64,000 nt of DNA from IMG/VR virus record IMGVR_UViG_3300032216_001476, positions 31,137-95,136 of that record, one strand, 5' to 3'. The notes beneath the pieces are model-generated. The model was not told where the DNA came from. It saw only the letters and a list, made by a program, of their open reading frames with translations, and searched no databases. Origin of the DNA: a virus (lineage: Duplodnaviria > Caudoviricetes). This document shows, one piece after another, positions 1 to 64,000 of the stretch (positions are counted from its first letter, which is position 1; each line of letters starts with the position of its first letter). Made by a program: the position numbers and the translations under genes.

Positions 1-7
1 AAACAAA

Positions 8-454
8 ATGAAAGACACAATGAAGAAGTCTATTAATTTAGATGGAGTTAAGTTGCTTATTAAAACTACCTATGCAGGTAGAAGAAGTGAAACACCCTTG
101 TTTAGTGTTTCATCATCGGGTTATTCTTTCCTTAATATAAGTTTTGCAAACAAGTATTTCAAAACTCATAAGTCCAAACTGTTTATTCAAGCAGTAAGTT
201 ATAAGAATATGTTTTATCTACTTATTAGTAAAACTAAGAAGCAAGGATATTACAGTCTTACTAACAATCCTAATGGTGGTTATGCTGCCAAAATCAAAGG
301 ATTATCTGTTACTTTTGGTAAAAAAGGTATCACCACAAGGTACACTGTACAAATGGTTGATACAACAGATAAGACTATTAAAGCATTTCAAATTAAAAAT
401 GCTGCTGAAGACTTGTTTGTGACAAAAGAAAAAACTGATTTTGAAACTGCTTAA
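8..454 (+). CDS. hypothetical basic early protein
   Basis: 148-aa ORF, A-rich leader, no recognised motif. Confidence 0.7.
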   Translation: MKDTMKKSINLDGVKLLIKTTYAGRRSETPLFSVSSSGYSFLNISFANKYFKTHKSKLFIQAVSYKNMFYLLISKTKKQGYYSLTNNPNGGYAAKIKGLSVTFGKKGITTRYTVQMVDTTDKTIKAFQIKNAAEDLFVTKEKTDFETA

Positions 455-464
455 AATTTAAAAA

Positions 465-626
465 ATGGATTTAAAGTTGAAAGAACGTAGAGAACGTGTT
501 ATTGCTCGTTTGAAAGAGCAACTTAAGAAAGGTGTAAAAACAAATAAAGATCTTACATTAGATCTCACACCTACAGATGTTGCAAGAATCAATAAGGAAA
601 TAGAAATTTTAAGTCAGAGAGTTTAA
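465..626 (+). CDS. small hypothetical protein (53 aa, not in ORF track)
   Basis: ATG 465 after AAAA; MDLKLKERRERVIARLKEQL...SQRV, TAA at 624-626. Confidence 0.65.
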   Translation: MDLKLKERRERVIARLKEQLKKGVKTNKDLTLDLTPTDVARINKEIEILSQRV

Positions 627-631
627 AATTA

Positions 632-779
632 TTACATTTGATGTTGAGAGCCATATTTGTATTAACCGACAAAAGGGATGGTATAACTTAGTAAACAGTA
701 TAATTAGTACTAGTTATACAGTTGAAAAGTATGAATTCCCCTAAGCAACTTAGAGAATATGTCCTCAACATAAATGTAA
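632..779 (+). ncRNA. putative structured RNA domain A (closed multi-branch)
   Basis: TTACATTT/AAATGTAA, ATGTTGAG/CTCAACAT and CATATT/AATATG outer stem; inner GTATAACT/AGTTATAC and CTAAG/CTTAG hairpins; intergenic. Confidence 0.55.
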
Positions 780-784
780 ATAAC

Positions 785-897
785 AGTACATTTGTAAATA
801 AAGAAAAGAAGTAGATAATACCACTACATTTCTCCCAATAGTCAATAAGTGAAGAACATTATAGACTATAGTTGTATCTGGTTTTTACATATGTACT
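785..897 (+). ncRNA. putative structured RNA domain B, directly 5' of tRNA
   Basis: AGTACAT-TGTAAA pairs with TTTACA-ATGTACT; inner GTAG/CTAC and ATAGTC/GACTAT. Confidence 0.5.
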
Positions 898-900
898 AAT

Positions 901-975
901 GGACCCTTAGCTCAGTTGGTTAGTAGCACCTGACTCATAATCAGGGGGTCGTAGGTTCAAATCCTACAGGGTCCA
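901..975 (+). tRNA. tRNA with CAU anticodon, most likely tRNA-Ile2 (lysidine type, reads AUA)
   Basis: GGACCCT/AGGGTCC acceptor, CCTGA-CTCATAA-TCAGG anticodon arm, GTAGG-TTCAAAT-CCTAC T arm; body resembles bacterial Ile2 rather than Met tRNAs; CCA not encoded. Confidence 0.9.
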
Positions 976-1021
976 CATTTTAAACTAACAATTAATTTTA
1001 AATTATATAAAAAAAAATAAA

Positions 1022-1429
1022 ATGAATATTAAAAAACTTTCTTTTATAAAAGAAAATGATATTTGGTATGCTGACCTTCCTGAATTTTTAGAAGCAGGTC
1101 TTGGTACAAAAGCTAATTTAATGATGGTAGATGGAGCAGATACATTTTTAGATATTTTATCTAAGAATGGAGATTCTATTACTTTAAATATTTCAGATGA
1201 AGTTTTTGATGGTTATCAAAGTAGTATGAAAAAAATTAAAAAAGGATTAAATGCTCAATTATTAGAACTTGTAGGTCATGCTAAAGTTGACTACGGTGCA
1301 TATTATAATGTTTTAGAACATAATAATCAATCATTTAATCATAAATTGTGGCTATGTCCTGTAACAGAATATGTATTTGGATATTATCCAGATAATATTT
1401 ATGTATCAATTATTAAACTACAGTCATAA
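1022..1429 (+). CDS. DUF6717-like phage protein
   Basis: WYADLP..MVDGADTFLD..WLCPVTEYVFG..P..IY pattern. Confidence 0.65.
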   Translation: MNIKKLSFIKENDIWYADLPEFLEAGLGTKANLMMVDGADTFLDILSKNGDSITLNISDEVFDGYQSSMKKIKKGLNAQLLELVGHAKVDYGAYYNVLEHNNQSFNHKLWLCPVTEYVFGYYPDNIYVSIIKLQS

Positions 1430-1443
1430 ACAAAAACACCATA

Positions 1444-1526
1444 ACAGTTTTTGGGGTAACTATACATCTTTATCAAGTGATAAAAAAACCTTAAAGTATA
1501 GTCGTTGTGTTGGTGACACAAACTGT
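1444..1526 (+). ncRNA. putative pseudoknotted RNA domain C
   Basis: ACAGTTT/AAACTGT closing stem; crossing helices TTGGGGT/ACCTTAA and ACTATAC/GTATAGT; hairpins TTTATCA/TGATAAA and TGTGT/ACACA. Confidence 0.55.
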
Positions 1527-1557
1527 AGTTTTTTTAAACAATATTAATTAAATAAAA

Positions 1558-1770
1558 ATGAGACATCCAAACCAAAGAAATGTTGTAAGTTTTATGATTG
1601 TAAATGGTAAAAAAGGAGATACATTTTACACTCATAAAAAAAACAAAGATGTAACCGCTATTGCTTCTTATTATGATAGAGAAGTTACCACTACAAGAGT
1701 TATTAATCTTGAAGGTAACTTTAATAAACCTATAGTTAAAACATTAACAAAAGTAATTATTAAAAAATAA
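1558..1770 (+). CDS. hypothetical protein
   Basis: 70-aa ORF with A-rich leader. Confidence 0.7.
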   Translation: MRHPNQRNVVSFMIVNGKKGDTFYTHKKNKDVTAIASYYDREVTTTRVINLEGNFNKPIVKTLTKVIIKK

Positions 1771-1779
1771 ACAACAATT

Positions 1780-2031
1780 ATGTACAGAGAACCAGTAACA
1801 GCAAGAGAAAGAGAAATTCCACAGGAAGTTATGCCAGAGTACAAAAGACCTAAACAAGAAGTTCTTAGTGATTACCCCATTACTATTAGATTTTTATCTA
1901 TAGGATGTATTGTTGAAGTGGGGTGTAAGAGTATTCCATTTACTAGTATAGTTGATGCTATGAGAGAGGTTAATGAATATGTAGAAAATCCTCATGAAGC
2001 TCAAGAGAAATGGAGAAGGATTTTGTCTTAA
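1780..2031 (+). CDS. hypothetical protein
   Basis: 83-aa ORF, tightly packed after previous gene. Confidence 0.75.
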   Translation: MYREPVTAREREIPQEVMPEYKRPKQEVLSDYPITIRFLSIGCIVEVGCKSIPFTSIVDAMREVNEYVENPHEAQEKWRRILS

Positions 2032-2040
2032 CAAAATATT

Positions 2041-2176
2041 AGTCAGGTGGCGGAAGGATAGGGGTTTCCCCTGTCGTGGTAGAAGCAATAGATGGTTATA
2101 GCACTATGGGTAAAAAACACAATGCGTGTGGTCACTATAATGACAGCCCTTGGAGGTTCAAACCCTCCCCTAACTA
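2041..2176 (+). ncRNA. expanded tRNA-like RNA (136 nt)
   Basis: AGTCAGG/CCTAACT acceptor (one mismatch), canonical T arm GGAGG-TTCAAAC-CCTCC, Leu-type D-arm halves TGGCGGAA..TGGTAGA split by an inserted hairpin, branched variable region. Confidence 0.7.
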
Positions 2177-2311
2177 CACGTTCTACTTAATCAATAGATA
2201 GTTCATCCCTGAATGATAAGAAATGGTGTGATAACCATATGGGTCAGTTCACCCTAAATGGAGCAATAAAGGGTACGGTTAACTGCCGTGAGATAATATC
2301 AACAAAAGTTT

Positions 2312-2442
2312 ATAAGAGAAGTGGTTGAAGCTGTTAATTAGCACACCACTGATAAAGGTGACTATACTGAACAAGGGTTTGTAGTAGGTATAGATAAAAT
2401 CAGGCTAATCAGAAATCCTGAAAGACCCACAGCTTCTCTTAT
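2312..2442 (+). ncRNA. putative structured RNA domain D
   Basis: 10-bp ATAAGAGAAG/CTTCTCTTAT closing stem; AGTGGT/ACCACT, CTATAC/GTATAG, TCAGG/CCTGA; possible GGGTTT/AGACCC pseudoknot. Confidence 0.55.
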
Positions 2443-2447
2443 TTACA

Positions 2448-2536
2448 TGCCATAGAGATTTTTAAATCTCCTACTTACTTACGATAAGGAAGGTTATGGT
2501 AGGTAACAGCATATAGTAGTGACGCTGTTAATTTTT
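2448..2536 (+). ncRNA. structured domain E plus terminator-like hairpin
   Basis: TGCCATA/TATGGTA enclosing GAGATT/AATCTC; then TAACAGC/GCTGTTA followed by ATTTTT. Confidence 0.45.
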
Positions 2537-2557
2537 AAATTAATAAATTATAATAAA

Positions 2558-2656
2558 ATGAAAAGTATAGTTTTTTTATTATCTTTCCTAATAGGAATTA
2601 TTAGTTTTATAGTAACGTATCCATTTATCTATTTATTTAAATTATTAAAAAGATAA
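2558..2656 (+). CDS. small membrane peptide (32 aa)
   Basis: MKSIVFLLSFLIGIISFIVTYPFIYLFKLLKR, single hydrophobic helix. Confidence 0.5.
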   Translation: MKSIVFLLSFLIGIISFIVTYPFIYLFKLLKR

Positions 2657-2665
2657 ATCAATTAA

Positions 2666-2751
2666 ACCTTGGTGGTGGAATTGGTAGACACGCAAGACTT
2701 AAAATCTTGTAACCAGAAATGGTTGTACGGGTTCGATTCCCGTCTAAGGTA
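2666..2751 (+). tRNA. tRNA-Leu(UAA)
   Basis: ACCTTGG/CTAAGGT acceptor, TGGTGGAATTGGTAGACACG D arm, CAAGA-CTTAAAA-TCTTG anticodon arm, long variable arm, ACGGG-TTCGATT-CCCGT. Confidence 0.95.
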
Positions 2752-2757
2752 CTAATG

Positions 2758-2792
2758 ATAACCTGGTATATAATTACCAGGTTATTTTTTTT
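2758..2792 (+). terminator. intrinsic terminator
   Basis: ATAACCTGGTA/TACCAGGTTAT stem plus T run after tRNA-Leu. Confidence 0.8.
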
Positions 2793-2807
2793 AACTAAAT
2801 TTATTTT

Positions 2808-3107
2808 ATGAAATTTTATCTACTTGATGGTGATAAAAAACCATACAATGTAACTTTAGAAGAAAGTTATAAATTATATGACAATCCTGAAATGAAAATT
2901 ACTAAACAGGAATATATTGGTAATATCTTAGTATCAACAGTATTTTTAGGAACTGATCACAGTTTTGGAGAATCAGAAATTCCTGTATTATGGGAAACTA
3001 TGGTATTTGGAGGACATTATAATGAATATCAAAGAAGATATACATCACATGAAGATGCACTAAAAGGTCATAATGAAATTATTAATATGATTAATCCAAG
3101 AAACTAA
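2808..3107 (+). CDS. conserved phage hypothetical protein
   Basis: VSTVFLG.DH.F..P.LWETMVFGG..YQRRY...AL.GH pattern. Confidence 0.75.
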   Translation: MKFYLLDGDKKPYNVTLEESYKLYDNPEMKITKQEYIGNILVSTVFLGTDHSFGESEIPVLWETMVFGGHYNEYQRRYTSHEDALKGHNEIINMINPRN

Positions 3108-3110
3108 CAT

Positions 3111-3353
3111 ATGACACCAAAAGAGAAAGCACTAGAACTATGGTGGACCTACTACTCTAGGATTGAACACACACTTTCTGAAGAGTATTCTTCTTATGAG
3201 AAAGACATTACAAAAAAGTTAGCTGTTATTGCAGTTGATGAGATTATTAACACTCTAAACTTTGATATTAGAGATTTAGATGTTAGAGGTAGTGTTTTAC
3301 TAGATCTAATCCAATATTGGAGAGATGTTAAACAAGAAATAGAAAAATTGTAA
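3111..3353 (+). CDS. hypothetical protein (MTPKEKA-type)
   Basis: 80-aa ORF, N-terminal MTPKEKALEL. Confidence 0.75.
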   Translation: MTPKEKALELWWTYYSRIEHTLSEEYSSYEKDITKKLAVIAVDEIINTLNFDIRDLDVRGSVLLDLIQYWRDVKQEIEKL

Positions 3354-3369
3354 ATCAAAAAATCAAAAA

Positions 3370-3564
3370 ATGACTTATTTATTTCAAGTTACAATCAAAC
3401 CAGAAATTAATGGTATTGAATTACCAACAACAACATTTTCAAGTGAAAACTCATTTGATCACTGCTATGAGAAAATTGATAACTTTTTTAAAAAGAAAGC
3501 AAAACCTGAAGACAAAAGAGTCTATGAGGTAATACACACAAGTACACAAACATTTAATGATTAA
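3370..3564 (+). CDS. hypothetical protein
   Basis: 64-aa ORF in operon. Confidence 0.65.
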   Translation: MTYLFQVTIKPEINGIELPTTTFSSENSFDHCYEKIDNFFKKKAKPEDKRVYEVIHTSTQTFND

Positions 3565-3569
3565 AAACT

Positions 3570-3656
3570 ATGAGCACAACAACATTTGGATTTTTATGGT
3601 TAATTGCTATGGCAGCAGTAGTATTAGTTGTATATAACTTAAAAAGAAATAACTAA
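3570..3656 (+). CDS. small membrane peptide (28 aa)
   Basis: MSTTTFGFLWLIAMAAVVLVVYNLKRNN; stop overlaps next ATG (TAATG). Confidence 0.55.
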   Translation: MSTTTFGFLWLIAMAAVVLVVYNLKRNN

Positions 3657-3973
3657 TGGAACCTAGTTATATAGTTATTGATGATGAAAGTGACTATCAT
3701 TATGATATATTCATAAATGAAACTGATAAAGGCACTGAATATAAAATATGTACAACAGGTGCCAAACATTATAATTCTCATGCAAGAAGAGAAGTTTTAT
3801 TATGTTTATTAGATGATGGCAATGGTTATAAAATAACAGAAGGTAAAATTTCAAACAGAATAGATTATAGTCAAATAGTAGAGTTAAATGTACTTCTAAA
3901 GACTATTTTCATGCATGAAAAAAACATATCTTCTGGTAAAATTATACCTACAGAGAAATCTATAAAATACTAA
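3656..3973 (+). CDS. hypothetical protein
   Basis: 105-aa ORF. Confidence 0.7.
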   Translation: MEPSYIVIDDESDYHYDIFINETDKGTEYKICTTGAKHYNSHARREVLLCLLDDGNGYKITEGKISNRIDYSQIVELNVLLKTIFMHEKNISSGKIIPTEKSIKY

Positions 3974-3983
3974 AAATTAAAAA

Positions 3984-4520
3984 ATGAATGAGCATTTTAA
4001 TGACATGAAAGAGTATTATTTAAATTATACTAAAGAATCTCTTATCAAAGATGGGTATATAGTTCCAAGTTTTGCAATTTTTGCATATAAAACATCTGAT
4101 AACTTTCCTGCTATGATACAAATGCCTATTCCTGGTAGTTTTCTTGAGTCTGATGAGTCTAAAGAAAACTTCATTAATAACGTATTTCCATTAATGGCAG
4201 AACAAGTTAGAAAAGAATTTAAACCTTTTGCAATATTGTGGTCATCAGAAGCATATTTTAGAGAAACAAGTGCTGATTTTGATCTTGAAAAAAATGATTT
4301 TAGAGATATTCCTATTAAAAAGGAAATATTAATAATCACTATCGATACTGCAGAAAACAATGAGGTTAAATTGTATGATATCAAAAGAAATGGTATGACT
4401 GTCAATAATGAAGGACTTGTTGATAGTATAGAAATTTCTGTAATGGAAGAAGAAGTAAATTCTTCAGATTTTTCAGGTAGATTTTCTAATCTTTATAAAA
4501 AACTAATGGGTGAATTATGA
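3984..4520 (+). CDS. hypothetical acidic protein
   Basis: 178-aa ORF. Confidence 0.75.
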   Translation: MNEHFNDMKEYYLNYTKESLIKDGYIVPSFAIFAYKTSDNFPAMIQMPIPGSFLESDESKENFINNVFPLMAEQVRKEFKPFAILWSSEAYFRETSADFDLEKNDFRDIPIKKEILIITIDTAENNEVKLYDIKRNGMTVNNEGLVDSIEISVMEEEVNSSDFSGRFSNLYKKLMGEL

Positions 4521-4672
4521 TTGAATGGATTAAAAAATTATTGTACAGTAAAAAAGTAGACGAATTAAAGAAAGAGAACTTAGAATTAAAGAAAAAAATA
4601 TTAGAGAAACAAGAGCAGATTAATAAAACAAATGCTTATTGGAAAAAGAGATTTTATAGTAAAAATATATAG
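4517..4672 (+). CDS. small coiled-coil protein (51 aa, not in ORF track)
   Basis: ATGA overlap with upstream stop; MIEWIKKLL...QEQINKTNAYWKKRF. Confidence 0.6.
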   Translation: MIEWIKKLLYSKKVDELKKENLELKKKILEKQEQINKTNAYWKKRFYSKNI

Positions 4673-4746
4673 CTCTATTATCCATGTTATTTTCTAAATT
4701 ATTTTGAAATCTGTAAGTATAAGATTAGTTTTAATTATATAAAAAC

Positions 4747-5013
4747 TTGCTTATGCTTTATCAATTACCTAATGGAAAGGTAATAGAGATGAGTACAGAG
4801 CAGTTCATTGAAATGTCAGATGAAGAACTTGAATATCTAATTGCTTATAATTATGGAGATGTGCAAGAAAACCCTTGGTTTGGTTCCATACTTGATAAAC
4901 AAGATAAAACAGAACTATCAGATGCCTTCACAGAACTACCTCCAGACTTAACAGACGTACCTCCTATCGAAAAAATATCCGATTTAGACATAGATTATGA
5001 AGAAAACGAATAA
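4747..5013 (+). CDS. hypothetical acidic protein
   Basis: MLYQLPNGKVIEMS..; start probably ATG 4753. Confidence 0.7.
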   Translation: MLMLYQLPNGKVIEMSTEQFIEMSDEELEYLIAYNYGDVQENPWFGSILDKQDKTELSDAFTELPPDLTDVPPIEKISDLDIDYEENE

Positions 5014-5037
5014 ACCTTTATAATTTATAACATCTTG

Positions 5038-5062
5038 ACCCTCTAAACTTAGAGGGTTTTTT
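5038..5062 (+). terminator. intrinsic terminator
   Basis: ACCCTCTAA/TTAGAGGGT plus T run. Confidence 0.75.
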
Positions 5063-5094
5063 ATTTTATAACATTCATTAAAAAATCAAAAAAA

Positions 5095-5577
5095 ATGAAA
5101 ACAGTAATCTCAAAATCAAACGTGTATGTATCTGCAGACGAAACAGGAAACATTGTAAGAGTATTTGAAGGTAATCCAGAGTATGGATATATCTCTATTA
5201 AACAATCTGTGCAATCTATTAATGCTGATGGTTGGGTTAGTAATCAAATTAGAAGTTGTCAAATAAAAGGTAAAGTGGAAGATTTAGTTACATTTAACTA
5301 CAAAGATGGTCAAGTACTTCCTGGTCATATTGTAATTAAGGAAGCTCTCACACCTTTTAATCAAAATAACCCTTCAGCCAATCTTAAAATTGCAGGTAGT
5401 ACAGGTGTTATTTGTAGAGTTGATGATGAACCTATTTATCGTCAGTCTGTATATACTACAGATGTGAATATGAGTGATGAACTTATTGATCATACAAATT
5501 CTGAAGAAATTAAAGAAGCTTTGAATGCTCAAAAAGAACTCATAAAAATGGGTATATTTTCACAAACTACTCTCTAA
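5095..5577 (+). CDS. hypothetical protein (beta-rich, possible OB fold)
   Basis: 160-aa ORF flanked by terminators. Confidence 0.7.
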   Translation: MKTVISKSNVYVSADETGNIVRVFEGNPEYGYISIKQSVQSINADGWVSNQIRSCQIKGKVEDLVTFNYKDGQVLPGHIVIKEALTPFNQNNPSANLKIAGSTGVICRVDDEPIYRQSVYTTDVNMSDELIDHTNSEEIKEALNAQKELIKMGIFSQTTL

Positions 5578-5593
5578 CTCTTATTTCTAAATT

Positions 5594-5626
5594 ATAAAGG
5601 GGGAACTTAACAACTTCCCCCTTTAT
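5594..5626 (+). terminator. terminator hairpin
   Basis: ATAAAGGGGGAA/TTCCCCCTTTAT. Confidence 0.7.
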
Positions 5627-5665
5627 TATAACACCTTTGTATAAATCTTTTAAAAATCTAATTTT

Positions 5666-6193
5666 ATGTATTATAATCCAAACAAAACTATAGCAGCAAA
5701 CGAAAAAGGTATAATCATATCTTACAGAGATATGAATAAAGACAAATGGATTCCCTATGAACATAAACAATTCACAAAGGTTTTTTCTCAAACTGATATT
5801 AAAAAAAGCAAATATCAAAACAATGAAATTCAATTCAATTTTAAACAACATAAACTATATTGTGAAGCACTTTATGGTTTAGATGCTTATACAAAAGAAG
5901 AAGTAGAAAAAATGCCTCAAAGTTTAAGGAACACAATTATTGTAATGTACAATAAAGCACAAAGAATACTTAATAATTTGAAGCAAGAAGTAAGTAATAA
6001 AGGTGTTGATAATTTGATGTCTATTCTATTTCCTCATTCTTCTTTTGTAAAAGAGTTTGTTAAAGTAAATGGATATGATCCAACTACTAAAAACTTATCT
6101 TCGTTTAGAGAATTGAAAATAACAAAAGAAATGATTGCTAAAGAGTTTGTAAAATTTAGGATATTGCCATTAGATTTTTTTAGTATTACATAA
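5666..6193 (+). CDS. hypothetical protein
   Basis: 175-aa ORF. Confidence 0.7.
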   Translation: MYYNPNKTIAANEKGIIISYRDMNKDKWIPYEHKQFTKVFSQTDIKKSKYQNNEIQFNFKQHKLYCEALYGLDAYTKEEVEKMPQSLRNTIIVMYNKAQRILNNLKQEVSNKGVDNLMSILFPHSSFVKEFVKVNGYDPTTKNLSSFRELKITKEMIAKEFVKFRILPLDFFSIT

Positions 6194-6201
6194 AAACAAA
6201 A

Positions 6202-6585
6202 ATGCAAGCAAAACAAAAAATATGTGCTGGTTGTAACCAACCAAAGTACATTTGGAAATCACATGGAAAAGAAAAATATTGTAAAGAATGTTGGTATAAT
6301 ATTGAAAAACCAAAATCAATCCCTAAAATTAGTGAGAAAATGAAAGACATAAGAGAAGAATACACTAAAAAAAGGATTGCTTTTTTATCCATGTTTCCTA
6401 ATTGTCAAGCTAAACTTGTTGATTGTACCCATAAGTCAACCGATGTACATCATAAAGCTGGTCGTGGAGAAAATCATAATAAGATTTCTACATGGCTGGC
6501 TGTATGTCGGTCTTGTCATACATGGATAGAAGAACATCCACAAGAAGCTAAAGAATTAGGGTTTTCTGATAATCGTTTAATTTAA
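6202..6585 (+). CDS. Zn-finger/HNH-type nuclease
   Basis: CxxC..CxxC then CQ..C..DVHH..GRG..LAVCRSCHTWIE. Confidence 0.7.
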   Translation: MQAKQKICAGCNQPKYIWKSHGKEKYCKECWYNIEKPKSIPKISEKMKDIREEYTKKRIAFLSMFPNCQAKLVDCTHKSTDVHHKAGRGENHNKISTWLAVCRSCHTWIEEHPQEAKELGFSDNRLI

Positions 6586-6590
6586 AAAAT

Positions 6591-7721
6591 GTGAATAGTA
6601 AAAGAGAAGAAATTCAAAAACAAGCACTAGAAATATCTATTAAAAATAGACGTTGTGGTCTTGGTATATCAATGGGTGTCGGTAAGACTCTCATTGGTCT
6701 TAATTATATTGATCATTTTCAGAAAGCTAATATGGGTAAACTAAATATTTTAATAGTAGCACCTAAGCTTTCTATATTTGATTCATGGAAATCAGATGCA
6801 CAGAAGTTTAATATAAATATAGATAATGTAAATTTTACCACTTACTTATCTTTAAATAAGTGGAATCCTCATGCTTATGATATTTTAATATTAGACGAGT
6901 GCCATAGTTTATTAAATAGTCATCAGTTTTTTTTGACTTTGTTTACAGGAAGAATTCTTGGTCTCACTGGTACTCCTCCAAGATATCACAACTCTGAAAA
7001 GGGTATGATAGTAAACCAATATTGTCCTATTCTCTATAATTATATCACTGATAATGCAATATCAGATGAAATATTAAATGATTATAGAATAATAGTTCAT
7101 AAAATGGAGCTTTCTCATAAAAATGATATGTTTATTAATCTAAAAAATAGTCAATTTTATACTTCAGAGTATAATAATTATAACTATTGGACTGATAAAC
7201 TAAACAGATCAAGGAGTCCAAGAGAAAGACAAATGAATTCTATATTTAGGATGAAGTCTTTGATGGAGTATAAAACAAAGGAAGTCTATGCAAAGTATTT
7301 ACTAAATGAAATAGATCTAAAATGCATAGTGTTTTGTAATACACAAAAACAAGCAGATGATATTTGCAATTATTCTTATCATTCTAAAAACGCAGAGAGT
7401 GAACAAAATCTTCAGTTATTTAAAGAAGATAAAATTATGAAACTCTCTTGTGTTTTACAGCTTAATGAAGGTGTAAATATACCAAACTTAGAATCAGGTA
7501 TTATAATGCACTCATATGGTAATGAGCGTAAGAGTTCTCAAAGAATAGGTAGATTACTTAGATTAAATCCAGAGAATACATCAACAATACATATACTATG
7601 TTATAAAGATACTGTTGATGAACACTGGATTCAAGAAGCACTCAAAGACCTAGATTCAAATAAAATTAAATACTTTGATGTAAAAATTCCTACTAACAAT
7701 GAATCATCACTTTACAGGTAA
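6591..7721 (+). CDS. superfamily 2 (DExH) helicase
   Basis: MGVGKT Walker A, DECH, LGLTGTP, LNEGVNIP, QRIGRLLR. Confidence 0.9.
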   Translation: MNSKREEIQKQALEISIKNRRCGLGISMGVGKTLIGLNYIDHFQKANMGKLNILIVAPKLSIFDSWKSDAQKFNINIDNVNFTTYLSLNKWNPHAYDILILDECHSLLNSHQFFLTLFTGRILGLTGTPPRYHNSEKGMIVNQYCPILYNYITDNAISDEILNDYRIIVHKMELSHKNDMFINLKNSQFYTSEYNNYNYWTDKLNRSRSPRERQMNSIFRMKSLMEYKTKEVYAKYLLNEIDLKCIVFCNTQKQADDICNYSYHSKNAESEQNLQLFKEDKIMKLSCVLQLNEGVNIPNLESGIIMHSYGNERKSSQRIGRLLRLNPENTSTIHILCYKDTVDEHWIQEALKDLDSNKIKYFDVKIPTNNESSLYR

Positions 7722-8094
7722 GTTTGTTAAACGTAATGGAGCACTTCATCCTTATTCATTAAGTATATTGAAACAACAAGAATTGTTTGTATCAAATATA
7801 CCCGATGGTAGTATAGTGGAAACTTTCTATGAAATACAACATGACGATGGTACTCTTCCTCAATTAGCTAAGTTGCATGTTATGATAAAACAACTGTCTA
7901 CACACATTGGTGAAACAGTTGAAAACATGAAACTCTTAGTAAAAGATAGAGCAGGTCTTTGTATAGCCAGAGAAGTATCTGGTAAAGAGTATTTCTTAGC
8001 AAAAAGTTTTGGTGAATGTTCTAAAGAAGAACTATCATTAGCCATACAAGCTGCTATTGAAATAGGTGAAACAGTTAATTACCCTCTATATTAG
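7699..8094 (+). CDS. putative NinB/Orf-like recombination accessory protein
   Basis: QLAKLHVMIKQLS.HIGE..E.MK...KSFGECSKEELS pattern. Confidence 0.45.
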   Translation: MNHHFTGKFVKRNGALHPYSLSILKQQELFVSNIPDGSIVETFYEIQHDDGTLPQLAKLHVMIKQLSTHIGETVENMKLLVKDRAGLCIAREVSGKEYFLAKSFGECSKEELSLAIQAAIEIGETVNYPLY

Positions 8095-8356
8095 ACTCGT
8101 CTACTTCTACTATTTGATCAGTTTCTTTTGCAATCTCTTCAATTCTTGTTAATAGTCTAACTACATTTATAGAATTAATAGCCCACGGTTCTGTGGGTTC
8201 TTTTTTTTCATCTATACATTTAGTTAATTCACTAATTTCTTCTGAAGTTCTTGAACCCAAGACCATAAATAACAAAGATTGAAGAGATTGTATCATACCT
8301 GCTCCAATAGTAACTGTTATTTCAGCATCTTTCTTAATCATTGCAATTTTAGACAT
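8075..8356 (-). CDS. hypothetical protein, lone antisense gene
   Basis: 93-aa ORF filling the gap between + genes; own -7 promoter element. Confidence 0.7.
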   Translation of the reverse strand: MSKIAMIKKDAEITVTIGAGMIQSLQSLLFMVLGSRTSEEISELTKCIDEKKEPTEPWAINSINVVRLLTRIEEIAKETDQIVEVDESNIEGN

Positions 8357-8372
8357 GTAAATGTATTTCTAA

Positions 8373-8380
8373 CAAAAGTA
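8373..8380 (-). promoter_or_regulatory. Bacteroidota-type -7 element TACTTTTG
   Basis: matches TAnnTTTG, about 16 nt upstream of ATG 8356. Confidence 0.5.
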
Positions 8381-8390
8381 AATAACAATT

Positions 8391-9086
8391 ATGGATTCTG
8401 ATAATATAGAGTATATTAAAACAAAATTTATAGAAAAGTTATGTGTTTCTAAATGGGATGTCAAACTTAGATCTTTTATACAAAGTTCTGATTTTGAACA
8501 AGTTATAAATAAATTAGAAGATGAAACAAAAGCAGGTAAAAGATTTACTCCTGCTTTGAAGTATGTATTCTCAGCTTTTGAGAATTGTCCTATTGATAAA
8601 TTAAAAGTGGTAATAATTGGACAAGATCCATATCCACAAATTAATGTAGCAGATGGTATAGCATTTTCTTGTAGTAGAGTTGATAAACCACAACCAAGCT
8701 TAGTAAAAATATTAGAAAGTATTGAAGACACTCAGATTAAAGATAATGACTTAAAACCTTGGGCAAATCAAGGTGTGTTATTACTTAATTCAGCTTTCAC
8801 TTGTGAAATAGGGAAACCAGGTACTCATTATGATATTTGGCATCCCTTTATGATGTACATATTAGATATGATATGTTATACTAATTCAGGAATAATATTC
8901 ATACTATTAGGTAAAAAAGCACAAGAATTAGAAAGTTATATTACACCTGCACATTATATACTAAAAGCAAGTCATCCTGCATCTGCTGCTTATACCAAAC
9001 AAAATTGGGATAACAATGATGTATTTAATAAAGCTAATAGTATAATTGAAAAAAACAACGGGTCAGATTACAAAATTAAATGGTAA
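8391..9086 (+). CDS. ung: uracil-DNA glycosylase (family 1)
   Basis: KVVIIGQDPYP, ADGIAFS, WANQGVLLLN, SHPAS. Confidence 0.93.
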   Translation: MDSDNIEYIKTKFIEKLCVSKWDVKLRSFIQSSDFEQVINKLEDETKAGKRFTPALKYVFSAFENCPIDKLKVVIIGQDPYPQINVADGIAFSCSRVDKPQPSLVKILESIEDTQIKDNDLKPWANQGVLLLNSAFTCEIGKPGTHYDIWHPFMMYILDMICYTNSGIIFILLGKKAQELESYITPAHYILKASHPASAAYTKQNWDNNDVFNKANSIIEKNNGSDYKIKW

Positions 9087-9514
9087 TGAATAACTATTAT
9101 TTTACGTTTGGTCAAAATCATACATTACTAGATGGTTATCCTATGTGTGACCATTGGATACATGTAAAAGCTTTTGACTATAGTAGAGCTAGAGAAGTAT
9201 TTATTAAAGAGTTTGCATCTCAATATCTAGAAGCTAATGATAAATGGGGTTTTCAATATGATGATAGCAACTTTCATCCAGAGTATTTTCCTAAAGGAAT
9301 GTATATATTTATAGCTGATATTCACGCTGATAAACAATTATGGTGGGGTTATGTAAATATAAATGGTAGCATTTATGTTAAACGTTTTTATGATTTAAGA
9401 GACCTTCAAGAAGCTCGTCAAAGTCAATTTGTAAAAAGAGTATACGGTCCTTTTGAAGTAGTTAATGCAGACGAAGCATTAGAAATAATAAAAAAAGAAC
9501 ATTATCAAGATTAA
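9080..9514 (+). CDS. hypothetical protein (two small domains)
   Basis: YYFTFGQNH..W.FQY domain plus WWGY...KR.YGPF domain. Confidence 0.7.
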   Translation: MVMNNYYFTFGQNHTLLDGYPMCDHWIHVKAFDYSRAREVFIKEFASQYLEANDKWGFQYDDSNFHPEYFPKGMYIFIADIHADKQLWWGYVNINGSIYVKRFYDLRDLQEARQSQFVKRVYGPFEVVNADEALEIIKKEHYQD

Positions 9515-9534
9515 AAACAAATAAACAGTTAAAC

Positions 9535-9855
9535 ATGGCAGTAAACAAAGTAGACCTTTATGTGTCTCAAATTTTGGAAGATCTCAACAATGGTATGACA
9601 TGGTTGAAAAAAGATGATTTGGGATACGGATCAATCGAGAGTAAGTACAATGCAAAAGAACAACAAATTGCAGTAATTAGAAAACACCCTAAACTTAAAG
9701 ATGCTGAAACAACTGTAACCATCTTTAATATTATTGATGACACCAAGCAAGAATTAGTAGAAGCACCTATTGTAAAAACTGAAGTGGTAAAACAACCTGA
9801 ATTAGTACAAGAAACAACATCTGTAGATGATTTTTCAGCATTCCAAGAACTTTAA
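9535..9855 (+). CDS. hypothetical protein upstream of MoxR
   Basis: 106-aa ORF. Confidence 0.7.
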   Translation: MAVNKVDLYVSQILEDLNNGMTWLKKDDLGYGSIESKYNAKEQQIAVIRKHPKLKDAETTVTIFNIIDDTKQELVEAPIVKTEVVKQPELVQETTSVDDFSAFQEL

Positions 9856-9879
9856 TAATTAATAAGTAAAAAAGCAAAA

Positions 9880-10980
9880 ATGGCAACTATTAAAACTGCA
9901 CTTAAGAAAACAGCAAACGATGTAAGAACTATTGAAACTTCTTTGATTAATAAAGAAGAAGTATTTAAAATGCTCGCATTAGCAGAAGCAACACGTCTTC
10001 CATGTTTATTAGTTGGTGCTCCTGGTACAGCAAAAACTAAAACTGTAATCGAATATGCAAAAGCATGGTTAAACAAAGATGGTAAAATGAGTGCAGAAGA
10101 TTTTGCTAACAAAATCTATATTCTAGAAACTGATGAAGGTACCAAAGCATCAGAAATTAAGGGTATGCCAGATATTTCTAAATTATTCACAGAGAATAAG
10201 TATGAACTATCTACCCCTATTGCAGAAGCTGAAATTGTTATTATTAACGAGGTGGATAAAGCATCATCTGCTATTCGTAATGCTATGTTAGGTGTTATGA
10301 ACGAGAGATTTTTGTTTAACGGTAAACATAAGATTCCTTGTAAGTGGAAACTCTTTATTGCAACTTGTAATGAAATTCCTAAAGAAGAAGCTAATTCTCC
10401 TTTCTGGGATAGATTTATGTTGAAACATACAGTTAATCGTGTATCTGCAGGTGAATTAACCAAATATTATACAAAGGGTGCTCGTGAATATCGTGAGAAA
10501 TTCAACATCAACATCCCCTCTAAAGATGAAATGAATCAAATTGTTATACCTGTTAACAAGCTTGAGAAATATCTTGAAGTGGGTTATAGTCATTGTTCAG
10601 ATCGTACTCTCACTTTTGTACCCACTCTTTCAAAAGCAGTAACATATGTGTGGAATGTAAGTATTGATAAAGCACTTGTAAAAACTGCCCAGATCATGAT
10701 ATCTCAAACTGCCGGTTCTGAGCTTCAGAATAAGCTGATGAGTCAGGAAGTTAAAACTGTTATGAGTAAGGTTGATATGTTACAAAGTTATAAGACTAAC
10801 GATCAACTGGAGTTGGCAATTGGAGAAATTGAGAGTTTAATTAATGCATATACACAAAGAAACCAAATGGACGAAAGTCAAGTACAAGAAATAGAGATGT
10901 CTATATCTTATGTTCTTGATAATCATCCTGCAAGAAAAGAAAAACAGCTCACAGATGAGCAACTTGAGTCTTTGATGTAA
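9880..10980 (+). CDS. MoxR-family AAA+ ATPase (RavA-like)
   Basis: LLVGAPGTAKT, IINEVDKA, NAMLGVMNER, ATCNEIP, FWDRF. Confidence 0.85.
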   Translation: MATIKTALKKTANDVRTIETSLINKEEVFKMLALAEATRLPCLLVGAPGTAKTKTVIEYAKAWLNKDGKMSAEDFANKIYILETDEGTKASEIKGMPDISKLFTENKYELSTPIAEAEIVIINEVDKASSAIRNAMLGVMNERFLFNGKHKIPCKWKLFIATCNEIPKEEANSPFWDRFMLKHTVNRVSAGELTKYYTKGAREYREKFNINIPSKDEMNQIVIPVNKLEKYLEVGYSHCSDRTLTFVPTLSKAVTYVWNVSIDKALVKTAQIMISQTAGSELQNKLMSQEVKTVMSKVDMLQSYKTNDQLELAIGEIESLINAYTQRNQMDESQVQEIEMSISYVLDNHPARKEKQLTDEQLESLM

Positions 10981-11000
10981 AATAGATTTTCAAACAATTA

Positions 11001-12530
11001 ATGTATGGAGAGATTAATTTCTCTCCATATATTATAATAACTCTTATTATGAAACAATATAAAAACGTTTATACAATCCTTGAGAAAGTAAAAAAGGGAG
11101 AAATTCAGTCTTATTATAAAGAAAAAGATGGTCTTTTCTCTAAAGTTAATTTTTACAAAAAGACAGACCTTGTAAAACCTTACATGCACTATATAGATGA
11201 AAAAAATTTAAGTAAAATAGTACATTCTTATATTAAAGATGGTAATGTAGTAAGCTCTTTTCTTAAAAATATACCAAGTAATAAAAGTATTGATCCATCT
11301 GATTTTTTATCTAAAGTATTAGATACATTTAGAAACTTTCCTGAAAGCTTACAAAGGGATATATTTAAAATGTTTTATCACAAAATAGATAATATTGATT
11401 TTGAGGATAGAACTGATAAAAATAATACACAGTATAAATTTATAGAGAAATCTAATAATCCTGTTTCTAAGATTATGACTCAAGAGAGTCTTCTGAAATC
11501 TTCTATGTTTACTAGAGAACTAATTTCTCAGTATTGCATGAAATTAGCCTATTTAAATATAGTTGATCCAGAGCAACATAAAAATATGATGAATGATCTT
11601 AATTCTAATAACGATCCTACATCAAATGATATAGAAAAGTCTTTTGATCAAATGATTAGTAGTACAGGTGGATCTAAAACTATAGATCAAGCATTACAAA
11701 GAGCTACTAATATCTGTAATAAATTAGATCAATCTATTCCTGAAGATCTTCAAGATAAGCTTTTTGATAATGCAACTGAACATAGCAATAACTTAAATGC
11801 TGCAAATATTACAATTGATAATATCAACAACATAGGAGATTCAATTCTTTCTATAAAAATGTCTACGAATGGAATTAAAAACATTCTTAAGAAACTATTA
11901 GATAGAACTGTAAATCAGTTTTCTGCAAAACCATATCCTATATATGAAGATTTGTTTAATAGTGATAATGTTGCAAATCTAGATGATTATATAGCTCTTC
12001 ATCCTAAACTTAGAAAGATTATGGCTGAAGATATATTAATCAAGGATAATAAGTATATGGGTAAGATTAATATATATGTTGATATTAGTGGTTCAATGTC
12101 TGATTATTGTGGTATTACGAATCCTGCTACTCAAAAAAGTATGAGTAAAATAGACTTTGCTAAGTCTTTTATAGCAGAAATGACTAAACAAAATCTACTA
12201 AATAATATATACAGTTTTGATACTCTTGTAAGACCTGTCAAAAATGATATTATCAATATAGCTTTGTTAGGTACAGGAGGTGGTACCAGAATTGATTGTA
12301 CTATAAACCACATTATCAATCATACTCATTGTAATAGTATTATATTAACTGATGCAGAAGATTGTTGCAGTATGTATAGTGAAAAAGCATTTTTTATTGG
12401 TGTAAAAGGTGCTAAATTTAATCATTTTAATTTACAAGTTTTGAAACAATACTCTGAGAATCAACAACTTATAGTATTTGATGGAACTAAAATATCAAGT
12501 GTTGATGAAACTGGTAAAATAAAAAAATAA
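11001..12530 (+). CDS. VWA (MIDAS) domain protein, MoxR partner
   Basis: YVDISGSM, GGGT, ILTD MIDAS motifs; likely start ATG 11049. Confidence 0.85.
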   Translation: MYGEINFSPYIIITLIMKQYKNVYTILEKVKKGEIQSYYKEKDGLFSKVNFYKKTDLVKPYMHYIDEKNLSKIVHSYIKDGNVVSSFLKNIPSNKSIDPSDFLSKVLDTFRNFPESLQRDIFKMFYHKIDNIDFEDRTDKNNTQYKFIEKSNNPVSKIMTQESLLKSSMFTRELISQYCMKLAYLNIVDPEQHKNMMNDLNSNNDPTSNDIEKSFDQMISSTGGSKTIDQALQRATNICNKLDQSIPEDLQDKLFDNATEHSNNLNAANITIDNINNIGDSILSIKMSTNGIKNILKKLLDRTVNQFSAKPYPIYEDLFNSDNVANLDDYIALHPKLRKIMAEDILIKDNKYMGKINIYVDISGSMSDYCGITNPATQKSMSKIDFAKSFIAEMTKQNLLNNIYSFDTLVRPVKNDIINIALLGTGGGTRIDCTINHIINHTHCNSIILTDAEDCCSMYSEKAFFIGVKGAKFNHFNLQVLKQYSENQQLIVFDGTKISSVDETGKIKK

Positions 12531-12531
12531 A

Positions 12532-12561
12532 AAAAAGGGAGTATATTTTTACTCCCTTTTT
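12532..12561. terminator. bidirectional terminator
   Basis: AAAAAGGGAGTA/TACTCCCTTTTT between convergent genes. Confidence 0.85.
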
Positions 12562-12689
12562 CATCTACCTTGTCCCCTATATTTACTTACTGGTTTATCT
12601 TTTGGTCCTTTTACTTTAGCAGCTTTGCCACCTTTTCTCCTACCAAATGATATTTTTCTTGAACTATCTGATTTTGTTGATTTTGCCAT
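12561..12689 (-). CDS. small highly basic peptide (42 aa, not in ORF track)
   Basis: MAKSTKSDSSRKISFGRRKGGKAAKVKGPKDKPVSKYRGQGR, TGA at 12563-12561. Confidence 0.7.
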   Translation of the reverse strand: MAKSTKSDSSRKISFGRRKGGKAAKVKGPKDKPVSKYRGQGR

Positions 12690-12706
12690 TTTATATTGAT
12701 TTTGGG

Positions 12707-13234
12707 TTAAGCTTCATTTTCTGATAGTTTACCATTTGAAGATAAAAATATTTTTCTAATATTAGATGGCTGACTAGTATAATTTGGTCTTCTAGCTTGT
12801 GTCATTCTCATCTTTGATATTCTTACAACACTTACTTGATTACCCTGATTACCACCTAATACATGATATGCGGTGGAATCTTCACCAACATAAAAACCTA
12901 CGTGACCTCCTTCTGGACGAGTAAAAGTTAGTATATCACCTAACATAGGTTCTGCTACTACATTACCAAACTTTCTCCAGTTAAGTGCCCACAGTGGATC
13001 TTTTACTGGTTCTCTACCTGATCTTAGTATACAAACTGCAACAAACAAACCACACCAAGGTATTTCATCTGATTTATAAACAGAATCTAAGTTTAGTTCT
13101 TTTGCCCATCCAAGTATTACAGGATTGTGTTTTGGTCCTACTATTTCAGTGGTACCAAACAGTTCTATTGCTTTGAGTAGGTGACGAGGAGCTGTTTCTT
13201 GTTGTAACCAGCTGTACGATTTTGGTAAGTTCAT
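12707..13234 (-). CDS. endolysin, TIGR02594/NlpC-P60-CHAP-like cysteine peptidase
   Basis: DEIPWCGLFVA, GGHVGF, VLGGNQGN; start taken at MNLPKS. Confidence 0.8.
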   Translation of the reverse strand: MNLPKSYSWLQQETAPRHLLKAIELFGTTEIVGPKHNPVILGWAKELNLDSVYKSDEIPWCGLFVAVCILRSGREPVKDPLWALNWRKFGNVVAEPMLGDILTFTRPEGGHVGFYVGEDSTAYHVLGGNQGNQVSVVRISKMRMTQARRPNYTSQPSNIRKIFLSSNGKLSENEA

Positions 13235-13238
13235 TGGT

Positions 13239-13574
13239 TTATTTTTTAAATATTTTACTATAAAAGAATACAAAAACAATATTCCATTCTACTCCATATA
13301 GTATAAAATAAGTTAAAGAAAATGGTTGTTTATTAAATAGTATAGCTAAAACTAGTGATACAATCATTGCTGACTTACATAAATGCCATGCATCTAATTT
13401 ATATCCTCCTATTTTTTTAGCATATTTCCAAGATGTACGTTTATACCAAAAACGCTCATTTAGATTTCTGAATACACTACTATAAAAATTTTCATTTTCT
13501 AGTATATCCATCATTGCATTAAAAATGGCGGCTACTCCTATAAATATAAATGTTACCATAATTTCAGTTTCCAA
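13239..13574 (-). CDS. membrane protein, holin candidate
   Basis: three hydrophobic segments, DAWH motif, upstream of endolysin; likely start 13559. Confidence 0.55.
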   Translation of the reverse strand: METEIMVTFIFIGVAAIFNAMMDILENENFYSSVFRNLNERFWYKRTSWKYAKKIGGYKLDAWHLCKSAMIVSLVLAILFNKQPFSLTYFILYGVEWNIVFVFFYSKIFKK

Positions 13575-14191
13575 TAACTCTGTACTCCATATATAAGTTG
13601 ACCATTTATACCTATACCTACATTAGCACCATATAAATGATCTTTCTTATCTAAATAAAGTATACCTGATTGTAATCCTTGTGTATACAAAGAACCTCCT
13701 ACAAATAGCTTAGAAACAGGAGGTAAAGTGACAGTTTTAGTCACAACAGGATATTTTAACGAGTAAGAGTAACTTCTAGACTGTATCTTATTATTAAAAA
13801 CAGTATCAATAGTTTTAACATATCCTATTGAATCTATCTTTAAACTATCTTTTGTTATATTTTTAGACATATAAGCAGTGAGTAGTTCATTATACTGCTT
13901 AATTAATCCCACATAAGATGTGTCAGGAAGGTATTGTGTATCTCTTGAGGTTATTATAACAGGAATTGTTTCTGTTATAGTGGGTTTTGAGTAGATTGTA
14001 GTATCATGGCTAACCCAAACTGTATCATGTACAACACTAGGTTGTTCTACTTTTGTTGATTTTTTATTATAAATCTCTATTAAAATTACAGCTAAAAGTA
14101 ATAACACAATGAGATTCAATATGTTACGCCAAATACTACTAAATAGTGGTTGTCTGTTTAAAGTATCCATTCTTTTTTTTTGGATTTTCAA
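13553..14191 (-). CDS. membrane-anchored lysis/spanin-like protein
   Basis: N-terminal TM, HDTVW..HDTTIY repeats, C-terminal amphipathic beta strands ending in W; likely start 14170. Confidence 0.5.
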   Translation of the reverse strand: MKIQKKRMDTLNRQPLFSSIWRNILNLIVLLLLAVILIEIYNKKSTKVEQPSVVHDTVWVSHDTTIYSKPTITETIPVIITSRDTQYLPDTSYVGLIKQYNELLTAYMSKNITKDSLKIDSIGYVKTIDTVFNNKIQSRSYSYSLKYPVVTKTVTLPPVSKLFVGGSLYTQGLQSGILYLDKKDHLYGANVGIGINGQLIYGVQSYWKLKLW

Positions 14192-14462
14192 TAATTATAT
14201 CAGATTTATAAAACGCAATGGGTTTTTGTGGTATATTTGGCAAGTTATTACTACTTGTTTCACCCATAAAAACCTTTGTATTTAAATTTTCAATTTGTTT
14301 TTCCAAATTATCAATACGTGTTTTATCTGTTGCAGACTGAGCTATTAATGCTTTTACATCTGATTTTATTTCATTTACATCCTGCCATATTACGGCAGCT
14401 AACAAGCTAATAACTGAAGGAAATAACCATATCTTGATATTTTCTATCGCAGTACGTGTCAT
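14139..14462 (-). CDS. TM plus coiled-coil protein (holin or i-spanin candidate)
   Basis: IWLFPSVISLLAAVIW then heptad coiled coil. Confidence 0.55.
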   Translation of the reverse strand: MTRTAIENIKIWLFPSVISLLAAVIWQDVNEIKSDVKALIAQSATDKTRIDNLEKQIENLNTKVFMGETSSNNLPNIPQKPIAFYKSDIIIENPKKKNGYFKQTTTI

Positions 14463-14492
14463 TTGTAAAAACGTTAAAAGTGTTTGAAGAAA

Positions 14493-14762
14493 TTAGGCTA
14501 TTTTAAATTCGTAATAAAGTCCAGTTGCAGGAGCTTTTGTACCTATAAAAAGTGAGTTAGGTATAATACTTCCGTCTGCTTTTCTACGAACAAAAAACCT
14601 AAATCCCTTTGGATGCACTTTAGATGAAACTACGTTTTGTGCGGGAATAGTTACTATATTAGCTGGTTTAGGAACAGAAGAATAAGATGTAGCCATCATG
14701 GTACCAGGAATAGGATAACCATATTTGTCTTCTTGAGCGTAATAAGTTAATGTTACAGGCAT
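14493..14762 (-). CDS. hypothetical protein
   Basis: 89-aa ORF heading the inverted cassette. Confidence 0.7.
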   Translation of the reverse strand: MPVTLTYYAQEDKYGYPIPGTMMATSYSSVPKPANIVTIPAQNVVSSKVHPKGFRFFVRRKADGSIIPNSLFIGTKAPATGLYYEFKIA

Positions 14763-14812
14763 CTTAAAAAAAATAAAGAATTATAAATATTATTTATGTA
14801 GATCTTTGAAAC

Positions 14813-14880
14813 AATCTACAATATAATATACTGAAAAATGATCAGTTTACATATATTTGTTAATAAAACTTATAAAGTTT
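14813..14880 (-). promoter_or_regulatory. candidate late promoter plus palindrome
   Basis: minus-strand GTATATTAT-N2-TGTAGATT and palindrome AAACTT-ATA-AAGTTT; second copy at 55709-55768. Confidence 0.6.
14852..14859 (+). promoter_or_regulatory. Bacteroidota -7 element TATATTTG
   Basis: upstream of ATG 14881 at the start of the replication operon. Confidence 0.55.
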
Positions 14881-15369
14881 ATGAATGTAAAAGATTATTC
14901 AAGTACCATAAAATTAAATATGGTTAACAAATTCAAAAGTGAATTCTTTAAAAAATTTAACTACTACCCCACTGTAATTGTAAATTGTGAAATCAGAAGA
15001 CAATATTTGTCTATTATAAATTTAGAACAATTAAAAAAAGCTTTTGAACCATTCTTACCTGTTATTGGAAAAAAGAAATATCTTCTTGAAACCAGTTCTA
15101 GAAAAAGAGAAATTGTAGAGTTAAGAGCTATATATTGTTTTTTTGCTAAAAAAATGGGTTATTCATTGAAAACCATTGCTTTAAGTGTTAATAAAAGTGA
15201 CCATACTACTATCATCCATAATCTAAAACTTTTTGACAATCTTATAAACTACTCCGATAGTTTCCTAAATAAGTATAATGTAATATTTGAACATATTAAA
15301 CAACAAAATGTAGATTATAATGAGTCACCAACTATGGACAGTAGCGATACGATGGAACATCAGTCCTAA
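14857..15369 (+). CDS. DnaA C-terminal (domain IV)-like HTH protein
   Basis: SRKREIVELR..Y...K.GYSL..I....DHTTIIH; likely start 14881. Confidence 0.7.
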   Translation: MLIKLIKFMNVKDYSSTIKLNMVNKFKSEFFKKFNYYPTVIVNCEIRRQYLSIINLEQLKKAFEPFLPVIGKKKYLLETSSRKREIVELRAIYCFFAKKMGYSLKTIALSVNKSDHTTIIHNLKLFDNLINYSDSFLNKYNVIFEHIKQQNVDYNESPTMDSSDTMEHQS

Positions 15370-15886
15370 TCAGTTATATTTTTTAGATTGTTGTAGGAGT
15401 AAAATAAAACCTACAAACATTATTAATGAAAATGCTGAAATACTAATTTCAAAAAACAAAAATCTCTTAACAGAAGACAATCAACTCACTCCAAAAGCAA
15501 TAGCTATTCTAGATGAGTTTGAAATGTATCTTGCCAAAAGAAAGAAAAAAGTTACAGAATTAGTATTAGGAGAAGATTTCTTAGAAAAAGTAAAAGAATA
15601 TAGAGAACTCTTTCCCTTAAAAAGATTACCCTCTGGTGAGTTAGCAAGACAATCTGTAAATGAATTAAAAGATAAGTTTGTATGGTTTTTCAAAACATAT
15701 CCTGAATATACTTGGGAACTTGTTTTAGATGCCACACATTATTATTTACATCTAAAAAGCTTAGATGAATTCAGATTTACTGTTACTAGTAGTTATTTTA
15801 TAAAGAAAACTAACATTACTACAAAAGAACAAATGTCCAAACTTGCAGATTATTGTCAATTATTACTAGATGATGAATCAATTTAA
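15320..15886 (+). CDS. hypothetical protein, possible replication initiator or helicase loader
   Basis: 188-aa ORF just upstream of DnaB; function inferred from position only. Confidence 0.5.
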   Translation: MSHQLWTVAIRWNISPNQLYFLDCCRSKIKPTNIINENAEILISKNKNLLTEDNQLTPKAIAILDEFEMYLAKRKKKVTELVLGEDFLEKVKEYRELFPLKRLPSGELARQSVNELKDKFVWFFKTYPEYTWELVLDATHYYLHLKSLDEFRFTVTSSYFIKKTNITTKEQMSKLADYCQLLLDDESI

Positions 15887-15896
15887 TTCACAATTT

Positions 15897-15928
15897 TTTG
15901 ATATTGTCAATAATAAATAATAAATTTG
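15897..15928 (+). promoter_or_regulatory. Bacteroidota sigma-A promoter (-33/-7)
   Basis: TTTG (15897-15900), 20-nt spacer, TAAATTTG (15921-15928). Confidence 0.55.
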
Positions 15929-16111
15929 ATGAACAATGAGCCAGTAAGTCATGATGAAATAGTAAAAAAGCTATTTTTAGAAATGACATCTCCCACAGAA
16001 GACAATGAATTAAGAACAATTTCATTTACTACATTTAAAAAAATTATTGATAATATGATGGACAAAGCATATTATTATGGACTTTCTCACGCTTCAACCC
16101 AAAATATTTAA
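15926..16111 (+). CDS. hypothetical protein
   Basis: 61-aa ORF, stop overlaps dnaB start. Confidence 0.6.
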   Translation: MMNNEPVSHDEIVKKLFLEMTSPTEDNELRTISFTTFKKIIDNMMDKAYYYGLSHASTQNI

Positions 16112-17202
16112 TGGAACAAGAAGAAAAAAAAGAAAGACCTTATGGTGCAAAGTTGTATTCTGAAATACTTGAACAAGGTCTTCTTTACGTAGAACAAAGA
16201 ATGCAAGGTAAAGTGAGGTCATTTAAAACTCCTTGGGATGGTTTAAATGACTCTGGATTAAATGGTATTGACTGGGGTTCTATGATAACTATTGGTGCTA
16301 GACCTGGTTCAGGTAAAACTATGTTAGTAAATCAAATCTTAGGTGAATCTAAAAAAAATAATCCTGACCAAGATTTTAATATTTTAGAATTCCAATTTGA
16401 GATGAGAGCAGAAACTTCAGCAGGTAGAGCATTTGCTGTTGCTACTGGATTAGACTATAATCAAGTGTTAAGTAGTTACAAACAATTAGATGCTTTTTCA
16501 TATGAACTTATGAAAAAACTAATTCAAGAAACAAAAGAACTTGAGAGTAAAGGAGTATATAGAATACAAGTAACTAAGCCTCTATCTGCAAAAGAGATAG
16601 AAAAAGCTATTTATTTATATTATGAAAAACTGGGTTCAAAACCTTTGATTGTTACCATTGACCACAGTTGGTTAATAAAAAAAGGTGCTGATGAAAAAGA
16701 GAAGATACAAACTCTGTATAACACTACAGAATATTTAATGAATCTAAAAAACAATATTCCTGTTATAATATTTATGATTACCCAGCTTAATAGAAGTATG
16801 GATGATCCTAATAGAAAAGTACCTGGAAGTATTGTGAATTATCCCACATCTACAGATATATTTGGTGGTGATGCACTTATGCAAGGTTCTGATATGGTTT
16901 TAGTTATGAATAGACCTGAACCAAATGGTGTATCTATATATGGTAATAAGGGATATATTATGACTGATACTAGTATTGCACTTCATATTATTAAGAATAG
17001 ACATAGTAAAGGTGATAATAGTATTATATTCTTAGAAGCACAGTATCATTTAGGTAGAGCAGTAGAAACTATTGAACCACAAGTGAGTAATCCTTCAGGA
17101 TTGGGTTATAATAGACTATCAAATCAGAAAAAAGTACCAAACTTAAAAACAGGAGCAGGTAAACCTTTTATACCTAACACAGACATTCAAAACAATTTGT
17201 AA
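16111..17202 (+). CDS. dnaB: DnaB-like replicative helicase
   Basis: GARPGSGKT, FEM, IDH, TQLNR, D.V....R, KNR. Confidence 0.88.
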   Translation: MEQEEKKERPYGAKLYSEILEQGLLYVEQRMQGKVRSFKTPWDGLNDSGLNGIDWGSMITIGARPGSGKTMLVNQILGESKKNNPDQDFNILEFQFEMRAETSAGRAFAVATGLDYNQVLSSYKQLDAFSYELMKKLIQETKELESKGVYRIQVTKPLSAKEIEKAIYLYYEKLGSKPLIVTIDHSWLIKKGADEKEKIQTLYNTTEYLMNLKNNIPVIIFMITQLNRSMDDPNRKVPGSIVNYPTSTDIFGGDALMQGSDMVLVMNRPEPNGVSIYGNKGYIMTDTSIALHIIKNRHSKGDNSIIFLEAQYHLGRAVETIEPQVSNPSGLGYNRLSNQKKVPNLKTGAGKPFIPNTDIQNNL

Positions 17203-17203
17203 A

Positions 17204-17719
17204 ATGGAAAAAACAATAAGAGAACAACAACTTGAAAAAAGCAGGAACTATCACAAAAACTTAATAGCTAAGTTAAATATTCCTGTTGGAGACTTTAATA
17301 TTAAAGTTCCGTTCAAAAACTTTCACAATGAACCAGTTGTAGGAATTTTTGCATCAGAATTTAAAAAGAAAAATGGTTTTTATTTTGAACTTGTAAAGGG
17401 TGATACATACGAACCTGTAGATGAAAGTGATAGAAGAGTATATAAAATACCCTTCAATACAAACTTTGAGGAAGAATTTGAAATGAATCCCAAAGCTATG
17501 TTTCTTGTTCCCCTTGATGAACTTAAATTTATATCTGATACAAACGCAGTTATTAATACTCCCACTGTAGATAATTCTATATCTAAACCAGATGTAGCAT
17601 CATCTGTAGATGATGCACCTCTATCTGACCTCACTATAAAAGATGTAGTTGCTATATTCTTTAATATGCCTGTGAGTAATAAAATATGGTTAAACGATAT
17701 AATAAAAAGAAAACAATAA
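17204..17719 (+). CDS. hypothetical protein
   Basis: 171-aa ORF. Confidence 0.7.
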   Translation: MEKTIREQQLEKSRNYHKNLIAKLNIPVGDFNIKVPFKNFHNEPVVGIFASEFKKKNGFYFELVKGDTYEPVDESDRRVYKIPFNTNFEEEFEMNPKAMFLVPLDELKFISDTNAVINTPTVDNSISKPDVASSVDDAPLSDLTIKDVVAIFFNMPVSNKIWLNDIIKRKQ

Positions 17720-17722
17720 CAT

Positions 17723-18406
17723 ATGGCAAGTAGTGTATTAATTATCGCAGATCCAGGGAGTGGTAAATCTACCAGTATTGAGAACTTAGATCCAAGTGAA
17801 ACTTTTATCATCAATGTGGCAAATAAACCATTGCCATTTAAAGGATGGAAAAAAAAGTATACATTTTGGACTAAAGACAACCAAAGTGGTAATATGTATA
17901 ATGGCTCAACCGCTAATCAAATAGAGGCAGCTATGAAATACGTGAGTGAAAAACGTCCTGAAATCAAAACTATTGTAATTGATGACTTTCAATATATGTC
18001 ATCATTTGAATTCTTTGATAGGAGTGACGAGAAAGGTTATGAGAAATTTACTCAAATTGGTGCACACTTAGCAAAAATATCTAGGTATCCAAAAGATCTT
18101 AGAGATGATTTAATGGTTTTCTTTTTAACTCATGCTGAAGAATCTACTGATATGGAAGGCAAGAGAAGAGTTAAAGCTAAAACTATTGGTAAGATGGTAG
18201 ATGAAAAACTTAGTTTAGAAGGTTTATTTAGTATTGTATTATTTGGTAAGGTTAAAAAAGATAAAGATGGAAATATTCGTTATATCTTTGAAACCAAGAA
18301 CAATGGTGAGAATACTTGTAAATCACCAAAAGGTATGTTTTCAGACTTTGAAATACCCAATGATTTACAATTTGTAAAAAAAGCAATAACAGAATACGAA
18401 AATTAA
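17723..18406 (+). CDS. AAA_24 / Sak4-like P-loop ATPase
   Basis: ADPGSGKSTS, IVIDDFQY, TCKSPKGMF, IPNDL. Confidence 0.8.
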   Translation: MASSVLIIADPGSGKSTSIENLDPSETFIINVANKPLPFKGWKKKYTFWTKDNQSGNMYNGSTANQIEAAMKYVSEKRPEIKTIVIDDFQYMSSFEFFDRSDEKGYEKFTQIGAHLAKISRYPKDLRDDLMVFFLTHAEESTDMEGKRRVKAKTIGKMVDEKLSLEGLFSIVLFGKVKKDKDGNIRYIFETKNNGENTCKSPKGMFSDFEIPNDLQFVKKAITEYEN

Positions 18407-18418
18407 AAACAAAACAAG

Positions 18419-19027
18419 ATGTTTAACACAAAAGGTCAAGAAGCAAAATCAACAGGAGTAAACAAAAACATTGAACCAGGTATTGTATATGCACACGTGT
18501 TCGATGGCTCACTCAAAGTGTCAGCTAACACAGGTAAAAAATCATTAGAGTTAATACTTGAAACACCTGAAATAAAAGACTTTCAGGGATGGAGTATAAC
18601 CAAAGGTGATGATAATGGTCCTAAGTTTAAAGGTCAAAGTGGTAGAGTTAGTGCAACTGTATGGACAGATCAATTTAATGAGTCTAATATCAATAAGAAT
18701 GAAATCCTATATAAACTCACTGTTATTGCAACCGAGTTAGGAGTTCGTGATGAAATTGACAATGTATCTGCAAATAGCATTGAAGATTGGGTTTCTCAAG
18801 TGATAAATATCATTAAGAACAAAGATCTTTATTGGTTTATTAAAGGTGAAGAACAAGAATATAATGGTAAAATCACTGTTAAACTTAGTCTTCCCAAGTA
18901 TAAATTTGTAAATAGTGATGATGCTAAACTAGATAAGTTTGATAAAAATAACATCTATCATTATAAGCAAATCAAAAATCAAAAAGTATCTGGTTTTGAA
19001 CCATCTACTGATGATTTTCAAATGTAG
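18419..19027 (+). CDS. putative single-stranded DNA-binding protein
   Basis: follows Sak4-like gene, beta-rich, acidic-aromatic C-terminus (DDFQM). Confidence 0.55.
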   Translation: MFNTKGQEAKSTGVNKNIEPGIVYAHVFDGSLKVSANTGKKSLELILETPEIKDFQGWSITKGDDNGPKFKGQSGRVSATVWTDQFNESNINKNEILYKLTVIATELGVRDEIDNVSANSIEDWVSQVINIIKNKDLYWFIKGEEQEYNGKITVKLSLPKYKFVNSDDAKLDKFDKNNIYHYKQIKNQKVSGFEPSTDDFQM

Positions 19028-19066
19028 TAATTCTTAGTTCTGTATATTTCATGTGTTTTAATTTAG

Positions 19067-19096
19067 AGGGGGTGTTTCTACACCCCCTATTTTTTT
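19067..19096 (+). terminator. intrinsic terminator
   Basis: AGGGGGTGT/ACACCCCCT plus T run. Confidence 0.8.
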
Positions 19097-19106
19097 AACT
19101 TATTTT

Positions 19107-20096
19107 ATGTTTAATGTAAAAAATCTTGTTTATAAAATTTCAGATGTCCCTAGTACGTGGATATTTGAGACTTTTTGTAATTTAAAAGAGAAATTAAACG
19201 GACAGGATATTAAAATTAAAAGTTTATTTAATCCTGATGAACGTACACCTAGTATGTGTATTTATATGGATGTGAAAACAGGAGACTACAGATTTAAAGA
19301 TTTCTCCACTGGTAAATACGGTAATGGTATACAACTAGTAAAAGAACTATATAAAACTTCTGATTATTCTGCTTTCTCACAACTTATAATAGACAAGTAT
19401 AATGAATTTGTATTGCTGAATGACGGTAATATTGAAAACAAATCATTTACAAAACAATCTAAATTTAAAGTGACTAATTATCATATTAGAGATTGGTCAA
19501 AGGAAGATGAATTGTTTTGGACAAAATTCAATATTGGCAGTAAATTATTAAATTATTACAATGTAAAACCATTAAGTAGTTATACAATTTCTAAACAAAC
19601 TGAATTTGGTGATATAAATTTAGATATAGCAGGTTCTAATCTCTATGGTTATTTTAAAAATGATCAGTCATTGTACAAAATTTATCAACCAAAAAATCTA
19701 GATAAAAAGTTTCTTAAAGTTTCTGATTACATACAAGGTTCTGAACAACTTGAAAAACATAAGTATTTAGTTATAACTTCAAGTTTAAAGGATATAATGT
19801 CTATCAAAAGTTTAAACTTAAAAATAGATATTATAGCACCTGATTCTGAAAACTCTTTAATTGATTCTAAACTAATGAAGCAATACATCAAATCCTATAA
19901 AAAAGTGATTATCATCTTTGATAATGATGATGCTGGCATAGAATCAATGAGAAAGTATAAAGAAAAATACAAAGAAGTTGAAATATCTTTATTACCTATG
20001 AGTAAAGATATATCTGATTCTATTAAAAACTATGGCGTTAGAGAAGTTAAACTTCGATTAATACCAATTATTAATAGTAAAATACAAAATGTTTAA
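19107..20096 (+). CDS. DNA primase (DnaG-like TOPRIM)
   Basis: ERTPS..FKDFSTG.G N-domain; ITSSLKD, FDNDDAG, KDISD. Confidence 0.85.
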   Translation: MFNVKNLVYKISDVPSTWIFETFCNLKEKLNGQDIKIKSLFNPDERTPSMCIYMDVKTGDYRFKDFSTGKYGNGIQLVKELYKTSDYSAFSQLIIDKYNEFVLLNDGNIENKSFTKQSKFKVTNYHIRDWSKEDELFWTKFNIGSKLLNYYNVKPLSSYTISKQTEFGDINLDIAGSNLYGYFKNDQSLYKIYQPKNLDKKFLKVSDYIQGSEQLEKHKYLVITSSLKDIMSIKSLNLKIDIIAPDSENSLIDSKLMKQYIKSYKKVIIIFDNDDAGIESMRKYKEKYKEVEISLLPMSKDISDSIKNYGVREVKLRLIPIINSKIQNV

Positions 20097-20107
20097 AATC
20101 AGATTGT

Positions 20108-20115
20108 TATATTTG
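20108..20115 (+). promoter_or_regulatory. Bacteroidota -7 element TATATTTG
   Basis: intergenic, upstream of HNH gene. Confidence 0.5.
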
Positions 20116-20127
20116 TATCTATAAAGT

Positions 20128-20529
20128 GTGGATATCATGGCGGCTACTAAAAAAACTACAAGAACAAAAACACCACGTACTAGAAATTCTGGTACCATGA
20201 CAGAGTCTGCGTTTTGGAGTTTTATTAGAAGTGCTTTAAGACAGAAATCTAGATTTTGGAAACCTATAACAGAATGTAAACTAAAAGCAAAAAGAAAATA
20301 TAAAGGTGATAACAAGAGACAAAAGTTTGAATATCAATGTAATAAGTGTAAAAACTGGTTTCCTGAAAAACAAATTGCTGTTGATCATGTTATACCTGCT
20401 GGTAGTTTAAATTGTTATAACGATCTTCCAGGATTTGTAGAACGTCTGTTCTGTGAAACAGACAATCTGCAGGTACTCTGTGAGAGCTGTCACAATACTA
20501 AAACTCAAGCAGAAAAAAGTAAAGTATGA
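20128..20529 (+). CDS. HNH endonuclease
   Basis: YQCNKC..VDHVIP..NLQVLCESCHNTKT; likely start 20137. Confidence 0.8.
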   Translation: MDIMAATKKTTRTKTPRTRNSGTMTESAFWSFIRSALRQKSRFWKPITECKLKAKRKYKGDNKRQKFEYQCNKCKNWFPEKQIAVDHVIPAGSLNCYNDLPGFVERLFCETDNLQVLCESCHNTKTQAEKSKV

Positions 20530-20747
20530 GTACAGAAAAACAAATAAAAGCTCGTAAGTCTTACAAGTTTTATAAAAACGTATTTCAATTGGCTAATGAA
20601 CGTCAGCCTAAAGAATTACTGAAGTATATCCATACATATATGGAAAGTGGTAACAAACATGGTTCTGTATCTAATGCAAACTGGGCCATGGAATCTATTG
20701 ATCAAGTTTTAAAAGAAAATCATGTCAGTACAAACAGTATATGCTAG
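20526..20747 (+). CDS. hypothetical protein
   Basis: 73-aa ORF, overlapping start/stop. Confidence 0.6.
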   Translation: MSTEKQIKARKSYKFYKNVFQLANERQPKELLKYIHTYMESGNKHGSVSNANWAMESIDQVLKENHVSTNSIC

Positions 20748-20967
20748 AAAATGTGACCACTGTTCTAAAGGAATGGATTATGGTTATACAGTAAACGAAG
20801 GTGAAGAATACTATTGTTCAAATGAGTGTCTTCATAAACACTATACTGAAGATGAATGGGCGGATATGCATGACAATGGAGATGGTGATTCATATTGGAC
20901 AGAGTGGGATGATCCCATTGACATTCAGTATATATTAGTCGGTAATGAAGTAAAAGAAATAGGATAA
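20722..20967 (+). CDS. small Zn-finger acidic protein
   Basis: CDHC..YYCSNEC..YWTEW. Confidence 0.7.
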   Translation: MSVQTVYARKCDHCSKGMDYGYTVNEGEEYYCSNECLHKHYTEDEWADMHDNGDGDSYWTEWDDPIDIQYILVGNEVKEIG

Positions 20968-20981
20968 TAAAACATATAGTT

Positions 20982-21215
20982 ATGCCTGAATTACACGAGA
21001 CCATGATGGGTCGTAAACTTATAGAGCACACACTTCCTAACATAGGAGATCAGTTAAAACGTATAGCTGATTCATTGGAGAAAAAAACCAGTTCAAAAGA
21101 TGTAATAGAAATTGGTATCTATTATTATACTGACGAAAATGGAAAGAAAGTATATGACATAGAAGAAATGTACAGAGAATTTGAAACAAAGATTCAAGAA
21201 TTTGATAAACCTTAA
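20982..21215 (+). CDS. hypothetical protein
   Basis: 77-aa ORF. Confidence 0.65.
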   Translation: MPELHETMMGRKLIEHTLPNIGDQLKRIADSLEKKTSSKDVIEIGIYYYTDENGKKVYDIEEMYREFETKIQEFDKP

Positions 21216-21218
21216 GTT

Positions 21219-21386
21219 ATGCAAGACCCAATGTTTTCAGTAGAAGCTGTGGACGCTGCAGTTGACTACAAAATGAAGTATGATGAGCTACTGCATTTTA
21301 TTGAAATAGTAGAAGCTCTCACTTATGATGAAATGACATCTAAACGTATTGGTAACTTTTTAAAAGAAAAAGGTATATGGACATAA
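21219..21386 (+). CDS. small hypothetical protein (55 aa, not in ORF track)
   Basis: MQDPMFSVEAVDAAVDYKMKY...KGIWT fills the gap. Confidence 0.6.
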   Translation: MQDPMFSVEAVDAAVDYKMKYDELLHFIEIVEALTYDEMTSKRIGNFLKEKGIWT

Positions 21387-21820
21387 CCATTAACGATGTA
21401 ATAAAAAAATATCCTAAAATATTCCAAGACTACAAAGGTAATCCTAGAGGAGTCAACTGGAAAGATATACCTGATGGATGGGTTTCTGTTGTAGATACTT
21501 TATGTAAATCTATTCAGCATTATATAGATGAAACTAGTAAATGGAATAATGAAGAGAAGAAGTTTGTTAATCCACCACAAGTAGTTTGTTCACAAATGAA
21601 AGAAAAATATGGTGGTTTAAGATTTTATACTGATGGTCATGATGATATAGTTGAAGGTATGATACATATGGCTGAAGTAATGTGTGATAATATATGTCAA
21701 GATTGTGGTAGAGATAAAGATCTTGGTACAACATCACAATATATTATGACAATATGTAGAGGTTGTATACAATATCATGGAGATAGAGCTATGGCTAATT
21801 GGAATGAAAAAACTATTTAA
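21377..21820 (+). CDS. conserved phage protein (QxKEKxGGLRFY, C-terminal Zn ribbon)
   Basis: DGW..QMKEKYGGLRFY..CQDCG..C..C. Confidence 0.75.
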   Translation: MDITINDVIKKYPKIFQDYKGNPRGVNWKDIPDGWVSVVDTLCKSIQHYIDETSKWNNEEKKFVNPPQVVCSQMKEKYGGLRFYTDGHDDIVEGMIHMAEVMCDNICQDCGRDKDLGTTSQYIMTICRGCIQYHGDRAMANWNEKTI

Positions 21821-22163
21821 TATGGAAAAAAAACAACCACAATCTTTTTCTGAATGGTTAAACTCTTCGCAAACTCAAAAGATGATGCATAGAGTTGGTA
21901 AACAGTATGATGAATCTGTAAAAAAATTATCAGAATTACTAACAGATGAAATGGTTAGTGATATTAAAAAATGGAGAATTGGAGATGGACCTGATGATTT
22001 AACTACACATTCTTGGAGATCTTTAGCCTGTGAATTTCATGATAAGTATGAAGCTTTTTCAAATGAAAATTCAATTGACTATGGTAATCAAATTTCTGGT
22101 ATGCAACTTTGTGAAGCTGCAATGATTAAACTAAACGAAAAAGCAGAAGACGGATGGAACTAG
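21777..22163 (+). CDS. hypothetical protein
   Basis: 128-aa ORF. Confidence 0.6.
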   Translation: MEIELWLIGMKKLFNMEKKQPQSFSEWLNSSQTQKMMHRVGKQYDESVKKLSELLTDEMVSDIKKWRIGDGPDDLTTHSWRSLACEFHDKYEAFSNENSIDYGNQISGMQLCEAAMIKLNEKAEDGWN

Positions 22164-23182
22164 ATGATATCTTACAAGAGTCTATTAAAATACACGAAGA
22201 GGAATTTTACAGTAAAAAAATGTATTATTCTTATAGTAGTTTAAATAAGTTGATGTGGAATCCACAAGCTTATTATCAATCGTATGTTCTAAATATAAAA
22301 GAAGAAAAATTAGATGGTCATCTTGTAAATGGTAAGCTTATACATTTATTACTTCTAGAACCTGAAAAGTTTGATGAAGTATTTATAATGAGTCCTATTA
22401 GTTTACCTGGAGATAGTATAAAGAAAGTGGTTCATAGAGTGTACGAACACCATGTTGAATTGTATCAAAATGGTGATGCGAGAGAAAATCTTGAAGATTT
22501 TACTGATGCTATTATAGACATCTTAAAAGATATTAATTTATACCAATCATTAAAAACAGATCAGCAAAGAATTGAAAAAATTCTTACACCTGAAGCTTTT
22601 AATTATTGGAACTATCTTAAAATGAAAAAAGATAAAACTATAATAGATGATGAAACTTTTAAGTTTTGTTTAAGTGCTGTAGATATTATTAAAACTCACA
22701 ATAACATTATTGAACTTCTAGGTCTAAATGTTACTGATTTTGATAATAAACAAGTATTTAATGAACTACCCTTTCAAATAGATCTTCCAAATAAAACATA
22801 CGGTTTTAGAGGTATCATAGATAATATGGTTGTAGATCATACTAATCGCACCATTTTTATAAATGATATAAAAACAACGAGTAAAGAATTAAAAAACTTC
22901 TCCGAAAGTGTTGAATTCTACTCATATTGGATGCAAGCAATTATATATAATATTGCTGTAACCTTAAAATATGGTTCTTATTTAGAACAAGGATATACAT
23001 TAAAGTTTCATTTTATCGTAATTGATAAAATGTTTCAAACATATGCGTTTCCAGTTAGTGAAACTACATTAAATTATTGGCTTGATAGATTTGAAAAAGT
23101 CTTACAACAAGCTGAATGGCATTATAATAATAAGGATTATAGTCTACCTTATGAATTTGCTACAAGTAGTGTAATTCTTTAA
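22154..23182 (+). CDS. PD-(D/E)XK exonuclease (RecE/ExoVIII-like)
   Basis: SYSSL, G..IH..LLEP, E..F..GIIDN..NDIKTT, YWMQA..Y. Confidence 0.8.
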   Translation: MELDDILQESIKIHEEEFYSKKMYYSYSSLNKLMWNPQAYYQSYVLNIKEEKLDGHLVNGKLIHLLLLEPEKFDEVFIMSPISLPGDSIKKVVHRVYEHHVELYQNGDARENLEDFTDAIIDILKDINLYQSLKTDQQRIEKILTPEAFNYWNYLKMKKDKTIIDDETFKFCLSAVDIIKTHNNIIELLGLNVTDFDNKQVFNELPFQIDLPNKTYGFRGIIDNMVVDHTNRTIFINDIKTTSKELKNFSESVEFYSYWMQAIIYNIAVTLKYGSYLEQGYTLKFHFIVIDKMFQTYAFPVSETTLNYWLDRFEKVLQQAEWHYNNKDYSLPYEFATSSVIL

Positions 23183-23193
23183 AAAATGATTAA

Positions 23194-23742
23194 ATGATAG
23201 AAAGTTTATATAGTAAATACTTTCAAAAATCTAAATCATTTTTATATCCAGCTCTAGGGATTACTAAAAAGAATAAGATATCTCCCATAGGTACTTATAT
23301 ATCTATCAAAGGTAAAATAGGACCTGAAGAGATGAAACTCATTTGTGTTTTTAAGTATTCTAATTCACAAGAATATAAAGACTTTGAGTCACAAATGCTA
23401 TTAAGTAATCCTTTGTTTGAAAAACACTTTGAGACTAAAGGATATAAAATATACATTTTCAATATGGAAATGTATAAACATGATTGGTTTTCGTTTTTAC
23501 TGGGAAAATATTCTCAATTAAGTTCTGTATTAAAAAAAGCTATAAGACATTATTATGGTGACAAATCATCAGAATATAAATACATTGATTCATATTTATA
23601 CCCTGAAAAGTATTTTGAACTATATTCTAAACTTCTAGCCGTTGATATTAAGGTTTTAAAGTCTACTGGAGAACTCTGTAGTGCTTGTGATTTGGATAAA
23701 GAAACACTGGAAATTCCAAAAGAAGATTTGGATTTATTGTAA
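23194..23742 (+). CDS. hypothetical protein
   Basis: 182-aa ORF. Confidence 0.7.
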   Translation: MIESLYSKYFQKSKSFLYPALGITKKNKISPIGTYISIKGKIGPEEMKLICVFKYSNSQEYKDFESQMLLSNPLFEKHFETKGYKIYIFNMEMYKHDWFSFLLGKYSQLSSVLKKAIRHYYGDKSSEYKYIDSYLYPEKYFELYSKLLAVDIKVLKSTGELCSACDLDKETLEIPKEDLDLL

Positions 23743-23759
23743 AACTGAACTTATATTTG
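23727..23759 (+). promoter_or_regulatory. Bacteroidota sigma-A promoter (-33/-7)
   Basis: TTTG (23727-30), 21-nt spacer, TATATTTG (23752-59). Confidence 0.65.
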
Positions 23760-23775
23760 TATAAACATTAAAAGA

Positions 23776-24180
23776 ATGGACAAAACAATGATGCTAATCA
23801 CCTCTAGGTGGGTTAACAAAAAGACCTTCAAGATGATACCTACTACCTCTCAATCTCCTTATAATGAAGCTATTTTTGATTTGGATAGTAAGGTGCTTGC
23901 TTTAATTAGCAAAGAGAAGAAAGAAAGTTTTCATATGTTACCCAGGTTAAATGAGTTTGGAGATCTTCAACCTCTTAAAATTGGAAAAAGAACCAATGGT
24001 AAAGATTATGCTGAAGAACGTAAAACTCTGGATACCTACTATGAATATTTCATAGAAGAACGTAATGAAATTGAAAACTTTGTAAAAACATTTGCCGTTA
24101 ATAGTAAAGATTTCGATATTAAATCTTACCTTGACGAAGCATTTGAGAATCAAGAAGAGAGTTTGATTGTCAAACCATAA
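23776..24180 (+). CDS. hypothetical protein
   Basis: 134-aa ORF upstream of polymerase. Confidence 0.7.
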   Translation: MDKTMMLITSRWVNKKTFKMIPTTSQSPYNEAIFDLDSKVLALISKEKKESFHMLPRLNEFGDLQPLKIGKRTNGKDYAEERKTLDTYYEYFIEERNEIENFVKTFAVNSKDFDIKSYLDEAFENQEESLIVKP

Positions 24181-24227
24181 CTAACAATAAAAAATAAGGG
24201 GGAACAGCTTAACTGAACAAAAAGGTT

Positions 24228-26168
24228 ATGTCATCTGAAAAAAAAGACCATTGGGTAATGGACTATGAGACTATTTGTAATTGTTTCATAGGAGTATTTC
24301 AACACTACACAGATGAGTCACAAAGAAAGATATTTATAATCAATGAAAATCAGAACGATTACATTGATTTAATATCTTTCTTTGAAAATAACATAAAGCA
24401 TAAAGAATACCATATATCTTATAATGGTTTAGCTTTTGACTCACAAATTACAGAACATCTTCTACAAAGAAAATCTAGATTCCTCAAACTAGATGGTAAA
24501 TCCCTAGCAAAAGAAATATATGAGTATGCTCAAAAAGTAATAGAGCGATCTGACTCAAACACATTTCAAGAGTATCCCCCATTCAAACTTAGTATTAAAC
24601 AGATTGATTTATTTAAAATGAATCACTGGGATAATCGTGCTAAGATGAGTAGTCTTAAATGGATACAATATAGTATGGATTGGTATAATGTAGAAGAGAT
24701 GCCTCATCATCACAATAAACCTATCAAAACTATTGAGGAATTAGACAATGTTATAAGTTATTGTATTAATGATGTACTCTCAACTAAAGAAATATTACAA
24801 TATTCTAAAGAGCAAATAGTGTTAAGACAAACCTTAACCAAAGAATATAATATTGATTTGTATAGTGCATCTGAACCTAGAATTTCTAAAGAACTGTTTC
24901 TACATTTCCTTAGTAATAAACTAGAAATGGAGAAAAGTGAAATTAAAACTTTAAGAACTCCACGCAGTAGTATAGTAATTGGAGATTGTATACTACCTTA
25001 TATTAAATTTAAGACTCCTGTTTTCCAAGAACTACTCAAATACTTTCAAAACAAAACCATCACATCTACAAAAGACGGTTTTAAATACACAGTGAACTAT
25101 AAAGGTATTAAAACTGATTATGGTTTAGGCGGTATTCATGGTTCTATAGATGCTGATATATACACAGCTAATCCTGGTTGGACTATTATGACATCTGACG
25201 TTACTAGTTTCTATCCTAATTTAGCTATACGTAATGGATTTCACCCACAACATCTTCCTAAAAAAGACTTCTGTGAATTGTATGAATGGTTCTTTGAAGA
25301 ACGTAAAAAAATACCAAAGTCTGATCCTAAAAACTATGTATATAAGATTATTCTTAATAGTACTTATGGTTTAACTGGTGATGAAAATAGTTTTTTGTAC
25401 GATCCTAAAATGACAATGCAAATCACTGTTAATGGTCAACTTCTACTAACAATGTTATATGAGATGTTGACCATTGCTATTCCTGAAGCTATTCCATTGA
25501 TGCAAAATACTGATGGTTTGGAAATGATTATTCCAAACAATAAGATTGAAACATACATGCAAGTATGTAAAGAATGGGAAGCTTTAACTCAATTACAATT
25601 AGAACATGATGAATATTCCAAGATGATTATTCGTGATGTAAATAATTATATTGCAGTACATAAGAATGGTAAAGTTAAATGTAAAGGTGCATTTGAGTGG
25701 GAAGATTTACATAAAAAGAAAGTAGCAGTATTTCATAAAAACAAAAGTTTTCTAATTATTCCTAAAGCCATATATGCATATTTTGTTAATGGTATAAAAC
25801 CTGAAGATTTTATAGAAGTGAACAATAATATATTTGATTATTGTGCTGGTGTAAAATCTAAAAGTGGTTGGTATTATGAAGCAAGAGCTGTAGAAAATGG
25901 TGAAGTAGTTTGTAAAAAACTACAAAAAATAGTTAGATATTATATTTCAAATTCGGGTTCAAAATTAGTTAAATGTAATCCAGATGGTCGTGAAATTCAA
26001 GTAGAAGCTGGCATATGGATGCAAAATGTCGTAAACAATTTAGATGCAACTGTACCATTTAATAGTTATGACATCAATAAAAAGTATTATCTAGATTCTA
26101 TTTATAAAGAAATCAATCAAATAGAAAAATTAAAATCTAGAGGATACACACAACTTTCACTATTTTAA
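24228..26168 (+). CDS. family B DNA polymerase (crAss-like)
   Basis: exonuclease DYE, YNGLAFD, YCINDV; polymerase SDVTSFYPN, KIILNSTYG, NTDG, KCKG. Confidence 0.92.
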   Translation: MSSEKKDHWVMDYETICNCFIGVFQHYTDESQRKIFIINENQNDYIDLISFFENNIKHKEYHISYNGLAFDSQITEHLLQRKSRFLKLDGKSLAKEIYEYAQKVIERSDSNTFQEYPPFKLSIKQIDLFKMNHWDNRAKMSSLKWIQYSMDWYNVEEMPHHHNKPIKTIEELDNVISYCINDVLSTKEILQYSKEQIVLRQTLTKEYNIDLYSASEPRISKELFLHFLSNKLEMEKSEIKTLRTPRSSIVIGDCILPYIKFKTPVFQELLKYFQNKTITSTKDGFKYTVNYKGIKTDYGLGGIHGSIDADIYTANPGWTIMTSDVTSFYPNLAIRNGFHPQHLPKKDFCELYEWFFEERKKIPKSDPKNYVYKIILNSTYGLTGDENSFLYDPKMTMQITVNGQLLLTMLYEMLTIAIPEAIPLMQNTDGLEMIIPNNKIETYMQVCKEWEALTQLQLEHDEYSKMIIRDVNNYIAVHKNGKVKCKGAFEWEDLHKKKVAVFHKNKSFLIIPKAIYAYFVNGIKPEDFIEVNNNIFDYCAGVKSKSGWYYEARAVENGEVVCKKLQKIVRYYISNSGSKLVKCNPDGREIQVEAGIWMQNVVNNLDATVPFNSYDINKKYYLDSIYKEINQIEKLKSRGYTQLSLF

Positions 26169-26177
26169 ATTTACAAA

Positions 26178-26918
26178 ATGCCTAAAAGAGTTTTAGAAGT
26201 TTCAGAAAATGAAGTATTAGATAATACAAGACATTCTATTATATCAAGTTTTATTGCAAATGCAAAAACTATTATAAACAATAAAAATTTTATTGTTTAT
26301 AATACTTATTATAAAGTTACAGAAAACTATGATACAGTAGAAGTAGCTTATAACTTAGGATCTTATGGTTTTGTAAACAATCTATTTTTAATTTGTACTG
26401 TTTCAAATATAAAATCTTATAAATTTAAAGCTATAATCAAATGTGATAATTTGACATTTGGTAGTAGTTCAAAAGTATTTAGGAAGAACTTGACAGTAAA
26501 TGATAGTTTAGATATGATTGGAACATTACTATTAAATGTTCCAAATGAAGTGGGTGCGTTAAAAAACTTTAACTATGCACTTGATATTAAAAAAATTACT
26601 AAAAAAGAAATTTCTGAAATAGTTGGTCATCTTTACTTTCATGAAGAAATTCTAACATCTTCTCAAATTAGTTTACTAAAAAAAGAATATAATTTGAGTT
26701 CAAGAATTAATACTTATTTAGATTTCTATAATAAGATTAGTATTGTTTTGGAATTATCACATCCAAATTCTTATATGAATAATCATTATATACTTTCTAA
26801 CTTCTTTTTAAATAAGATTCTTGATTCTTATCCTAATGCAGAAACGGTTAGTGTAGAACCACAAGAAATAGCAGTTCAAAAAGAAGAAGAAGTACTTTTT
26901 GGTGTAAATTTTTTATAA
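26178..26918 (+). CDS. hypothetical protein
   Basis: 246-aa N/I/K-rich ORF. Confidence 0.65.
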   Translation: MPKRVLEVSENEVLDNTRHSIISSFIANAKTIINNKNFIVYNTYYKVTENYDTVEVAYNLGSYGFVNNLFLICTVSNIKSYKFKAIIKCDNLTFGSSSKVFRKNLTVNDSLDMIGTLLLNVPNEVGALKNFNYALDIKKITKKEISEIVGHLYFHEEILTSSQISLLKKEYNLSSRINTYLDFYNKISIVLELSHPNSYMNNHYILSNFFLNKILDSYPNAETVSVEPQEIAVQKEEEVLFGVNFL

Positions 26919-26924
26919 GAAATT

Positions 26925-27272
26925 ATGAGTAAAAGGGAGTTGAGTAATGATACTATTGGAGAACTTTTCATGAATGTATTACAACATATGAAATGTATTG
27001 AAATACGTATTGACTTTGCTAAAAATCTTACATCACAAAAACAAAAATACGCTCTCGATTTATCACTTAAAAAAATTAAATCGGCTATTGATAATCTTTG
27101 TGATTTATTAGGTGATAGCAGTATGGTTTTGAAAGTTAAAAAAGAACTTGATAAATCAGATATGGTATATGTAATGCTTCTCACTGAAAAGTTCTCTAAT
27201 CTCACCCCAGATGAACTAGAGGAAATAGATGAGATACTAGAAGATTATATTAATAAAAAACATAAAACATGA
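26925..27272 (+). CDS. hypothetical helical protein
   Basis: 115-aa ORF. Confidence 0.7.
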   Translation: MSKRELSNDTIGELFMNVLQHMKCIEIRIDFAKNLTSQKQKYALDLSLKKIKSAIDNLCDLLGDSSMVLKVKKELDKSDMVYVMLLTEKFSNLTPDELEEIDEILEDYINKKHKT

Positions 27273-28033
27273 TAATTGGTGTATCTGGTTATTCAGGTTC
27301 TGGTAAAGACACTCTTGGTAATATCATTCTAAATCTCACTGCCAAAGAAAGATATGGATATTTAGAAAACACTTGGGAAATTAAAAAATGGGCAGGTAAA
27401 TTAAAAACTATAGCTAGTTTACTTACAGGTATACCTGAATTCAAGTTTGAAGATCAGGAGTTTAAAAAAACTTATCTTCCTGAAGAATGGAACTACTATG
27501 CTATATCTCTTATAGATAATGGTAAATTACTTGTACAAAAAGGTAGATATACTACCAAAGAAGAAGCATATGCTTACATTCCAATGCTTAAAGAAATCTA
27601 CGGTGAATTTAACATAGAATATGTAGTAGGTATGCGACAAATGACTGTAAGACAATTTCTACAAGAATTGGGTACTGACACACTTCGTGATAATTTTCAT
27701 CCCAATACTTGGGTTAATGCTCTTATGTCTGATTATAAAGTAATTGGAGACACATTGCTAGAAGGTGAAGTCAGAAAAGTAAGAGAAGAAGATCTGATCT
27801 ATCCTAACTGGGTAATTACAGACACTAGATTTGTTAATGAAGCAGAAGCTATTAAAAAAGCAGGTGGTATTGTTATACGTATAGACAGACCAGGATTTAC
27901 TCCAATAAATGCACATCCTTCTGAAACATCTTTAGATGATTGGGATTTTGATTATAAAATAGCTAATGATATGGATATTAGTAATTTATCCAAAATCGTT
28001 GGTGATATTTTAAGAAAAGAAAAACTTCTTTGA
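27269..28033 (+). CDS. deoxynucleoside monophosphate kinase (T4 gp1-like)
   Basis: IIGVSGYSGSGKDT, TVRQFLQELGTD, ITDTRFVNE, HPSE. Confidence 0.88.
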   Translation: MIIGVSGYSGSGKDTLGNIILNLTAKERYGYLENTWEIKKWAGKLKTIASLLTGIPEFKFEDQEFKKTYLPEEWNYYAISLIDNGKLLVQKGRYTTKEEAYAYIPMLKEIYGEFNIEYVVGMRQMTVRQFLQELGTDTLRDNFHPNTWVNALMSDYKVIGDTLLEGEVRKVREEDLIYPNWVITDTRFVNEAEAIKKAGGIVIRIDRPGFTPINAHPSETSLDDWDFDYKIANDMDISNLSKIVGDILRKEKLL

Positions 28034-28115
28034 TGAATGAAAATTATACAAGATTTTACTAACTTGTATACAGATTTTTTTAACCCGAATACTATTCGTT
28101 ATATATTTTAATACT

Positions 28116-28811
28116 ATGAATATTTTACACTTATCTGACACTCATGGTTTTCATGGTACATTTCCAAATGAGAGATTTGAAAGTATTGATGTAGTAGTAC
28201 ATTCTGGTGATTGTTCTAATTGGATGGATCCATATAAAAATGAATCTGAAGTTAGAAATTTTATTGAATGGTATAAACAAGTACCTGTAAAACATAAGAT
28301 TTATGTTGCAGGTAATCATGACACTAGTATTGAGAAAGGATTAGTAACTCCAGGAGACTTTTCACAATCTAATATTATCTATTTAGAAAACGCTGCTACT
28401 ATAATAGATGGTATTAAGTTTTGGGGTTCTCCTCATACACCTACATTTGGACCTTGGGCTTTTATGAAAGCTCGTGAAAAGATTAATAGAGTTTGGGATA
28501 CCATACCAGAAGATACTAATGTATTAATTGTACATGGTCCTCCTAAAGGTGTAAGAGACCTTAGTTTTGATAGATATGGAGAACTTGAAATGTGTGGATG
28601 TTCTGCTCTAATGAAAAAATGTGTCAAACTTAAAGACTCACTTAAATTAGTAGCATTTGGACATATTCATAACATGGATGGAATAGATACTAATCAAGGA
28701 GTATCTTATTATTCTAACATGTCTAATACTGTTTTCTCTAATGCTGCTTGTGTATATGATGGTAAATTTAATTTAGGACTCACCTCACATGGTAATATAA
28801 TATCAATATGA
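28116..28811 (+). CDS. calcineurin-like metallophosphoesterase
   Basis: SDTH, HSGD, GNHD, HGPP, FGHIH. Confidence 0.9.
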   Translation: MNILHLSDTHGFHGTFPNERFESIDVVVHSGDCSNWMDPYKNESEVRNFIEWYKQVPVKHKIYVAGNHDTSIEKGLVTPGDFSQSNIIYLENAATIIDGIKFWGSPHTPTFGPWAFMKAREKINRVWDTIPEDTNVLIVHGPPKGVRDLSFDRYGELEMCGCSALMKKCVKLKDSLKLVAFGHIHNMDGIDTNQGVSYYSNMSNTVFSNAACVYDGKFNLGLTSHGNIISI

Positions 28812-29014
28812 ATCGTAGAAATCTATCAGGTGTTTATATCTTCCATAAGTTTGAAGAAGATGAACGCAGAGAACCCACTTGTTTTGAAGACTGTCCAGAA
28901 ACAAAACAAGATGAGTGGTTAAACTCACTAGATCCAGAAGCTGTAAAAAATGTAGCCAAACATCTTGCAAGAAAATTAAGATATATTGGTGATGAATTTG
29001 ATTTAACAACTTAA
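28808..29014 (+). CDS. hypothetical protein
   Basis: 68-aa ORF, RRNLSGVY..CFED. Confidence 0.65.
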   Translation: MNRRNLSGVYIFHKFEEDERREPTCFEDCPETKQDEWLNSLDPEAVKNVAKHLARKLRYIGDEFDLTT

Positions 29015-29023
29015 TTAATTCTT

Positions 29024-29245
29024 ATGTCTTTATTAGAAAAAAACTGTTATAACTGTCAACATAAACAAGATATAAACTGGAGTGCACATATATCTTGTAG
29101 ATTTTGTTGGCAAAATAAAAAGTATGTTACGTTTCCTCAAGGAACTGAATATGGAAAATCAAATGGATGGTATGATTTTCCATATGATTTTGATCCTGCA
29201 TGGATGGAAGAAACCTGTCAATATCATAAACCAAAACCAATATAG
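29024..29245 (+). CDS. small Cys-rich protein
   Basis: CYNC..HISC..GWYDFPYDFDP.W...C. Confidence 0.65.
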   Translation: MSLLEKNCYNCQHKQDINWSAHISCRFCWQNKKYVTFPQGTEYGKSNGWYDFPYDFDPAWMEETCQYHKPKPI

Positions 29246-29247
29246 TT

Positions 29248-29505
29248 ATGAAAAAAGATCGTTGCGTACAATGTAATAGGGAAACTCAATTTGATGTAGA
29301 TGCACATATTGACGAAAGAGGTGAAACTTATATTAGTGGTCTAGGTCAATTATGTTATAGATGTTATAAAGTAACCCTAGGTCAATTTGATAATAATAAT
29401 GAGTTAATTTGCATTCCAAAGGAAACAATATTAGAAAAATCAAATGACTCCGAACTAGGTGAGATAGTTAGAAAAATGTTTTATGAAAGCAATACTAGAA
29501 TTTAA
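29248..29505 (+). CDS. small Zn-finger protein
   Basis: CVQC..YISGLGQLCYRCY..ND.ELG..VR. Confidence 0.7.
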   Translation: MKKDRCVQCNRETQFDVDAHIDERGETYISGLGQLCYRCYKVTLGQFDNNNELICIPKETILEKSNDSELGEIVRKMFYESNTRI

Positions 29506-29704
29506 TCTTCCTGAAGACCAGGAATATTATGAAGAAGCATATAACGGAACGAAGTATTCTATTGCTCTATTTGAGTTTGATCAGTATTTAAGAACACAAA
29601 TTAAATACAATGAACAACTCACCGATGAGCAGTACAAAGTGTACGAGGAAGTCCGTGAAAAACTATACCAGATTATTAATGATAACAACCTTTCAATTAA
29701 GTAA
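29483..29704 (+). CDS. conserved phage hypothetical (MKAILEFNLPED)
   Basis: 73-aa ORF. Confidence 0.7.
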   Translation: MKAILEFNLPEDQEYYEEAYNGTKYSIALFEFDQYLRTQIKYNEQLTDEQYKVYEEVREKLYQIINDNNLSIK

Positions 29705-29707
29705 GAT

Positions 29708-30130
29708 ATGGTAAAAGTAAGTTTTGATTTTGATGAGACGCTTTCCAGAAAAGAAGTTCAAAAATATGCCGAAGAACTTATTGATCTAGGCATAGAAGTG
29801 TGGGTAGTTACCACCCGTTGGGATGAGAACCACAAGCATAGGTATGAACTTAATCCCACCCTAAATGATTTATGGGAAGTAGTTGACAGACTTGGTATAC
29901 CACGTCATCATGTAAGATTTACATGTATGCAATGGAAAAGTATTTATCTAGATAAAACTAGTTTCATCTGGCATCTTGATGACAATCCAGAAGAGTTTAT
30001 TAAAGCCAAACAATATGGATGCAATGTACCGATGATTAGTGTAAACAGCAACGGATGGATGATAAAGTGTGACAAATTATTAAATGAAGCTATTAATGCA
30101 ATACACAATGGATCAAAAGAACACAGTTGA
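29708..30130 (+). CDS. HAD-superfamily phosphatase-like protein
   Basis: VSFDFDETL motif I, VVTTR motif II, K, HLDDN motif IV. Confidence 0.75.
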   Translation: MVKVSFDFDETLSRKEVQKYAEELIDLGIEVWVVTTRWDENHKHRYELNPTLNDLWEVVDRLGIPRHHVRFTCMQWKSIYLDKTSFIWHLDDNPEEFIKAKQYGCNVPMISVNSNGWMIKCDKLLNEAINAIHNGSKEHS

Positions 30131-30740
30131 GTTATTAGGTTGGTATGGTGGTGACAAAGAACACGCTATGTCTGCATGGACAAGTACAAGTAGAGATTAT
30201 GATAGTAAAAAAGATAGGATGCCTAACTTACTAAAAATGTTAGCATCTGAAGGTCATCACACTCCATTTGAAAAATCTACTTTACACTTCTTAGTTAACA
30301 CAGATATTGCTACACACATTCACTTGATTAAACATCGGGTGGGTGTAAGTGTAAATGCAGAATCTGCTAGATACAAAGAACTCAAAGAAGACAATTTTTA
30401 TGTTCCTCAAGATTGGTCTGAAACTTTACAACAAGATTTGATTGATTTTACAGAACAAGCAAATGAGTATTATCATAAAGTTTTAGAAATTCTTACACCA
30501 AAACTTGGACGTAAACGTGCTAAAGAATCAGCAAGATTTTTTAAGACATATAATTCTCAAATTGCAGCTGATGTTCAATTTAATTTTCGTAGTTTTATGC
30601 ACTTTCAAAAACTAAGAAACTCTGAACACGCACAATTAGAGGTTAGAGAATTAGCTCAACAGATGCTCAAACTTGTACAAGACATTCCAAATAATCCATT
30701 TGAACAATCTTTAAAAGCTTTTGGTTATGACAGTATTTAA
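30084..30740 (+). CDS. thyX: flavin-dependent thymidylate synthase
   Basis: GHHTPFE, KHR...S.N.ESARY, ESARF, NFRSFMHF..LR...HAQLEVR; likely start 30108. Confidence 0.9.
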   Translation: MKLLMQYTMDQKNTVELLGWYGGDKEHAMSAWTSTSRDYDSKKDRMPNLLKMLASEGHHTPFEKSTLHFLVNTDIATHIHLIKHRVGVSVNAESARYKELKEDNFYVPQDWSETLQQDLIDFTEQANEYYHKVLEILTPKLGRKRAKESARFFKTYNSQIAADVQFNFRSFMHFQKLRNSEHAQLEVRELAQQMLKLVQDIPNNPFEQSLKAFGYDSI

Positions 30741-30973
30741 TATTTTAGCAATTGTACTTTGGTTTGCTTCTTTAATTTTCTATCTTTTTCTTACTGTAAG
30801 AAATAAAAAAGTAGCTAATTTTAGAAGACAGATTATTGAAGAAGACTACCATGAAACTATGCATAATGTAGATAATGGTATTTTTTGAAAATGTAGATAA
30901 TTACAGCAAATTACCATCTTATGGTCGAATGATATTCTCTTTCAAACCTCTTAAAAAGAAATACTGGTTATGA
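30727..30973 (+). pseudogene. small membrane protein gene split by a +1 frameshift (or programmed frameshift)
   Basis: frame 1 ends ATT TTT TGA at 30888; +1 frame continues ENVDNYSKLPSYGRMIFSFKPLKKKYWL to a TGA overlapping the dcd ATG. Confidence 0.55.
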
Positions 30974-31521
30974 TTTTAAGCGATAAAACAATTCTAAATG
31001 AAATGCGTTGGGGTAATATTATTATTGACCCCTTTGAACCCAAACATCTCAACCCTAACAGCGTGGATCTCACTCTAGCACCCTTGTGTAAAGTGTATGA
31101 AAGTGGTATACTAGATACTAGAAAACCCAATCCCACTGTAGAACTAACTATACCTGAAGAAGGTTATGTACTAGAACCTGGTCAAGTGTATTTATATGCT
31201 TGTAATGAACGTATAGGTGTTAAAGATAATATCAGAGCTAAAGTGGAAGGTAAGAGTTCGTTAGGTAGACTAGGATTGTTTATACATGTCACTGCAGGAT
31301 TTATAGATACAGGTTTTGAAGGAAGTCTTGTACTAGAATTAGTAGCTACTAGACCTGTAAGAATCTATCCTAACATGAAGATATGTCAAGTGGAGTTTGC
31401 AAGAGTAGAGGGAGAAATCTTAGAAACCTACGATAAAAAATCTGGCAGTAAGTATATGAATCAAACTGGTGTACAAGAATCATTAATGCATAAAAACTTT
31501 AATGCTGATGGGGGATACTAA
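30970..31521 (+). CDS. dcd: dCTP deaminase
   Basis: MILSDK.I, PNSVDLTL, EGKSSLGRLGL, TAGFIDTGFEG.LVLE, KY..Q. Confidence 0.92.
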   Translation: MILSDKTILNEMRWGNIIIDPFEPKHLNPNSVDLTLAPLCKVYESGILDTRKPNPTVELTIPEEGYVLEPGQVYLYACNERIGVKDNIRAKVEGKSSLGRLGLFIHVTAGFIDTGFEGSLVLELVATRPVRIYPNMKICQVEFARVEGEILETYDKKSGSKYMNQTGVQESLMHKNFNADGGY

Positions 31522-31705
31522 ATCTTGTAGGCATTGTGGTCAAGATAAACCCTTAATAGAGTTTGCAGAAAGAAAAGACTCAAAAGATGGTAAAAGAGCA
31601 CAATGTAATCAATGTAGAAAAATAAAAACAAAAGTTCATATTGCTACACCTGTAGTAGAAGAACCTATTGTTTATTTTGAACATGATCCTTATTATCAAT
31701 TCTAG
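31502..31705 (+). CDS. small Zn-finger protein
   Basis: KSCRHCGQDKPLIEF..KDG..AQCNQC. Confidence 0.6.
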   Translation: MLMGDTKSCRHCGQDKPLIEFAERKDSKDGKRAQCNQCRKIKTKVHIATPVVEEPIVYFEHDPYYQF

Positions 31706-31708
31706 ACA

Positions 31709-32140
31709 ATGAAAAAAGCACTCTATCTTGATGATCAACGTACTCCAACAACAACTCTTCCTGGTTATGAACCTTGGTATGTAGTAAGAACCTATGATGA
31801 GTTTGTTGAATGGATTATAAATAATGGTATACCTGATCTTATTTCTTTTGACCATGACTTAGCAGATGAACACATAAAAGACTATACTAGTCAAGTGGGT
31901 TTATATGGATTTCAATATCCCACCTATGAAAAATATGAAGAAAAAACAGGTCTTGATTGTGCACGTTGGTTAGGAGATTATGTCCAGCAAAATAATATTC
32001 AACTTAAATCTGTATCAGTACACTCTGCTAATCCAGTGGGGTCTAGTAATATACAGAGTTACATAAACGGTCTTAAAAAACATATGGGTGAACAACCTGA
32101 TTGTTTTTTAATGAAGCATCCCTTTGAAGTTGTAAAATAG
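31709..32140 (+). CDS. cyclic-phosphate-processing receiver-domain protein
   Basis: LYLDDQRTP, ISFDHDL, KTGLDCARWL, VHSANPVG. Confidence 0.8.
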   Translation: MKKALYLDDQRTPTTTLPGYEPWYVVRTYDEFVEWIINNGIPDLISFDHDLADEHIKDYTSQVGLYGFQYPTYEKYEEKTGLDCARWLGDYVQQNNIQLKSVSVHSANPVGSSNIQSYINGLKKHMGEQPDCFLMKHPFEVVK

Positions 32141-32328
32141 TGATTATGAATTTAAATATTATGATTTTTGATCCTTCCTATTGGATCTTTAGTATTGGTC
32201 TATCTTTTAATCGTTATGAAGAATCAGACGGTACTAATGAATGGGTAAGAAGAGAAATAGATTTAGGTCTATTAATATTATCTGTTAGGATCGATTGGAT
32301 CTTAAAATTTAAACCTGTGGACGCTTAG
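32140..32328 (+). CDS. hypothetical protein
   Basis: 62-aa ORF, last + gene before terminator. Confidence 0.55.
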   Translation: MIMNLNIMIFDPSYWIFSIGLSFNRYEESDGTNEWVRREIDLGLLILSVRIDWILKFKPVDA

Positions 32329-32332
32329 TAGA

Positions 32333-32360
32333 AAAAGGGAGGATTAATTTCCTCCCTTTT
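32333..32360. terminator. bidirectional terminator
   Basis: AAAAGGGAGGA/TCCTCCCTTTT at the convergence of the two genome arms. Confidence 0.85.
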
Positions 32361-32366
32361 ATTTTA

Positions 32367-35300
32367 CTATCTAACATTATCAAGTTTCTTCTCGTAATAA
32401 AGTATCCTATTGTAGTTATTAAGTATTGGTATTGCCTTAGTAACTTTTAAGAATGTTCTTTCTTCATCATACAAAGGTTCACCATTTTCATCTTCTTCTA
32501 TACCTGCTTGTCCTGCAGGATAGTGCCATAATACTGCTTTAACTGCTTCTTTTAAATTTACTAAAGATGTAAAAGAAGGTATAACTTGTGCTGTTAAACT
32601 TTCAAAAGATGTTACATCAAAATAGTAAAGCATATCTCTTTGTAATAACTTCATCTGATTTAAAGTAATATTCCAAGTTTTTTTCTCATCATCATCATCT
32701 GGTGCCATTGCTTTTGCAGCTAAATACAATATAGTCATAGTCATAATAGCATTTATTTCAGCAAATGCTTTACGTAAATTTTCACGTTCTAGTTCACTCA
32801 TATCACCCACTTCTTTTGAAAATCTTGCTTTCAACATAGCTTTTATTGCTTTACCTATACCCTCATCAAACGCTTTAACAAGGAAAGTACGCATATATCC
32901 CTCTATTTCTCTACCTAAAAGTTCATCATATTTTTTCTTTTCATATCTATTAGCAAGAGTTTCAGGTAACCAGCTCTTAAATAAAAACAACATTCTTCCA
33001 AGTACACTTTCTTTTACTTTCACAGATGTTCTATTAGTAGAAAGACCATGTAGTTTTTTACCCACTTGACCCACTCTCAACATAAAGTTATTATACAACT
33101 CATCAAAACTTTGATTACCATTTAATTCAGGATTGTATTTGCCATACTTCTCTTCATTAAATTCAAGTTTATTATTTAAAGCTTTGTACAAACTTATAGT
33201 TTCACCATTCTCTAGTTTTATTTTTTGATTCAAACCCATAGCTACTGCTGTTTGACTCTTAAACAAAAAGTCAGTACTCTTCATTAGAGTGTAAGCATTA
33301 GGTAAAACTTTTTTTATTTTATCTATTGGTGTCTCTTTGCTTAAAACACTTGCACTAAACATTCCATCTTCACCCTCAACAATACCAGTATCAGCCATAA
33401 ACTTTAGTAACTTCTCAGACTCTTCAGAAACTATTTGACCCTTGCTCCAAAATTTAACAATAGAATCTTTAATTAAAAAAGTAGCTTTGGTTAGTTCACT
33501 CTTATCAAAATCTCTACCACCTACAGCATGTATCATATTATTTACACCACCGATTGCTAAGTTTCTTAGTGCTGAAAATGGTTGTAAAGCAAGTGCTATA
33601 AGACGAGAATATTTAACACTACTGTCACCCATTGCTGTAAATGAAATACTCCTTCCTCCCAAGTTATTATACTCAGATTTCTTTTCATAAAGCTGCTGTA
33701 GTTTGGTACCTCTATCTAATTCATTTGTATTTTCATCATCAATTTCTTTTCTAAGTTGTTTTATCTCTTCTTCTAATACTTTAGCTTTTTTATATTTTTC
33801 AGATTTATATCCTACAAAAGGTATAAGTTCGGCAGCATGATAAAACTTACGTCCTTTTAAAACTAGATTATCAGGTTTATTAGCTATTGCATAAAAACTT
33901 TTTCTCACTTCATATTCAACCATTGCTTGAAGATTCTTAGGTGCTTCTTGTTTTACAACTTTTTCACCAAACTCATTTTCTTCATTCTTAACTTGTGTCT
34001 CTTTGACTATCTCACTTATTGTATCAACATAGTCTTGCACTTGAAGTTTATGTTTATATATTAAACCCATATCACTAAACATCTTCATCATTGTGACCAT
34101 GTCTTTTGATCTTTGTTCAATAGGTACAACTTCATTTATAAACTTAGATTTTAAGTTGTAAACTTCTTTACCAGTTGCTGGATCCACTACAGAATTTCTT
34201 TCATACTCTATAGTTGTAAACATATCCATTATCCAATCCATATTAGTAACAGTACTTTTAAGATTATTAATACCGTACTCTTTGGCTAATTTTTCAGTGA
34301 TAACAGGTAAGAAATTACTTTGCAAATCTTCAACTTCTTCTTCAGGAAAATTAGCAAGATTGTCTTTTATAAGATCTTTAAAGAAGTTATAGAAATTATA
34401 TAACAATGGATCACTTGCAATCCTCGCAAAGTTTTCATCATAATATTTTGAATCTACACCATCTACTATTTTCTTAGCAACTTTAATAGTATAATAAGAA
34501 CCCTTGTAAGCATATTTTGCACCTACAGGTTTTTTCATTTGCTCAATATACTGCAATGGATCGTGTTCATCTTGCCATTGTGTTAATAAAGAATTTATAT
34601 ATTCATCAGTAGTCATACCTGCAGGTGGTAGCATCCTACCATTTTCAGAATCTACTTCTAATGATAATCTATAACGTTCTTTTGCATCCTCATATTTAGA
34701 ATAAAGTCTCTTAGCTTCTTTTATAATATCAGCTATTTCATTATTTGTAAATCCAAGTTGTTTCACTTCATCTATTACAGCTTGACGTTGTTCATCTGTG
34801 TAATCATTTTCTTTTACAAAAGGAGATGAATTAAATAAAAACGTGTTATTAGATATAAAAGCATTATAATTATCATATGCTTTTCTTCTTAGTTCATAGT
34901 TATCACCTGATTTCTCAACATCACTTTTTAAAATAAGTCGTGCAACTCTCATTTTATCGTAATACTGCTGAGAGTAACGACCTACTAATCCTAGTGTTTT
35001 TTCTTTAGCATTGTTAAGTTGTTCTTTAAAGAATATAGAATAACCATTTTTAACTATTTCTGGATGGTTTTTTACTTTGTTATATTCTTCATCAATAATA
35101 TCATAAATTCTATTATGATCTTTAGAGATTTCTAAGTTAGCTTTTTGTATAATCTTGGCAAGTATATTTATCAAAGGAATACCTGTACCAGTTATATCTC
35201 TTGTGTAACTACTAATAATATCTACATCTGGCAAACCTTTAAGATAGTTATACAGATCATTAGGATTTATTTGTTTGCTTTCAGTAGAATATTTTTTAGC

Positions 35301-36164
35301 AATTAATTTTATTGATAAGTCTACAAGTCTTCTGTTTAAGTCAAATGTTCTACTGTATATTTTTTCTACCAATGATTTATCTTCAGAAAGCAAATCTTCA
35401 TATGTTTGAAGACCTAATATTCTATTTATATTTTTCCATGTTTCGACTGCTTTATATGCAATACGAATTTGACCCATAGTAGCTTTCTCACTATTCTTCA
35501 ATACATCTTCAGCCATATCCAAATCAGATTCAGCTGTAATAAACAAATACTGAATTGAGTTTTGATCTTTTAAGACTTCCTTTTTTTGAATTGAGTCTTT
35601 AATAATATCGTTAAAATATTTAGACCTTATTGTTTTTTCTTCAAAACTTAATTCACGATTACTATTAGCTTTATCCCTTTGTTTTCTTGCTTCTTTAATC
35701 CTAAAGTTAAGAATATCAATCACTTTCTTAACTTGACTTTGAAGACTTACAACTTTTTTAGTTGCTACAGATTTAAAGAATTGTTCCTTTGTTTGTCTAA
35801 ATTTTCCTAGATTATAAATAGATCTAATCTCCCCTCTCTTGTTTTTAATAACTTTTACTCCGTTATAGTTTACAATCTTAGGCTCATCATTTGTAGTTGT
35901 CCAATCCCCATACCAACTTTTAAAATCGTTGGTATACATATTAGCATATAATCCTAATGCTATTTCTTCTGCATCATTAGAGTTATATATTATTTTACCT
36001 ACATACTGATCTAGTGATTGAAAAACATTAAAAGAAACATCATCAGGAATTCCATTTTTAACTACATCATTTAATATTTCATTATATGCTGTAGATTTTG
36101 TTTTACCATCTGATAACAAAACATCAGTTATAACATCATTAGATCTCTTAACTTGACAAGCCAT
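32367..36164 (-). CDS. large virion cargo/ejection protein (crAss-like RNAP-associated)
   Basis: 1265 aa, MAC start, Y...FKSWYGDW..EPK N-terminal motif, GRMLFLFKSWLP..EGY.RT C-terminal block, downstream of vRNAP. Confidence 0.75.
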   Translation of the reverse strand: MACQVKRSNDVITDVLLSDGKTKSTAYNEILNDVVKNGIPDDVSFNVFQSLDQYVGKIIYNSNDAEEIALGLYANMYTNDFKSWYGDWTTTNDEPKIVNYNGVKVIKNKRGEIRSIYNLGKFRQTKEQFFKSVATKKVVSLQSQVKKVIDILNFRIKEARKQRDKANSNRELSFEEKTIRSKYFNDIIKDSIQKKEVLKDQNSIQYLFITAESDLDMAEDVLKNSEKATMGQIRIAYKAVETWKNINRILGLQTYEDLLSEDKSLVEKIYSRTFDLNRRLVDLSIKLIAKKYSTESKQINPNDLYNYLKGLPDVDIISSYTRDITGTGIPLINILAKIIQKANLEISKDHNRIYDIIDEEYNKVKNHPEIVKNGYSIFFKEQLNNAKEKTLGLVGRYSQQYYDKMRVARLILKSDVEKSGDNYELRRKAYDNYNAFISNNTFLFNSSPFVKENDYTDEQRQAVIDEVKQLGFTNNEIADIIKEAKRLYSKYEDAKERYRLSLEVDSENGRMLPPAGMTTDEYINSLLTQWQDEHDPLQYIEQMKKPVGAKYAYKGSYYTIKVAKKIVDGVDSKYYDENFARIASDPLLYNFYNFFKDLIKDNLANFPEEEVEDLQSNFLPVITEKLAKEYGINNLKSTVTNMDWIMDMFTTIEYERNSVVDPATGKEVYNLKSKFINEVVPIEQRSKDMVTMMKMFSDMGLIYKHKLQVQDYVDTISEIVKETQVKNEENEFGEKVVKQEAPKNLQAMVEYEVRKSFYAIANKPDNLVLKGRKFYHAAELIPFVGYKSEKYKKAKVLEEEIKQLRKEIDDENTNELDRGTKLQQLYEKKSEYNNLGGRSISFTAMGDSSVKYSRLIALALQPFSALRNLAIGGVNNMIHAVGGRDFDKSELTKATFLIKDSIVKFWSKGQIVSEESEKLLKFMADTGIVEGEDGMFSASVLSKETPIDKIKKVLPNAYTLMKSTDFLFKSQTAVAMGLNQKIKLENGETISLYKALNNKLEFNEEKYGKYNPELNGNQSFDELYNNFMLRVGQVGKKLHGLSTNRTSVKVKESVLGRMLFLFKSWLPETLANRYEKKKYDELLGREIEGYMRTFLVKAFDEGIGKAIKAMLKARFSKEVGDMSELERENLRKAFAEINAIMTMTILYLAAKAMAPDDDDEKKTWNITLNQMKLLQRDMLYYFDVTSFESLTAQVIPSFTSLVNLKEAVKAVLWHYPAGQAGIEEDENGEPLYDEERTFLKVTKAIPILNNYNRILYYEKKLDNVR

Positions 36165-36167
36165 GTT

Positions 36168-39100
36168 TTATGATTTACATTGATTTTCTAAATAAAATTC
36201 ATTTGGTAGTTCTGATCTTACAAACTCATCTGTTCTTACAGACTTCAATATATTTTTAAAATCAGGTTCAATAAAGTTTTCTTTTGGTTCACCTATTCTA
36301 TCTGTAACAATATAAAGTTTTTCTCTAGCACGTGACACTGAAGTATACATGGATTGAGCATATGATTTAGGAGTTAAAACATAATCACCATTATTACCTT
36401 GAAAAACATGTTTTCTTATATTTTCTTCATTTACAAATACATGATTATATGTTTGTCCTTGAACCTTATGTGAATTAACTATATATCCATGTTCAACATT
36501 CATAAACTCAGGATCACTTTTGAAAGAATAATAATTTTTAAATGGTATAAATACATTCTCATTTCTACCATCTTTTATTAAAAATCCTCTAGTCATCCTA
36601 CCATTTACAGAACTTTCAGCGACATTGCTATCATTAAACTGCAACATGAATTTATAATCAGGTAAAAAGAATGATACAATATTTTCTCCAGTATTAACTG
36701 TTAAATTTTTTCCTGGAACTTCCAATTTAAAATCTTTTCCTACATTAAATATTTTATTTTTAGGAATAGCTGATTGTACTACTAATCTTTGATTACCTGA
36801 TATCTCTATATTCTCTCCTGTATTTACATCTTTTGTAGCAAAAACAGGTATTTTAGATATTATTATATCAGATTCTACAACAAATTCTCCAGAAATAAAC
36901 TTACTACCTAAAAAGTCTTTACGTACTTTAAAACTTTTTTCAATTGTGTTTTTATGATTTTCATTGTTGTAATGAATGTAAACTGCGTTCCTTGGATTTA
37001 AAGGATCTCTTTTTAAAGTATTAACATATCTTTCAAGCATCTGATTATCATTACTACTAAATAAAATATTAGCAGATGTTTTTGTATGATCAGCTTTCAA
37101 GAAAGATTGTGGAGAAAGTTGAGTATTATAAGAGTTAATATTTTTTTCTAGATTTTCATTATAGTAATCAATACCTCTCCTATACAAAATACCCAAATCT
37201 GTAATATCTTGATTCTTAGTTCTTTCTACTTTAATTAAACCTACACTCTTATCTTTTTCTTTCATTAAATTAATTGCCCAACCATCTTTATCATTTATTT
37301 CACCTACAGGTGGTATTTGTGCATAATCTCCCATAAAAAGAAACAAAGGAGATTCTTTACCAAGAAGACCTTTTCTTTCTTGTATTCTTAATTTTAAAGC
37401 TTCAATTTCTCTTGTACCAATCATTGAAGATTCATCAATAATAACTATATCATCTTTAAAAATTTTAGGAAGTAGTCTTTCGTCTAATTCACCAGTTTTT
37501 TTATCTTTAAACTCATCAATATCAATTAATACAAATTCTTCATTACCATATTTATCCATTTTAGGTCTTATACCAAGATATGATGCAAAAGTTGCTGCAG
37601 ATTTATTACCTGCTCTTTTTAATTCATTTTTTGCAGTGTGTGATGGTGCACAGTAACCAATAGATGCATTCTTTAATTTTTGTATTTTTGATGTTGCATT
37701 ACCAATACATGCTGTTTTACCAGTACCACCAGGACCATACAACAAGAAAGAATTCGTAAACAAATCTTGAGTTGTCACAGTTTTAGAAAGATGTTCTACA
37801 ACAGCATCAATTGCAATTATTTGTTGTTCATTAGCTTTAAATTGACCATTAGGTGTAAGTAAAGTATAAGGATCTCCTTTTTTATTACCACTGTCTTCAC
37901 TTGGAGGTTTAACACTAGGTTCATTAGGATCACCTGATAAATCATTATCATCACTATGATCTTGAATATCTGGTTCTGTAATAACTCTTACAATGTTATC
38001 AATACTATTTTTAAGAACAGAATTATTTATCAAATCAATACCTAATGTTTTTGCAAGTGATTTAAACAGATTAGCTAACAATTCTTTAAATCTTTCAAAT
38101 ACACTTTGATTTTTAATTTCATCATATAATGTATTATTCATTTTCATTTGAAATGCTCTATCAGTCATCATCATACTTACAAACTCATCCATATTTGTTA
38201 ATCCATAATACATAGACTTTTCATAAGATGAAAGAGAGGCATCATTGTCTTTTAATTTTTCAATGATTTCTAGAAGTTTAGGTCCCTCATTAGGATTACT
38301 TAAAATCTTAGTTCTAACATCATTAAACATATTCTCTATGTTCTTAATAAAAATTAACTGATTTTTATTAAGTGTAACCTTGTCAGTTCTATATCTCTTT
38401 AAAAGATCCTGTGTTAGTTTATGCATTAATTCATGCATAATAACAGTTTCAATATTATCAGTTTCAGATAACTTAGGATTATCTTTTCTTGCTAAAACAT
38501 GATTTATTTTTATTGAACCATTTATATATGCACCTGGATGATTTATCTTATCAGTTAATTCTATAACTGTATTCTTAATATCAACTTGTGCATCTGCAAG
38601 TAGTTTAATAAAGTTTTTATAAAAATTGTTACTTGTAGTTTTGTATAAACTATTTAAAACACTACTTAAAGTGTTTTTACCAAATACATTAAATATTCTA
38701 TTTAAAACTATATCGTTTTCAAATGAGTATTGACTAGTTGTTACACCTACACCAAATATACCAGCTAATCTATCATCAGTGGGTACGGGAGCATCCAGTT
38801 GATCTAAATACAATTCTGATTCATCATCTGCATTTTCAACAGAAGACTCTGGTTCTGTAGGTACAAAATCATCTTGTATTTCTAGATTTTCTTTTAGACT
38901 ACTTACATCATCTCCTGGATTAATATATTGACTTGCTACACTATATAATTCTGGATCTTTATTATTTACCAAGTCTGCTAACAAATCAGCATGAGAATAA
39001 TATCCACCTTCTATCACTGTACCATCAAGATTTTCAAGACGAGATGGTTTGTAATATAAAAGTTTCTTTCCATCAAGATTACCAGATATTATTTGTTTTA

Positions 39101-42100
39101 ATATCCATTCTCTTTGTTTTGGATATAAGTCAGTATAATGTTTTCCTAATAACCAGTTATAATAATAACTTAAAGCTTGTTCGTCATTATTAACTTTTAT
39201 TAACTTATCATAGTTTGCATTAGGTCTTACAGAACCAACAAATGGATTACCAAAATGCTGATCTGTATTGTTTTTTCTCATTACATTTACACCACTATCA
39301 GAATATACAGGTAAACTTTTAACACTAGAATAAGAACTAAAATCTTCAACAGTTGTCAACTTAGTTGCCACTTTATTTCTTAACGAATCTGCTAATGCTA
39401 TAATAGCTTTCTTATCACCATTATCATCTTTCCATTTCATAATATCTCCTGTTCTTCCAGATATTATAGCATTTCTTTCATTAACTACATATTTATTATT
39501 TCTATAGTTAACTACTACAGCTCTTCCTTGTTTTACAGCTGCATTTGCAAATATTTTATTTCTATCTCTAGATGCAGTTTTAAATACTTCTTCGTTTTTT
39601 TTATTAAAGATTTTATCTCCAATAATTGTATATGTTTGTTTAGTTTTACCAACAGGCGTATAGTCTATAGTAATAGCACCTTCCTTTTGAGCTATTGTAT
39701 TAGACTCAGTTGGGGGTGTTTGTTTATTAACTAAATATTGTTCACCTAATTCTACTGCTTCTTTTAAAGTATCTATGTATTCTCCAATAATACCATCTTC
39801 AGAATCTTCTACATCATACTGATTATTAATAAGCATAATATTTACTCCCTTCTCTTTCAGTATATTAGTTCTGTCATTTAAATCTTTTTTTTCATCAGAC
39901 TCTGATAATTCAGGAGAAGGTGGTGTACCTATACCAAAAATAAAACCTGCATCCATTGCTTCAGTACCCTCTGGTGCATCAAAATCATAATCATCATAAT
40001 TTATTTCATCCCCACTACTTAGTTCACCTTCATAACCATTTTCCATATCTTGAATATCTGGACCATCACCAGGTAGTTCAGGTACAGTACCATTTATAAA
40101 GTATTGTGATAGATCTTCTGGTTGATTATTTTTTATAGCATTTCTTTGAGGTACAGTTAAGTTATTAAATATAAGAGATACTACATTGGGATCTCCCATT
40201 GAATATTCTGTAAAACCACTTTTAGTAGTACCTAATGTATTTATTCTTTTATAGTTACCAACATCAGAGTTTGATTTATCTCTCTCGTATAAAAATACTA
40301 TACCAGATTCTGAATCTGTAAACGATAGATAATCAGCAAACTTTTTACCATATCCTTCTGTTTTAATTCTATCTACCAAAATAGCTTCATGTCTAGGGTC
40401 ATTTCTATCTATTGTAAAAGCTTCAAAGTTTTTTAAACTATTTACAATATTATATGGCAATGAGGTAGCCATATCAGGGTTGTTTTGTATAAATTGTTTA
40501 TAGAAGTTATCCTTGTTTTCATATAACATAGTAGGAAGAACATTTATACCTTTTATAAAATCTTCATCTGATATAAAATATTCTATAGGAATAAACTTAC
40601 CAAAACTTGTACTTGTCTGATTAGCTCCAGTTATAAAAGAATATAAAGCTAGATCTTTTGCTATTTGTATTAACTCATCATTGTTACTGAATATAAGACT
40701 CAAAAATCCTTTGTTGTTTTCAAGTTCATCAATATCACCAAAAGGATTATTATAAAGTACTTGACTAGTACCACCTTCTGTAGTGGATATATTAGTGTTC
40801 AATCTTCTAATAAAATAGTTCTCTGCTAACTCTGGATATTTAGTTTTAGCATTTACTATTCTTTGAGCTAATGAAGGACTTTCTTTTGTTTCTTGAAGAA
40901 GTCTTCTTCTTTCTTCAGTGACATCATCAGTTATATCTAAACTTGGACTTGAATATAGATAAGATCTAATTGCTTTAAACAGTCTACTATTTATTTCTAT
41001 AAATCTTTGTTTACCAACACTTCTTTTGTCTATCTTTCTGCCGTTAAAGATTAAACTAGAAATATTAAAATATAAAGAACTAAAGTGTAATGGAAACAAT
41101 TGTCTGTATAAATCTTCACCTAGCATCAAAGATCTTTCAATACTATGACCTATCTCTCCTTTAGGACTAGAAATATAGGTTCTACCTACAGCTTCATCAT
41201 ACATCACTTCACCCGCAAGCTGTTCGAGATTTAAAAACTTCTTATTTTGATTTAAGTTTCCTAACTTATTTAAGTTACTCATTAATTCAAAAACACTACT
41301 ACCAATACCCTTGGTGTATATATAAGAAGCTCCAATTATACCTGTAAGCTCACCACCTAAATCATTAAATCTTACAAACAAATCAAGTAGGTCAATTTGT
41401 TTTTCAGCAAACTCATTTAACCTCTTTCTTAATTTAGCTTTTTCAATAAGATCTAAAGATGGGTCATCTACAAGTTTTTGTATATTTGGTATTTCTATAC
41501 TCTCTTTTAAAAGATCTAAAAGATTATTTTGACCAAATAATGTAGGAGTTCTTTTAAGTGCATTTAAAGGATCTTTAAGTTCAAGAACTCTATCTTCAGA
41601 CATCATTTTATAATACTTATCTTTTAGTTCTTCAATTATAACATTTCTTGAATCAGCTACATAAGTACTAAGACTATCTCTTGATACTTGGGTTTTAGAA
41701 ACCCACTCTTCTATTATAGGTTGTTTAAAAAATCTAGTTGCAAATTTTATACTTAATATACTATTACTATCATCAGAAAGAGCTATCATCGCAGTAATAG
41801 CTGGCATAACTTCTTCTGCCCAGTTAAATCTATAAAGATTTTTATTTTTAGCGTTATCCACTGATTCAGAAAGTAATATTGAGTTGTTATCAATCTTTGT
41901 TCTCACTGAATCTTCTAGATTACCTTTTTTATCTTTTTGCTTTACAGTTGTTTCACCTGCTTCTGTTATCTTAGTAAGAGACATCACTTTATTGTTTTCA
42001 TCTAAGACATCAATAAAGTCTTGTACCACCTCCTCGTTTTCATCCACTCTAGCAATTACTATTTGTTTATCTTGATTATCTGCAAGAAAAGATCCTAATG

Positions 42101-45100
42101 ATGCAAATATTCCCACACCTGCTTTACCACTTCTGTTATCATTAAAGATTTTAATTTGTTCTTCAGGATCCATAGGAAGATAACTATCATCAGAGTCATA
42201 TAAACCTAATTTCTCTAGTTCTGCCACTTCATTTTTAACATCATCAAAATCAATAGATTTTGTAATCTTTTCAAATGCTTTTGGATGTGTTAATACTTCC
42301 CAATGAATATCTCTATATAACTGATGTAATTGATCATCTGATAAATCTGATAAACTAGTCCAGTCACCTTTGTACTTATCTAAATTATAAGATACAGTTT
42401 CAACACCTATTATATTTTCAGTTTTAAGCTTTCTTTTATTTTCTTTAAGTTTAGCTATTTCTTTTTTAGCTTTTTCTTTATTTAAAAGTTGCTGTTGCTG
42501 TAATATTAAATACTGTTCGTTATTAATAGACTTCAGATTTTCATAAAGAGCTTCAATAACATTGTCAATCTTATCAATAATTTTTTGCTTACGAGATTTT
42601 TCTTTCTCGCTTATATTCCATTTTAACTTACTTATAATTGCATTCTTATCTTCTTTTAATTTCTTGATTTCAGTTTGATCAGCACTACTTAAGTAATTTT
42701 TAAACAATTCAGTGTTTGTATTTTCTAATTGATTCTTGATGTTTAATATACTCTTGTCAATTTCAATAAGAGATTTATTAATATCAGATGAGTATTTAAA
42801 CTTCATTGTACTTAAGTATGCATAAAGTTTATCTACGTCAAAATCAGAACCCATTTGTTTTGTTATACCATTGGGTACAACTACTGTATTCTCCATATAA
42901 GAAGGAAGAAATCCTACCACCTCAATAGGTAGCATAGAAGACAAACCTTGGTTAGGAATACGTGAAGCTACTAGTTGGAACATCTCTTTACTAAATTTAC
43001 TAGTATCAAGCATCTTCCTATTAGTTTTAGGATCGGTAATCACAAACTTTTCTAAGTCTATTAAATTACCTTCATCATCTGTAATAAATTGACTAACAAT
43101 AACTTGTGCAGCTTCTATTTTTCCAGCTGTAATATTACCATTTGAATCAATACTATCTTGTGTCTTTCTTAAATATTCCAAACCTTTTTTACTATCATAT
43201 CCAGGAAGCCATATTATTTCATTCTTGGTTTTTTTAGTTAAGTCAGAAAATTCAAATTTATGATTAACACCTGTCACCTGTACTAATGAGGTACCAGGAT
43301 TCTTTAACTGCACTACTTTATTTACCAATGAGTTTATAAGACCTTCAAACTTCTCACCCCTTTGCATCATATACAAAGGAATAATAAACTCTCCATTCTT
43401 TCCTAACTTAATAGACTCAATATCATTAATAGAAAAGTTCCTTTCAATCGCCTCTTCTTTTAGAAGTATCTCTAATGCTTTCTTATTTTTAAAAGTAAAG
43501 TTTCCTTTTTTATCTACAGTTACTCCTAGTTTTGCAAGAAGTTCATTTTTAGAATTCTCAAAAAGATTGATACGTACATTCTCTTTTAGATTTTTTAAAT
43601 CTTTACCAGATAGTTGTTTATTAGAAATATAAAAATCACTTACATCAAGTAAACCTTCAAACAATACACGATTAGCTTGTGATATATTTCTAATCTCTTC
43701 TTTTTGTCCAGGTATTTCTTGCTGTGTACGTAGACCTTCTCTACTTAAAGTTTGTTTACTATTGTCAAAAGCTTTATCATTAGGTCTAACAAATTTACCT
43801 TCTTTATCAAATAACTTTATTACTTCACCAGGTTGTCCAGTTTTTTTAGCTGTTTTAAAATTACCTGATCGTATTTCTTTTTCATGAAAATATTTAGCTA
43901 AATCTTCTAAAGGTGAATTAGCAATTACTTCAGGAATTAAAGGATAAGTAGAAGACTTTACATAGTCTATCCTATTAAAGTTATTATTTACATCAAAATC
44001 ATTTGTATGAACAGGTTTAGTTGGTTGTAGTACAACTTCTTTTTCTCTTGGAGATAAAGTTATTTGTCCATCTTTAGAAGCTAGAATTCTATCAGTAATA
44101 CTTTGCCATATATCTAAAGGTATTCTTCCTTCACTCATTAATCTATCTATATGCTCTTGTAATGTTATATATTCCTGAGCATCTGTAGATTCAATACCAT
44201 TAAACAATTCTGTATCTAATATAATATCTTCTATAGTTACTGCATAATATGAACTCCTATCTACAACATCACCTTTCTCATCATACCATGTCCAGTTACC
44301 CTGTGATCCAGGTGCAATAAACATAGCAGCACGTTTAGAGAATTCATCCATTGTAGATTTAACTAATGTAATCTTCTCTTTGAGTGTTAATTGAGTAATG
44401 TTTTTACCTTTAACTATAGGATTTTCTTTATAAAACAAAGCAGGATCAGCACCAAGTATTTGCATTGCAGTCACCTGACTTCTTATATAATTAAATTTAA
44501 ATTCAGCAACACCGTATATAAGTTTCTGTATATTAGACAAATTAAGAATCTCATCTTGTGCTAAGTATTTAGCACTAAATGCTTTATCTAAAACTAAATT
44601 TATTTTACCATCTTCACCTTGAACTTTTGTTACTAAATTTAACCTTATTAATTTCTTTATTGTTGAAGTGATTTGTTTTTTGAAGACATCAGTAATAAGA
44701 CTTTTTATATAAGTCTTATCTTCATCTGATGGCATCTCACCATTAAACATTCTATCTCTTATTTCTTCCATCCTAGCACCATCTTTATCAAGACTGCTTT
44801 TATTTAGTATTGGAAATAAATAAAAATATTGATAAGCTTTATCAAAATTTGCTTGAATTTTCTGAGTACTATCTGATTTTAATTTTTTAGAATAACTAAC
44901 AATACGATTTATTTCAGATTCAGCTAAGTTGTATAATTCATTTTTCAAGCTGTTCTGAATTTCATAGTAGTCATCTAAATTGGTAGTATCAACAGGAGAT
45001 GTAACAAACTGAATATCTTTTGAAGATCTGTTTTGTTTAGCATCATTAAGTTTATACTTAGTTAAATTAATAATAGGTACGGTGGTCTTATCAGATAAAG

Positions 45101-46955
45101 TGAATAAATTATAATGACCACTGTTAGCTCCTTCATTTTGATGTTTTTGAAGAGCTTCAAACAACTGTTCTCTTTCAGATTGATTCTTACGAACAACGGC
45201 ATCTTTGTTTTTACCGCTCTTCTTCATACTATCTGCATATGTAAATTCTAATACTACATTATTAGTATCTTCTTTTTTAGATTTATTATATGCATTTAAA
45301 TAATTTGAAGTACTAGCAAACGCACGAGTTAAAACCTTATCAATAAAACCACTATTATACTTAATCTTCTTTTTTACTTGTTCTAAATATGTAGGATTGA
45401 TAAAAGCATAAATAGATTTGTTCTCACCATTTCTAGAAGAACCTGTGTGATATCTGTTAGGAGTAAACTTATAATATATTTCAGCTAGTTTTTTAAAACT
45501 ACTAGACTGATCTTTCATTGCATTATTTACGTCTTCGTATAGTGTTTCTGATTTTCCTGATGATGGTTTATTATATTGCTCTACCAATATATTAAAGAAG
45601 TTATTTGGTAGAAACATTTGTGCAAAGTTCATATTCAAATTATTCTTTGCAAAACTTTTAGAATTAGCTTCACTTTCTAATTCATCTATCATTTGGTCAG
45701 TAAACTCAATACCAATTTCTGATAAGAATTGTTTTACCCACGCTTTCTTTTCATCCATTGATCTGCTTTGTCTAGCAGTTTCTATAGATTTTTGAAACTC
45801 TTTAGCTTTATCATTATCAATTATGAGCTCACCATTCTTAGTGGTTACTATGTTAGAATTCTTTTGTTGCTCTAACCAGTCGTTATATATTTGAAGTATA
45901 GTAGAATTCCTGTTTGATTTTATTATTTCTGTTTTAACACCACCAACACTATCATCCCATTTAACAAGAGTTTGTTCTTGATAAGCTTTATTTGCAAATG
46001 TTAAAATCTCCTGTAACAATTGTATATTGTTAGTAGCTTTTAAATTTGCAAGTTGCTTTTTAACCTCTAATAAATAAGGTCTGTATTTAGATCTGTTATC
46101 AAGTTCACTTATAAAATTTTCAAAGTTTATTTTTTCTAACTCCGAACCTATCTCTAAAAAATTCTCAACAATGTCATCATAAGGTACATATTCTTTAATA
46201 CCTAATGAATTCATTTTATCAGATGGTATTCTAGCAAAAAATAACTTTACACGTGTACTAGCTGTATCACGAGGATTCATCATAAAAGAACTACCATCTT
46301 CAAAAGTTTCCATGATAGTTCTTTCATCTTCTGTTACATTTTCAGAAGACATACCCTCCTCAACTAAATTTTTAAAATATGCTTCATCAAGTTTTAACTC
46401 TTGAAACTTACCATCTCCCTCACTTACATTAAGACCATACTTTCGTAAGTTTATCTTAACCTTTTGTTTAAATCCTTCAAAGTTATCTATGACATTTGTA
46501 AATATATCGTAACGTTCTTTTATATCAGCAACTGTTGAAACGTAGTTTAATTCTTTAAACTTGTTTGTATATTCAGGTCTAGATTTAGCAAGTTGAACTT
46601 TTTCATCAGTATCTAAACGTGAAAGCAAATAGTCATATATTTTTTTAGATACTTCAAACTTTGCTAATGTTTTTAAGAAAGCATCACTAGGTGTTAACTT
46701 TATTTCCATACTTGGTTTTAATACACCAAGTTGATCAAGTACATCAGTTGTAATACTATTTATAAATATGTTTTCTTGATATGGACTAAACAAATCAAGA
46801 TTTACAAATCTACTACCTGCTTCTTTTTTTAATACTTCTATTGTCTCATCTATAGATCTAGTACGAACAGACATTAAAGCACTAGAAGCATCTACTAGTT
46901 TCAAAAGTTCTTTCTCACTATATTGTTTTCCGTTAAGTACGTATTTACAGCTCAT
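36168..46955 (-). CDS. virion RNA polymerase (two-barrel, crAss-like) with fused DUF4326-like, zincin and SF1B helicase domains
   Basis: RIPNQGLSS..GSDFDVDKL (DFDVD at 42831-42845), TDAQ, KP..K, DNAK; HELMH; GPGGTGKT/IIDESSM/GDYAQIPPV/HKVQGQT/YTSVSRAR. Confidence 0.92.
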   Translation of the reverse strand: MSCKYVLNGKQYSEKELLKLVDASSALMSVRTRSIDETIEVLKKEAGSRFVNLDLFSPYQENIFINSITTDVLDQLGVLKPSMEIKLTPSDAFLKTLAKFEVSKKIYDYLLSRLDTDEKVQLAKSRPEYTNKFKELNYVSTVADIKERYDIFTNVIDNFEGFKQKVKINLRKYGLNVSEGDGKFQELKLDEAYFKNLVEEGMSSENVTEDERTIMETFEDGSSFMMNPRDTASTRVKLFFARIPSDKMNSLGIKEYVPYDDIVENFLEIGSELEKINFENFISELDNRSKYRPYLLEVKKQLANLKATNNIQLLQEILTFANKAYQEQTLVKWDDSVGGVKTEIIKSNRNSTILQIYNDWLEQQKNSNIVTTKNGELIIDNDKAKEFQKSIETARQSRSMDEKKAWVKQFLSEIGIEFTDQMIDELESEANSKSFAKNNLNMNFAQMFLPNNFFNILVEQYNKPSSGKSETLYEDVNNAMKDQSSSFKKLAEIYYKFTPNRYHTGSSRNGENKSIYAFINPTYLEQVKKKIKYNSGFIDKVLTRAFASTSNYLNAYNKSKKEDTNNVVLEFTYADSMKKSGKNKDAVVRKNQSEREQLFEALQKHQNEGANSGHYNLFTLSDKTTVPIINLTKYKLNDAKQNRSSKDIQFVTSPVDTTNLDDYYEIQNSLKNELYNLAESEINRIVSYSKKLKSDSTQKIQANFDKAYQYFYLFPILNKSSLDKDGARMEEIRDRMFNGEMPSDEDKTYIKSLITDVFKKQITSTIKKLIRLNLVTKVQGEDGKINLVLDKAFSAKYLAQDEILNLSNIQKLIYGVAEFKFNYIRSQVTAMQILGADPALFYKENPIVKGKNITQLTLKEKITLVKSTMDEFSKRAAMFIAPGSQGNWTWYDEKGDVVDRSSYYAVTIEDIILDTELFNGIESTDAQEYITLQEHIDRLMSEGRIPLDIWQSITDRILASKDGQITLSPREKEVVLQPTKPVHTNDFDVNNNFNRIDYVKSSTYPLIPEVIANSPLEDLAKYFHEKEIRSGNFKTAKKTGQPGEVIKLFDKEGKFVRPNDKAFDNSKQTLSREGLRTQQEIPGQKEEIRNISQANRVLFEGLLDVSDFYISNKQLSGKDLKNLKENVRINLFENSKNELLAKLGVTVDKKGNFTFKNKKALEILLKEEAIERNFSINDIESIKLGKNGEFIIPLYMMQRGEKFEGLINSLVNKVVQLKNPGTSLVQVTGVNHKFEFSDLTKKTKNEIIWLPGYDSKKGLEYLRKTQDSIDSNGNITAGKIEAAQVIVSQFITDDEGNLIDLEKFVITDPKTNRKMLDTSKFSKEMFQLVASRIPNQGLSSMLPIEVVGFLPSYMENTVVVPNGITKQMGSDFDVDKLYAYLSTMKFKYSSDINKSLIEIDKSILNIKNQLENTNTELFKNYLSSADQTEIKKLKEDKNAIISKLKWNISEKEKSRKQKIIDKIDNVIEALYENLKSINNEQYLILQQQQLLNKEKAKKEIAKLKENKRKLKTENIIGVETVSYNLDKYKGDWTSLSDLSDDQLHQLYRDIHWEVLTHPKAFEKITKSIDFDDVKNEVAELEKLGLYDSDDSYLPMDPEEQIKIFNDNRSGKAGVGIFASLGSFLADNQDKQIVIARVDENEEVVQDFIDVLDENNKVMSLTKITEAGETTVKQKDKKGNLEDSVRTKIDNNSILLSESVDNAKNKNLYRFNWAEEVMPAITAMIALSDDSNSILSIKFATRFFKQPIIEEWVSKTQVSRDSLSTYVADSRNVIIEELKDKYYKMMSEDRVLELKDPLNALKRTPTLFGQNNLLDLLKESIEIPNIQKLVDDPSLDLIEKAKLRKRLNEFAEKQIDLLDLFVRFNDLGGELTGIIGASYIYTKGIGSSVFELMSNLNKLGNLNQNKKFLNLEQLAGEVMYDEAVGRTYISSPKGEIGHSIERSLMLGEDLYRQLFPLHFSSLYFNISSLIFNGRKIDKRSVGKQRFIEINSRLFKAIRSYLYSSPSLDITDDVTEERRRLLQETKESPSLAQRIVNAKTKYPELAENYFIRRLNTNISTTEGGTSQVLYNNPFGDIDELENNKGFLSLIFSNNDELIQIAKDLALYSFITGANQTSTSFGKFIPIEYFISDEDFIKGINVLPTMLYENKDNFYKQFIQNNPDMATSLPYNIVNSLKNFEAFTIDRNDPRHEAILVDRIKTEGYGKKFADYLSFTDSESGIVFLYERDKSNSDVGNYKRINTLGTTKSGFTEYSMGDPNVVSLIFNNLTVPQRNAIKNNQPEDLSQYFINGTVPELPGDGPDIQDMENGYEGELSSGDEINYDDYDFDAPEGTEAMDAGFIFGIGTPPSPELSESDEKKDLNDRTNILKEKGVNIMLINNQYDVEDSEDGIIGEYIDTLKEAVELGEQYLVNKQTPPTESNTIAQKEGAITIDYTPVGKTKQTYTIIGDKIFNKKNEEVFKTASRDRNKIFANAAVKQGRAVVVNYRNNKYVVNERNAIISGRTGDIMKWKDDNGDKKAIIALADSLRNKVATKLTTVEDFSSYSSVKSLPVYSDSGVNVMRKNNTDQHFGNPFVGSVRPNANYDKLIKVNNDEQALSYYYNWLLGKHYTDLYPKQREWILKQIISGNLDGKKLLYYKPSRLENLDGTVIEGGYYSHADLLADLVNNKDPELYSVASQYINPGDDVSSLKENLEIQDDFVPTEPESSVENADDESELYLDQLDAPVPTDDRLAGIFGVGVTTSQYSFENDIVLNRIFNVFGKNTLSSVLNSLYKTTSNNFYKNFIKLLADAQVDIKNTVIELTDKINHPGAYINGSIKINHVLARKDNPKLSETDNIETVIMHELMHKLTQDLLKRYRTDKVTLNKNQLIFIKNIENMFNDVRTKILSNPNEGPKLLEIIEKLKDNDASLSSYEKSMYYGLTNMDEFVSMMMTDRAFQMKMNNTLYDEIKNQSVFERFKELLANLFKSLAKTLGIDLINNSVLKNSIDNIVRVITEPDIQDHSDDNDLSGDPNEPSVKPPSEDSGNKKGDPYTLLTPNGQFKANEQQIIAIDAVVEHLSKTVTTQDLFTNSFLLYGPGGTGKTACIGNATSKIQKLKNASIGYCAPSHTAKNELKRAGNKSAATFASYLGIRPKMDKYGNEEFVLIDIDEFKDKKTGELDERLLPKIFKDDIVIIDESSMIGTREIEALKLRIQERKGLLGKESPLFLFMGDYAQIPPVGEINDKDGWAINLMKEKDKSVGLIKVERTKNQDITDLGILYRRGIDYYNENLEKNINSYNTQLSPQSFLKADHTKTSANILFSSNDNQMLERYVNTLKRDPLNPRNAVYIHYNNENHKNTIEKSFKVRKDFLGSKFISGEFVVESDIIISKIPVFATKDVNTGENIEISGNQRLVVQSAIPKNKIFNVGKDFKLEVPGKNLTVNTGENIVSFFLPDYKFMLQFNDSNVAESSVNGRMTRGFLIKDGRNENVFIPFKNYYSFKSDPEFMNVEHGYIVNSHKVQGQTYNHVFVNEENIRKHVFQGNNGDYVLTPKSYAQSMYTSVSRAREKLYIVTDRIGEPKENFIEPDFKNILKSVRTDEFVRSELPNEFYLENQCKS

Positions 46956-46956
46956 A

Positions 46957-49900
46957 TTACTTACATATTTTTTTAACGTCTTTCAAATTATTTGTACGAA
47001 TGCTAAAAGGAGGTTCACTATCATCTATATCACCAATACTTGATGCAGACTCTCCAAAATTGATATCTAAATCTAGCAAACCTGTAGAAGCATCTGTTTT
47101 GGTTTGTTCTTCAGATATACCCATAACACTATTCACATAAGATGGAATATCACCTTGAACATAAGTAACTCTACCATTATAATCTAATTTAACATTTGAT
47201 AAATCAAAACCAGGTAACAATATCTTGTTTTGATCTTTTTGAATTTTAGCTTTATTAGAATCTGCAATTTTACTCATATCTTCTTTACTTGTAATAGTGG
47301 AAAATATATTTAAGAAACCATTTTTGCCAGTTGTATAATGACTCAAAGCATCTGCTGTAGATACAATTTTAACTTCTATTGGCAAGTTATCAATTTTTTC
47401 AGTCTTAACCTTATCCATCAACTCTAAATTTTTAGAGAGTTCTTTAATCAACTCATTAGAGAATCCCATATTCTTTAGAATTGGTTCAATGGTTTGATAA
47501 TGAGTTTTAGTTTCATTATTTAAAGCTTTGGCTAAATCATGAGTGTATACCATAAGCTTTAACATATTGGGATCACCGCCATATTTAGAAGACAAATCAT
47601 CAACAATAGCTTCTACTACTTTTAAATGATGTTCAACATACCAATCTTTGTGATCTGGTCTTTCTTTAAAACCAGTGTTGTACATTTGTTTAAGATCAGT
47701 TATTTGAACTAAGTTTATAGGTTTATCAAGAGGAGCTTTGTTAATCTGACTATCTATTATATCTTTTACCTGTGCTATATATCTAAATTTCCCTGTTAAG
47801 AAATTAGTAATAAGATCATCGTTGATTCCTAACTTATTAAGATTACCATTACGAAATGAATTTACAAATCCTTTTACAGTTTTCAATCTATCACTTTCAT
47901 CTTCTATATTCATATAATCTTTTAAAAGAAGAGACAGATCTTGTAAGACATTTTTTGTAACAATTAAGTCATTTTGTACATTGGATTTTTTAGTACCAGC
48001 TTCTTGTGCATCTAATTGTATTTTAAATTCAGAAGTAAGATATTTAGTAACTATCTTCATTTCAGACATAGACATGTCTCTTAACTTTTTACCAGCTTTT
48101 AATTCTTTATAAAGTTCTTTTGCTATTTCGATATCATACTTACGATCAATTTCATCTATTATCTTAGGTGCTAATATTGCAGCATTATATTGTTCTTTAG
48201 TTATCTTTGAAAGTGCTGGATCATTTCTTAAAGCATCAGTAGATATATTTATTTGTTTTTCAGCATAAGCATAAGTATTGTCTATATTACTTTTAAAAGT
48301 TAAAGTGGCTATAGTATTATTATCACCTTCATAAAAACCCTGTATTAAAACATATGGAGCTTTTTGTTTTATTTCTTCTTTTCTTTTGTTTTCTATATTA
48401 GTTTTAGTATTTGTAGAAACAGGAGCTGTAGGTGCTGCAGGAGCAGGGGGAGGATTAGTTGTAGTAGTTTTTTGTTCTAAATCTTTTAAGTTATTATCAT
48501 TAGGAGTATAACTAAAGTTTACAACAGGATTAGCAAAATGTACATATGGACTATCAGGATTAGATGGATCAACAGGACGACCTTTTTCTATATTAGTTTC
48601 AAGTATATTCATAATATACTCGTTATAGGTCATTGGTTTTGATTTTACAACTTGTTTTTTATTATTATCATATGAAAGAAATTGCATTTTTACATTTGAA
48701 TTAATACCATTTGCTGTATCTGAACTTGCCTTTACTGTATAATAAAGACTTTTTAATTTTTCCTGTAATTGTTTAGATTTATCACCAAATCTAAATTCTT
48801 TTAAACTTTCTATATATAATATATCTTTAGGTTTTGTTTTATCCTTTACTACCCAAACTACTAATTCTCCTGTAGGAGTAATGTTCATTTGACCTGTTCC
48901 TTCTTTTAATAAAGGATTATAATCTTTTTTGTTAGATCTAAAAGTTACATAATCATTTATATAATTTTTTAAAATATTGAAGTCAATATTAAATTTTTCA
49001 TCATACTCATTACCGTATGCTGCATAAATTGCTTTTACAACATTTTTATATTTTTCTAATTCAGCACCAGTCTTACGAGTTTCTGTTTTATTATTTAGTT
49101 CATGAAAAGCAATCCACCCTTCTATAATTAAATTAGTATGTTGTTCTGCTAATTTAGGAACAGAAGCAAAACTAAATAATTGTTTTTCAGTGGGAGTGTC
49201 AATAAAGAATACAGGAAAACCTTCTATATTTTTAAGATTTTTGTTTCCAATAAAATTATCTGGATCTAAAGTTTCATTAGTACCCACTCTAATTTTTCCA
49301 CCTTTAATAATTCCTAGTTTAGTTTTAGGATGTAATACTTGAGATAATTTATTTAAATTTCGTTTTCCTCCTTCACTCTCATCTAGTCTTAGTTTACCTA
49401 AAGATTTTCTATTAACGTTAGCATATAATTCAAATTTTGTATTAGAATTATGTCCTTTAAAAATAGTTTCACGTAAGTCTTTAACAAACCTTATTTGATT
49501 TTCTAAGTTATTAATTTGCTCACCAGAAGGACCTTTGGTAAATTCTACAACATTCATTGTATTACCATCAGGATATCTAGCAGTTAACCAAGACATAGTA
49601 GGAAGATGACCTAATAATACTTTTTCTCCATTAACAATTGTTTCTATTTTTATAGGAAACTCATCTTTTACATTATCATGCACTTTGTTATCAACTGTAA
49701 AAAAATTACTTCTTTTACGAGTTTTTGTATCAGTTGGATCTAAAACATTTTCTTCTTCAAAATCATCAACATCATAATTAGCTGATATTATTAATTTAGT
49801 TCCAATGTTTATTGCTTTAGTTCCTAATACTAATGGATAATTTGGAGATGCTGTTGTTCTTTTTCTATCAACTCTATTAGCACTAACAACAGTCATTTCA

Positions 49901-52900
49901 TATTCATCACTACGATTGTTTACTTTTATACCACTTACCACCTTATCACTTCCTCCAAATATGATACCTCTTGTTTGATCAAAAGCATCAATTATTTTTT
50001 GAAGAATTGTATTTATAACACTGTTACGTGTATCCTGTACATTTTGTATTTCTCCATTTTCAAACTCATCTGGATCATTTTGATTAGTTGGTGCAGGAGC
50101 AGGTGTCACTTTACTTTTGATATTTCTACCTTTAAAAATATCAATCATTTGAAGAACCTCATTATGTAAATAAGGTTCACCAGCAATTATTATATTTGAG
50201 TCTGTTATAAGCTCTACTAACTTATCATCAATAAGATCTCCTTTATGAATAACATAAGGACCTAATTTAATACTATCTAAAAAGGTTGTACCAAAAAAAT
50301 CATTAGGTAATTCTTCTCCACCTTCTTCATCATCCACAAAATCTTCAGGTAATTCAGCCGGTTCAGTAGTATCTTTTTTAGTGTTTAAAGATTCTTTTTT
50401 ATCATACTTATCGTTATATGTTTTGATATAAGGATTAGCATCTTCGCTAGTCTTCCACTCTTCAAATGGTTTAGAAATATTATTTTTTGACTTTTCTAAA
50501 TCATATAGATTTTTTAGATAGTCATCTAATTTAGGAATAGCATTTCCTAAAAAATCAAAATCTTGAGGCTCAACATCAAATTCACTTGTATCTACAAGAT
50601 CCTCAAAATTCTCTGAACCTTGTTGTGGTTCTTCATCTATATCAGTAATATCTCTATCAGAGTTATCTGTCTCTATTTTATTATTAATAACCTGGGTAAT
50701 TGTTTCATCAAAATTGGCTAAGAAGTTTTTCTTACCATTTTTAAAATCAGCAAAACTTGCCCATTCTTTACCTAGTTTCTTTACAGTATTTTCTAAAGAA
50801 CCTAGATAATACATTCTCTTTACAAGAGGAGTTAAGAGTGTAGGATCATTACGTTCATTTTTTTCATACTGATAAAATCCTTTACTATCTTGTTTTAAAT
50901 CTTTTACACTTAACTCATTGGTTTTCAATAAGTTATCATACTCTTCTTGAAGTTCTTGTCTATTCTTTTCAGCTACAGCTAATGATGTTTTTTTACTAGA
51001 CTTATTGGTTTTTAAATCATCAATATACTTATCCATGTCTTGAATTCTCAATTTCAACATGTTAAGTTGATCTACAATACCATCACTCAAAGAACTATTT
51101 TCAGGAGTTAATATTTGATTTTTAACTTCATTTAACATCCTGTTTTCATCTACTCTTAGATTTCTATAGACAGCTTGTTGTGCAGCAAGTTCTGTAAGTT
51201 TTATTTTACGTGCTTGATCTTCTGGAGTACCATCATACAAAATATCATTATTGATTATTTTATTTTGTTTAATAATAGTGTCAGCAAGACTTCTATATCT
51301 ATTTATTTGATCAGCAGAAGTTTCATCTGGTGCAAAACCAAACTTAGCAAGTTCTTCAGGAGTTGCAGTTGATAAAGCATCTAATTTTGTTTTTAACTTA
51401 TCCTCTTGTCCAATTTGAATATGAGCAATAACAAAATCAGCAAATGCGTTATCTCTTAATAAATTACGTATAGATAAGTTTTCTTGTTTATCTGAAGCAA
51501 CCATGATTCCACTATTCATCGAAACAGATGAAATAATAGAATCTAATTTCTTTTGATCTATAACGGGTTTATTATTACTATCAAATACTATTTTTTCCTT
51601 TTTAACTTCTTCACCATTTTCATCTTTACTTACAATAGTTTCAGTTAAATAAGGATTACCAAATTTCAACCAGCTTTGTTGAGCTTGGTTGTACATTGTA
51701 ATAGCCTGTTCTGTAGTTAACTTATCTCTTTTAGATTGTATTCTATTTGCAATTGCAGTTTGACCACCACCAAGAATAGCACCAAGTCCTATACTTTTTT
51801 CAGCTTCAATATTAGGTTTGTCACCTAATCCAAATACATCTCTTGTTTGCTGATATGTTTTTTTAGCAACATTAGCATAGTTATTTAAATCAAGTACATC
51901 AGCTATTTTACCAGCAGCACCAAGTTCTTCATGATATTTTTGTATTGCAAGCTGTCCATTTTCTTCTACAAAACCTTCTCTAAAAGTACCTGATATAACA
52001 TCTTTTGCAATAGTTGCATATTTATTACTAAGTATTTTACCCAACTTTGAACTAGCTTCTTTCACTGCAGCTTCTTCACCAAATCTAGTCATTGATGCTA
52101 TATTACCAATTGCACCATCTGCCTTACCTAATATTTTATTTACAAGTGGTAATTCAAATAAGTTAGTAGCACCCAATAAAACAGCATTCATTAAGAATGT
52201 ATCTTTTGTGTTACTACCTATAATTTTCTTTTTCTCTTCTTCAGTATAATTAGAATCTTTTAAAGACTCTGTTAAAACATCTTTTACACCCTTTGCTTCA
52301 AACATAGATTCAGATGAAGTAGCTAACGCCCACGCATTAAACTTATCTATAGTTTTAGCATATTTTGCTGCATTTTGAAAATAGTTTGCTACTGATTCTG
52401 CACCCTCTATACTAGCTCCTAAAGTTTCAGCACCAACTCTACCAAGTCTAGAAAGACCAGTAATAGCTCCTTTAGCTAATCCTAATTTACTTAATGCCAT
52501 ACCAGGTATCCATGCAGATGCCATAAATGCTGCACCATCTACAAAATCTTCTGCCCAAAAGTTTGCATCACCTAAACTTTTAAAAAATCCCTGATCTCTA
52601 TCTTCAGCTTCTTGAAAAGTAGGTAACCAATTGTTCTTTATAGAGTTTTCCCATGTATCAAAAAATCCAGATATACTATTATCTGCTACAGCAGAAAAAT
52701 ATCCATTTTCATCAACCCAATTAACAGGATTAACTAATGCTCCTAAAAATCCAACACCACTACCCACTTTAGTTGCTACAAGTGTAGGTAATTTTAATAA
52801 TCCAATTCCTAATTTATTAATTCCACTTTGTCTTTGTGCATAGAAATCTTCATTATCTAATATAGGACTAAAACCAAACTTAGCATCTAAAAATCTACCT

Positions 52901-53187
52901 TCCGTATTTTCCCCTGGAATAGTTCTATACTCTTTAAATAATTCAGGTCTTCTAAATGATTCTGACTTTGAAAGTTTGTTTTCAAAAAATTGTTGAGCAT
53001 CTAAGAAACTAGAACTAGTAACAGGAGGAGGTACTGTATTAGTTTTTTGAGGCGTACCACCACCTCCAACATTACCATCAGTAGTGGGTGCAGGTATACC
53101 ACCTGTATCAGGAGTTTGATTATTTTCAACATCAATATTCTCTACAGTACCAAGATTATTATCTACAGTATTAAAATTTTCAAGCAT
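46957..53187 (-). CDS. large virion cargo/ejection protein with C-terminal HD domain
   Basis: 2076 aa; Gly/Ala-rich hydrophobic N-terminal region, coiled coils, acidic linkers, HH..THDLAK..ADALSH. Confidence 0.78.
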   Translation of the reverse strand: MLENFNTVDNNLGTVENIDVENNQTPDTGGIPAPTTDGNVGGGGTPQKTNTVPPPVTSSSFLDAQQFFENKLSKSESFRRPELFKEYRTIPGENTEGRFLDAKFGFSPILDNEDFYAQRQSGINKLGIGLLKLPTLVATKVGSGVGFLGALVNPVNWVDENGYFSAVADNSISGFFDTWENSIKNNWLPTFQEAEDRDQGFFKSLGDANFWAEDFVDGAAFMASAWIPGMALSKLGLAKGAITGLSRLGRVGAETLGASIEGAESVANYFQNAAKYAKTIDKFNAWALATSSESMFEAKGVKDVLTESLKDSNYTEEEKKKIIGSNTKDTFLMNAVLLGATNLFELPLVNKILGKADGAIGNIASMTRFGEEAAVKEASSKLGKILSNKYATIAKDVISGTFREGFVEENGQLAIQKYHEELGAAGKIADVLDLNNYANVAKKTYQQTRDVFGLGDKPNIEAEKSIGLGAILGGGQTAIANRIQSKRDKLTTEQAITMYNQAQQSWLKFGNPYLTETIVSKDENGEEVKKEKIVFDSNNKPVIDQKKLDSIISSVSMNSGIMVASDKQENLSIRNLLRDNAFADFVIAHIQIGQEDKLKTKLDALSTATPEELAKFGFAPDETSADQINRYRSLADTIIKQNKIINNDILYDGTPEDQARKIKLTELAAQQAVYRNLRVDENRMLNEVKNQILTPENSSLSDGIVDQLNMLKLRIQDMDKYIDDLKTNKSSKKTSLAVAEKNRQELQEEYDNLLKTNELSVKDLKQDSKGFYQYEKNERNDPTLLTPLVKRMYYLGSLENTVKKLGKEWASFADFKNGKKNFLANFDETITQVINNKIETDNSDRDITDIDEEPQQGSENFEDLVDTSEFDVEPQDFDFLGNAIPKLDDYLKNLYDLEKSKNNISKPFEEWKTSEDANPYIKTYNDKYDKKESLNTKKDTTEPAELPEDFVDDEEGGEELPNDFFGTTFLDSIKLGPYVIHKGDLIDDKLVELITDSNIIIAGEPYLHNEVLQMIDIFKGRNIKSKVTPAPAPTNQNDPDEFENGEIQNVQDTRNSVINTILQKIIDAFDQTRGIIFGGSDKVVSGIKVNNRSDEYEMTVVSANRVDRKRTTASPNYPLVLGTKAINIGTKLIISANYDVDDFEEENVLDPTDTKTRKRSNFFTVDNKVHDNVKDEFPIKIETIVNGEKVLLGHLPTMSWLTARYPDGNTMNVVEFTKGPSGEQINNLENQIRFVKDLRETIFKGHNSNTKFELYANVNRKSLGKLRLDESEGGKRNLNKLSQVLHPKTKLGIIKGGKIRVGTNETLDPDNFIGNKNLKNIEGFPVFFIDTPTEKQLFSFASVPKLAEQHTNLIIEGWIAFHELNNKTETRKTGAELEKYKNVVKAIYAAYGNEYDEKFNIDFNILKNYINDYVTFRSNKKDYNPLLKEGTGQMNITPTGELVVWVVKDKTKPKDILYIESLKEFRFGDKSKQLQEKLKSLYYTVKASSDTANGINSNVKMQFLSYDNNKKQVVKSKPMTYNEYIMNILETNIEKGRPVDPSNPDSPYVHFANPVVNFSYTPNDNNLKDLEQKTTTTNPPPAPAAPTAPVSTNTKTNIENKRKEEIKQKAPYVLIQGFYEGDNNTIATLTFKSNIDNTYAYAEKQINISTDALRNDPALSKITKEQYNAAILAPKIIDEIDRKYDIEIAKELYKELKAGKKLRDMSMSEMKIVTKYLTSEFKIQLDAQEAGTKKSNVQNDLIVTKNVLQDLSLLLKDYMNIEDESDRLKTVKGFVNSFRNGNLNKLGINDDLITNFLTGKFRYIAQVKDIIDSQINKAPLDKPINLVQITDLKQMYNTGFKERPDHKDWYVEHHLKVVEAIVDDLSSKYGGDPNMLKLMVYTHDLAKALNNETKTHYQTIEPILKNMGFSNELIKELSKNLELMDKVKTEKIDNLPIEVKIVSTADALSHYTTGKNGFLNIFSTITSKEDMSKIADSNKAKIQKDQNKILLPGFDLSNVKLDYNGRVTYVQGDIPSYVNSVMGISEEQTKTDASTGLLDLDINFGESASSIGDIDDSEPPFSIRTNNLKDVKKICK

Positions 53188-53191
53188 AAGA

Positions 53192-55708
53192 TTATTTTAA
53201 ACTTCCTTCAACAAGTTGTATTGTGTGCATTGGATTACTACGCATTTCACTTATTAATGTAACAAGTTGTAGTGGATCTTTAATCGGTGTATTTACACCA
53301 GCAATTGGCATATCTCCATTATCAGCATATAAATAATAATCGTAATCTAACACTTTAGTTCCATCAACACCAGGTACTTCTCTAGCTATACGTTTCCATT
53401 GGAAATTATAATTAAGACCAGGCATTGTAAAAGGTGGACTTGTTAAAGTATAAACACCTGATTGTTCTTTTCTACCTGCAGCGGGGGTAGCAGCACTACT
53501 ATAAAGTGATCTTTCAAAAGGAGTTAAACCTTGTAATACATTAGTACCTTGCATATCTACAGAAAACATTCCACTTTCTTCATTATACTTAATGTTCTTA
53601 AGACCAGGAAATTCTTTCATGAATTCATCAGCAGAAAGTTTCTTGTCTTTAAGACTAAACATCATATCACCTGTAAGTCTATTAACACCTCTAAGAATTA
53701 CATCTTTTCCTGTAATAGCTTCTACAGCACCTTTCTTAGCTTTATAAAATTCTGAATTAGGATCTAGTATAGATAACGTAGCATTATTTATCATACTATT
53801 TTCATAGACATCTGTTCTTATTTTATTAACCTTTTGTCCTAAATTAGAACTATTTATATCAATCATAGACTGAATAACAGAACTTAAAACTTTATTTTGA
53901 GGATCTCTAAGATCAATTGTTTTACCTTTAATAGTAATGGATTTATTAAAAAAAGGAGACATCCCTGGAAGAGTTAATAAATTAGCTCCAACATCAATTT
54001 TAACTGCACCTGTTTTCCATGCATTATACAATTCAGCAATACTCATATTAAATCTTTGACCATTACCTAAATTAAAATTAATTCCATTTCTAGAAATATT
54101 ATTTAGGTTTTGATTTAAAGCTTGAAGATCTGTACCTGCTTGTTTACCAACTTCACTTTCTAATTGTTTTTTAATAATAGAAACATTCTGTCTAGTAAAT
54201 GCGTGAGGTTGTACTCCCTGTGTCCAGTTTTGAAAAGCTTGAAAATCAGATATGTTTTTAGAATCTAAAAGTTGACCATTATCTCTATACTTATATCCTG
54301 TTAATTTACCTGTTTTATCTATAACAGGAACTATATTAGTTGATAGATCACTATATTTTTTAATAAAAGTTTTTACAGCTTCTGGGTCTCCAGGTAATCC
54401 TAATGAAATCAAGTGTCCAGATAATCTAGTATTTTCACTTTCAATACCCATTTGAGCTTGTAAATCATCATTATCTAAACCTGCTACACCATAACCTGAA
54501 ACCTCAGATTGTTTCATCACCATATAATCACCAGTATAAGCATCTTTAGCTTCTTTACCACTTTTCTTGGATTCTTTTTCTGAATCTAATAAAGCTTTTT
54601 GTAGCTCAAACATTTGTTGTTTTCTTTGTCTTTCATCTAATTTTTGTTGTGTATATATGGTAGTCCATATACTATTAGGTGCAACAGTAGTTTCTACATC
54701 TTTACGTTGAGCAGATTTACCAAATTCATCTAGTTTCTCATTTAAATATAGATTACCTGCAATTCTATCTTTTGATGCTTTAAGTTTTACAGGATCCATA
54801 GTTAATAAACTATTTAGATCTTCTGAATGTTCTAACTTTTTTGTTTGATAGTATTCTATATTAGCTTTTATAGTATCTTTTTCCTGCTTGGTTTTAGCTA
54901 GTTTATCATATGCTTCTAGTCTTTTGATTTCATCATCTATAGACTTGACAGTAGAATTATATTTAGATTGATAAACTGATTTTAAACTTTCAGGAGAGTT
55001 ACCATATTTCACTACACCTTCAATTTCAATCTGTTTTTTATCTTGCTCATCTAAATAAGAATCAAGAAACTTTCTAAATTCTGCAGAATCTACACTAGTA
55101 GTTTTTCTATTGTAAATATAAGCTCCATCAATTATAGGTTCTGTATTTACAGTGGGCTTAAATTTTTCATAAGCTTCTAAAAATTTCTTACTATAATCTT
55201 TATATGGAGTGTAGTATCTACGATTACCATAGTATGACTGCCAGGAATTAGGATTATCTCTTGCAAATTCTTCTTTTTGCATCATAAGATATCTAACATT
55301 ATAGTCACTATATTCTTTACCACCGTCTTTATTTCTGTAATTGTTAGCAATATCTATTTGTTGATTAAAGTGATCAGCTAACGCCATATCACCTAATACA
55401 TTAGTATTATTTACAAATGGTTGAAATACATCTAAAGCAGCTTTTACATTTTGAGAACGGGAAAGATCTAGTGCTGATACGTCTTTTAAATTAGTTTTTA
55501 CTTGAGAAATAAATTGATCCCGTGTTTTTGCATTCTCAGGATTAATAACTTCTCTACTTATATACTTATATTTATTAGATATATCAGATAACCCTTGTTG
55601 ATACATGGCTTGTCTACGCTTGAGCATAGTATCCATATATCCAAAGTCTGGAGTGTATAGTGACGGATCTGGAAAAACGTCTGTTACATTTGGTATAAAA
55701 CTTGCCAT
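53192..55708 (-). CDS. virion cargo protein
   Basis: 838 aa, helical N-half, Cys-free, upstream of the giant proteins. Confidence 0.65.
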   Translation of the reverse strand: MASFIPNVTDVFPDPSLYTPDFGYMDTMLKRRQAMYQQGLSDISNKYKYISREVINPENAKTRDQFISQVKTNLKDVSALDLSRSQNVKAALDVFQPFVNNTNVLGDMALADHFNQQIDIANNYRNKDGGKEYSDYNVRYLMMQKEEFARDNPNSWQSYYGNRRYYTPYKDYSKKFLEAYEKFKPTVNTEPIIDGAYIYNRKTTSVDSAEFRKFLDSYLDEQDKKQIEIEGVVKYGNSPESLKSVYQSKYNSTVKSIDDEIKRLEAYDKLAKTKQEKDTIKANIEYYQTKKLEHSEDLNSLLTMDPVKLKASKDRIAGNLYLNEKLDEFGKSAQRKDVETTVAPNSIWTTIYTQQKLDERQRKQQMFELQKALLDSEKESKKSGKEAKDAYTGDYMVMKQSEVSGYGVAGLDNDDLQAQMGIESENTRLSGHLISLGLPGDPEAVKTFIKKYSDLSTNIVPVIDKTGKLTGYKYRDNGQLLDSKNISDFQAFQNWTQGVQPHAFTRQNVSIIKKQLESEVGKQAGTDLQALNQNLNNISRNGINFNLGNGQRFNMSIAELYNAWKTGAVKIDVGANLLTLPGMSPFFNKSITIKGKTIDLRDPQNKVLSSVIQSMIDINSSNLGQKVNKIRTDVYENSMINNATLSILDPNSEFYKAKKGAVEAITGKDVILRGVNRLTGDMMFSLKDKKLSADEFMKEFPGLKNIKYNEESGMFSVDMQGTNVLQGLTPFERSLYSSAATPAAGRKEQSGVYTLTSPPFTMPGLNYNFQWKRIAREVPGVDGTKVLDYDYYLYADNGDMPIAGVNTPIKDPLQLVTLISEMRSNPMHTIQLVEGSLK

Positions 55709-55768
55709 AATCTACATTAATAATATACAAAAAAATCTATCAAGTTTAGAATTAAACTTTAAAAGTTT
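55709..55768 (-). promoter_or_regulatory. candidate late promoter plus palindrome (copy 2)
   Basis: minus-strand GTATATTAT-N3-TGTAGATT abutting the ATG; palindrome AAACTT-TAA-AAGTTT at 55754-55768. Confidence 0.6.
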
Positions 55769-58583
55769 AGTAAGGATATCCCTCTTCGTCATCATCAGTT
55801 TCCATATTATACCTAAAACTTGCTGGCATAGAATTCGTATTTTTAACGCCACCCAATATTATTTTAGATGCTGTATCGTGTATTTTATCTTGAGGAACTT
55901 TCATTTTGGAAAGATAATTAACTAATAATGGATATTGATCCCAAGTATAACCATTAGTTCCATAGTTATTTTTATTAACTATAGATTCTCTAGAAACACC
56001 AGGCATAAATTTCACATTACCAGTAGAAGGCATAACATTATAAAGAGGATTAGTTGCGTTCATCATAGCCAACTTCATACGATTATTCCAAGCATTTGCA
56101 AAAGATTTACTATTGTCTGCAATATACTTTCTCATACTATTATCGTATTGTTGATTAGCAATCACATTACCCTTCCATCTTTCTATAGCATTATTAGTGT
56201 TAATTAAGTTATATTGATCAGCACGTTGTTGTTCTTGTGCACCAAAAGTATTAGCAGTAGCAACATTACGTGCATCTACATTTGCAATATCTTGACCCAA
56301 ACCTTCTGCGTTTTGACCTGCTAAAAATGCTAAGTTAGAAGCTAATCCAGTACTAGGTTGATAAGTACCTAATGTATTTGCTGAAGTGTTGTATTGTGAT
56401 TGACGTGCAGCAGCTTTACCTCTCCAATCTTCAAATACTACATTACCTGGAGTATAAGTGGGATTAGGTATATAAGGTAAGAACTTCCTAGGTGCTACCG
56501 CAGCAGTTGCAGCCATATTAAATACATCTGGTTGTAAATAACCAAATGGTATATCAGGAACACTAGGAGGATTAAATGGATTAGGAGGTGTATAATTGTT
56601 CTCTGTTTTACCAGGAGGAATCTCTTTTTGAGGAGTTGTTTGACAATTAACTTCTGCCATATCCTTACTAAAGAATACACTACCATTATCATATCCTGCT
56701 GCTTGTTGTTCTGTTATTTCTACAGGACCATTGGCACCACAAATCCAATATTGATTAGTAGGATCTTTTGGTCTTTCACCTAACATTTGTGCAGTTCTCC
56801 TACCCATATAACCATTAGCAAAATTATCTACATCTTGTTTATTAGATGCAGCAGTAGGACCATATCCTTTCCACATTTGAGTAACTGCATCAGGATTTGA
56901 TTTATTAATAGTATTATAAGAGAATCTTTGTAGATCTTCAATACTATTGATTGGTTGTCCTGTTTGTTTTGCCATATCCATCCAGTAGTTAATATCACCA
57001 TAGATATTTTCATCATTACTAGGATCATAAGTAGTTGGTACATTAGTAGTACGACTTATACCTCCAGCTTTAGTTTTAGATTTTAACCACGGTTGTAACC
57101 AAGGATATTTCTTTTGTAGCTCTTGCATTTTAGGACTTATTGTACTAGAACCAACAGCTCCTTGATATTCTTTAAGATTACCACCATATGCATACTGTTC
57201 TTCTTCTTGTTCAGTATACTCATCTGTATTTAATTCTGGATTTTCTTCTCCCATTTGTTGTTGCATAATAGCTTGTTCTACCATTGCAGCTTGTTCTGGT
57301 ATTACTTTTTTAGCTACTTCAGGAACACCACCTGGGAAGTCTTTCATACTTTCTTGTACAATAGCAAGTTGACCCAACTTCTTCTCATAGTTTTTCACCA
57401 TCAACTGTGCTGTGGTTTTACTAATAGGATCAGCATATGGGTCTTCTATAATTGATTTGTACTTATTTATATTATATTGTTTAGCAAGTTCTGCAGGTGT
57501 AGTACCACCATTACTATAGGATTTTTTACCAAAGTGAGCTAAGACCTCTGGATCTTTAATCTTCATCTTTTTAGTATCACTATATATAAAACTACCTTCT
57601 GGAACATTCAATGGTGTACCCCCATCAACATGACGTTTACCACCAATTTTCAAATGTTCTAATCCACCATCTGCATCTATATCACCATAAACAGTTTCAC
57701 CTGCTTCTGCTTCTATATTAGCTTCTTCTCTAGGTACTTCTTGTATAGTATTTTTTACTATCTCACTTTTAGTTTTAGGCATCTCATAAAATATCTTACG
57801 TTGACCAAGATCTAATCCATAACCAGATTGACCTCCATAAGCCATTTCTTGTGGACCACCTGAAATCCTAATTCTTATTTTTTTCATATCTTCTTCGTTT
57901 GTATTTTCTCCACCATATTCAGCGTACATACCTTTACTCTTAAAACCTAACTCATTAGGTCTAAACATACCATTGTTGACATCATAGTCTCCTCTGTATG
58001 TAGGACCAGTATTTGCAGGATTCATATTTTGATCTCTAAAATACTTATTCCAGTCTTTTTGAGTTTGTTTATTATTATACATATCAACAGCAGCACTACC
58101 TAAACTAAGACCCAATTTAGTAAATCCAGCTACATTATTAATTGTCTGTTCAGCTTTTGGTCCAAACAAAGGATTCTTATAATCAGTACCATATTTATTA
58201 TTATAATAATCCATATAGTTTTTCCTTTGCTTTCTATTACCATTTTTATATGCTAATTCAAAAGCAGCATTATCTTCTCTAAAATCTTTTTGAGGATCAA
58301 ATTCTTCACTCTTAAAAGATCTAGGATAATCACTAGGATTAGCAAATGGGTCATTAGTCATATAACTCATATTCCCTACAGTGATATCTCCTAGACTATC
58401 TTGTTGTGGAACAGTTGCTCTTTTAGGTGTAGACACTTCATTAAAATTAGTCCAGTTATAATTAGATGGACTATTAGCTTTTAATTCAGGAACACAGTTT
58501 CCACTAGGATCTTTTATATATCCATTGGGACACTCACCACCAAATTGAGCTTTAGGTAATTTACCTATGATACGTATACGCAT
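55767..58583 (-). CDS. modular virion structural/cargo protein
   Basis: 938 aa; AQFGG/AEYGG/MAYGG/YAYGG motifs; ANIEAEAGE..GKRHVDGG..IYSD domain; Q/N/A-rich C-terminus. Confidence 0.7.
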   Translation of the reverse strand: MRIRIIGKLPKAQFGGECPNGYIKDPSGNCVPELKANSPSNYNWTNFNEVSTPKRATVPQQDSLGDITVGNMSYMTNDPFANPSDYPRSFKSEEFDPQKDFREDNAAFELAYKNGNRKQRKNYMDYYNNKYGTDYKNPLFGPKAEQTINNVAGFTKLGLSLGSAAVDMYNNKQTQKDWNKYFRDQNMNPANTGPTYRGDYDVNNGMFRPNELGFKSKGMYAEYGGENTNEEDMKKIRIRISGGPQEMAYGGQSGYGLDLGQRKIFYEMPKTKSEIVKNTIQEVPREEANIEAEAGETVYGDIDADGGLEHLKIGGKRHVDGGTPLNVPEGSFIYSDTKKMKIKDPEVLAHFGKKSYSNGGTTPAELAKQYNINKYKSIIEDPYADPISKTTAQLMVKNYEKKLGQLAIVQESMKDFPGGVPEVAKKVIPEQAAMVEQAIMQQQMGEENPELNTDEYTEQEEEQYAYGGNLKEYQGAVGSSTISPKMQELQKKYPWLQPWLKSKTKAGGISRTTNVPTTYDPSNDENIYGDINYWMDMAKQTGQPINSIEDLQRFSYNTINKSNPDAVTQMWKGYGPTAASNKQDVDNFANGYMGRRTAQMLGERPKDPTNQYWICGANGPVEITEQQAAGYDNGSVFFSKDMAEVNCQTTPQKEIPPGKTENNYTPPNPFNPPSVPDIPFGYLQPDVFNMAATAAVAPRKFLPYIPNPTYTPGNVVFEDWRGKAAARQSQYNTSANTLGTYQPSTGLASNLAFLAGQNAEGLGQDIANVDARNVATANTFGAQEQQRADQYNLINTNNAIERWKGNVIANQQYDNSMRKYIADNSKSFANAWNNRMKLAMMNATNPLYNVMPSTGNVKFMPGVSRESIVNKNNYGTNGYTWDQYPLLVNYLSKMKVPQDKIHDTASKIILGGVKNTNSMPASFRYNMETDDDEEGYPY

Positions 58584-58585
58584 AA

Positions 58586-59833
58586 TTAAAGTATTTCTAC
58601 ATTATAACCTTGTGAACGAAGCATTTCTAATTCTTCTGGAGTTACATCCATTACTTGACCACCTTTATCAAAACCTCTTAATATTTGTTCAGCAGCACCA
58701 CTACCTAATAACTTCCTATTATTTTTTGCCATTCTCATTGCTTCCATTAAACCATATTTCTTAATCCACGGTAAAAGTGTTTTATTATTAGCCATTGTTT
58801 GTTTTATAGCACCAGCTCCTTTTACTCCTAAAAATTGTAAAGGTGCAGTAGCAGCATCCATTGCAATATCATTTTCAAGATCACTAAATCTTTGACGATT
58901 ATAAGTACCCATAGGATTAGTATACTGATCACCTATTCTTGTACCCCATGCATTAAGATTACCATTATTTTTTTCTCTTTCTATTTGAGATAGCATATAA
59001 GCATCATCATATTCAGAATCATCAGGTGCTACATAACCAGGATTATTCATAAAAGGAAGAGCTTGAGAATAATAACTTTGTCTATTAACTAAAGGAACAA
59101 ATCCAGGATTTTGATTCAAATACGCTTGTTGTGCCATTTGAAAAAACATTGCTGGATCTACTTGATCTGATACAACACCAGGATAGGGAGTTTGTACAAC
59201 TTCTTCTGCTATTTGTTTAGCTATTTGAGCTTTAGTAGGTTTTTTAGCAGTTTCTGATTTACTACCTACTGATTTAGATTGTACCTTAGAAGCAACTAAC
59301 GCAATTTCAGGTTGTTGTTGTATTGCTTGCATAAGATATTGATTTTCATTAGCTTTACCCGTATAACCCCTCATACCAATAGCTTGTGCCATTTTTTTAC
59401 GAGCTGATAAACTAGAAGGTAAACCTGCTTGATTTAACATATCAACTATACTTACACCTGTATAACCAAGTTTATTATAATTATAATCTTGATCTTCTAA
59501 CATAACAGGACCATATGTACTAGGATAAACATCTCCTTGGAATTGTGGATGGTAATAACCTCCACCGTTTTCAAACCACACACCATTTTGGTATGTAGAA
59601 CCGCCATTTTTCATTGTATTATAATTTTGATTGTAAATTTCTCCTCCATCTTCATGCTGCCATTTAGCAGCATTACGAGCAAAATTTGCTCTTTTAACTT
59701 GTGTACTACTATAATCTTCTTTGTTTGCTAATACATGAGAAGCAAATTCTTGTACACTCATACCTGCTCTATTAGCTGATTCTGTAAATTTACCTTTATT
59801 TGCAGGGTTTATCTTAATACCATTATACGACAT
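58586..59833 (-). CDS. modular virion protein with DUF3597-like domain
   Basis: N-terminal I.I.P.NKGKFT..KRANFARNAAKW module; SIVD.L...SS..ARK..A...G...Y.G.A..N..L module; xxGG linkers. Confidence 0.7.
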   Translation of the reverse strand: MSYNGIKINPANKGKFTESANRAGMSVQEFASHVLANKEDYSSTQVKRANFARNAAKWQHEDGGEIYNQNYNTMKNGGSTYQNGVWFENGGGYYHPQFQGDVYPSTYGPVMLEDQDYNYNKLGYTGVSIVDMLNQAGLPSSLSARKKMAQAIGMRGYTGKANENQYLMQAIQQQPEIALVASKVQSKSVGSKSETAKKPTKAQIAKQIAEEVVQTPYPGVVSDQVDPAMFFQMAQQAYLNQNPGFVPLVNRQSYYSQALPFMNNPGYVAPDDSEYDDAYMLSQIEREKNNGNLNAWGTRIGDQYTNPMGTYNRQRFSDLENDIAMDAATAPLQFLGVKGAGAIKQTMANNKTLLPWIKKYGLMEAMRMAKNNRKLLGSGAAEQILRGFDKGGQVMDVTPEELEMLRSQGYNVEIL

Positions 59834-59838
59834 ATTTT

Positions 59839-62800
59839 TTATTTTTTAAGTTTTTTATAATTAAAAGTTTGTCCACCATATTTTCTATTTTCAGTTATAA
59901 GAACTCTTGTTTTAGGATTCTTAGAACCATACACTACAGCAGCTTCTAATTCAGGAGCTGTTTCAAATCCACTATTATCATATTCTAAACCTAAATCTCT
60001 TTTAGCTTTTTGTAATACTTTATATGGATAAGATCCTGGATCCATTCTTAATTCGTTCTTTTCTGTATTATAAAACAAATTACCATTAGTTACTTGTTTT
60101 CCTGGAAGCCAGTTTAACCAAGTAACAGGATTAAGTGATGTACGAGCTTCTTTTCTACGCATTTCTTCTGTGCTATTTATTGCTCTTTGTGGTGTATTAT
60201 AATAATATAGTGCTCTAAAATAAGGATCAATGTTTGAATCATTTAGTTCAGGATGTACACCTTTTGCAACTTTTTGATCCATTATTCTTTTACTGTTTTT
60301 TAATATAGCAACTGCTGCCATATATGCTTTACGTGTATCTTTTAAATCACTTTTTTTGTTAATACCTAATACTTGCTTTTCTTCATCAGTTAAACTATTT
60401 AATTTAATCTGAAACATTCCAAGACTTCCATTAGGTTTTAAAAATGCCACTTGTTCTTTTATATTGTTATAAAAACTTTTTGGATCATCAAAATTACTTT
60501 CTTGTCCAGCCATACCATATACTACAGGTTTTATTCTATCTAATTCTTGTTGTGTTAATCCAAGTTTATACTTTAAATCATAATCAAGTTCTTTATCTTG
60601 AAACAATCCAAGTAGATCTTTTTTAGTTTGTAGTCTAACTTTAGCACCAGCAAAGTTAGCTGCAACAGGATAATCACTATTTATTAAATCATCTTCAGGT
60701 GTTGTTTTTAAATAAAACTTAGCACTACTGGTTGTGTTTGCTTTACGTTGTGCAATATCTTCTGGTTTTTCAACTATTTTATTTACTGATTGAACACCAT
60801 CATCACCTACTAATTGAGATCTATAAACAACTCCTACTCTATAACGACCATGTCCAAGATCTCTAACAGTACCTTTTTCATCAAGAGGTTCATCAAACCA
60901 CCTACCTCTATTAGCTCCTTTTCCATATCCATGACGTATAGTGGGTGTACCAGTTTGGTCAAATCCAGAAACTGTACCCCAATGTTCTACATGATTATTA
61001 TTTTTTCTTGTTAAAAAAGATGGGGCATCATATTTAAATACATCTGTTCCTCCTGTAGTTAAACCCACCTGATCTCCTATTTTTAAATCTTTATATTTTT
61101 CAACAGGAAAAGGTACATAATTAACATCTACACTTTTTCCATTATAAGGATCCCAAATAGGAATCATACCCTCGTTACGCATCATAGCAGTTCTATAAGC
61201 AGCATTACCAGGTATTAAATTAATTCTAGGAATACCTAATTTTTCAGCAGCATAATCTACAGCTTGTTCTGCACATTGTACACCTTGAGGACAATTTGGT
61301 TTATATACAGATCCTTGAGTTGGTCTATAATTAAAATTTATTCTTTGTAAATTTAAATCTTTAATAGGTGTAATGTATGATCCAATTGTTTTCTTTTTTA
61401 CAATTGTATTTGGATTTACTTCTAATCCCATTTGAGCTTTATTTATTTTAAAACCATAAGGAATATTTCCTCCTAATTGTTTTTTTATAACTGTTAAATT
61501 TGGATAATATATAGTTCTTCCCTCTACTTTTGCATAAGGAATTTTACTACCTACAGATCTGTTTTGATTGATTTGATCTATAATAGTATTAAACTCTCTT
61601 ATTATATTTTTTTCTGTAATACCTGCTTGTGTAGGGAAACCTAAACTATTCAAATTTTTAAAGCCATGAAAATTTAAATCTACTAAATTATCTTTCATGG
61701 CTTTTTGTATCAACTTTAAAGATATAGGATAACTATCAGAAGATAATGAAGTAGCAGGAATAAATGATTGACCTTTAGGAGCTTGTTTAACTGTTCTTAA
61801 TGCATTTAAAATTTCCTTTGCAGGATTATTATTTTGATCTTTTACTAAATAATGAATTAGTTCTTCATCATATTTTAAAGGAACTTCTTGTTGAAAAATT
61901 CCAAAACGAGAATTTAATTTAGAAGCTAAAGAATTATTTACTACATCTTTAGGAAGATAGGGTTTATTTTGATTTACTCTTTGAATAAAAGATGATAATT
62001 GACTAGGATTATTTTGAAATAAAAAAGGATTTTGTGTTACATTTTGTACACTATTAATATGAAAATTTAAAGCTTTTGTTGCTAGAGCATTACTTTGAAT
62101 TAATTCATTATACCTATCAATTAAATTTTGTTTACTGTATCGAGTTAAACTTTTAAGAGTTTCGTCATCTATAGAACTTGAACTTTTCAAAACACTTGTA
62201 AGAAGTTCAGGTGAATCATATATATTTCCACTTTGAGTTACACTTCCTATATAACGAACAGTGTTTAAAAAATCTTCTTCCTTTTTTGTTAACAATTTGC
62301 TAGGATTACCAGAAGATTTAAGACCCAATTTATAAATTAAATTATTTTTTAACTCACTTAATTGAGCTGGAGTACCTATGTATTTTTGAGGAAATTCTTT
62401 TAATGCATTTTTAGTTTTATATAATAAATCCTGTAATGCTGGATTTTGAAAAAAACCATTATTTGGCGTACTAAATTGTTGAAAATCATTCAATTTTTTA
62501 TAACCCCAAAGCCAATCTTTTTTGTATAAATTTGCATTATCACTTATAAAACTATGATCAGTTAATATTCCTGATAAAGATCCTTGAGGTACATAATGAG
62601 GTATCTCACCAGGTGTATTAATACTAGGTATTAAATTATATCTATTATATGGAGTAGTTAACTTAATTTGTTCAAATAAATACTCAGGTCTACCTTCTAT
62701 ATTTTTAAAATCATAAAATTTAGGAGTTGGAATTGCACTATAATTTCCATTTAAATAGTCATCAACAGCATTATCATTTTCAAAAACACGTTGCCACCCT

Positions 62801-63999
62801 GATGCAAATTTTCTTTGTTGCTCAGTTAACCCTTTGTAAGCAGCACCTTTAGGTCTAAATTTAAATGGATTAAGTTTATAAGTATGTGATAAAGTACCAT
62901 TTTTTAAAGAATTATTTATTTCTGTAGGAATATTATTTATTCCTCTAGAAATATTAGACCCTATCTGACGAGCATCTTGTGCTAAATATTGTAATCCAGG
63001 ACTTACTGTTTTAAGTTCTGATAAAAAAGGTGCTATAGAAGCAGCATCAAAAGCTGCTTGTGTATAATTACCTTGAACTAAATCATCACCTGTATTACTA
63101 AAATCATGTAACCATCTAAAAGGATTAACTACAGCAAGAGCATGGTCAAATGGATTTATATCTCCTCTTTCAAAGTTTTGTGGTACATCTTGACCATGCA
63201 TTTTATATTTTAATGCAGTCATTGGGTATGCGTTTTCTACCCAAGCTTGTGCTAATGCAGAACGTGGTTTTTGAGCAGGTCTTATAGTAGCTGGTATTTC
63301 TCTACTTTTTTGTTCAGCATATCTTTCTACATCTGTTGTAGGTATTTTAAATGTACCTGGAGCTGGTGCTACAAATTGAGGAACAAGTCTAGTATCATTT
63401 GGAGAAAACTTTTCTCCACCATTTTGCATAGAACCTTTAATCTTACGCTCTTGTTCTAACATTTCTTTCGTAGGTTCTTTACCACTACCACGATTAGCAC
63501 GAATGTTATCCCAAAGTCCTCTACGAGAATATGATCCATCAGCTCTACGGATCATCTCACCACCATTCTTATAATTTTTAGAATTTTCTAATGCAGAATA
63601 AGTATCATATCCCGTCTCTAAAATATTTCCTAATGTTTTATAAGTGCTTTTTGGTATAAAAGGTAATAACGCTGAAGCTGTATTAACAGTACCTTCTATT
63701 GGTCGTTTGTTTTTAAAAGCGTCATATACTTGATATGCATCTATACCCAGACCAGCAATTTCTGCGGCAATTCCTATAGGACCAGGTATAAACTGAGCAT
63801 AGTCCGTTAAAGCATCAAGAGCATCTAGGTTTACATCTGTGTAGCCAGGTAAATTTTTATTAAGTTTCTTTTTAGAGAGACCTAAATTACTTGCATTAGC
63901 TTGACTACCATTTGGTAAAAAGAAAGGAGCTGCTGTATTATCCCTTGCAGCTTGTGGTGGTACAAACTTAGTTTTACCTATAACAGTAGCTTGTGGAAG
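59839..63999 (-). CDS. virion-associated peptidoglycan hydrolase polyprotein (5'-truncated by window edge)
   Basis: frame stays open from 63555 to the window end (LPQATVIGK...YKNGGEMIRR); CHAP-like QCAEQ..GNA..GD..HWG..H and lytic-transglycosylase-like GQESNF..GMFQIK..YYYN. Confidence 0.72.
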   Translation of the reverse strand, partial: LPQATVIGKTKFVPPQAARDNTAAPFFLPNGSQANASNLGLSKKKLNKNLPGYTDVNLDALDALTDYAQFIPGPIGIAAEIAGLGIDAYQVYDAFKNKRPIEGTVNTASALLPFIPKSTYKTLGNILETGYDTYSALENSKNYKNGGEMIRRADGSYSRRGLWDNIRANRGSGKEPTKEMLEQERKIKGSMQNGGEKFSPNDTRLVPQFVAPAPGTFKIPTTDVERYAEQKSREIPATIRPAQKPRSALAQAWVENAYPMTALKYKMHGQDVPQNFERGDINPFDHALAVVNPFRWLHDFSNTGDDLVQGNYTQAAFDAASIAPFLSELKTVSPGLQYLAQDARQIGSNISRGINNIPTEINNSLKNGTLSHTYKLNPFKFRPKGAAYKGLTEQQRKFASGWQRVFENDNAVDDYLNGNYSAIPTPKFYDFKNIEGRPEYLFEQIKLTTPYNRYNLIPSINTPGEIPHYVPQGSLSGILTDHSFISDNANLYKKDWLWGYKKLNDFQQFSTPNNGFFQNPALQDLLYKTKNALKEFPQKYIGTPAQLSELKNNLIYKLGLKSSGNPSKLLTKKEEDFLNTVRYIGSVTQSGNIYDSPELLTSVLKSSSSIDDETLKSLTRYSKQNLIDRYNELIQSNALATKALNFHINSVQNVTQNPFLFQNNPSQLSSFIQRVNQNKPYLPKDVVNNSLASKLNSRFGIFQQEVPLKYDEELIHYLVKDQNNNPAKEILNALRTVKQAPKGQSFIPATSLSSDSYPISLKLIQKAMKDNLVDLNFHGFKNLNSLGFPTQAGITEKNIIREFNTIIDQINQNRSVGSKIPYAKVEGRTIYYPNLTVIKKQLGGNIPYGFKINKAQMGLEVNPNTIVKKKTIGSYITPIKDLNLQRINFNYRPTQGSVYKPNCPQGVQCAEQAVDYAAEKLGIPRINLIPGNAAYRTAMMRNEGMIPIWDPYNGKSVDVNYVPFPVEKYKDLKIGDQVGLTTGGTDVFKYDAPSFLTRKNNNHVEHWGTVSGFDQTGTPTIRHGYGKGANRGRWFDEPLDEKGTVRDLGHGRYRVGVVYRSQLVGDDGVQSVNKIVEKPEDIAQRKANTTSSAKFYLKTTPEDDLINSDYPVAANFAGAKVRLQTKKDLLGLFQDKELDYDLKYKLGLTQQELDRIKPVVYGMAGQESNFDDPKSFYNNIKEQVAFLKPNGSLGMFQIKLNSLTDEEKQVLGINKKSDLKDTRKAYMAAVAILKNSKRIMDQKVAKGVHPELNDSNIDPYFRALYYYNTPQRAINSTEEMRRKEARTSLNPVTWLNWLPGKQVTNGNLFYNTEKNELRMDPGSYPYKVLQKAKRDLGLEYDNSGFETAPELEAAVVYGSKNPKTRVLITENRKYGGQTFNYKKLKK

Positions 64000-64000
64000 T

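Follow-up and report, generated by a model that had tools for sequence, protein, structure and literature searches.

A candidate small-RNA cluster with a leucine-tRNA-derived chassis RNA and a conserved four-helix motif between two tRNA genes of an uncultured lake phage

In the DNA of an uncultured lake phage, we describe a gene-poor stretch in which a row of separately folded candidate small RNAs lies between two genuine tRNA genes. We consider it likely that a single rightward transcript spans this stretch and makes it a small-RNA cluster of the type found in the tRNA regions of phages T4 and T5. It belongs to a longer piece of DNA of 64,000 nucleotides that was analysed as a whole and is called the window here. 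One member of the row, at 2448-2530, is a newly defined conserved RNA motif, and another, at 2041-2176, has the ends of a large family of tRNA-derived chassis RNAs. Sequence comparison between related contigs shows the modules to behave as discrete units of conservation and to be exchanged between different phages.

Results

Three intervals (627-900, 1430-1557 and 2032-2557) are without any open reading frame (ORF) of at least 60 aa in the ORF list, and all array elements, as well as the genes that flank them, lie on the plus strand. The two tRNA genes, tRNA-Met (CAU) at 901-976 and tRNA-Leu (UAA) at 2666-2752, are both on the plus strand, are called by ARAGORN, and score 66.7 and 58.2 bits, respectively, with the Rfam tRNA model. 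Units that adjoin a tRNA are separated from it by 3-6 nt, and the first base after the chassis RNA is already the start of the next unit (2177). Within the array, the ORF list and the sequence place a plus-strand micro-ORF at 2558-2656, whose 32-aa hydrophobic peptide has no Pfam match; comparable micro-ORFs break up the arrays of L011 and L211 (labels of this form denote the related phage contigs used for comparison) and also the T5 tRNA region. An intrinsic terminator, with a stem of 12 bp and a T run behind it, lies at 2757-2796 (plus strand); it is the sole terminator-like site on that strand within 1-3200, and is probably the end of the transcription unit. A second, sister RNA cluster is present upstream of the window in the same phage.

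An earlier, sequence-only reading of this DNA had divided the region into seven closed units, numbered 1 to 7 here from left to right, and had suggested comparing their folding with dinucleotide shuffles. With 200 such shuffles per unit, z was -5.3 for 632-779 (0 of 200 shuffles as good), -3.3 for 2312-2442 and -2.5 for 785-897, followed by -1.7 for 2448-2530, -0.6 for 2041-2176, -0.4 for 1444-1526 and -0.1 for 2177-2310. Judged by energy alone, just three units (1, 2 and 6) stand out, and units 3, 4 and 5 fold no better than shuffles. Comparison with related phages rescues units that folding energy does not single out. Five of the seven, 632-779, 785-897, 2041-2176, 2312-2442 and 2448-2530, are discrete modules, with borders that coincide with those of conservation in related phage contigs.

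Unit 1 (632-779, plus strand) is a 148-nt multi-stem RNA candidate with a long irregular closing stem and an MFE of -39 kcal/mol, compared to -22 for its shuffles. It is 98.6% identical to its counterpart in L011, and both substitutions fall in predicted stems, where they exchange A-U and G-U. A 6S-like identity was considered for this unit and rejected, as no Rfam 6S model matched. Unit 2 (785-897, plus strand) is a 113-nt RNA candidate with a 13-bp closing stem that ends 3 nt ahead of tRNA-Met; all three of its substitutions relative to L011 occur at positions that are unpaired in the predicted structure. Neither unit is present in the whole records of five relatives searched, and it is folding energy that speaks for their structures, since L011 is the single, near-identical relative. 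Unit 3 (1444-1526, plus strand) contains one copy of a 10-nt motif. Its L011 counterpart is 97.6% identical and is found ~100 nt past tRNA-Met, because the gene at 1022-1429 is missing from that contig. As a closed structured unit, 1444-1526 is not supported.

Rfam searches of 400-3000 at E<=10 returned no family other than tRNA, and searches of the whole window, the upstream cluster (E<=1) and one relative's array gave tRNA matches only. As tRNA was the only family matched, no ribozyme was found, and the earlier suggestion that the units might be ribozymes met with no known self-cleaving family. That at least one unit is a new self-cleaving ribozyme, cutting the transcript, would agree with compact multi-stem folds that have conserved loops, yet we give this a minimal probability, given the lack of any Rfam ribozyme family in 400-3000 or the upstream cluster at these thresholds, and unit borders that are already accounted for by tRNA-type processing.

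Relatives were located via the 83-aa gene at 1780-2031, whose product has a predicted fold (pLDDT 74) without any PDB match; the neighbouring 135-aa gene (DUF6717) led to bacterial chromosomes only and to no phage relatives. The blocks 2041-2176, 2312-2442 and 2448-2530 are conserved in L011, L013 and L209, at different places there, and the borders of the conserved blocks are those proposed before any relative was consulted. Modules have been gained or lost between close relatives, and the same modules are retained at 84-100% identity in phages with different flanking genes.

Comparison with family ends and orthologues identifies unit 4 (2041-2176, plus strand) as a 136-nt leucine-tRNA-derived chassis RNA: acceptor stem, D arm and T arm are retained, an 8-bp hairpin is inserted into the D arm, and the middle is rebuilt. 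The leucine-type D-arm signature is present, interrupted by this insert of 21 nt. In the T arm, which has 5 bp and a 7-nt loop, two pairs are altered on both sides relative to the usual family stem, and the loop is canonical. In place of a canonical anticodon arm and variable loop, the middle has a bulged 6-bp stem and a branched junction of 42 nt. No tRNA is reported here by ARAGORN or by the Rfam tRNA model (E<=10), and the unit falls outside the definition of a canonical tRNA (RF00005 score of 29 bits or more, anticodon stem of 5 bp, loop of 7 nt); it is probably unable to decode codons. Orthologues in L011 and L209 are ~93% identical; their middle is almost invariant, and pairing in the T stem and in the D-loop hairpin is preserved by compensatory substitutions. 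The 5' strand of the acceptor stem is that of the family, and the 3' strand is one base off, creating a C-A mismatch that leaves 6 of 7 pairs, compared to 7 of 7 in both orthologues, whose D stems are also stronger. Given the acceptor mismatch and the weakened D stem, the window's chassis copy could be decaying.

Could 2041-2176 instead be a working, oversized tRNA-Ile that reads AUA, with the remaining units unrelated to it? The arm at the anticodon position is invariant in L011 and L209, and its loop of 7 nt has a U as second base and a central UAU with A behind it, but the stem below this loop is six pairs long and bulged. A genome of 29% G+C and a normal tRNA-Ile(UAU) at the corresponding spot in a relative's array are consistent with such a tRNA; the branched junction in place of a variable region, the hairpin in the D loop, the silence of both tRNA searches even at E<=10 and the lack of any anticodon loop in most family members are not. 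We regard this reading as highly improbable.

The chassis family, found neither in Rfam nor in the literature searched, has constant ends around 145 distinct middles of 54-322 nt in >120 viral contigs. ARAGORN recognises only 29 of the 145 members as tRNA, several of them with impossible anticodons, and some members, when aligned to the Rfam tRNA model, have anticodon loops of 2 or 12 nt. The anticodon loop is missing in most members, and the tRNA top half is intact in >120 contigs. Among 185,579 bacterial species genomes, the 21-nt end of the chassis occurs in only 18 contigs, many of them short and roughly half of them classified as Bacteroidota. With the family, 2041-2176 has in common the acceptor-stem sequence, the discriminator A, the leucine-type D arm, the T arm and a non-canonical, non-decoding middle; it differs in its diverged T stem (likewise in L209), its one acceptor mismatch and its D-loop hairpin, which is confined to the subgroup L011, L013, L067 and L209. 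This phage has one chassis copy, whereas relatives have up to 7. The neighbourhoods of chassis RNAs have no common protein family, the largest cluster occurring at 16 of 138 loci; the clusters nearby are DUF932, terminase and homing endonucleases. In L209, a 3' end resembling that of a tmRNA was also considered and discarded, as ARAGORN made no such call.

Directly 3' of the chassis RNA, alignment with L096 and L015 delimits a conserved module, the core of unit 5 (2177-2262, plus strand), in which six predicted pairs are changed on both sides; in L096 its relative is likewise directly behind a chassis RNA. The tail (2263-2310, plus strand) consists of local hairpins, diverges from both contigs, and is not supported as a closed structured unit, so that the unit first drawn at 2177-2310 survives in its first 85 nt. 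Unit 6 (2312-2442, plus strand), marked out by folding and by its relatives, is a 131-nt multi-stem RNA with a 10-11 bp closing stem. Full-length relatives occur in L209 (92%) and L013 (84%), and L209 also has a paralogue in which the closing stem is the same and the interior different. Informative substitutions are few, with one pair changed on both sides among three sequences, and an exact-pattern scan of viral contigs found no match.

Unit 7 (2448-2530, plus strand) is a four-helix motif defined by covariation: a three-way junction and, 3' of it, a hairpin whose 13-nt loop is conserved. Among 17 distinct copies, 13 of 23 pairs are changed on both sides, with covariation in all four helices, and none of 500 shuffles attains the covariation score. 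In the alignment, 90.5% of cells are paired, compared to 40-50% in slid controls. A loose gapped pattern matched 88 places, of which an HMM filter passed 7 (5 distinct); the others, which failed the filter, were dismissed as chance. Copies lie directly upstream (within ~12 nt) of a tRNA or chassis RNA in 7 of 12 cases. The structure of this non-tRNA module is under clear selection. Covariation in homologues, which the earlier reading had suggested testing, is strong here, takes the form of compensatory changes in 2177-2262, and amounts to a single pair in unit 6.

An alternative explanation is that the units are evolutionary debris together with ordinary mRNA signals, with 2041-2176 a decaying tRNA gene and the other hairpins acting as spacers, stabilisers or attenuators. 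The mismatches in the acceptor and D stems of the window's chassis copy would agree with this, as would units 3, 4 and 5, which fold no better than shuffles, modules that come and go among close relatives, and a terminator-like T run after the last hairpin of the four-helix motif in 4 of 12 copies. We nevertheless think it unlikely, since three phages share a near-invariant middle of 2041-2176 together with compensatory changes in its stems, 2448-2530 combines four-helix covariation with conserved loops, high identity persists despite differing flanking genes, and decay is hard to reconcile with tRNA top halves that stay intact across the family.

The structures might also act as DNA, as hairpin promoters for a virion RNA polymerase, as replication or recombination sites, or as mobile cassettes bounded by inverted repeats. 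Blocks of modules do move between phages, and constant ends with different interiors, seen both in the chassis family and in unit 6 with its L209 paralogue, are what end recombination would give; in addition, the 10-nt motif occurs three times in 912 nt, in units 3, 4 and 6, against 0.59 copies expected in 64 kb. The sequence-only reading had named promoter hairpins as an option and had taken G-U pairs to favour RNA. The latter view gains mild support from the alignment of 2448-2530, where G-U-type cells outnumber A-C-type cells by 7 to 2, and from the two substitutions in 632-779, which are wobble-neutral on the plus strand only. Promoter hairpins seem a poor fit: an N4-type hairpin has a 5-7 bp stem, a 3-nt loop and a shared sequence, and lies upstream of early genes, whereas the units here are multi-helix folds of 80-150 nt, one with covariation in four helices and one with the top half of a tRNA cloverleaf, including a canonical T loop. 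With motif copies also placed immediately ahead of tRNA 5' ends, we judge a role as DNA to be very unlikely.

Discussion

Our preferred reading remains a small-RNA cluster on a single transcript. In this model, one early rightward transcript would carry small genes, tRNA-Met, tRNA-Leu, the chassis RNA and several RNA modules, and would end at 2757-2796. The modules at 632-779, 785-897, 2177-2262, 2312-2442 and 2448-2530 would fold independently. Host RNase P would cleave the 5' end of every tRNA-shaped body, and 3' processing past the discriminator base would be followed by CCA addition, which we invoke because CCA is not encoded. Because the modules abut tRNA-shaped bodies, the same cuts may release them as discrete stable small RNAs. 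The earlier proposal of a polycistronic RNA array processed with the tRNAs is in keeping with the single strand, the abutment, the late terminator, the tRNA-shaped unit, the place of the 2448-2530 motif ahead of tRNA or tRNA-like genes in 7 of 12 copies, and the T4 and T5 precedents. On this proposal, the array RNAs would be expressed, cut at the predicted sites and stable. This genome, which is 77% complete, has no gene for TROVE (Ro/Rsr), a CCA-adding enzyme or RtcB; positive controls for TROVE worked.

For every unit, antisense matches to the genome of the phage itself are no longer than in shuffles. Our guess is that the released RNAs act early in infection by binding proteins of the host or the phage. 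We put forward, tentatively and as a rather unlikely idea, that the array is an exchangeable small-RNA library, excised by host tRNA-processing enzymes, in which each middle or module neutralises a different host factor, for example tRNA-attacking defence nucleases. Such a library would account for a constant chassis, hypervariable cargo and cassette-like exchange between unrelated phages. Whatever their function, the window and its relatives show that clusters of this kind are common in uncultured lake phages and are assembled from exchangeable modules. The constant and variable parts, the module borders and the newly defined motif provide comparative material for choosing test candidates. 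Should the RNAs prove to serve in anti-defence or host takeover, they would parallel, at the level of RNA, the many small proteins that phages make early.

A tRNA body lends processing and stability to a joined, unrelated RNA both in engineered tRNA scaffolds and in the tRNA-miRNA (TMER) genes of MHV68. The former are man-made and the latter come from a eukaryotic virus, and neither has evolutionary relevance here. The YrlA class of bacterial Y RNAs, non-coding and in some cases found in phages, joins a long stem formed by both ends to a tRNA-like module (PMC4201824); the two ends of YrlA are in the Ro-binding stem, those of 2041-2176 in the acceptor stem. A Y RNA or YrlA identity was rejected, given no Rfam match and no Ro/Rsr (TROVE) gene.

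The T5 record (AY543070) annotates RNA1, RNA2, RNA3, RNAI, RNAIII, RNAIV, RNA2H and RNAX as stable RNAs "with unknown functions" among its tRNA genes, with RNA1, RNA2 and RNA3 described as 'tRNA-like'. As in the array here, small RNAs alternate with tRNA genes, and also with membrane-peptide micro-ORFs and homing endonucleases; they measure ~70-170 nt, apart from one of 719 nt. RNA1 (144 nt) resembles 2041-2176 in its leucine-type D arm, T arm, acceptor stem and enlarged, branched middle, and RNA2 has a near-identical T arm. The acceptor-stem sequences of T5 are unlike those here, the host here is another, probably a freshwater Bacteroidota, and the T5 RNAs are stable RNAs by annotation of the record, whereas our array is known from its sequence.

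In T4 (AF158101), rnaC (species 1, 139 nt) and rnaD (species 2, 119 nt) carry the annotation of small stable RNAs and adjoin tRNA-Arg where the tRNA cluster ends. rnaC folds far better than its shuffles (z -4.6), and its 3' part is a canonical T arm with an acceptor-like closing stem. Both T4 RNAs, and T5 RNA1 and RNA2 also, are believed to be co-transcribed and processed with the tRNAs. T4 has two such RNAs, without sequence similarity to ours, whereas this phage has about six in the present array and a further cluster upstream; we know of no chassis with exchangeable middles in T4. When the region and the array of a relative were compared by blastn with 50,697 phage records, all matches were to tRNAs and none was in T4 or T5; on this search, the array RNAs are not members of the T4 or T5 families by descent. 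The genes here lie within or abut a phage tRNA cluster on the same strand, as in the T4/T5 type, and by analogy their RNAs may work like the stable RNAs of T4 and T5.

Results

The source record is an IMG/VR virus of 95 kb (29% G+C, estimated completeness 77%), of which the window comprises bases 31137-95136. Genes run rightward over the first 32 kb of the window, replication genes (helicases, primase, family B polymerase) come next, and the remainder is taken up by giant ORFs in leftward orientation, the longest of 3595 aa. Two lie on the minus strand at 36168-46955 (3595 aa) and 46957-53187 (2076 aa); for three further large ORFs of the same block (838, 938 and 1265 aa) Pfam gave no match. 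The small-RNA cluster sits among small rightward genes, and an ORF check confirmed that the non-coding stretches noticed in the sequence-only reading of this early region are real. tRNA-Met (901-976, + strand) and tRNA-Leu(UAA) (2666-2752, + strand) were called by both ARAGORN and Rfam, which gave nothing further. Since 1-3200 contains a single strong + strand terminator, at 2757-2796 directly after tRNA-Leu, the genes, tRNAs and non-coding units would most simply form one transcription unit. Another non-coding cluster, larger than this one, is found some 3-4.5 kb ahead of the window (genome 26600-28140; 8600-10140 of L004, the upstream part of this genome); it opens the rightward gene block, several of its units have closing stems of 13-17 bp, and Rfam found no ribozyme in it at E<=1. 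Further upstream, on the minus strand (genome 20659-20762; L004 2659-2762), is a 104-nt class II tRNA-like gene whose variable arm measures about 33 nt; the Rfam tRNA model gives it 40 bits, and ARAGORN does not call it.

The non-coding DNA had been divided into seven discretely folded units. Against dinucleotide shuffles, energy backed three of them (632-779, z = -5.3; 2312-2442, z = -3.3; 785-897, z = -2.5), while the other four were not distinct. Folding energy is a poor test, tRNAs themselves seldom standing out, and relatives were therefore sought. The DUF6717 protein, used as a probe, gave no phage context because its nearest relatives (about 70% identical) are in bacterial chromosomes. 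Its gene (135 aa, 1022-1429) is missing at the equivalent spot of the 97%-identical relative L011, and was probably acquired from a host, given that its closest homologues (about 70% identity) occur on contigs whose gene neighbourhoods are of bacterial type. The 83-aa gene at 1780-2031, a member of a small phage-only family, led to L011 (a 3-kb contig, 92-98% identical), L013 and L014 (65% protein identity), L015 and 50 more distant loci; the most useful relative, L209, was found through a later motif scan.

For 632-779 and 785-897 the sole relative is L011. The two substitutions in the former are both A-U/G-U swaps within stems and all three in the latter fall at unpaired positions, a pattern suggestive of RNA structure. 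The proposal that 1444-1526 is a closed unit fared less well, near-identity in L011 being its one support. Full-length relatives of 2312-2442 with matching borders occur in L209 (92%) and L013 (84%), the few substitutions being mostly neutral to predicted stems; L209 also carries a paralogue with an identical closing stem but another interior, so constant ends with a variable middle recur beyond the tRNA chassis. The first 85 nt of 2177-2310 are kept in L015 and in L096, where they again lie directly 3' of a chassis RNA, and both sides have changed in six predicted pairs; the tail of this unit is not conserved.

The RNA at 2041-2176 is tRNA-derived. It has a 7-bp acceptor stem with one C-A mismatch, discriminator A, a canonical T arm, and a leucine-type D arm interrupted by a 21-nt insert that folds as an 8-bp hairpin; a 6-bp bulged stem with a 7-nt loop takes the anticodon position, and the variable region is a branched junction of 42 nt. 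That it is a working, oversized tRNA-Ile(UAU) is unlikely; ARAGORN makes no call and no Rfam tRNA match appears even at E<=10. We favour a tRNA derivative that is probably unable to decode. The L011 and L209 orthologues share about 93% identity with it, the differences lying in the scaffold: the T stem and D-loop hairpin carry compensatory substitutions and the middle is nearly invariant, which points to a folded RNA whose middle matters.

Judged from its ends, this RNA belongs to a large phage family. L013 alone has seven elements in 2.2 kb with the same start and end sequences and middles that differ by 30-150 nt. More than 120 IMG/VR contigs carry the 21-nt 3' end, at a total of at least 174 sites, and the sites listed include at least 145 distinct elements of 54-322 nt. 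Of these 145, almost every one opens with an identical acceptor strand and most have a leucine-type D arm. ARAGORN calls a tRNA in only 29, and in several of these the "anticodon" is two or four letters long; when aligned to the Rfam tRNA model, some elements show an anticodon loop of 2 or 12 nt. The middles are highly diverse, the largest similarity cluster among the listed elements having four members, with compensatory changes within small clusters; a looser search found covarying T stems. The 21-mer is in only 18 contigs, many of them short, of 185,579 bacterial and archaeal species genomes, a rarity that marks the family as phage-borne, and because about half of these contigs are assigned to Bacteroidota (Chitinophagia, Flavobacterium, Saprospiria and others), freshwater Bacteroidota are the probable hosts. 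The neighbourhoods have no protein family in common, and the family is absent from a 50,697-record collection of isolated phages at blastn sensitivity. We found no description of it in the literature; one survey lists generic tRNA-like candidates in IMG/VR (PMC10690425).

On the evidence of its alignment, 2448-2530 represents a conserved motif that is new. A 21-nt core of this motif is present in 11 viral contigs and L013, and a looser pattern with an HMM filter added five further distinct copies. In the resulting 17-sequence fold, the ends of the first 55 nt form a stem around two hairpins, and next comes a fourth hairpin, whose 13-nt loop is conserved. The predicted covariation in homologues was borne out in all four helices, each with at least one of the 13 (of 23) pairs showing two-sided changes; 90.5% of cells are paired, versus 40-50% with partners slid by 1-3 columns, and none of 500 shuffles reached the covariation score. 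The excess of G-U-type (7) over A-C-type (2) cells favours + strand folding. Downstream of 7 of 12 copies, a tRNA or chassis RNA begins within about 12 nt, and a T run then a gene follows four, including the window copy; the L013 copy is in neither class. No Rfam family matched, and we found no literature description.

The modules' arrangement indicates that they are shuffled between phages. L209 has homologues of 2041-2176, 2312-2442 and 2448-2530 in window order with other modules interspersed, and in L013 the 2448-2530 homologue lies upstream of the chassis array. Several records with these modules are estimated to be 14-35% complete at 30-102 kb, and hence come from phages much larger than that of the window. 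Two further module families, absent from the window, were seen in L013, L206, L209, L211 and 15 other loci: one closed by a GTGTTGT/ACAACAC stem and adjoining chassis RNAs (19 loci), the other a conserved hairpin that immediately precedes the 2448-2530 motif and also adjoins chassis RNAs (11 loci). Compared with the window, L011 has an insertion at its positions 2652-2909, before its chassis RNA: an additional 86-nt hairpin, with ends similar to the chassis acceptor stem and without a T arm, then a 52-aa membrane micro-ORF. L209 carries a tmRNA 3'-end look-alike (minus strand, about 2400-2440; T arm, acceptor strand, encoded CCA) with no ARAGORN tmRNA call. Loops of unrelated modules (window 2363-2369 and 2495-2501; L013 and L209 arrays) repeatedly contain the hexamer TAGTAG, mostly as AUAGUAG; over 6.7 kb of arrays the + strand has 13 copies of it versus three of its complement.

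Discussion

The small-RNA cluster in this stretch of the window is genuine and modular, and is of the type seen in phage tRNA regions. By sequence comparison, one of its RNAs belongs to a large, undescribed family built on a tRNA chassis, and another is a motif newly defined here. The units had alternatively been suggested to be DNA hairpin promoters, a reading favoured by the 10-nt motif GGTNACTATA, which has one + strand copy each in 1444-1526 (1455-1464), 2041-2176 (2130-2139) and 2312-2442 (2357-2366), three within 912 nt, against an expectation of 0.59 matches over all 64 kb of the window. Unit size, covariation over multiple helices, wobble pairs specific to one strand and the tRNA shape all argue against promoters. 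In two units, GGTNACTATA leads into a CTATAC/GTATAG stem.

The earlier proposal of a polycistronic array of structured RNAs processed with the tRNAs is partly supported: the modular cluster is there, and processing by tRNA enzymes is a step we infer. The suggested ribozymes found no known counterpart in Rfam. Y RNAs were set aside, there being no Rfam match and no Ro/Rsr gene, as were antisense regulators of the phage's own genes, complementarity being no better than in shuffles. Since defences attacking the tRNA top half exist (PMC12851939), a decoy role stays conceivable.

In the T5 record, eight RNAs interspersed with the tRNA genes are annotated as stable; three of them are named tRNA-like, and RNA1 and RNA2 are marked as of unknown functions. 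RNA1 combines a T arm and a D arm of leucine type with an enlarged middle, and RNA2 has a near-identical T arm; in T4, rnaC and rnaD adjoin tRNA-Arg, with a T arm at the rnaC end. The window cluster shares no detectable sequence with these RNAs, yet by analogy it may work as the T4 and T5 stable RNAs do.

Follow-up and report, generated by a model that had tools for sequence, protein, structure and literature searches.

Terminal cysteines of giant cargo proteins in a crAss-like phage point to a head-to-tail chain, most likely held by disulfide bonds

Introduction

Among the phages of the human gut, Crassvirales are the most abundant, and the cargo proteins are reportedly not resolved in the structure of one of them, PhiCrAss001. 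The locus described here lies in a 64,000-nucleotide stretch of viral DNA (IMGVR_UViG_3300032216_001476:31137-95136; the whole stretch is hereafter referred to as the window) and bears on how these phages pack and deliver an RNA-polymerase cargo of about 700 kDa. Three very long, nearly abutting genes code for proteins in which Cys is almost confined to the termini that would face each other if the proteins were lined up in gene order. Why should Cys be kept at these ends, and nearly nowhere else? A sequence-only reading of the window had proposed that the C-terminal Cys of one protein joins the N-terminal Cys of the next, through a disulfide or a metal bridge. Our comparison of the locus with its relatives suggests that the three proteins very probably form, by links between their ends, a single thread of about 6,900 residues, and that these links are most likely disulfide bonds.

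The three cargo genes and their cysteines

The products of the three genes, p2076, p3595 and p1265, will be referred to as modules A, B and C; their coordinates and main features are collected in Table 1. Residues 113 to 616 of p2076 match g067 of phage phi14:2 (25% identity, E = 1e-14), which is a virion structural protein, and residues 1853 to 1949 show a weak match to an HD domain, below the Pfam cut-off. p3595 matches phrog_16227 with E = 1e-40. In an alignment of 28 sequences, its DFDVD motif sits in a QMGSDFD.DK block in which all residues are invariant but Val1374, itself nearly invariant (for the role of the DFDxD motif in the crAss-type RNA polymerase, see Drobysheva et al., bioRxiv 10.1101/2020.03.07.982082). 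In the zincin motif, Glu2842 and His2845 are invariant, and His2841 nearly so, among 28 homologues; at the C-terminal end Cys3593 is invariant and Asn3591, Gln3592 and Lys3594 nearly invariant in the homologue alignment. p1265, the Cys3 of which is invariant among its aligned homologues, matches “RNA-polymerase subunit” genes of the cr85_1, cr111_1 and PhiCrAssBcn phages (21–25% identity, E values down to 2e-9), and an HMM of module C also matches gp49 of PhiCrAss001. On these similarities, p1265 is a distant relative of the crAss-like “RNA-polymerase subunit” proteins of the PhiCrAss001 gp49 type, and the phage is a divergent crAss-like one, with the three genes as its RNA-polymerase cargo block. 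The phage has only distant relatives among deposited genomes, and a Megablast search of the phage collection with its vRNAP gene gave no match. Cargo proteins have been found by mass spectrometry in virions of phi14:2 and PhiCrAss001 (PMC10172136 for the latter), and by homology the window proteins would likewise be packaged in the virion and reach the host.

Table 1. Location of the three cargo genes and of their main features in the window
Feature	Position	Strand	Description
Module A, p2076	46957..53187	(-)	2076 aa; first member of the proposed chain; sole Cys is Cys2075
Module B, p3595	36168..46955	(-)	3595 aa; virion RNA polymerase, zincin domain and Dda-like helicase; phrog_16227, phrog_325
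Module C, p1265	32367..36164	(-)	1265 aa; last member of the proposed chain; sole Cys is Cys3
Cys2075 codon (TGT) of p2076 (..KKICK*)	46963..46965	(-)	Proposed donor end, junction 1
Cys3 and conserved N-terminal segment (~40 aa) of p3595, “CKY..NGK.Y” type	46821..46949	(-)	Proposed acceptor end, junction 1
DFDVD, residues 1371–1375 of p3595	42831..42845	(-)	Catalytic motif of the crAss-type RNA polymerase
HELMH, residues 2841–2845 of p3595	38421..38435	(-)	Zincin HExxH motif
Dda-like/UvrD-type helicase domain, residues 3039–3576 of p3595	36228..37841	(-)	Contains Cys3083 and Cys3102
Cys3593 codon (TGT) of p3595 (..ENQCKS*)	36177..36179	(-)	Proposed donor end, junction 2
Cys3 and conserved N-terminal segment (~40 aa) of p1265 (hairpin, then DGK..S.AY..IL)	36030..36158	(-)	Proposed acceptor end, junction 2

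The Cys positions bear out the sequence-only reading exactly: residue 2075 in p2076, residues 3, 3083, 3102 and 3593 in p3595 (which begins with MSCK.. and ends with ..NQCKS), and residue 3 in p1265 (MACQ..). Also as claimed, the outer ends, i.e., the N-terminus of p2076 and the C-terminus of p1265, are free of Cys, and the intergenic gaps are of 1 nt (p2076/p3595) and 3 nt (p3595/p1265). The two internal residues, Cys3083 and Cys3102, fall within a match to the AAA_30 helicase family (residues 3070–3261) and are not conserved. Outside these three genes, the window has 46 ORFs with a Cys content of 0.96%, none of which has Cys at residues 2 to 5 or among its last four; for the three proteins together about 66 Cys would be expected and six are observed, the interiors of the chain proteins having 0.019% Cys. 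By chance, at least four of the six Cys would fall in the 12 junction-facing positions with a probability of 1.3e-10.

Terminal cysteines are conserved across Crassvirales

Related loci were searched for with an alignment-based query (a single 601-aa piece used as the query gave no match), and 82 loci were tallied, the IMG/VR relatives among them being the best 80 of 272. The terminal Cys are kept in homologues of all three proteins, at identities of 22–99%. Every p1265 homologue, down to 22% identity, carries a Cys at residue 3 (at residue 4 in the most distant of them), and all but two contain no further Cys. In about 90 vRNAP homologues Cys is restricted to residue 3 or 4 and to position −1 to −3 from the C-terminal end. 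The p2076 homologues each contain a single Cys, close to the C-terminus; in P0141–P0164 it lies at −2 to −4 or −12. Overall, the terminal Cys lies at positions 3 to 7 on the N-terminal side and mostly at −1 to −4, but up to −15, on the C-terminal side. The pattern extends to phages studied in the laboratory. In phi14:2, Cys is found at residue 1797 of 1797 in g067, at residues 3 and 2179 (of 2180) in g066, and at residue 3 in g065; in PhiCrAss001, at residue 2339 of 2341 in gp47, at residues 5, 1334 and 2404 (of 2412) in gp50, and at residue 5 in gp49. The terminal tryptic peptides of the PhiCrAss001 proteins are CNS (C-terminus of gp47), CITTNSTIEELAAK (N-terminus of gp50), ICGANTLYEL (C-terminus of gp50) and CAIIPQVR (N-terminus of gp49); LC-MS/MS data for both reduced and non-reduced virions have been published (Bayfield et al. 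2023). The masses of gp47, gp50 and gp49 are 262.5, 276.9 and 154.5 kDa, so that a chain of the three would have about 694 kDa. These proteins are homologous to the window modules (DFDxD RNA polymerase, flanking giant proteins, zincin) and show the same terminal-Cys pattern at only 21–28% identity; module B, with 3595 aa and a Dda-like helicase in the window, has 2180 aa in phi14:2 and 2412 aa in PhiCrAss001, and the break between B and C falls after the zincin and the helicase in the window but before the zincin in phi14:2.

Moreover, the Cys co-occur across junctions, as the proposed pairing predicted. When adjacent ORF pairs from 66 dereplicated loci were scored for a C-terminal Cys upstream and an N-terminal Cys downstream, both were present in 63 pairs, one or the other in 7 and 7, and neither in 133 (Fisher p = 3e-37). 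The outer ends of the chain carried Cys in 0 of 63 and 0 of 68 cases. That the proteins pair “in gene order” held as far as the order of pairing is concerned, but the order is that of modules rather than of genes, since gp47 of PhiCrAss001 is encoded on the strand opposite to gp50 and gp49, and since other genes are inserted between chain members, with the Cys link pattern kept, in two loci (L042 and L044).

Could the Cys codons be a by-product of a nucleotide signal at the junctions (translational coupling or re-initiation, TGTAA-like words), of artefacts of gene calling, or of chance? TGTAA-like words are present at both of the very short junctions in the window. However, gp47 of PhiCrAss001, despite its opposite strand, still has its only Cys at −3; Cys is retained in chain members that are 500 nt or up to four inserted genes apart (L042, L044, L047 and L063); TGT and TGC both occur at terminal Cys (141 and 34 codons, respectively); and the Cys positions and the neighbouring residues are variable, while chance would have to produce an event with a probability of about 1e-10 in the window alone. 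A nucleotide-level cause was rejected on the first three of these grounds, and the probability that we attach to this whole class of explanations is negligible.

Split inteins with trans-splicing were also considered and rejected. p2076, p3595 and p1265 contain no intein or Hint family (Pfam), the Cys lie one or two residues from the chain ends, so that there is no space for intein fragments, whose signature would include a Cys at +1, and fused relatives lack Cys at the junction.

A few loci break the pattern and count against a chain. Between A and B, L015 and L021 encode a 400-aa CxxC protein; in both, A has no terminal Cys and that at the N-terminus of B is kept. L059 lacks the C-terminal Cys.

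Cysteines follow the splitting and fusion of the modules

In other crAss-like phages the same block is a single giant polyprotein, as stated in the part of Drobysheva et al. that cites Yutin et al. (2018); these forms have the same modules in the same order as the window, but in one ORF and, unlike the split genes of the window, with no Cys at the internal junctions. Among the loci analysed here we counted 6 triple, 20 A+B and 14 B+C fusions. The expectation that Cys would be lost where the genes are fused was borne out at both junctions. A and B are split, with an N-terminal Cys on B, in 41 loci and fused, without it, in 34, so that 75 of 75 loci are concordant, a loss that is partly trivial because the terminus itself is gone, the non-trivial part being that no Cys is left at the internal site. 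B and C are split, with a C-terminal Cys, in 45 loci and fused, without it, in 24, with one exception (69 of 70 concordant). The states changed about 10 times on the tree for A|B and about eight times for B|C, and 14 of 15 phylogenetically independent contrasts were concordant (9/9 for A|B and 5/6 for B|C), none being opposite. No Cys pair is found in the fused junction regions, and the triple-fusion ORFs, of 4,743 to 7,315 aa, contain no Cys at all. The break also shifts with respect to the domains: B contains the zincin domain in 66 loci, whereas in phi14:2 it is g065, the downstream protein, that has it. When split proteins were compared with their nearest fused relatives, the last ~80 residues of A and the first ~30 of B could not be aligned to the fused protein, and the fate of these ends on fusion is thus untraceable residue by residue.

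As judged from these loci, a Cys pair at real breaks between modules, absent at fusions, is a general rule in Crassvirales, and pairing in gene order is, on the same comparison, the only possible pairing that fits all four architectures. An additional break in L044 even yields a 238-aa piece with Cys at each end. The rule suggests that it is important for the modules to be physically continuous, at least up to packaging. The fused polyproteins have been suggested to be cleaved (Drobysheva et al.); if cleavage takes place before packaging, a tether would seem unnecessary, which counts against a chain.

It could also be that each terminal Cys acts alone, in a homodimer, in attachment to the portal, the capsid or DNA, or as the site of a modification (lipid or another adduct), and that no A-B-C chain forms. 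The partner of a thiol cannot be named from sequence alone, and B retains its N-terminal Cys in L015 and L021 without a counterpart on A, as such a role would allow. Left unexplained, however, are the strict pairwise co-occurrence, the loss of both Cys precisely at a fusion of two modules, with the other pair retained, the Cys-free outer ends and the new Cys pair at the additional break in L044. We consider it very unlikely that the Cys act alone.

A disulfide-linked chain and its chemistry

A probable explanation of these observations is that A, B and C are joined head to tail in the virion by two inter-protein disulfides, the first between Cys2075 of A and Cys3 of B and the second between Cys3593 of B and Cys3 of C. 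As each Cys is one to two residues from a chain end, the product would be a nearly unbranched thread of 6,936 residues, equivalent to the single polyprotein of 4,700 to 7,300 aa that other crAss-like phages encode, and, as the interior is nearly free of Cys, no other thiol would be available for mispairing. The ~40-aa segment that follows the N-terminal Cys may dock onto the C-terminal tail of the preceding protein, the disulfide then locking the contact. The link would ensure equimolar co-packaging, let the partly unfolded cargo traverse the tail as a single thread, or do both, and would be opened by reduction in the host cytoplasm. The cargo of PhiCrAss001 has to unfold partly for passage through the tail (PMC10172136).

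A precedent comes from cyanopodophage A4 (Anabaena phage A-4L), in the pre-ejectosome of which a disulfide between Cys1715 of gp27 and Cys5 of gp26 was seen by cryo-EM inside the capsid (PNAS 2025, PMC12002296). These are the only Cys of the two proteins (residue 1715 of 1717, i.e., −3, in gp27), which are the products of adjacent genes. As in the window, a lone C-terminal Cys in the upstream protein faces a lone N-terminal Cys in the downstream one, and both are large internal or ejection proteins. However, A4 has one link and no RNA polymerase, as opposed to two proposed links and an RNA polymerase, and the links proposed for the window are supported indirectly, by the covariation of the Cys with splits and fusions. 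A4 belongs to the Saffermanviridae, has a cyanobacterial host and is unrelated to Crassvirales; gp26 to gp29 showed no significant similarity to the crAss modules in hmmsearch, blastp or phmmer searches, and the gp27–gp26 pair would be an analogue, or a homologue too distant to detect. The A4 bond was described as stabilising one interface, not as a rule tracking gene splits and fusions (PMC12002296). No prior description of such a rule for crAss-like phages was found in a literature search (most subscription papers were outside its reach), and the word “cysteine” is absent from the papers on PhiCrAss001 (PMC10172136) and phi14:2 (Drobysheva et al.).

Alternatively, the termini may meet pairwise without forming a disulfide, by sharing a metal ion or through a role limited to assembly, such as a transient thiol-dependent contact or a signal for a packaging factor; there would then be no covalent chain in the mature virion. 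The covariation speaks to the pairing of the termini and not to its chemistry. The hosts, for the most part anaerobes, have a reducing cytoplasm, a point that counts against a disulfide chain, and the 95-kb record of the phage (77% complete) yielded no phage thiol oxidase: profiles of thioredoxin and DsbA had no match in it, nor had that of Erv/ALR, which matched none of the control genomes either. A metal site is difficult to reconcile with one conserved Cys per terminus and no conserved adjacent His, Cys or Asp, two thiols falling short of what an ordinary Zn or Fe site needs. Moreover, the sole solved case of the pattern, that of A4, is a disulfide, and PhiCrAss001 virions do have inter-subunit structural disulfides (PMC10172136). 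Pairing of the termini without a disulfide thus appears unlikely, if less so than Cys acting alone. A complex prediction for residues 3396–3595 of p3595 with residues 1–200 of p1265, with an alignment as input for each, gave a score of 0.01 and was counted neither way.

Ejection proteins of the Schitoviridae (N4 gp50; DEV gp71, gp72 and gp73) have 0.00075% Cys against 0.865% for the proteome (PMC11445570). As in the window, Cys is nearly absent from a giant virion RNA polymerase and the ejection proteins that accompany it, but in the Schitoviridae it is reported absent even at the termini and no tether has been proposed. Complete suppression of Cys, the trait of N4 gp50 to gp52, was not found in the window, where the terminal Cys are strictly kept. 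The RNA polymerase of the Schitoviridae is of the T7-like single-subunit kind, not of the DFDxD two-barrel kind.

If the disulfide-linked chain is real, it would explain how split and fused gene architectures can be interchangeable, how equimolar cargo is secured, how an order of ejection could be imposed and why Cys is purged from the rest of the proteins. It would also make the single disulfide of A4 one case of a rule for the proteins that phages inject, and represent a natural route to very long polypeptide threads built from pieces.

A candidate connector at split sites

Tentatively, the terminal Cys and the ~40-aa docking segment may form a modular connector for split sites, through which separately translated pieces would be re-joined, passage through the tail ordered and release of the RNA polymerase gated by redox state; we find this wider proposal possible but somewhat doubtful. 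The segments come in three flavours (CPN..SPEWK, CKY..NGK.Y and hairpin-APNG..S.L), which recur at different junctions and break positions; by this recurrence, the connector would be gained whenever a new break arises. A single mixed HMM of the N-terminal segments was too heterogeneous and missed 82 proteins with an N-terminal Cys, and type-specific HMMs found almost no internal copies of the segments. An internal CPN-like segment, without the Cys, does occur in the long C protein that L030 and L067 encode.

A proposed chain of Cys-poor proteins with Cys at the facing termini

The genes for p2076, p3595 and p1265 (modules A, B and C of the cargo block) fill positions 32367-53187 of the window, all on the minus strand and separated by only 1 and 3 nt; the coding strand changes at about position 32,200. 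The window is a portion of a 95-kb IMG/VR virus record and has a G+C content of 29%. Translation bore out every detail of the Cys positions claimed in the sequence-only reading: the sole Cys of p2076 is residue 2075 of 2076 (..KKICK), that of p1265 is residue 3 (MACQ..), and p3595 has Cys3 (MSCK..) and Cys3593 of 3595 (..NQCKS), as well as Cys3083 and Cys3102, which lie within a helicase match spanning residues 3070-3261. p3595 matches phrog_16227 (E = 1e-40) and a Dda-like helicase PHROG (phage protein family); it carries DFDVD at residues 1371-1375, in a block invariant among 28 homologues except for the nearly invariant Val1374, and the conserved zincin motif HELMH at 2841-2845. On these sequence grounds, p3595 is assigned as a crAss-type virion RNA polymerase (vRNAP). 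p2076 is similar to g067 of phage phi14:2 and p1265 to 'RNA-polymerase subunit' proteins of crAss-like phages, with an identity of only 21-28%, which makes the window phage a divergent member of the group; a megablast of its vRNAP gene against a phage collection returned no match.

Coordinates of the chain genes and associated features (window positions unless a locus is named)
Feature	Position	Strand	Basis
p2076 (module A)	46957-53187	-	ORF calling
p3595 (module B, vRNAP)	36168-46955	-	ORF calling
p1265 (module C)	32367-36164	-	ORF calling
p838	53192-55708	-	
HD-domain match in p2076	47341-47631	-	
Dda-like helicase in vRNAP	36228-37841	-	
CxxC protein, locus L015	8046-9230		
CxxC protein, locus L021	7605-8825		

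In the other 46 ORFs of the window, Cys makes up 0.96% of residues and is never found among residues 2-5 or the four at the C-terminal end (0/46). At that frequency about 66 Cys would be expected in the three giant proteins; six are observed, and four of these occupy junction-facing terminal positions, of which there are 12 (P = 1.3e-10). In the interiors of the chain proteins, Cys amounts to 0.019% across 82 loci. N4-like phages were already known to suppress Cys in their ejected proteins (PMC11445570).

A weak HD-domain match (E = 5.7e-4; 20.6 bits, where Pfam requires 22) is found at residues 1853-1949 of p2076, near the C-terminal end of module A. Towards its C-terminal end the vRNAP has a cargo zone of variable content: the Dda-like helicase in the window and, by Pfam annotation of homologues P0022-P0102, also DUF1768/YbiA (PF08719), AlkB-like (PF13532), SprT-like (PF10263) and other domains. 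Directly upstream of the chain, p838 has no Cys; in most loci, module A is preceded by one or two ORFs encoding 600-1000 aa, whose products are Cys-free in nearly all relatives, lack a terminal Cys, and are likely to be further ejected cargo outside the proposed tether.

The terminal Cys are conserved

As the sequence-only reading had anticipated, the terminal Cys are kept in orthologues of all three proteins. Homologues of p1265 (20/20, down to 22% identity) keep Cys at residue 3, or at residue 4 in P0020, and except in P0001 and P0020 it is their sole Cys. In about 90 vRNAP homologues, 2,600-4,300 aa long, Cys is confined to residue 3 or 4 and to position -1, -2 or -3 from the C-terminal end; p2076 homologues have one Cys each, near the C-terminal end. 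In the cultured phage phi14:2, the only Cys are the last residue of g067 (A), Cys3 and Cys2179 of 2180 in g066 (B, the crystallised RNA polymerase) and Cys3 of g065 (C); in PhiCrAss001 they are Cys2339 of 2341 in gp47 (A), Cys5, Cys1334 and Cys2404 of 2412 in gp50 (B) and Cys5 of gp49 (C). The gp47 gene lies on the strand opposite to gp50 and gp49, Cys are kept in four loci (L042, L044, L047 and L063) although 500 nt or up to four inserted genes part the chain members, and both codons are used (TGT 141, TGC 34). Thus, the feature is a property of the proteins and not of the gene junctions.

Cys pairs follow gene splits

An alignment-based scan of IMG/VR yielded 79 loci with 10-kb flanks, from the best 80 of 272 relatives; ORFs were called, overlapping starts corrected and modules assigned by HMMs. 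Among adjacent ORF pairs in the 66 dereplicated loci, both facing Cys were present in 63, only the upstream one in seven, only the downstream one in seven and neither in 133 (Fisher p = 3e-37), so that the predicted co-occurrence across junctions holds; most discordant pairs are due to inserted genes or to an unrelated small CxxC protein. With a slash for a split junction and a plus sign for a fused ORF, the architectures were A/B/C (23), A+B/C (20), A/B+C (14) and A+B+C (6). B had an N-terminal Cys in 41 A/B splits and lacked it in 34 A+B fusions, with no exceptions; its C-terminal Cys was present in 45 B/C splits and absent from 24 B+C fusions, with one exception. The polymerase-core tree implies about 10 state changes for A/B and about eight for B/C, and the independent contrasts were concordant in 9/9 (p = 0.004) and 5/6 cases, respectively, with none opposite. 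The outer ends of the chain never carry Cys (N-terminal end of the first member, 0/63; C-terminal end of the last, 0/68).

Loss of the N-terminal Cys of B upon fusion is partly trivial, since that terminus is gone. The non-trivial outcome is that, at the junction regions of A+B and B+C fusions, no Cys pair is found, in line with the loss from fused genes foreseen in the earlier reading; any Cys at all occurs there in 4/34 A+B fusions (two lineages) and 1/22 B+C fusions, and triple-fusion ORFs, which span 4,743-7,315 aa, are free of Cys. The A+B protein of L031-L033 has a single internal Cys, at residue 1289 or 1305 (..HLQGCYFYG..), about 30 residues from the expected former A/B junction; this Cys is a possible remnant of a lost connector.

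Breaks, exceptions and connectors

The zincin (HExxH) domain is part of B in 66 loci, but in phi14:2 it belongs to the downstream protein (residues 171-337 of g065, against 2760-2994 of p3595); the break point has therefore moved during evolution. In the window, the B/C break is placed after the added helicase. The Cys pair tracks the break, not a domain. L044 has an additional break, which creates a mini-link of 238 aa, right after a Cys-ending protein, with Cys at its residue 4 and position -2. The ORFs there are of 908+, 238, 486, 454 and 3885 aa. Between the mini-link and the vRNAP, whose N-terminal Cys is Cys6, lie about 4.7 kb with two Cys-containing ORFs; the arrangement suggests a further break combined with an insertion.

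The sole B/C exception, L055, is broken in the catalytic core, within a conserved ..LPIEVVGFLP.. stretch, and is probably a frameshift. Both L055 (ORFs of 3167 and 2989 aa, 84-nt gap) and L075 (3203 and 311 aa, 253-nt gap) have a break inside module B without terminal Cys; frameshifts, assembly errors or intervening sequences are more probable here than true protein splits. At L059 the expected C-terminal Cys is absent. At L015 and L021, A and B are parted by an inserted protein of 394-406 aa that has CxxC at residues 41-45. A has no terminal Cys here, B retains Cys3, and the inserted protein may be another partner for that thiol.

Every N-terminal Cys heads a conserved stretch of some 40 aa, which exists in three versions: CPN..SPEWK.LV.K.GE..AW.EF; CKY..NGK.YsE.EL; and a third in which a hairpin precedes (A)PNG..S.L[FY]..L...G...A...Y. 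Identical versions occur at A/B in one clade and at B/C in another. There are almost no internal copies; L030 and L067 have one in their long C protein, CPN-like and with the Cys lost. We propose that this connector would dock on the preceding C-terminal tail before a bond forms.

Pairing, chemistry and possible role of the thiols

The four thiols of A, B and C allow three perfect pairings. The Cys that remain are only those at the C-terminal end of B and the N-terminal end of C in A+B fusions, and only those at the C-terminal end of A and the N-terminal end of B in B+C fusions, so that the linear chain A-B-C is the sole pairing that fits all architectures. An obligate N-to-C loop within one B molecule can be ruled out, because one of its two Cys is frequently lost independently of the other.

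In the pre-ejectosome of cyanopodophage A4, inside the capsid, a cryo-EM structure has a disulfide between gp27 Cys1715 and gp26 Cys5 (PMC12002296). In the A-4L genome, gp27 (1717 aa) and gp26 (1114 aa) are encoded by adjacent genes and these are their only Cys; as in the crAss modules, a lone Cys lies near the C-terminal end of the upstream protein and near the N-terminal end of the downstream one. No sequence similarity between the A4 proteins and the crAss modules was detected. PhiCrAss001 virions have inter-subunit disulfides at the tail and portal vertex, and their cargo proteins require partial unfolding for tail passage (PMC10172136). Because of the A4 precedent and the PhiCrAss001 virion disulfides, a disulfide between the termini is the simplest reading, and we infer such a bond in crAss-like phages. 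The metal bridge that had been offered as an alternative is unlikely, since each terminus has just one conserved ligand. Hosts of crAss-like phages are mostly anaerobes, and no phage thiol oxidoreductase of the thioredoxin or DsbA families was found in the 95-kb record, which is 77% complete.

Such a terminal bond could serve equimolar co-packaging, tail threading in a fixed order, or both, and may be released through reduction in the cytoplasm. Earlier publications cover the fused forms, the occurrence of all three proteins in virions, ejection proteins poor in Cys and one disulfide of the A4 type. A full-text search of the literature found no description of the terminal-Cys rule in the Crassvirales cargo block, nor of its covariation with gene splits, and the word 'cysteine' is absent from PMC10172136 and Drobysheva et al. 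Cleavage of the fused polyproteins was suggested by Drobysheva et al.; the Cys rule suggests that cargo continuity is required at least until packaging, and the conserved zincin domain possibly cuts later in the fused forms. In the B+C-fused clade (L019, L023, L024, L034, L035, L038, L040, L044, L047, L050, L056, L058 and L064), a protein of about 250 aa, encoded 30-110 nt downstream of the fused ORF, has a Cys-rich C-terminal tail (..C..C, e.g. CSTC, CTTC, CATC) and stands outside the chain rule.
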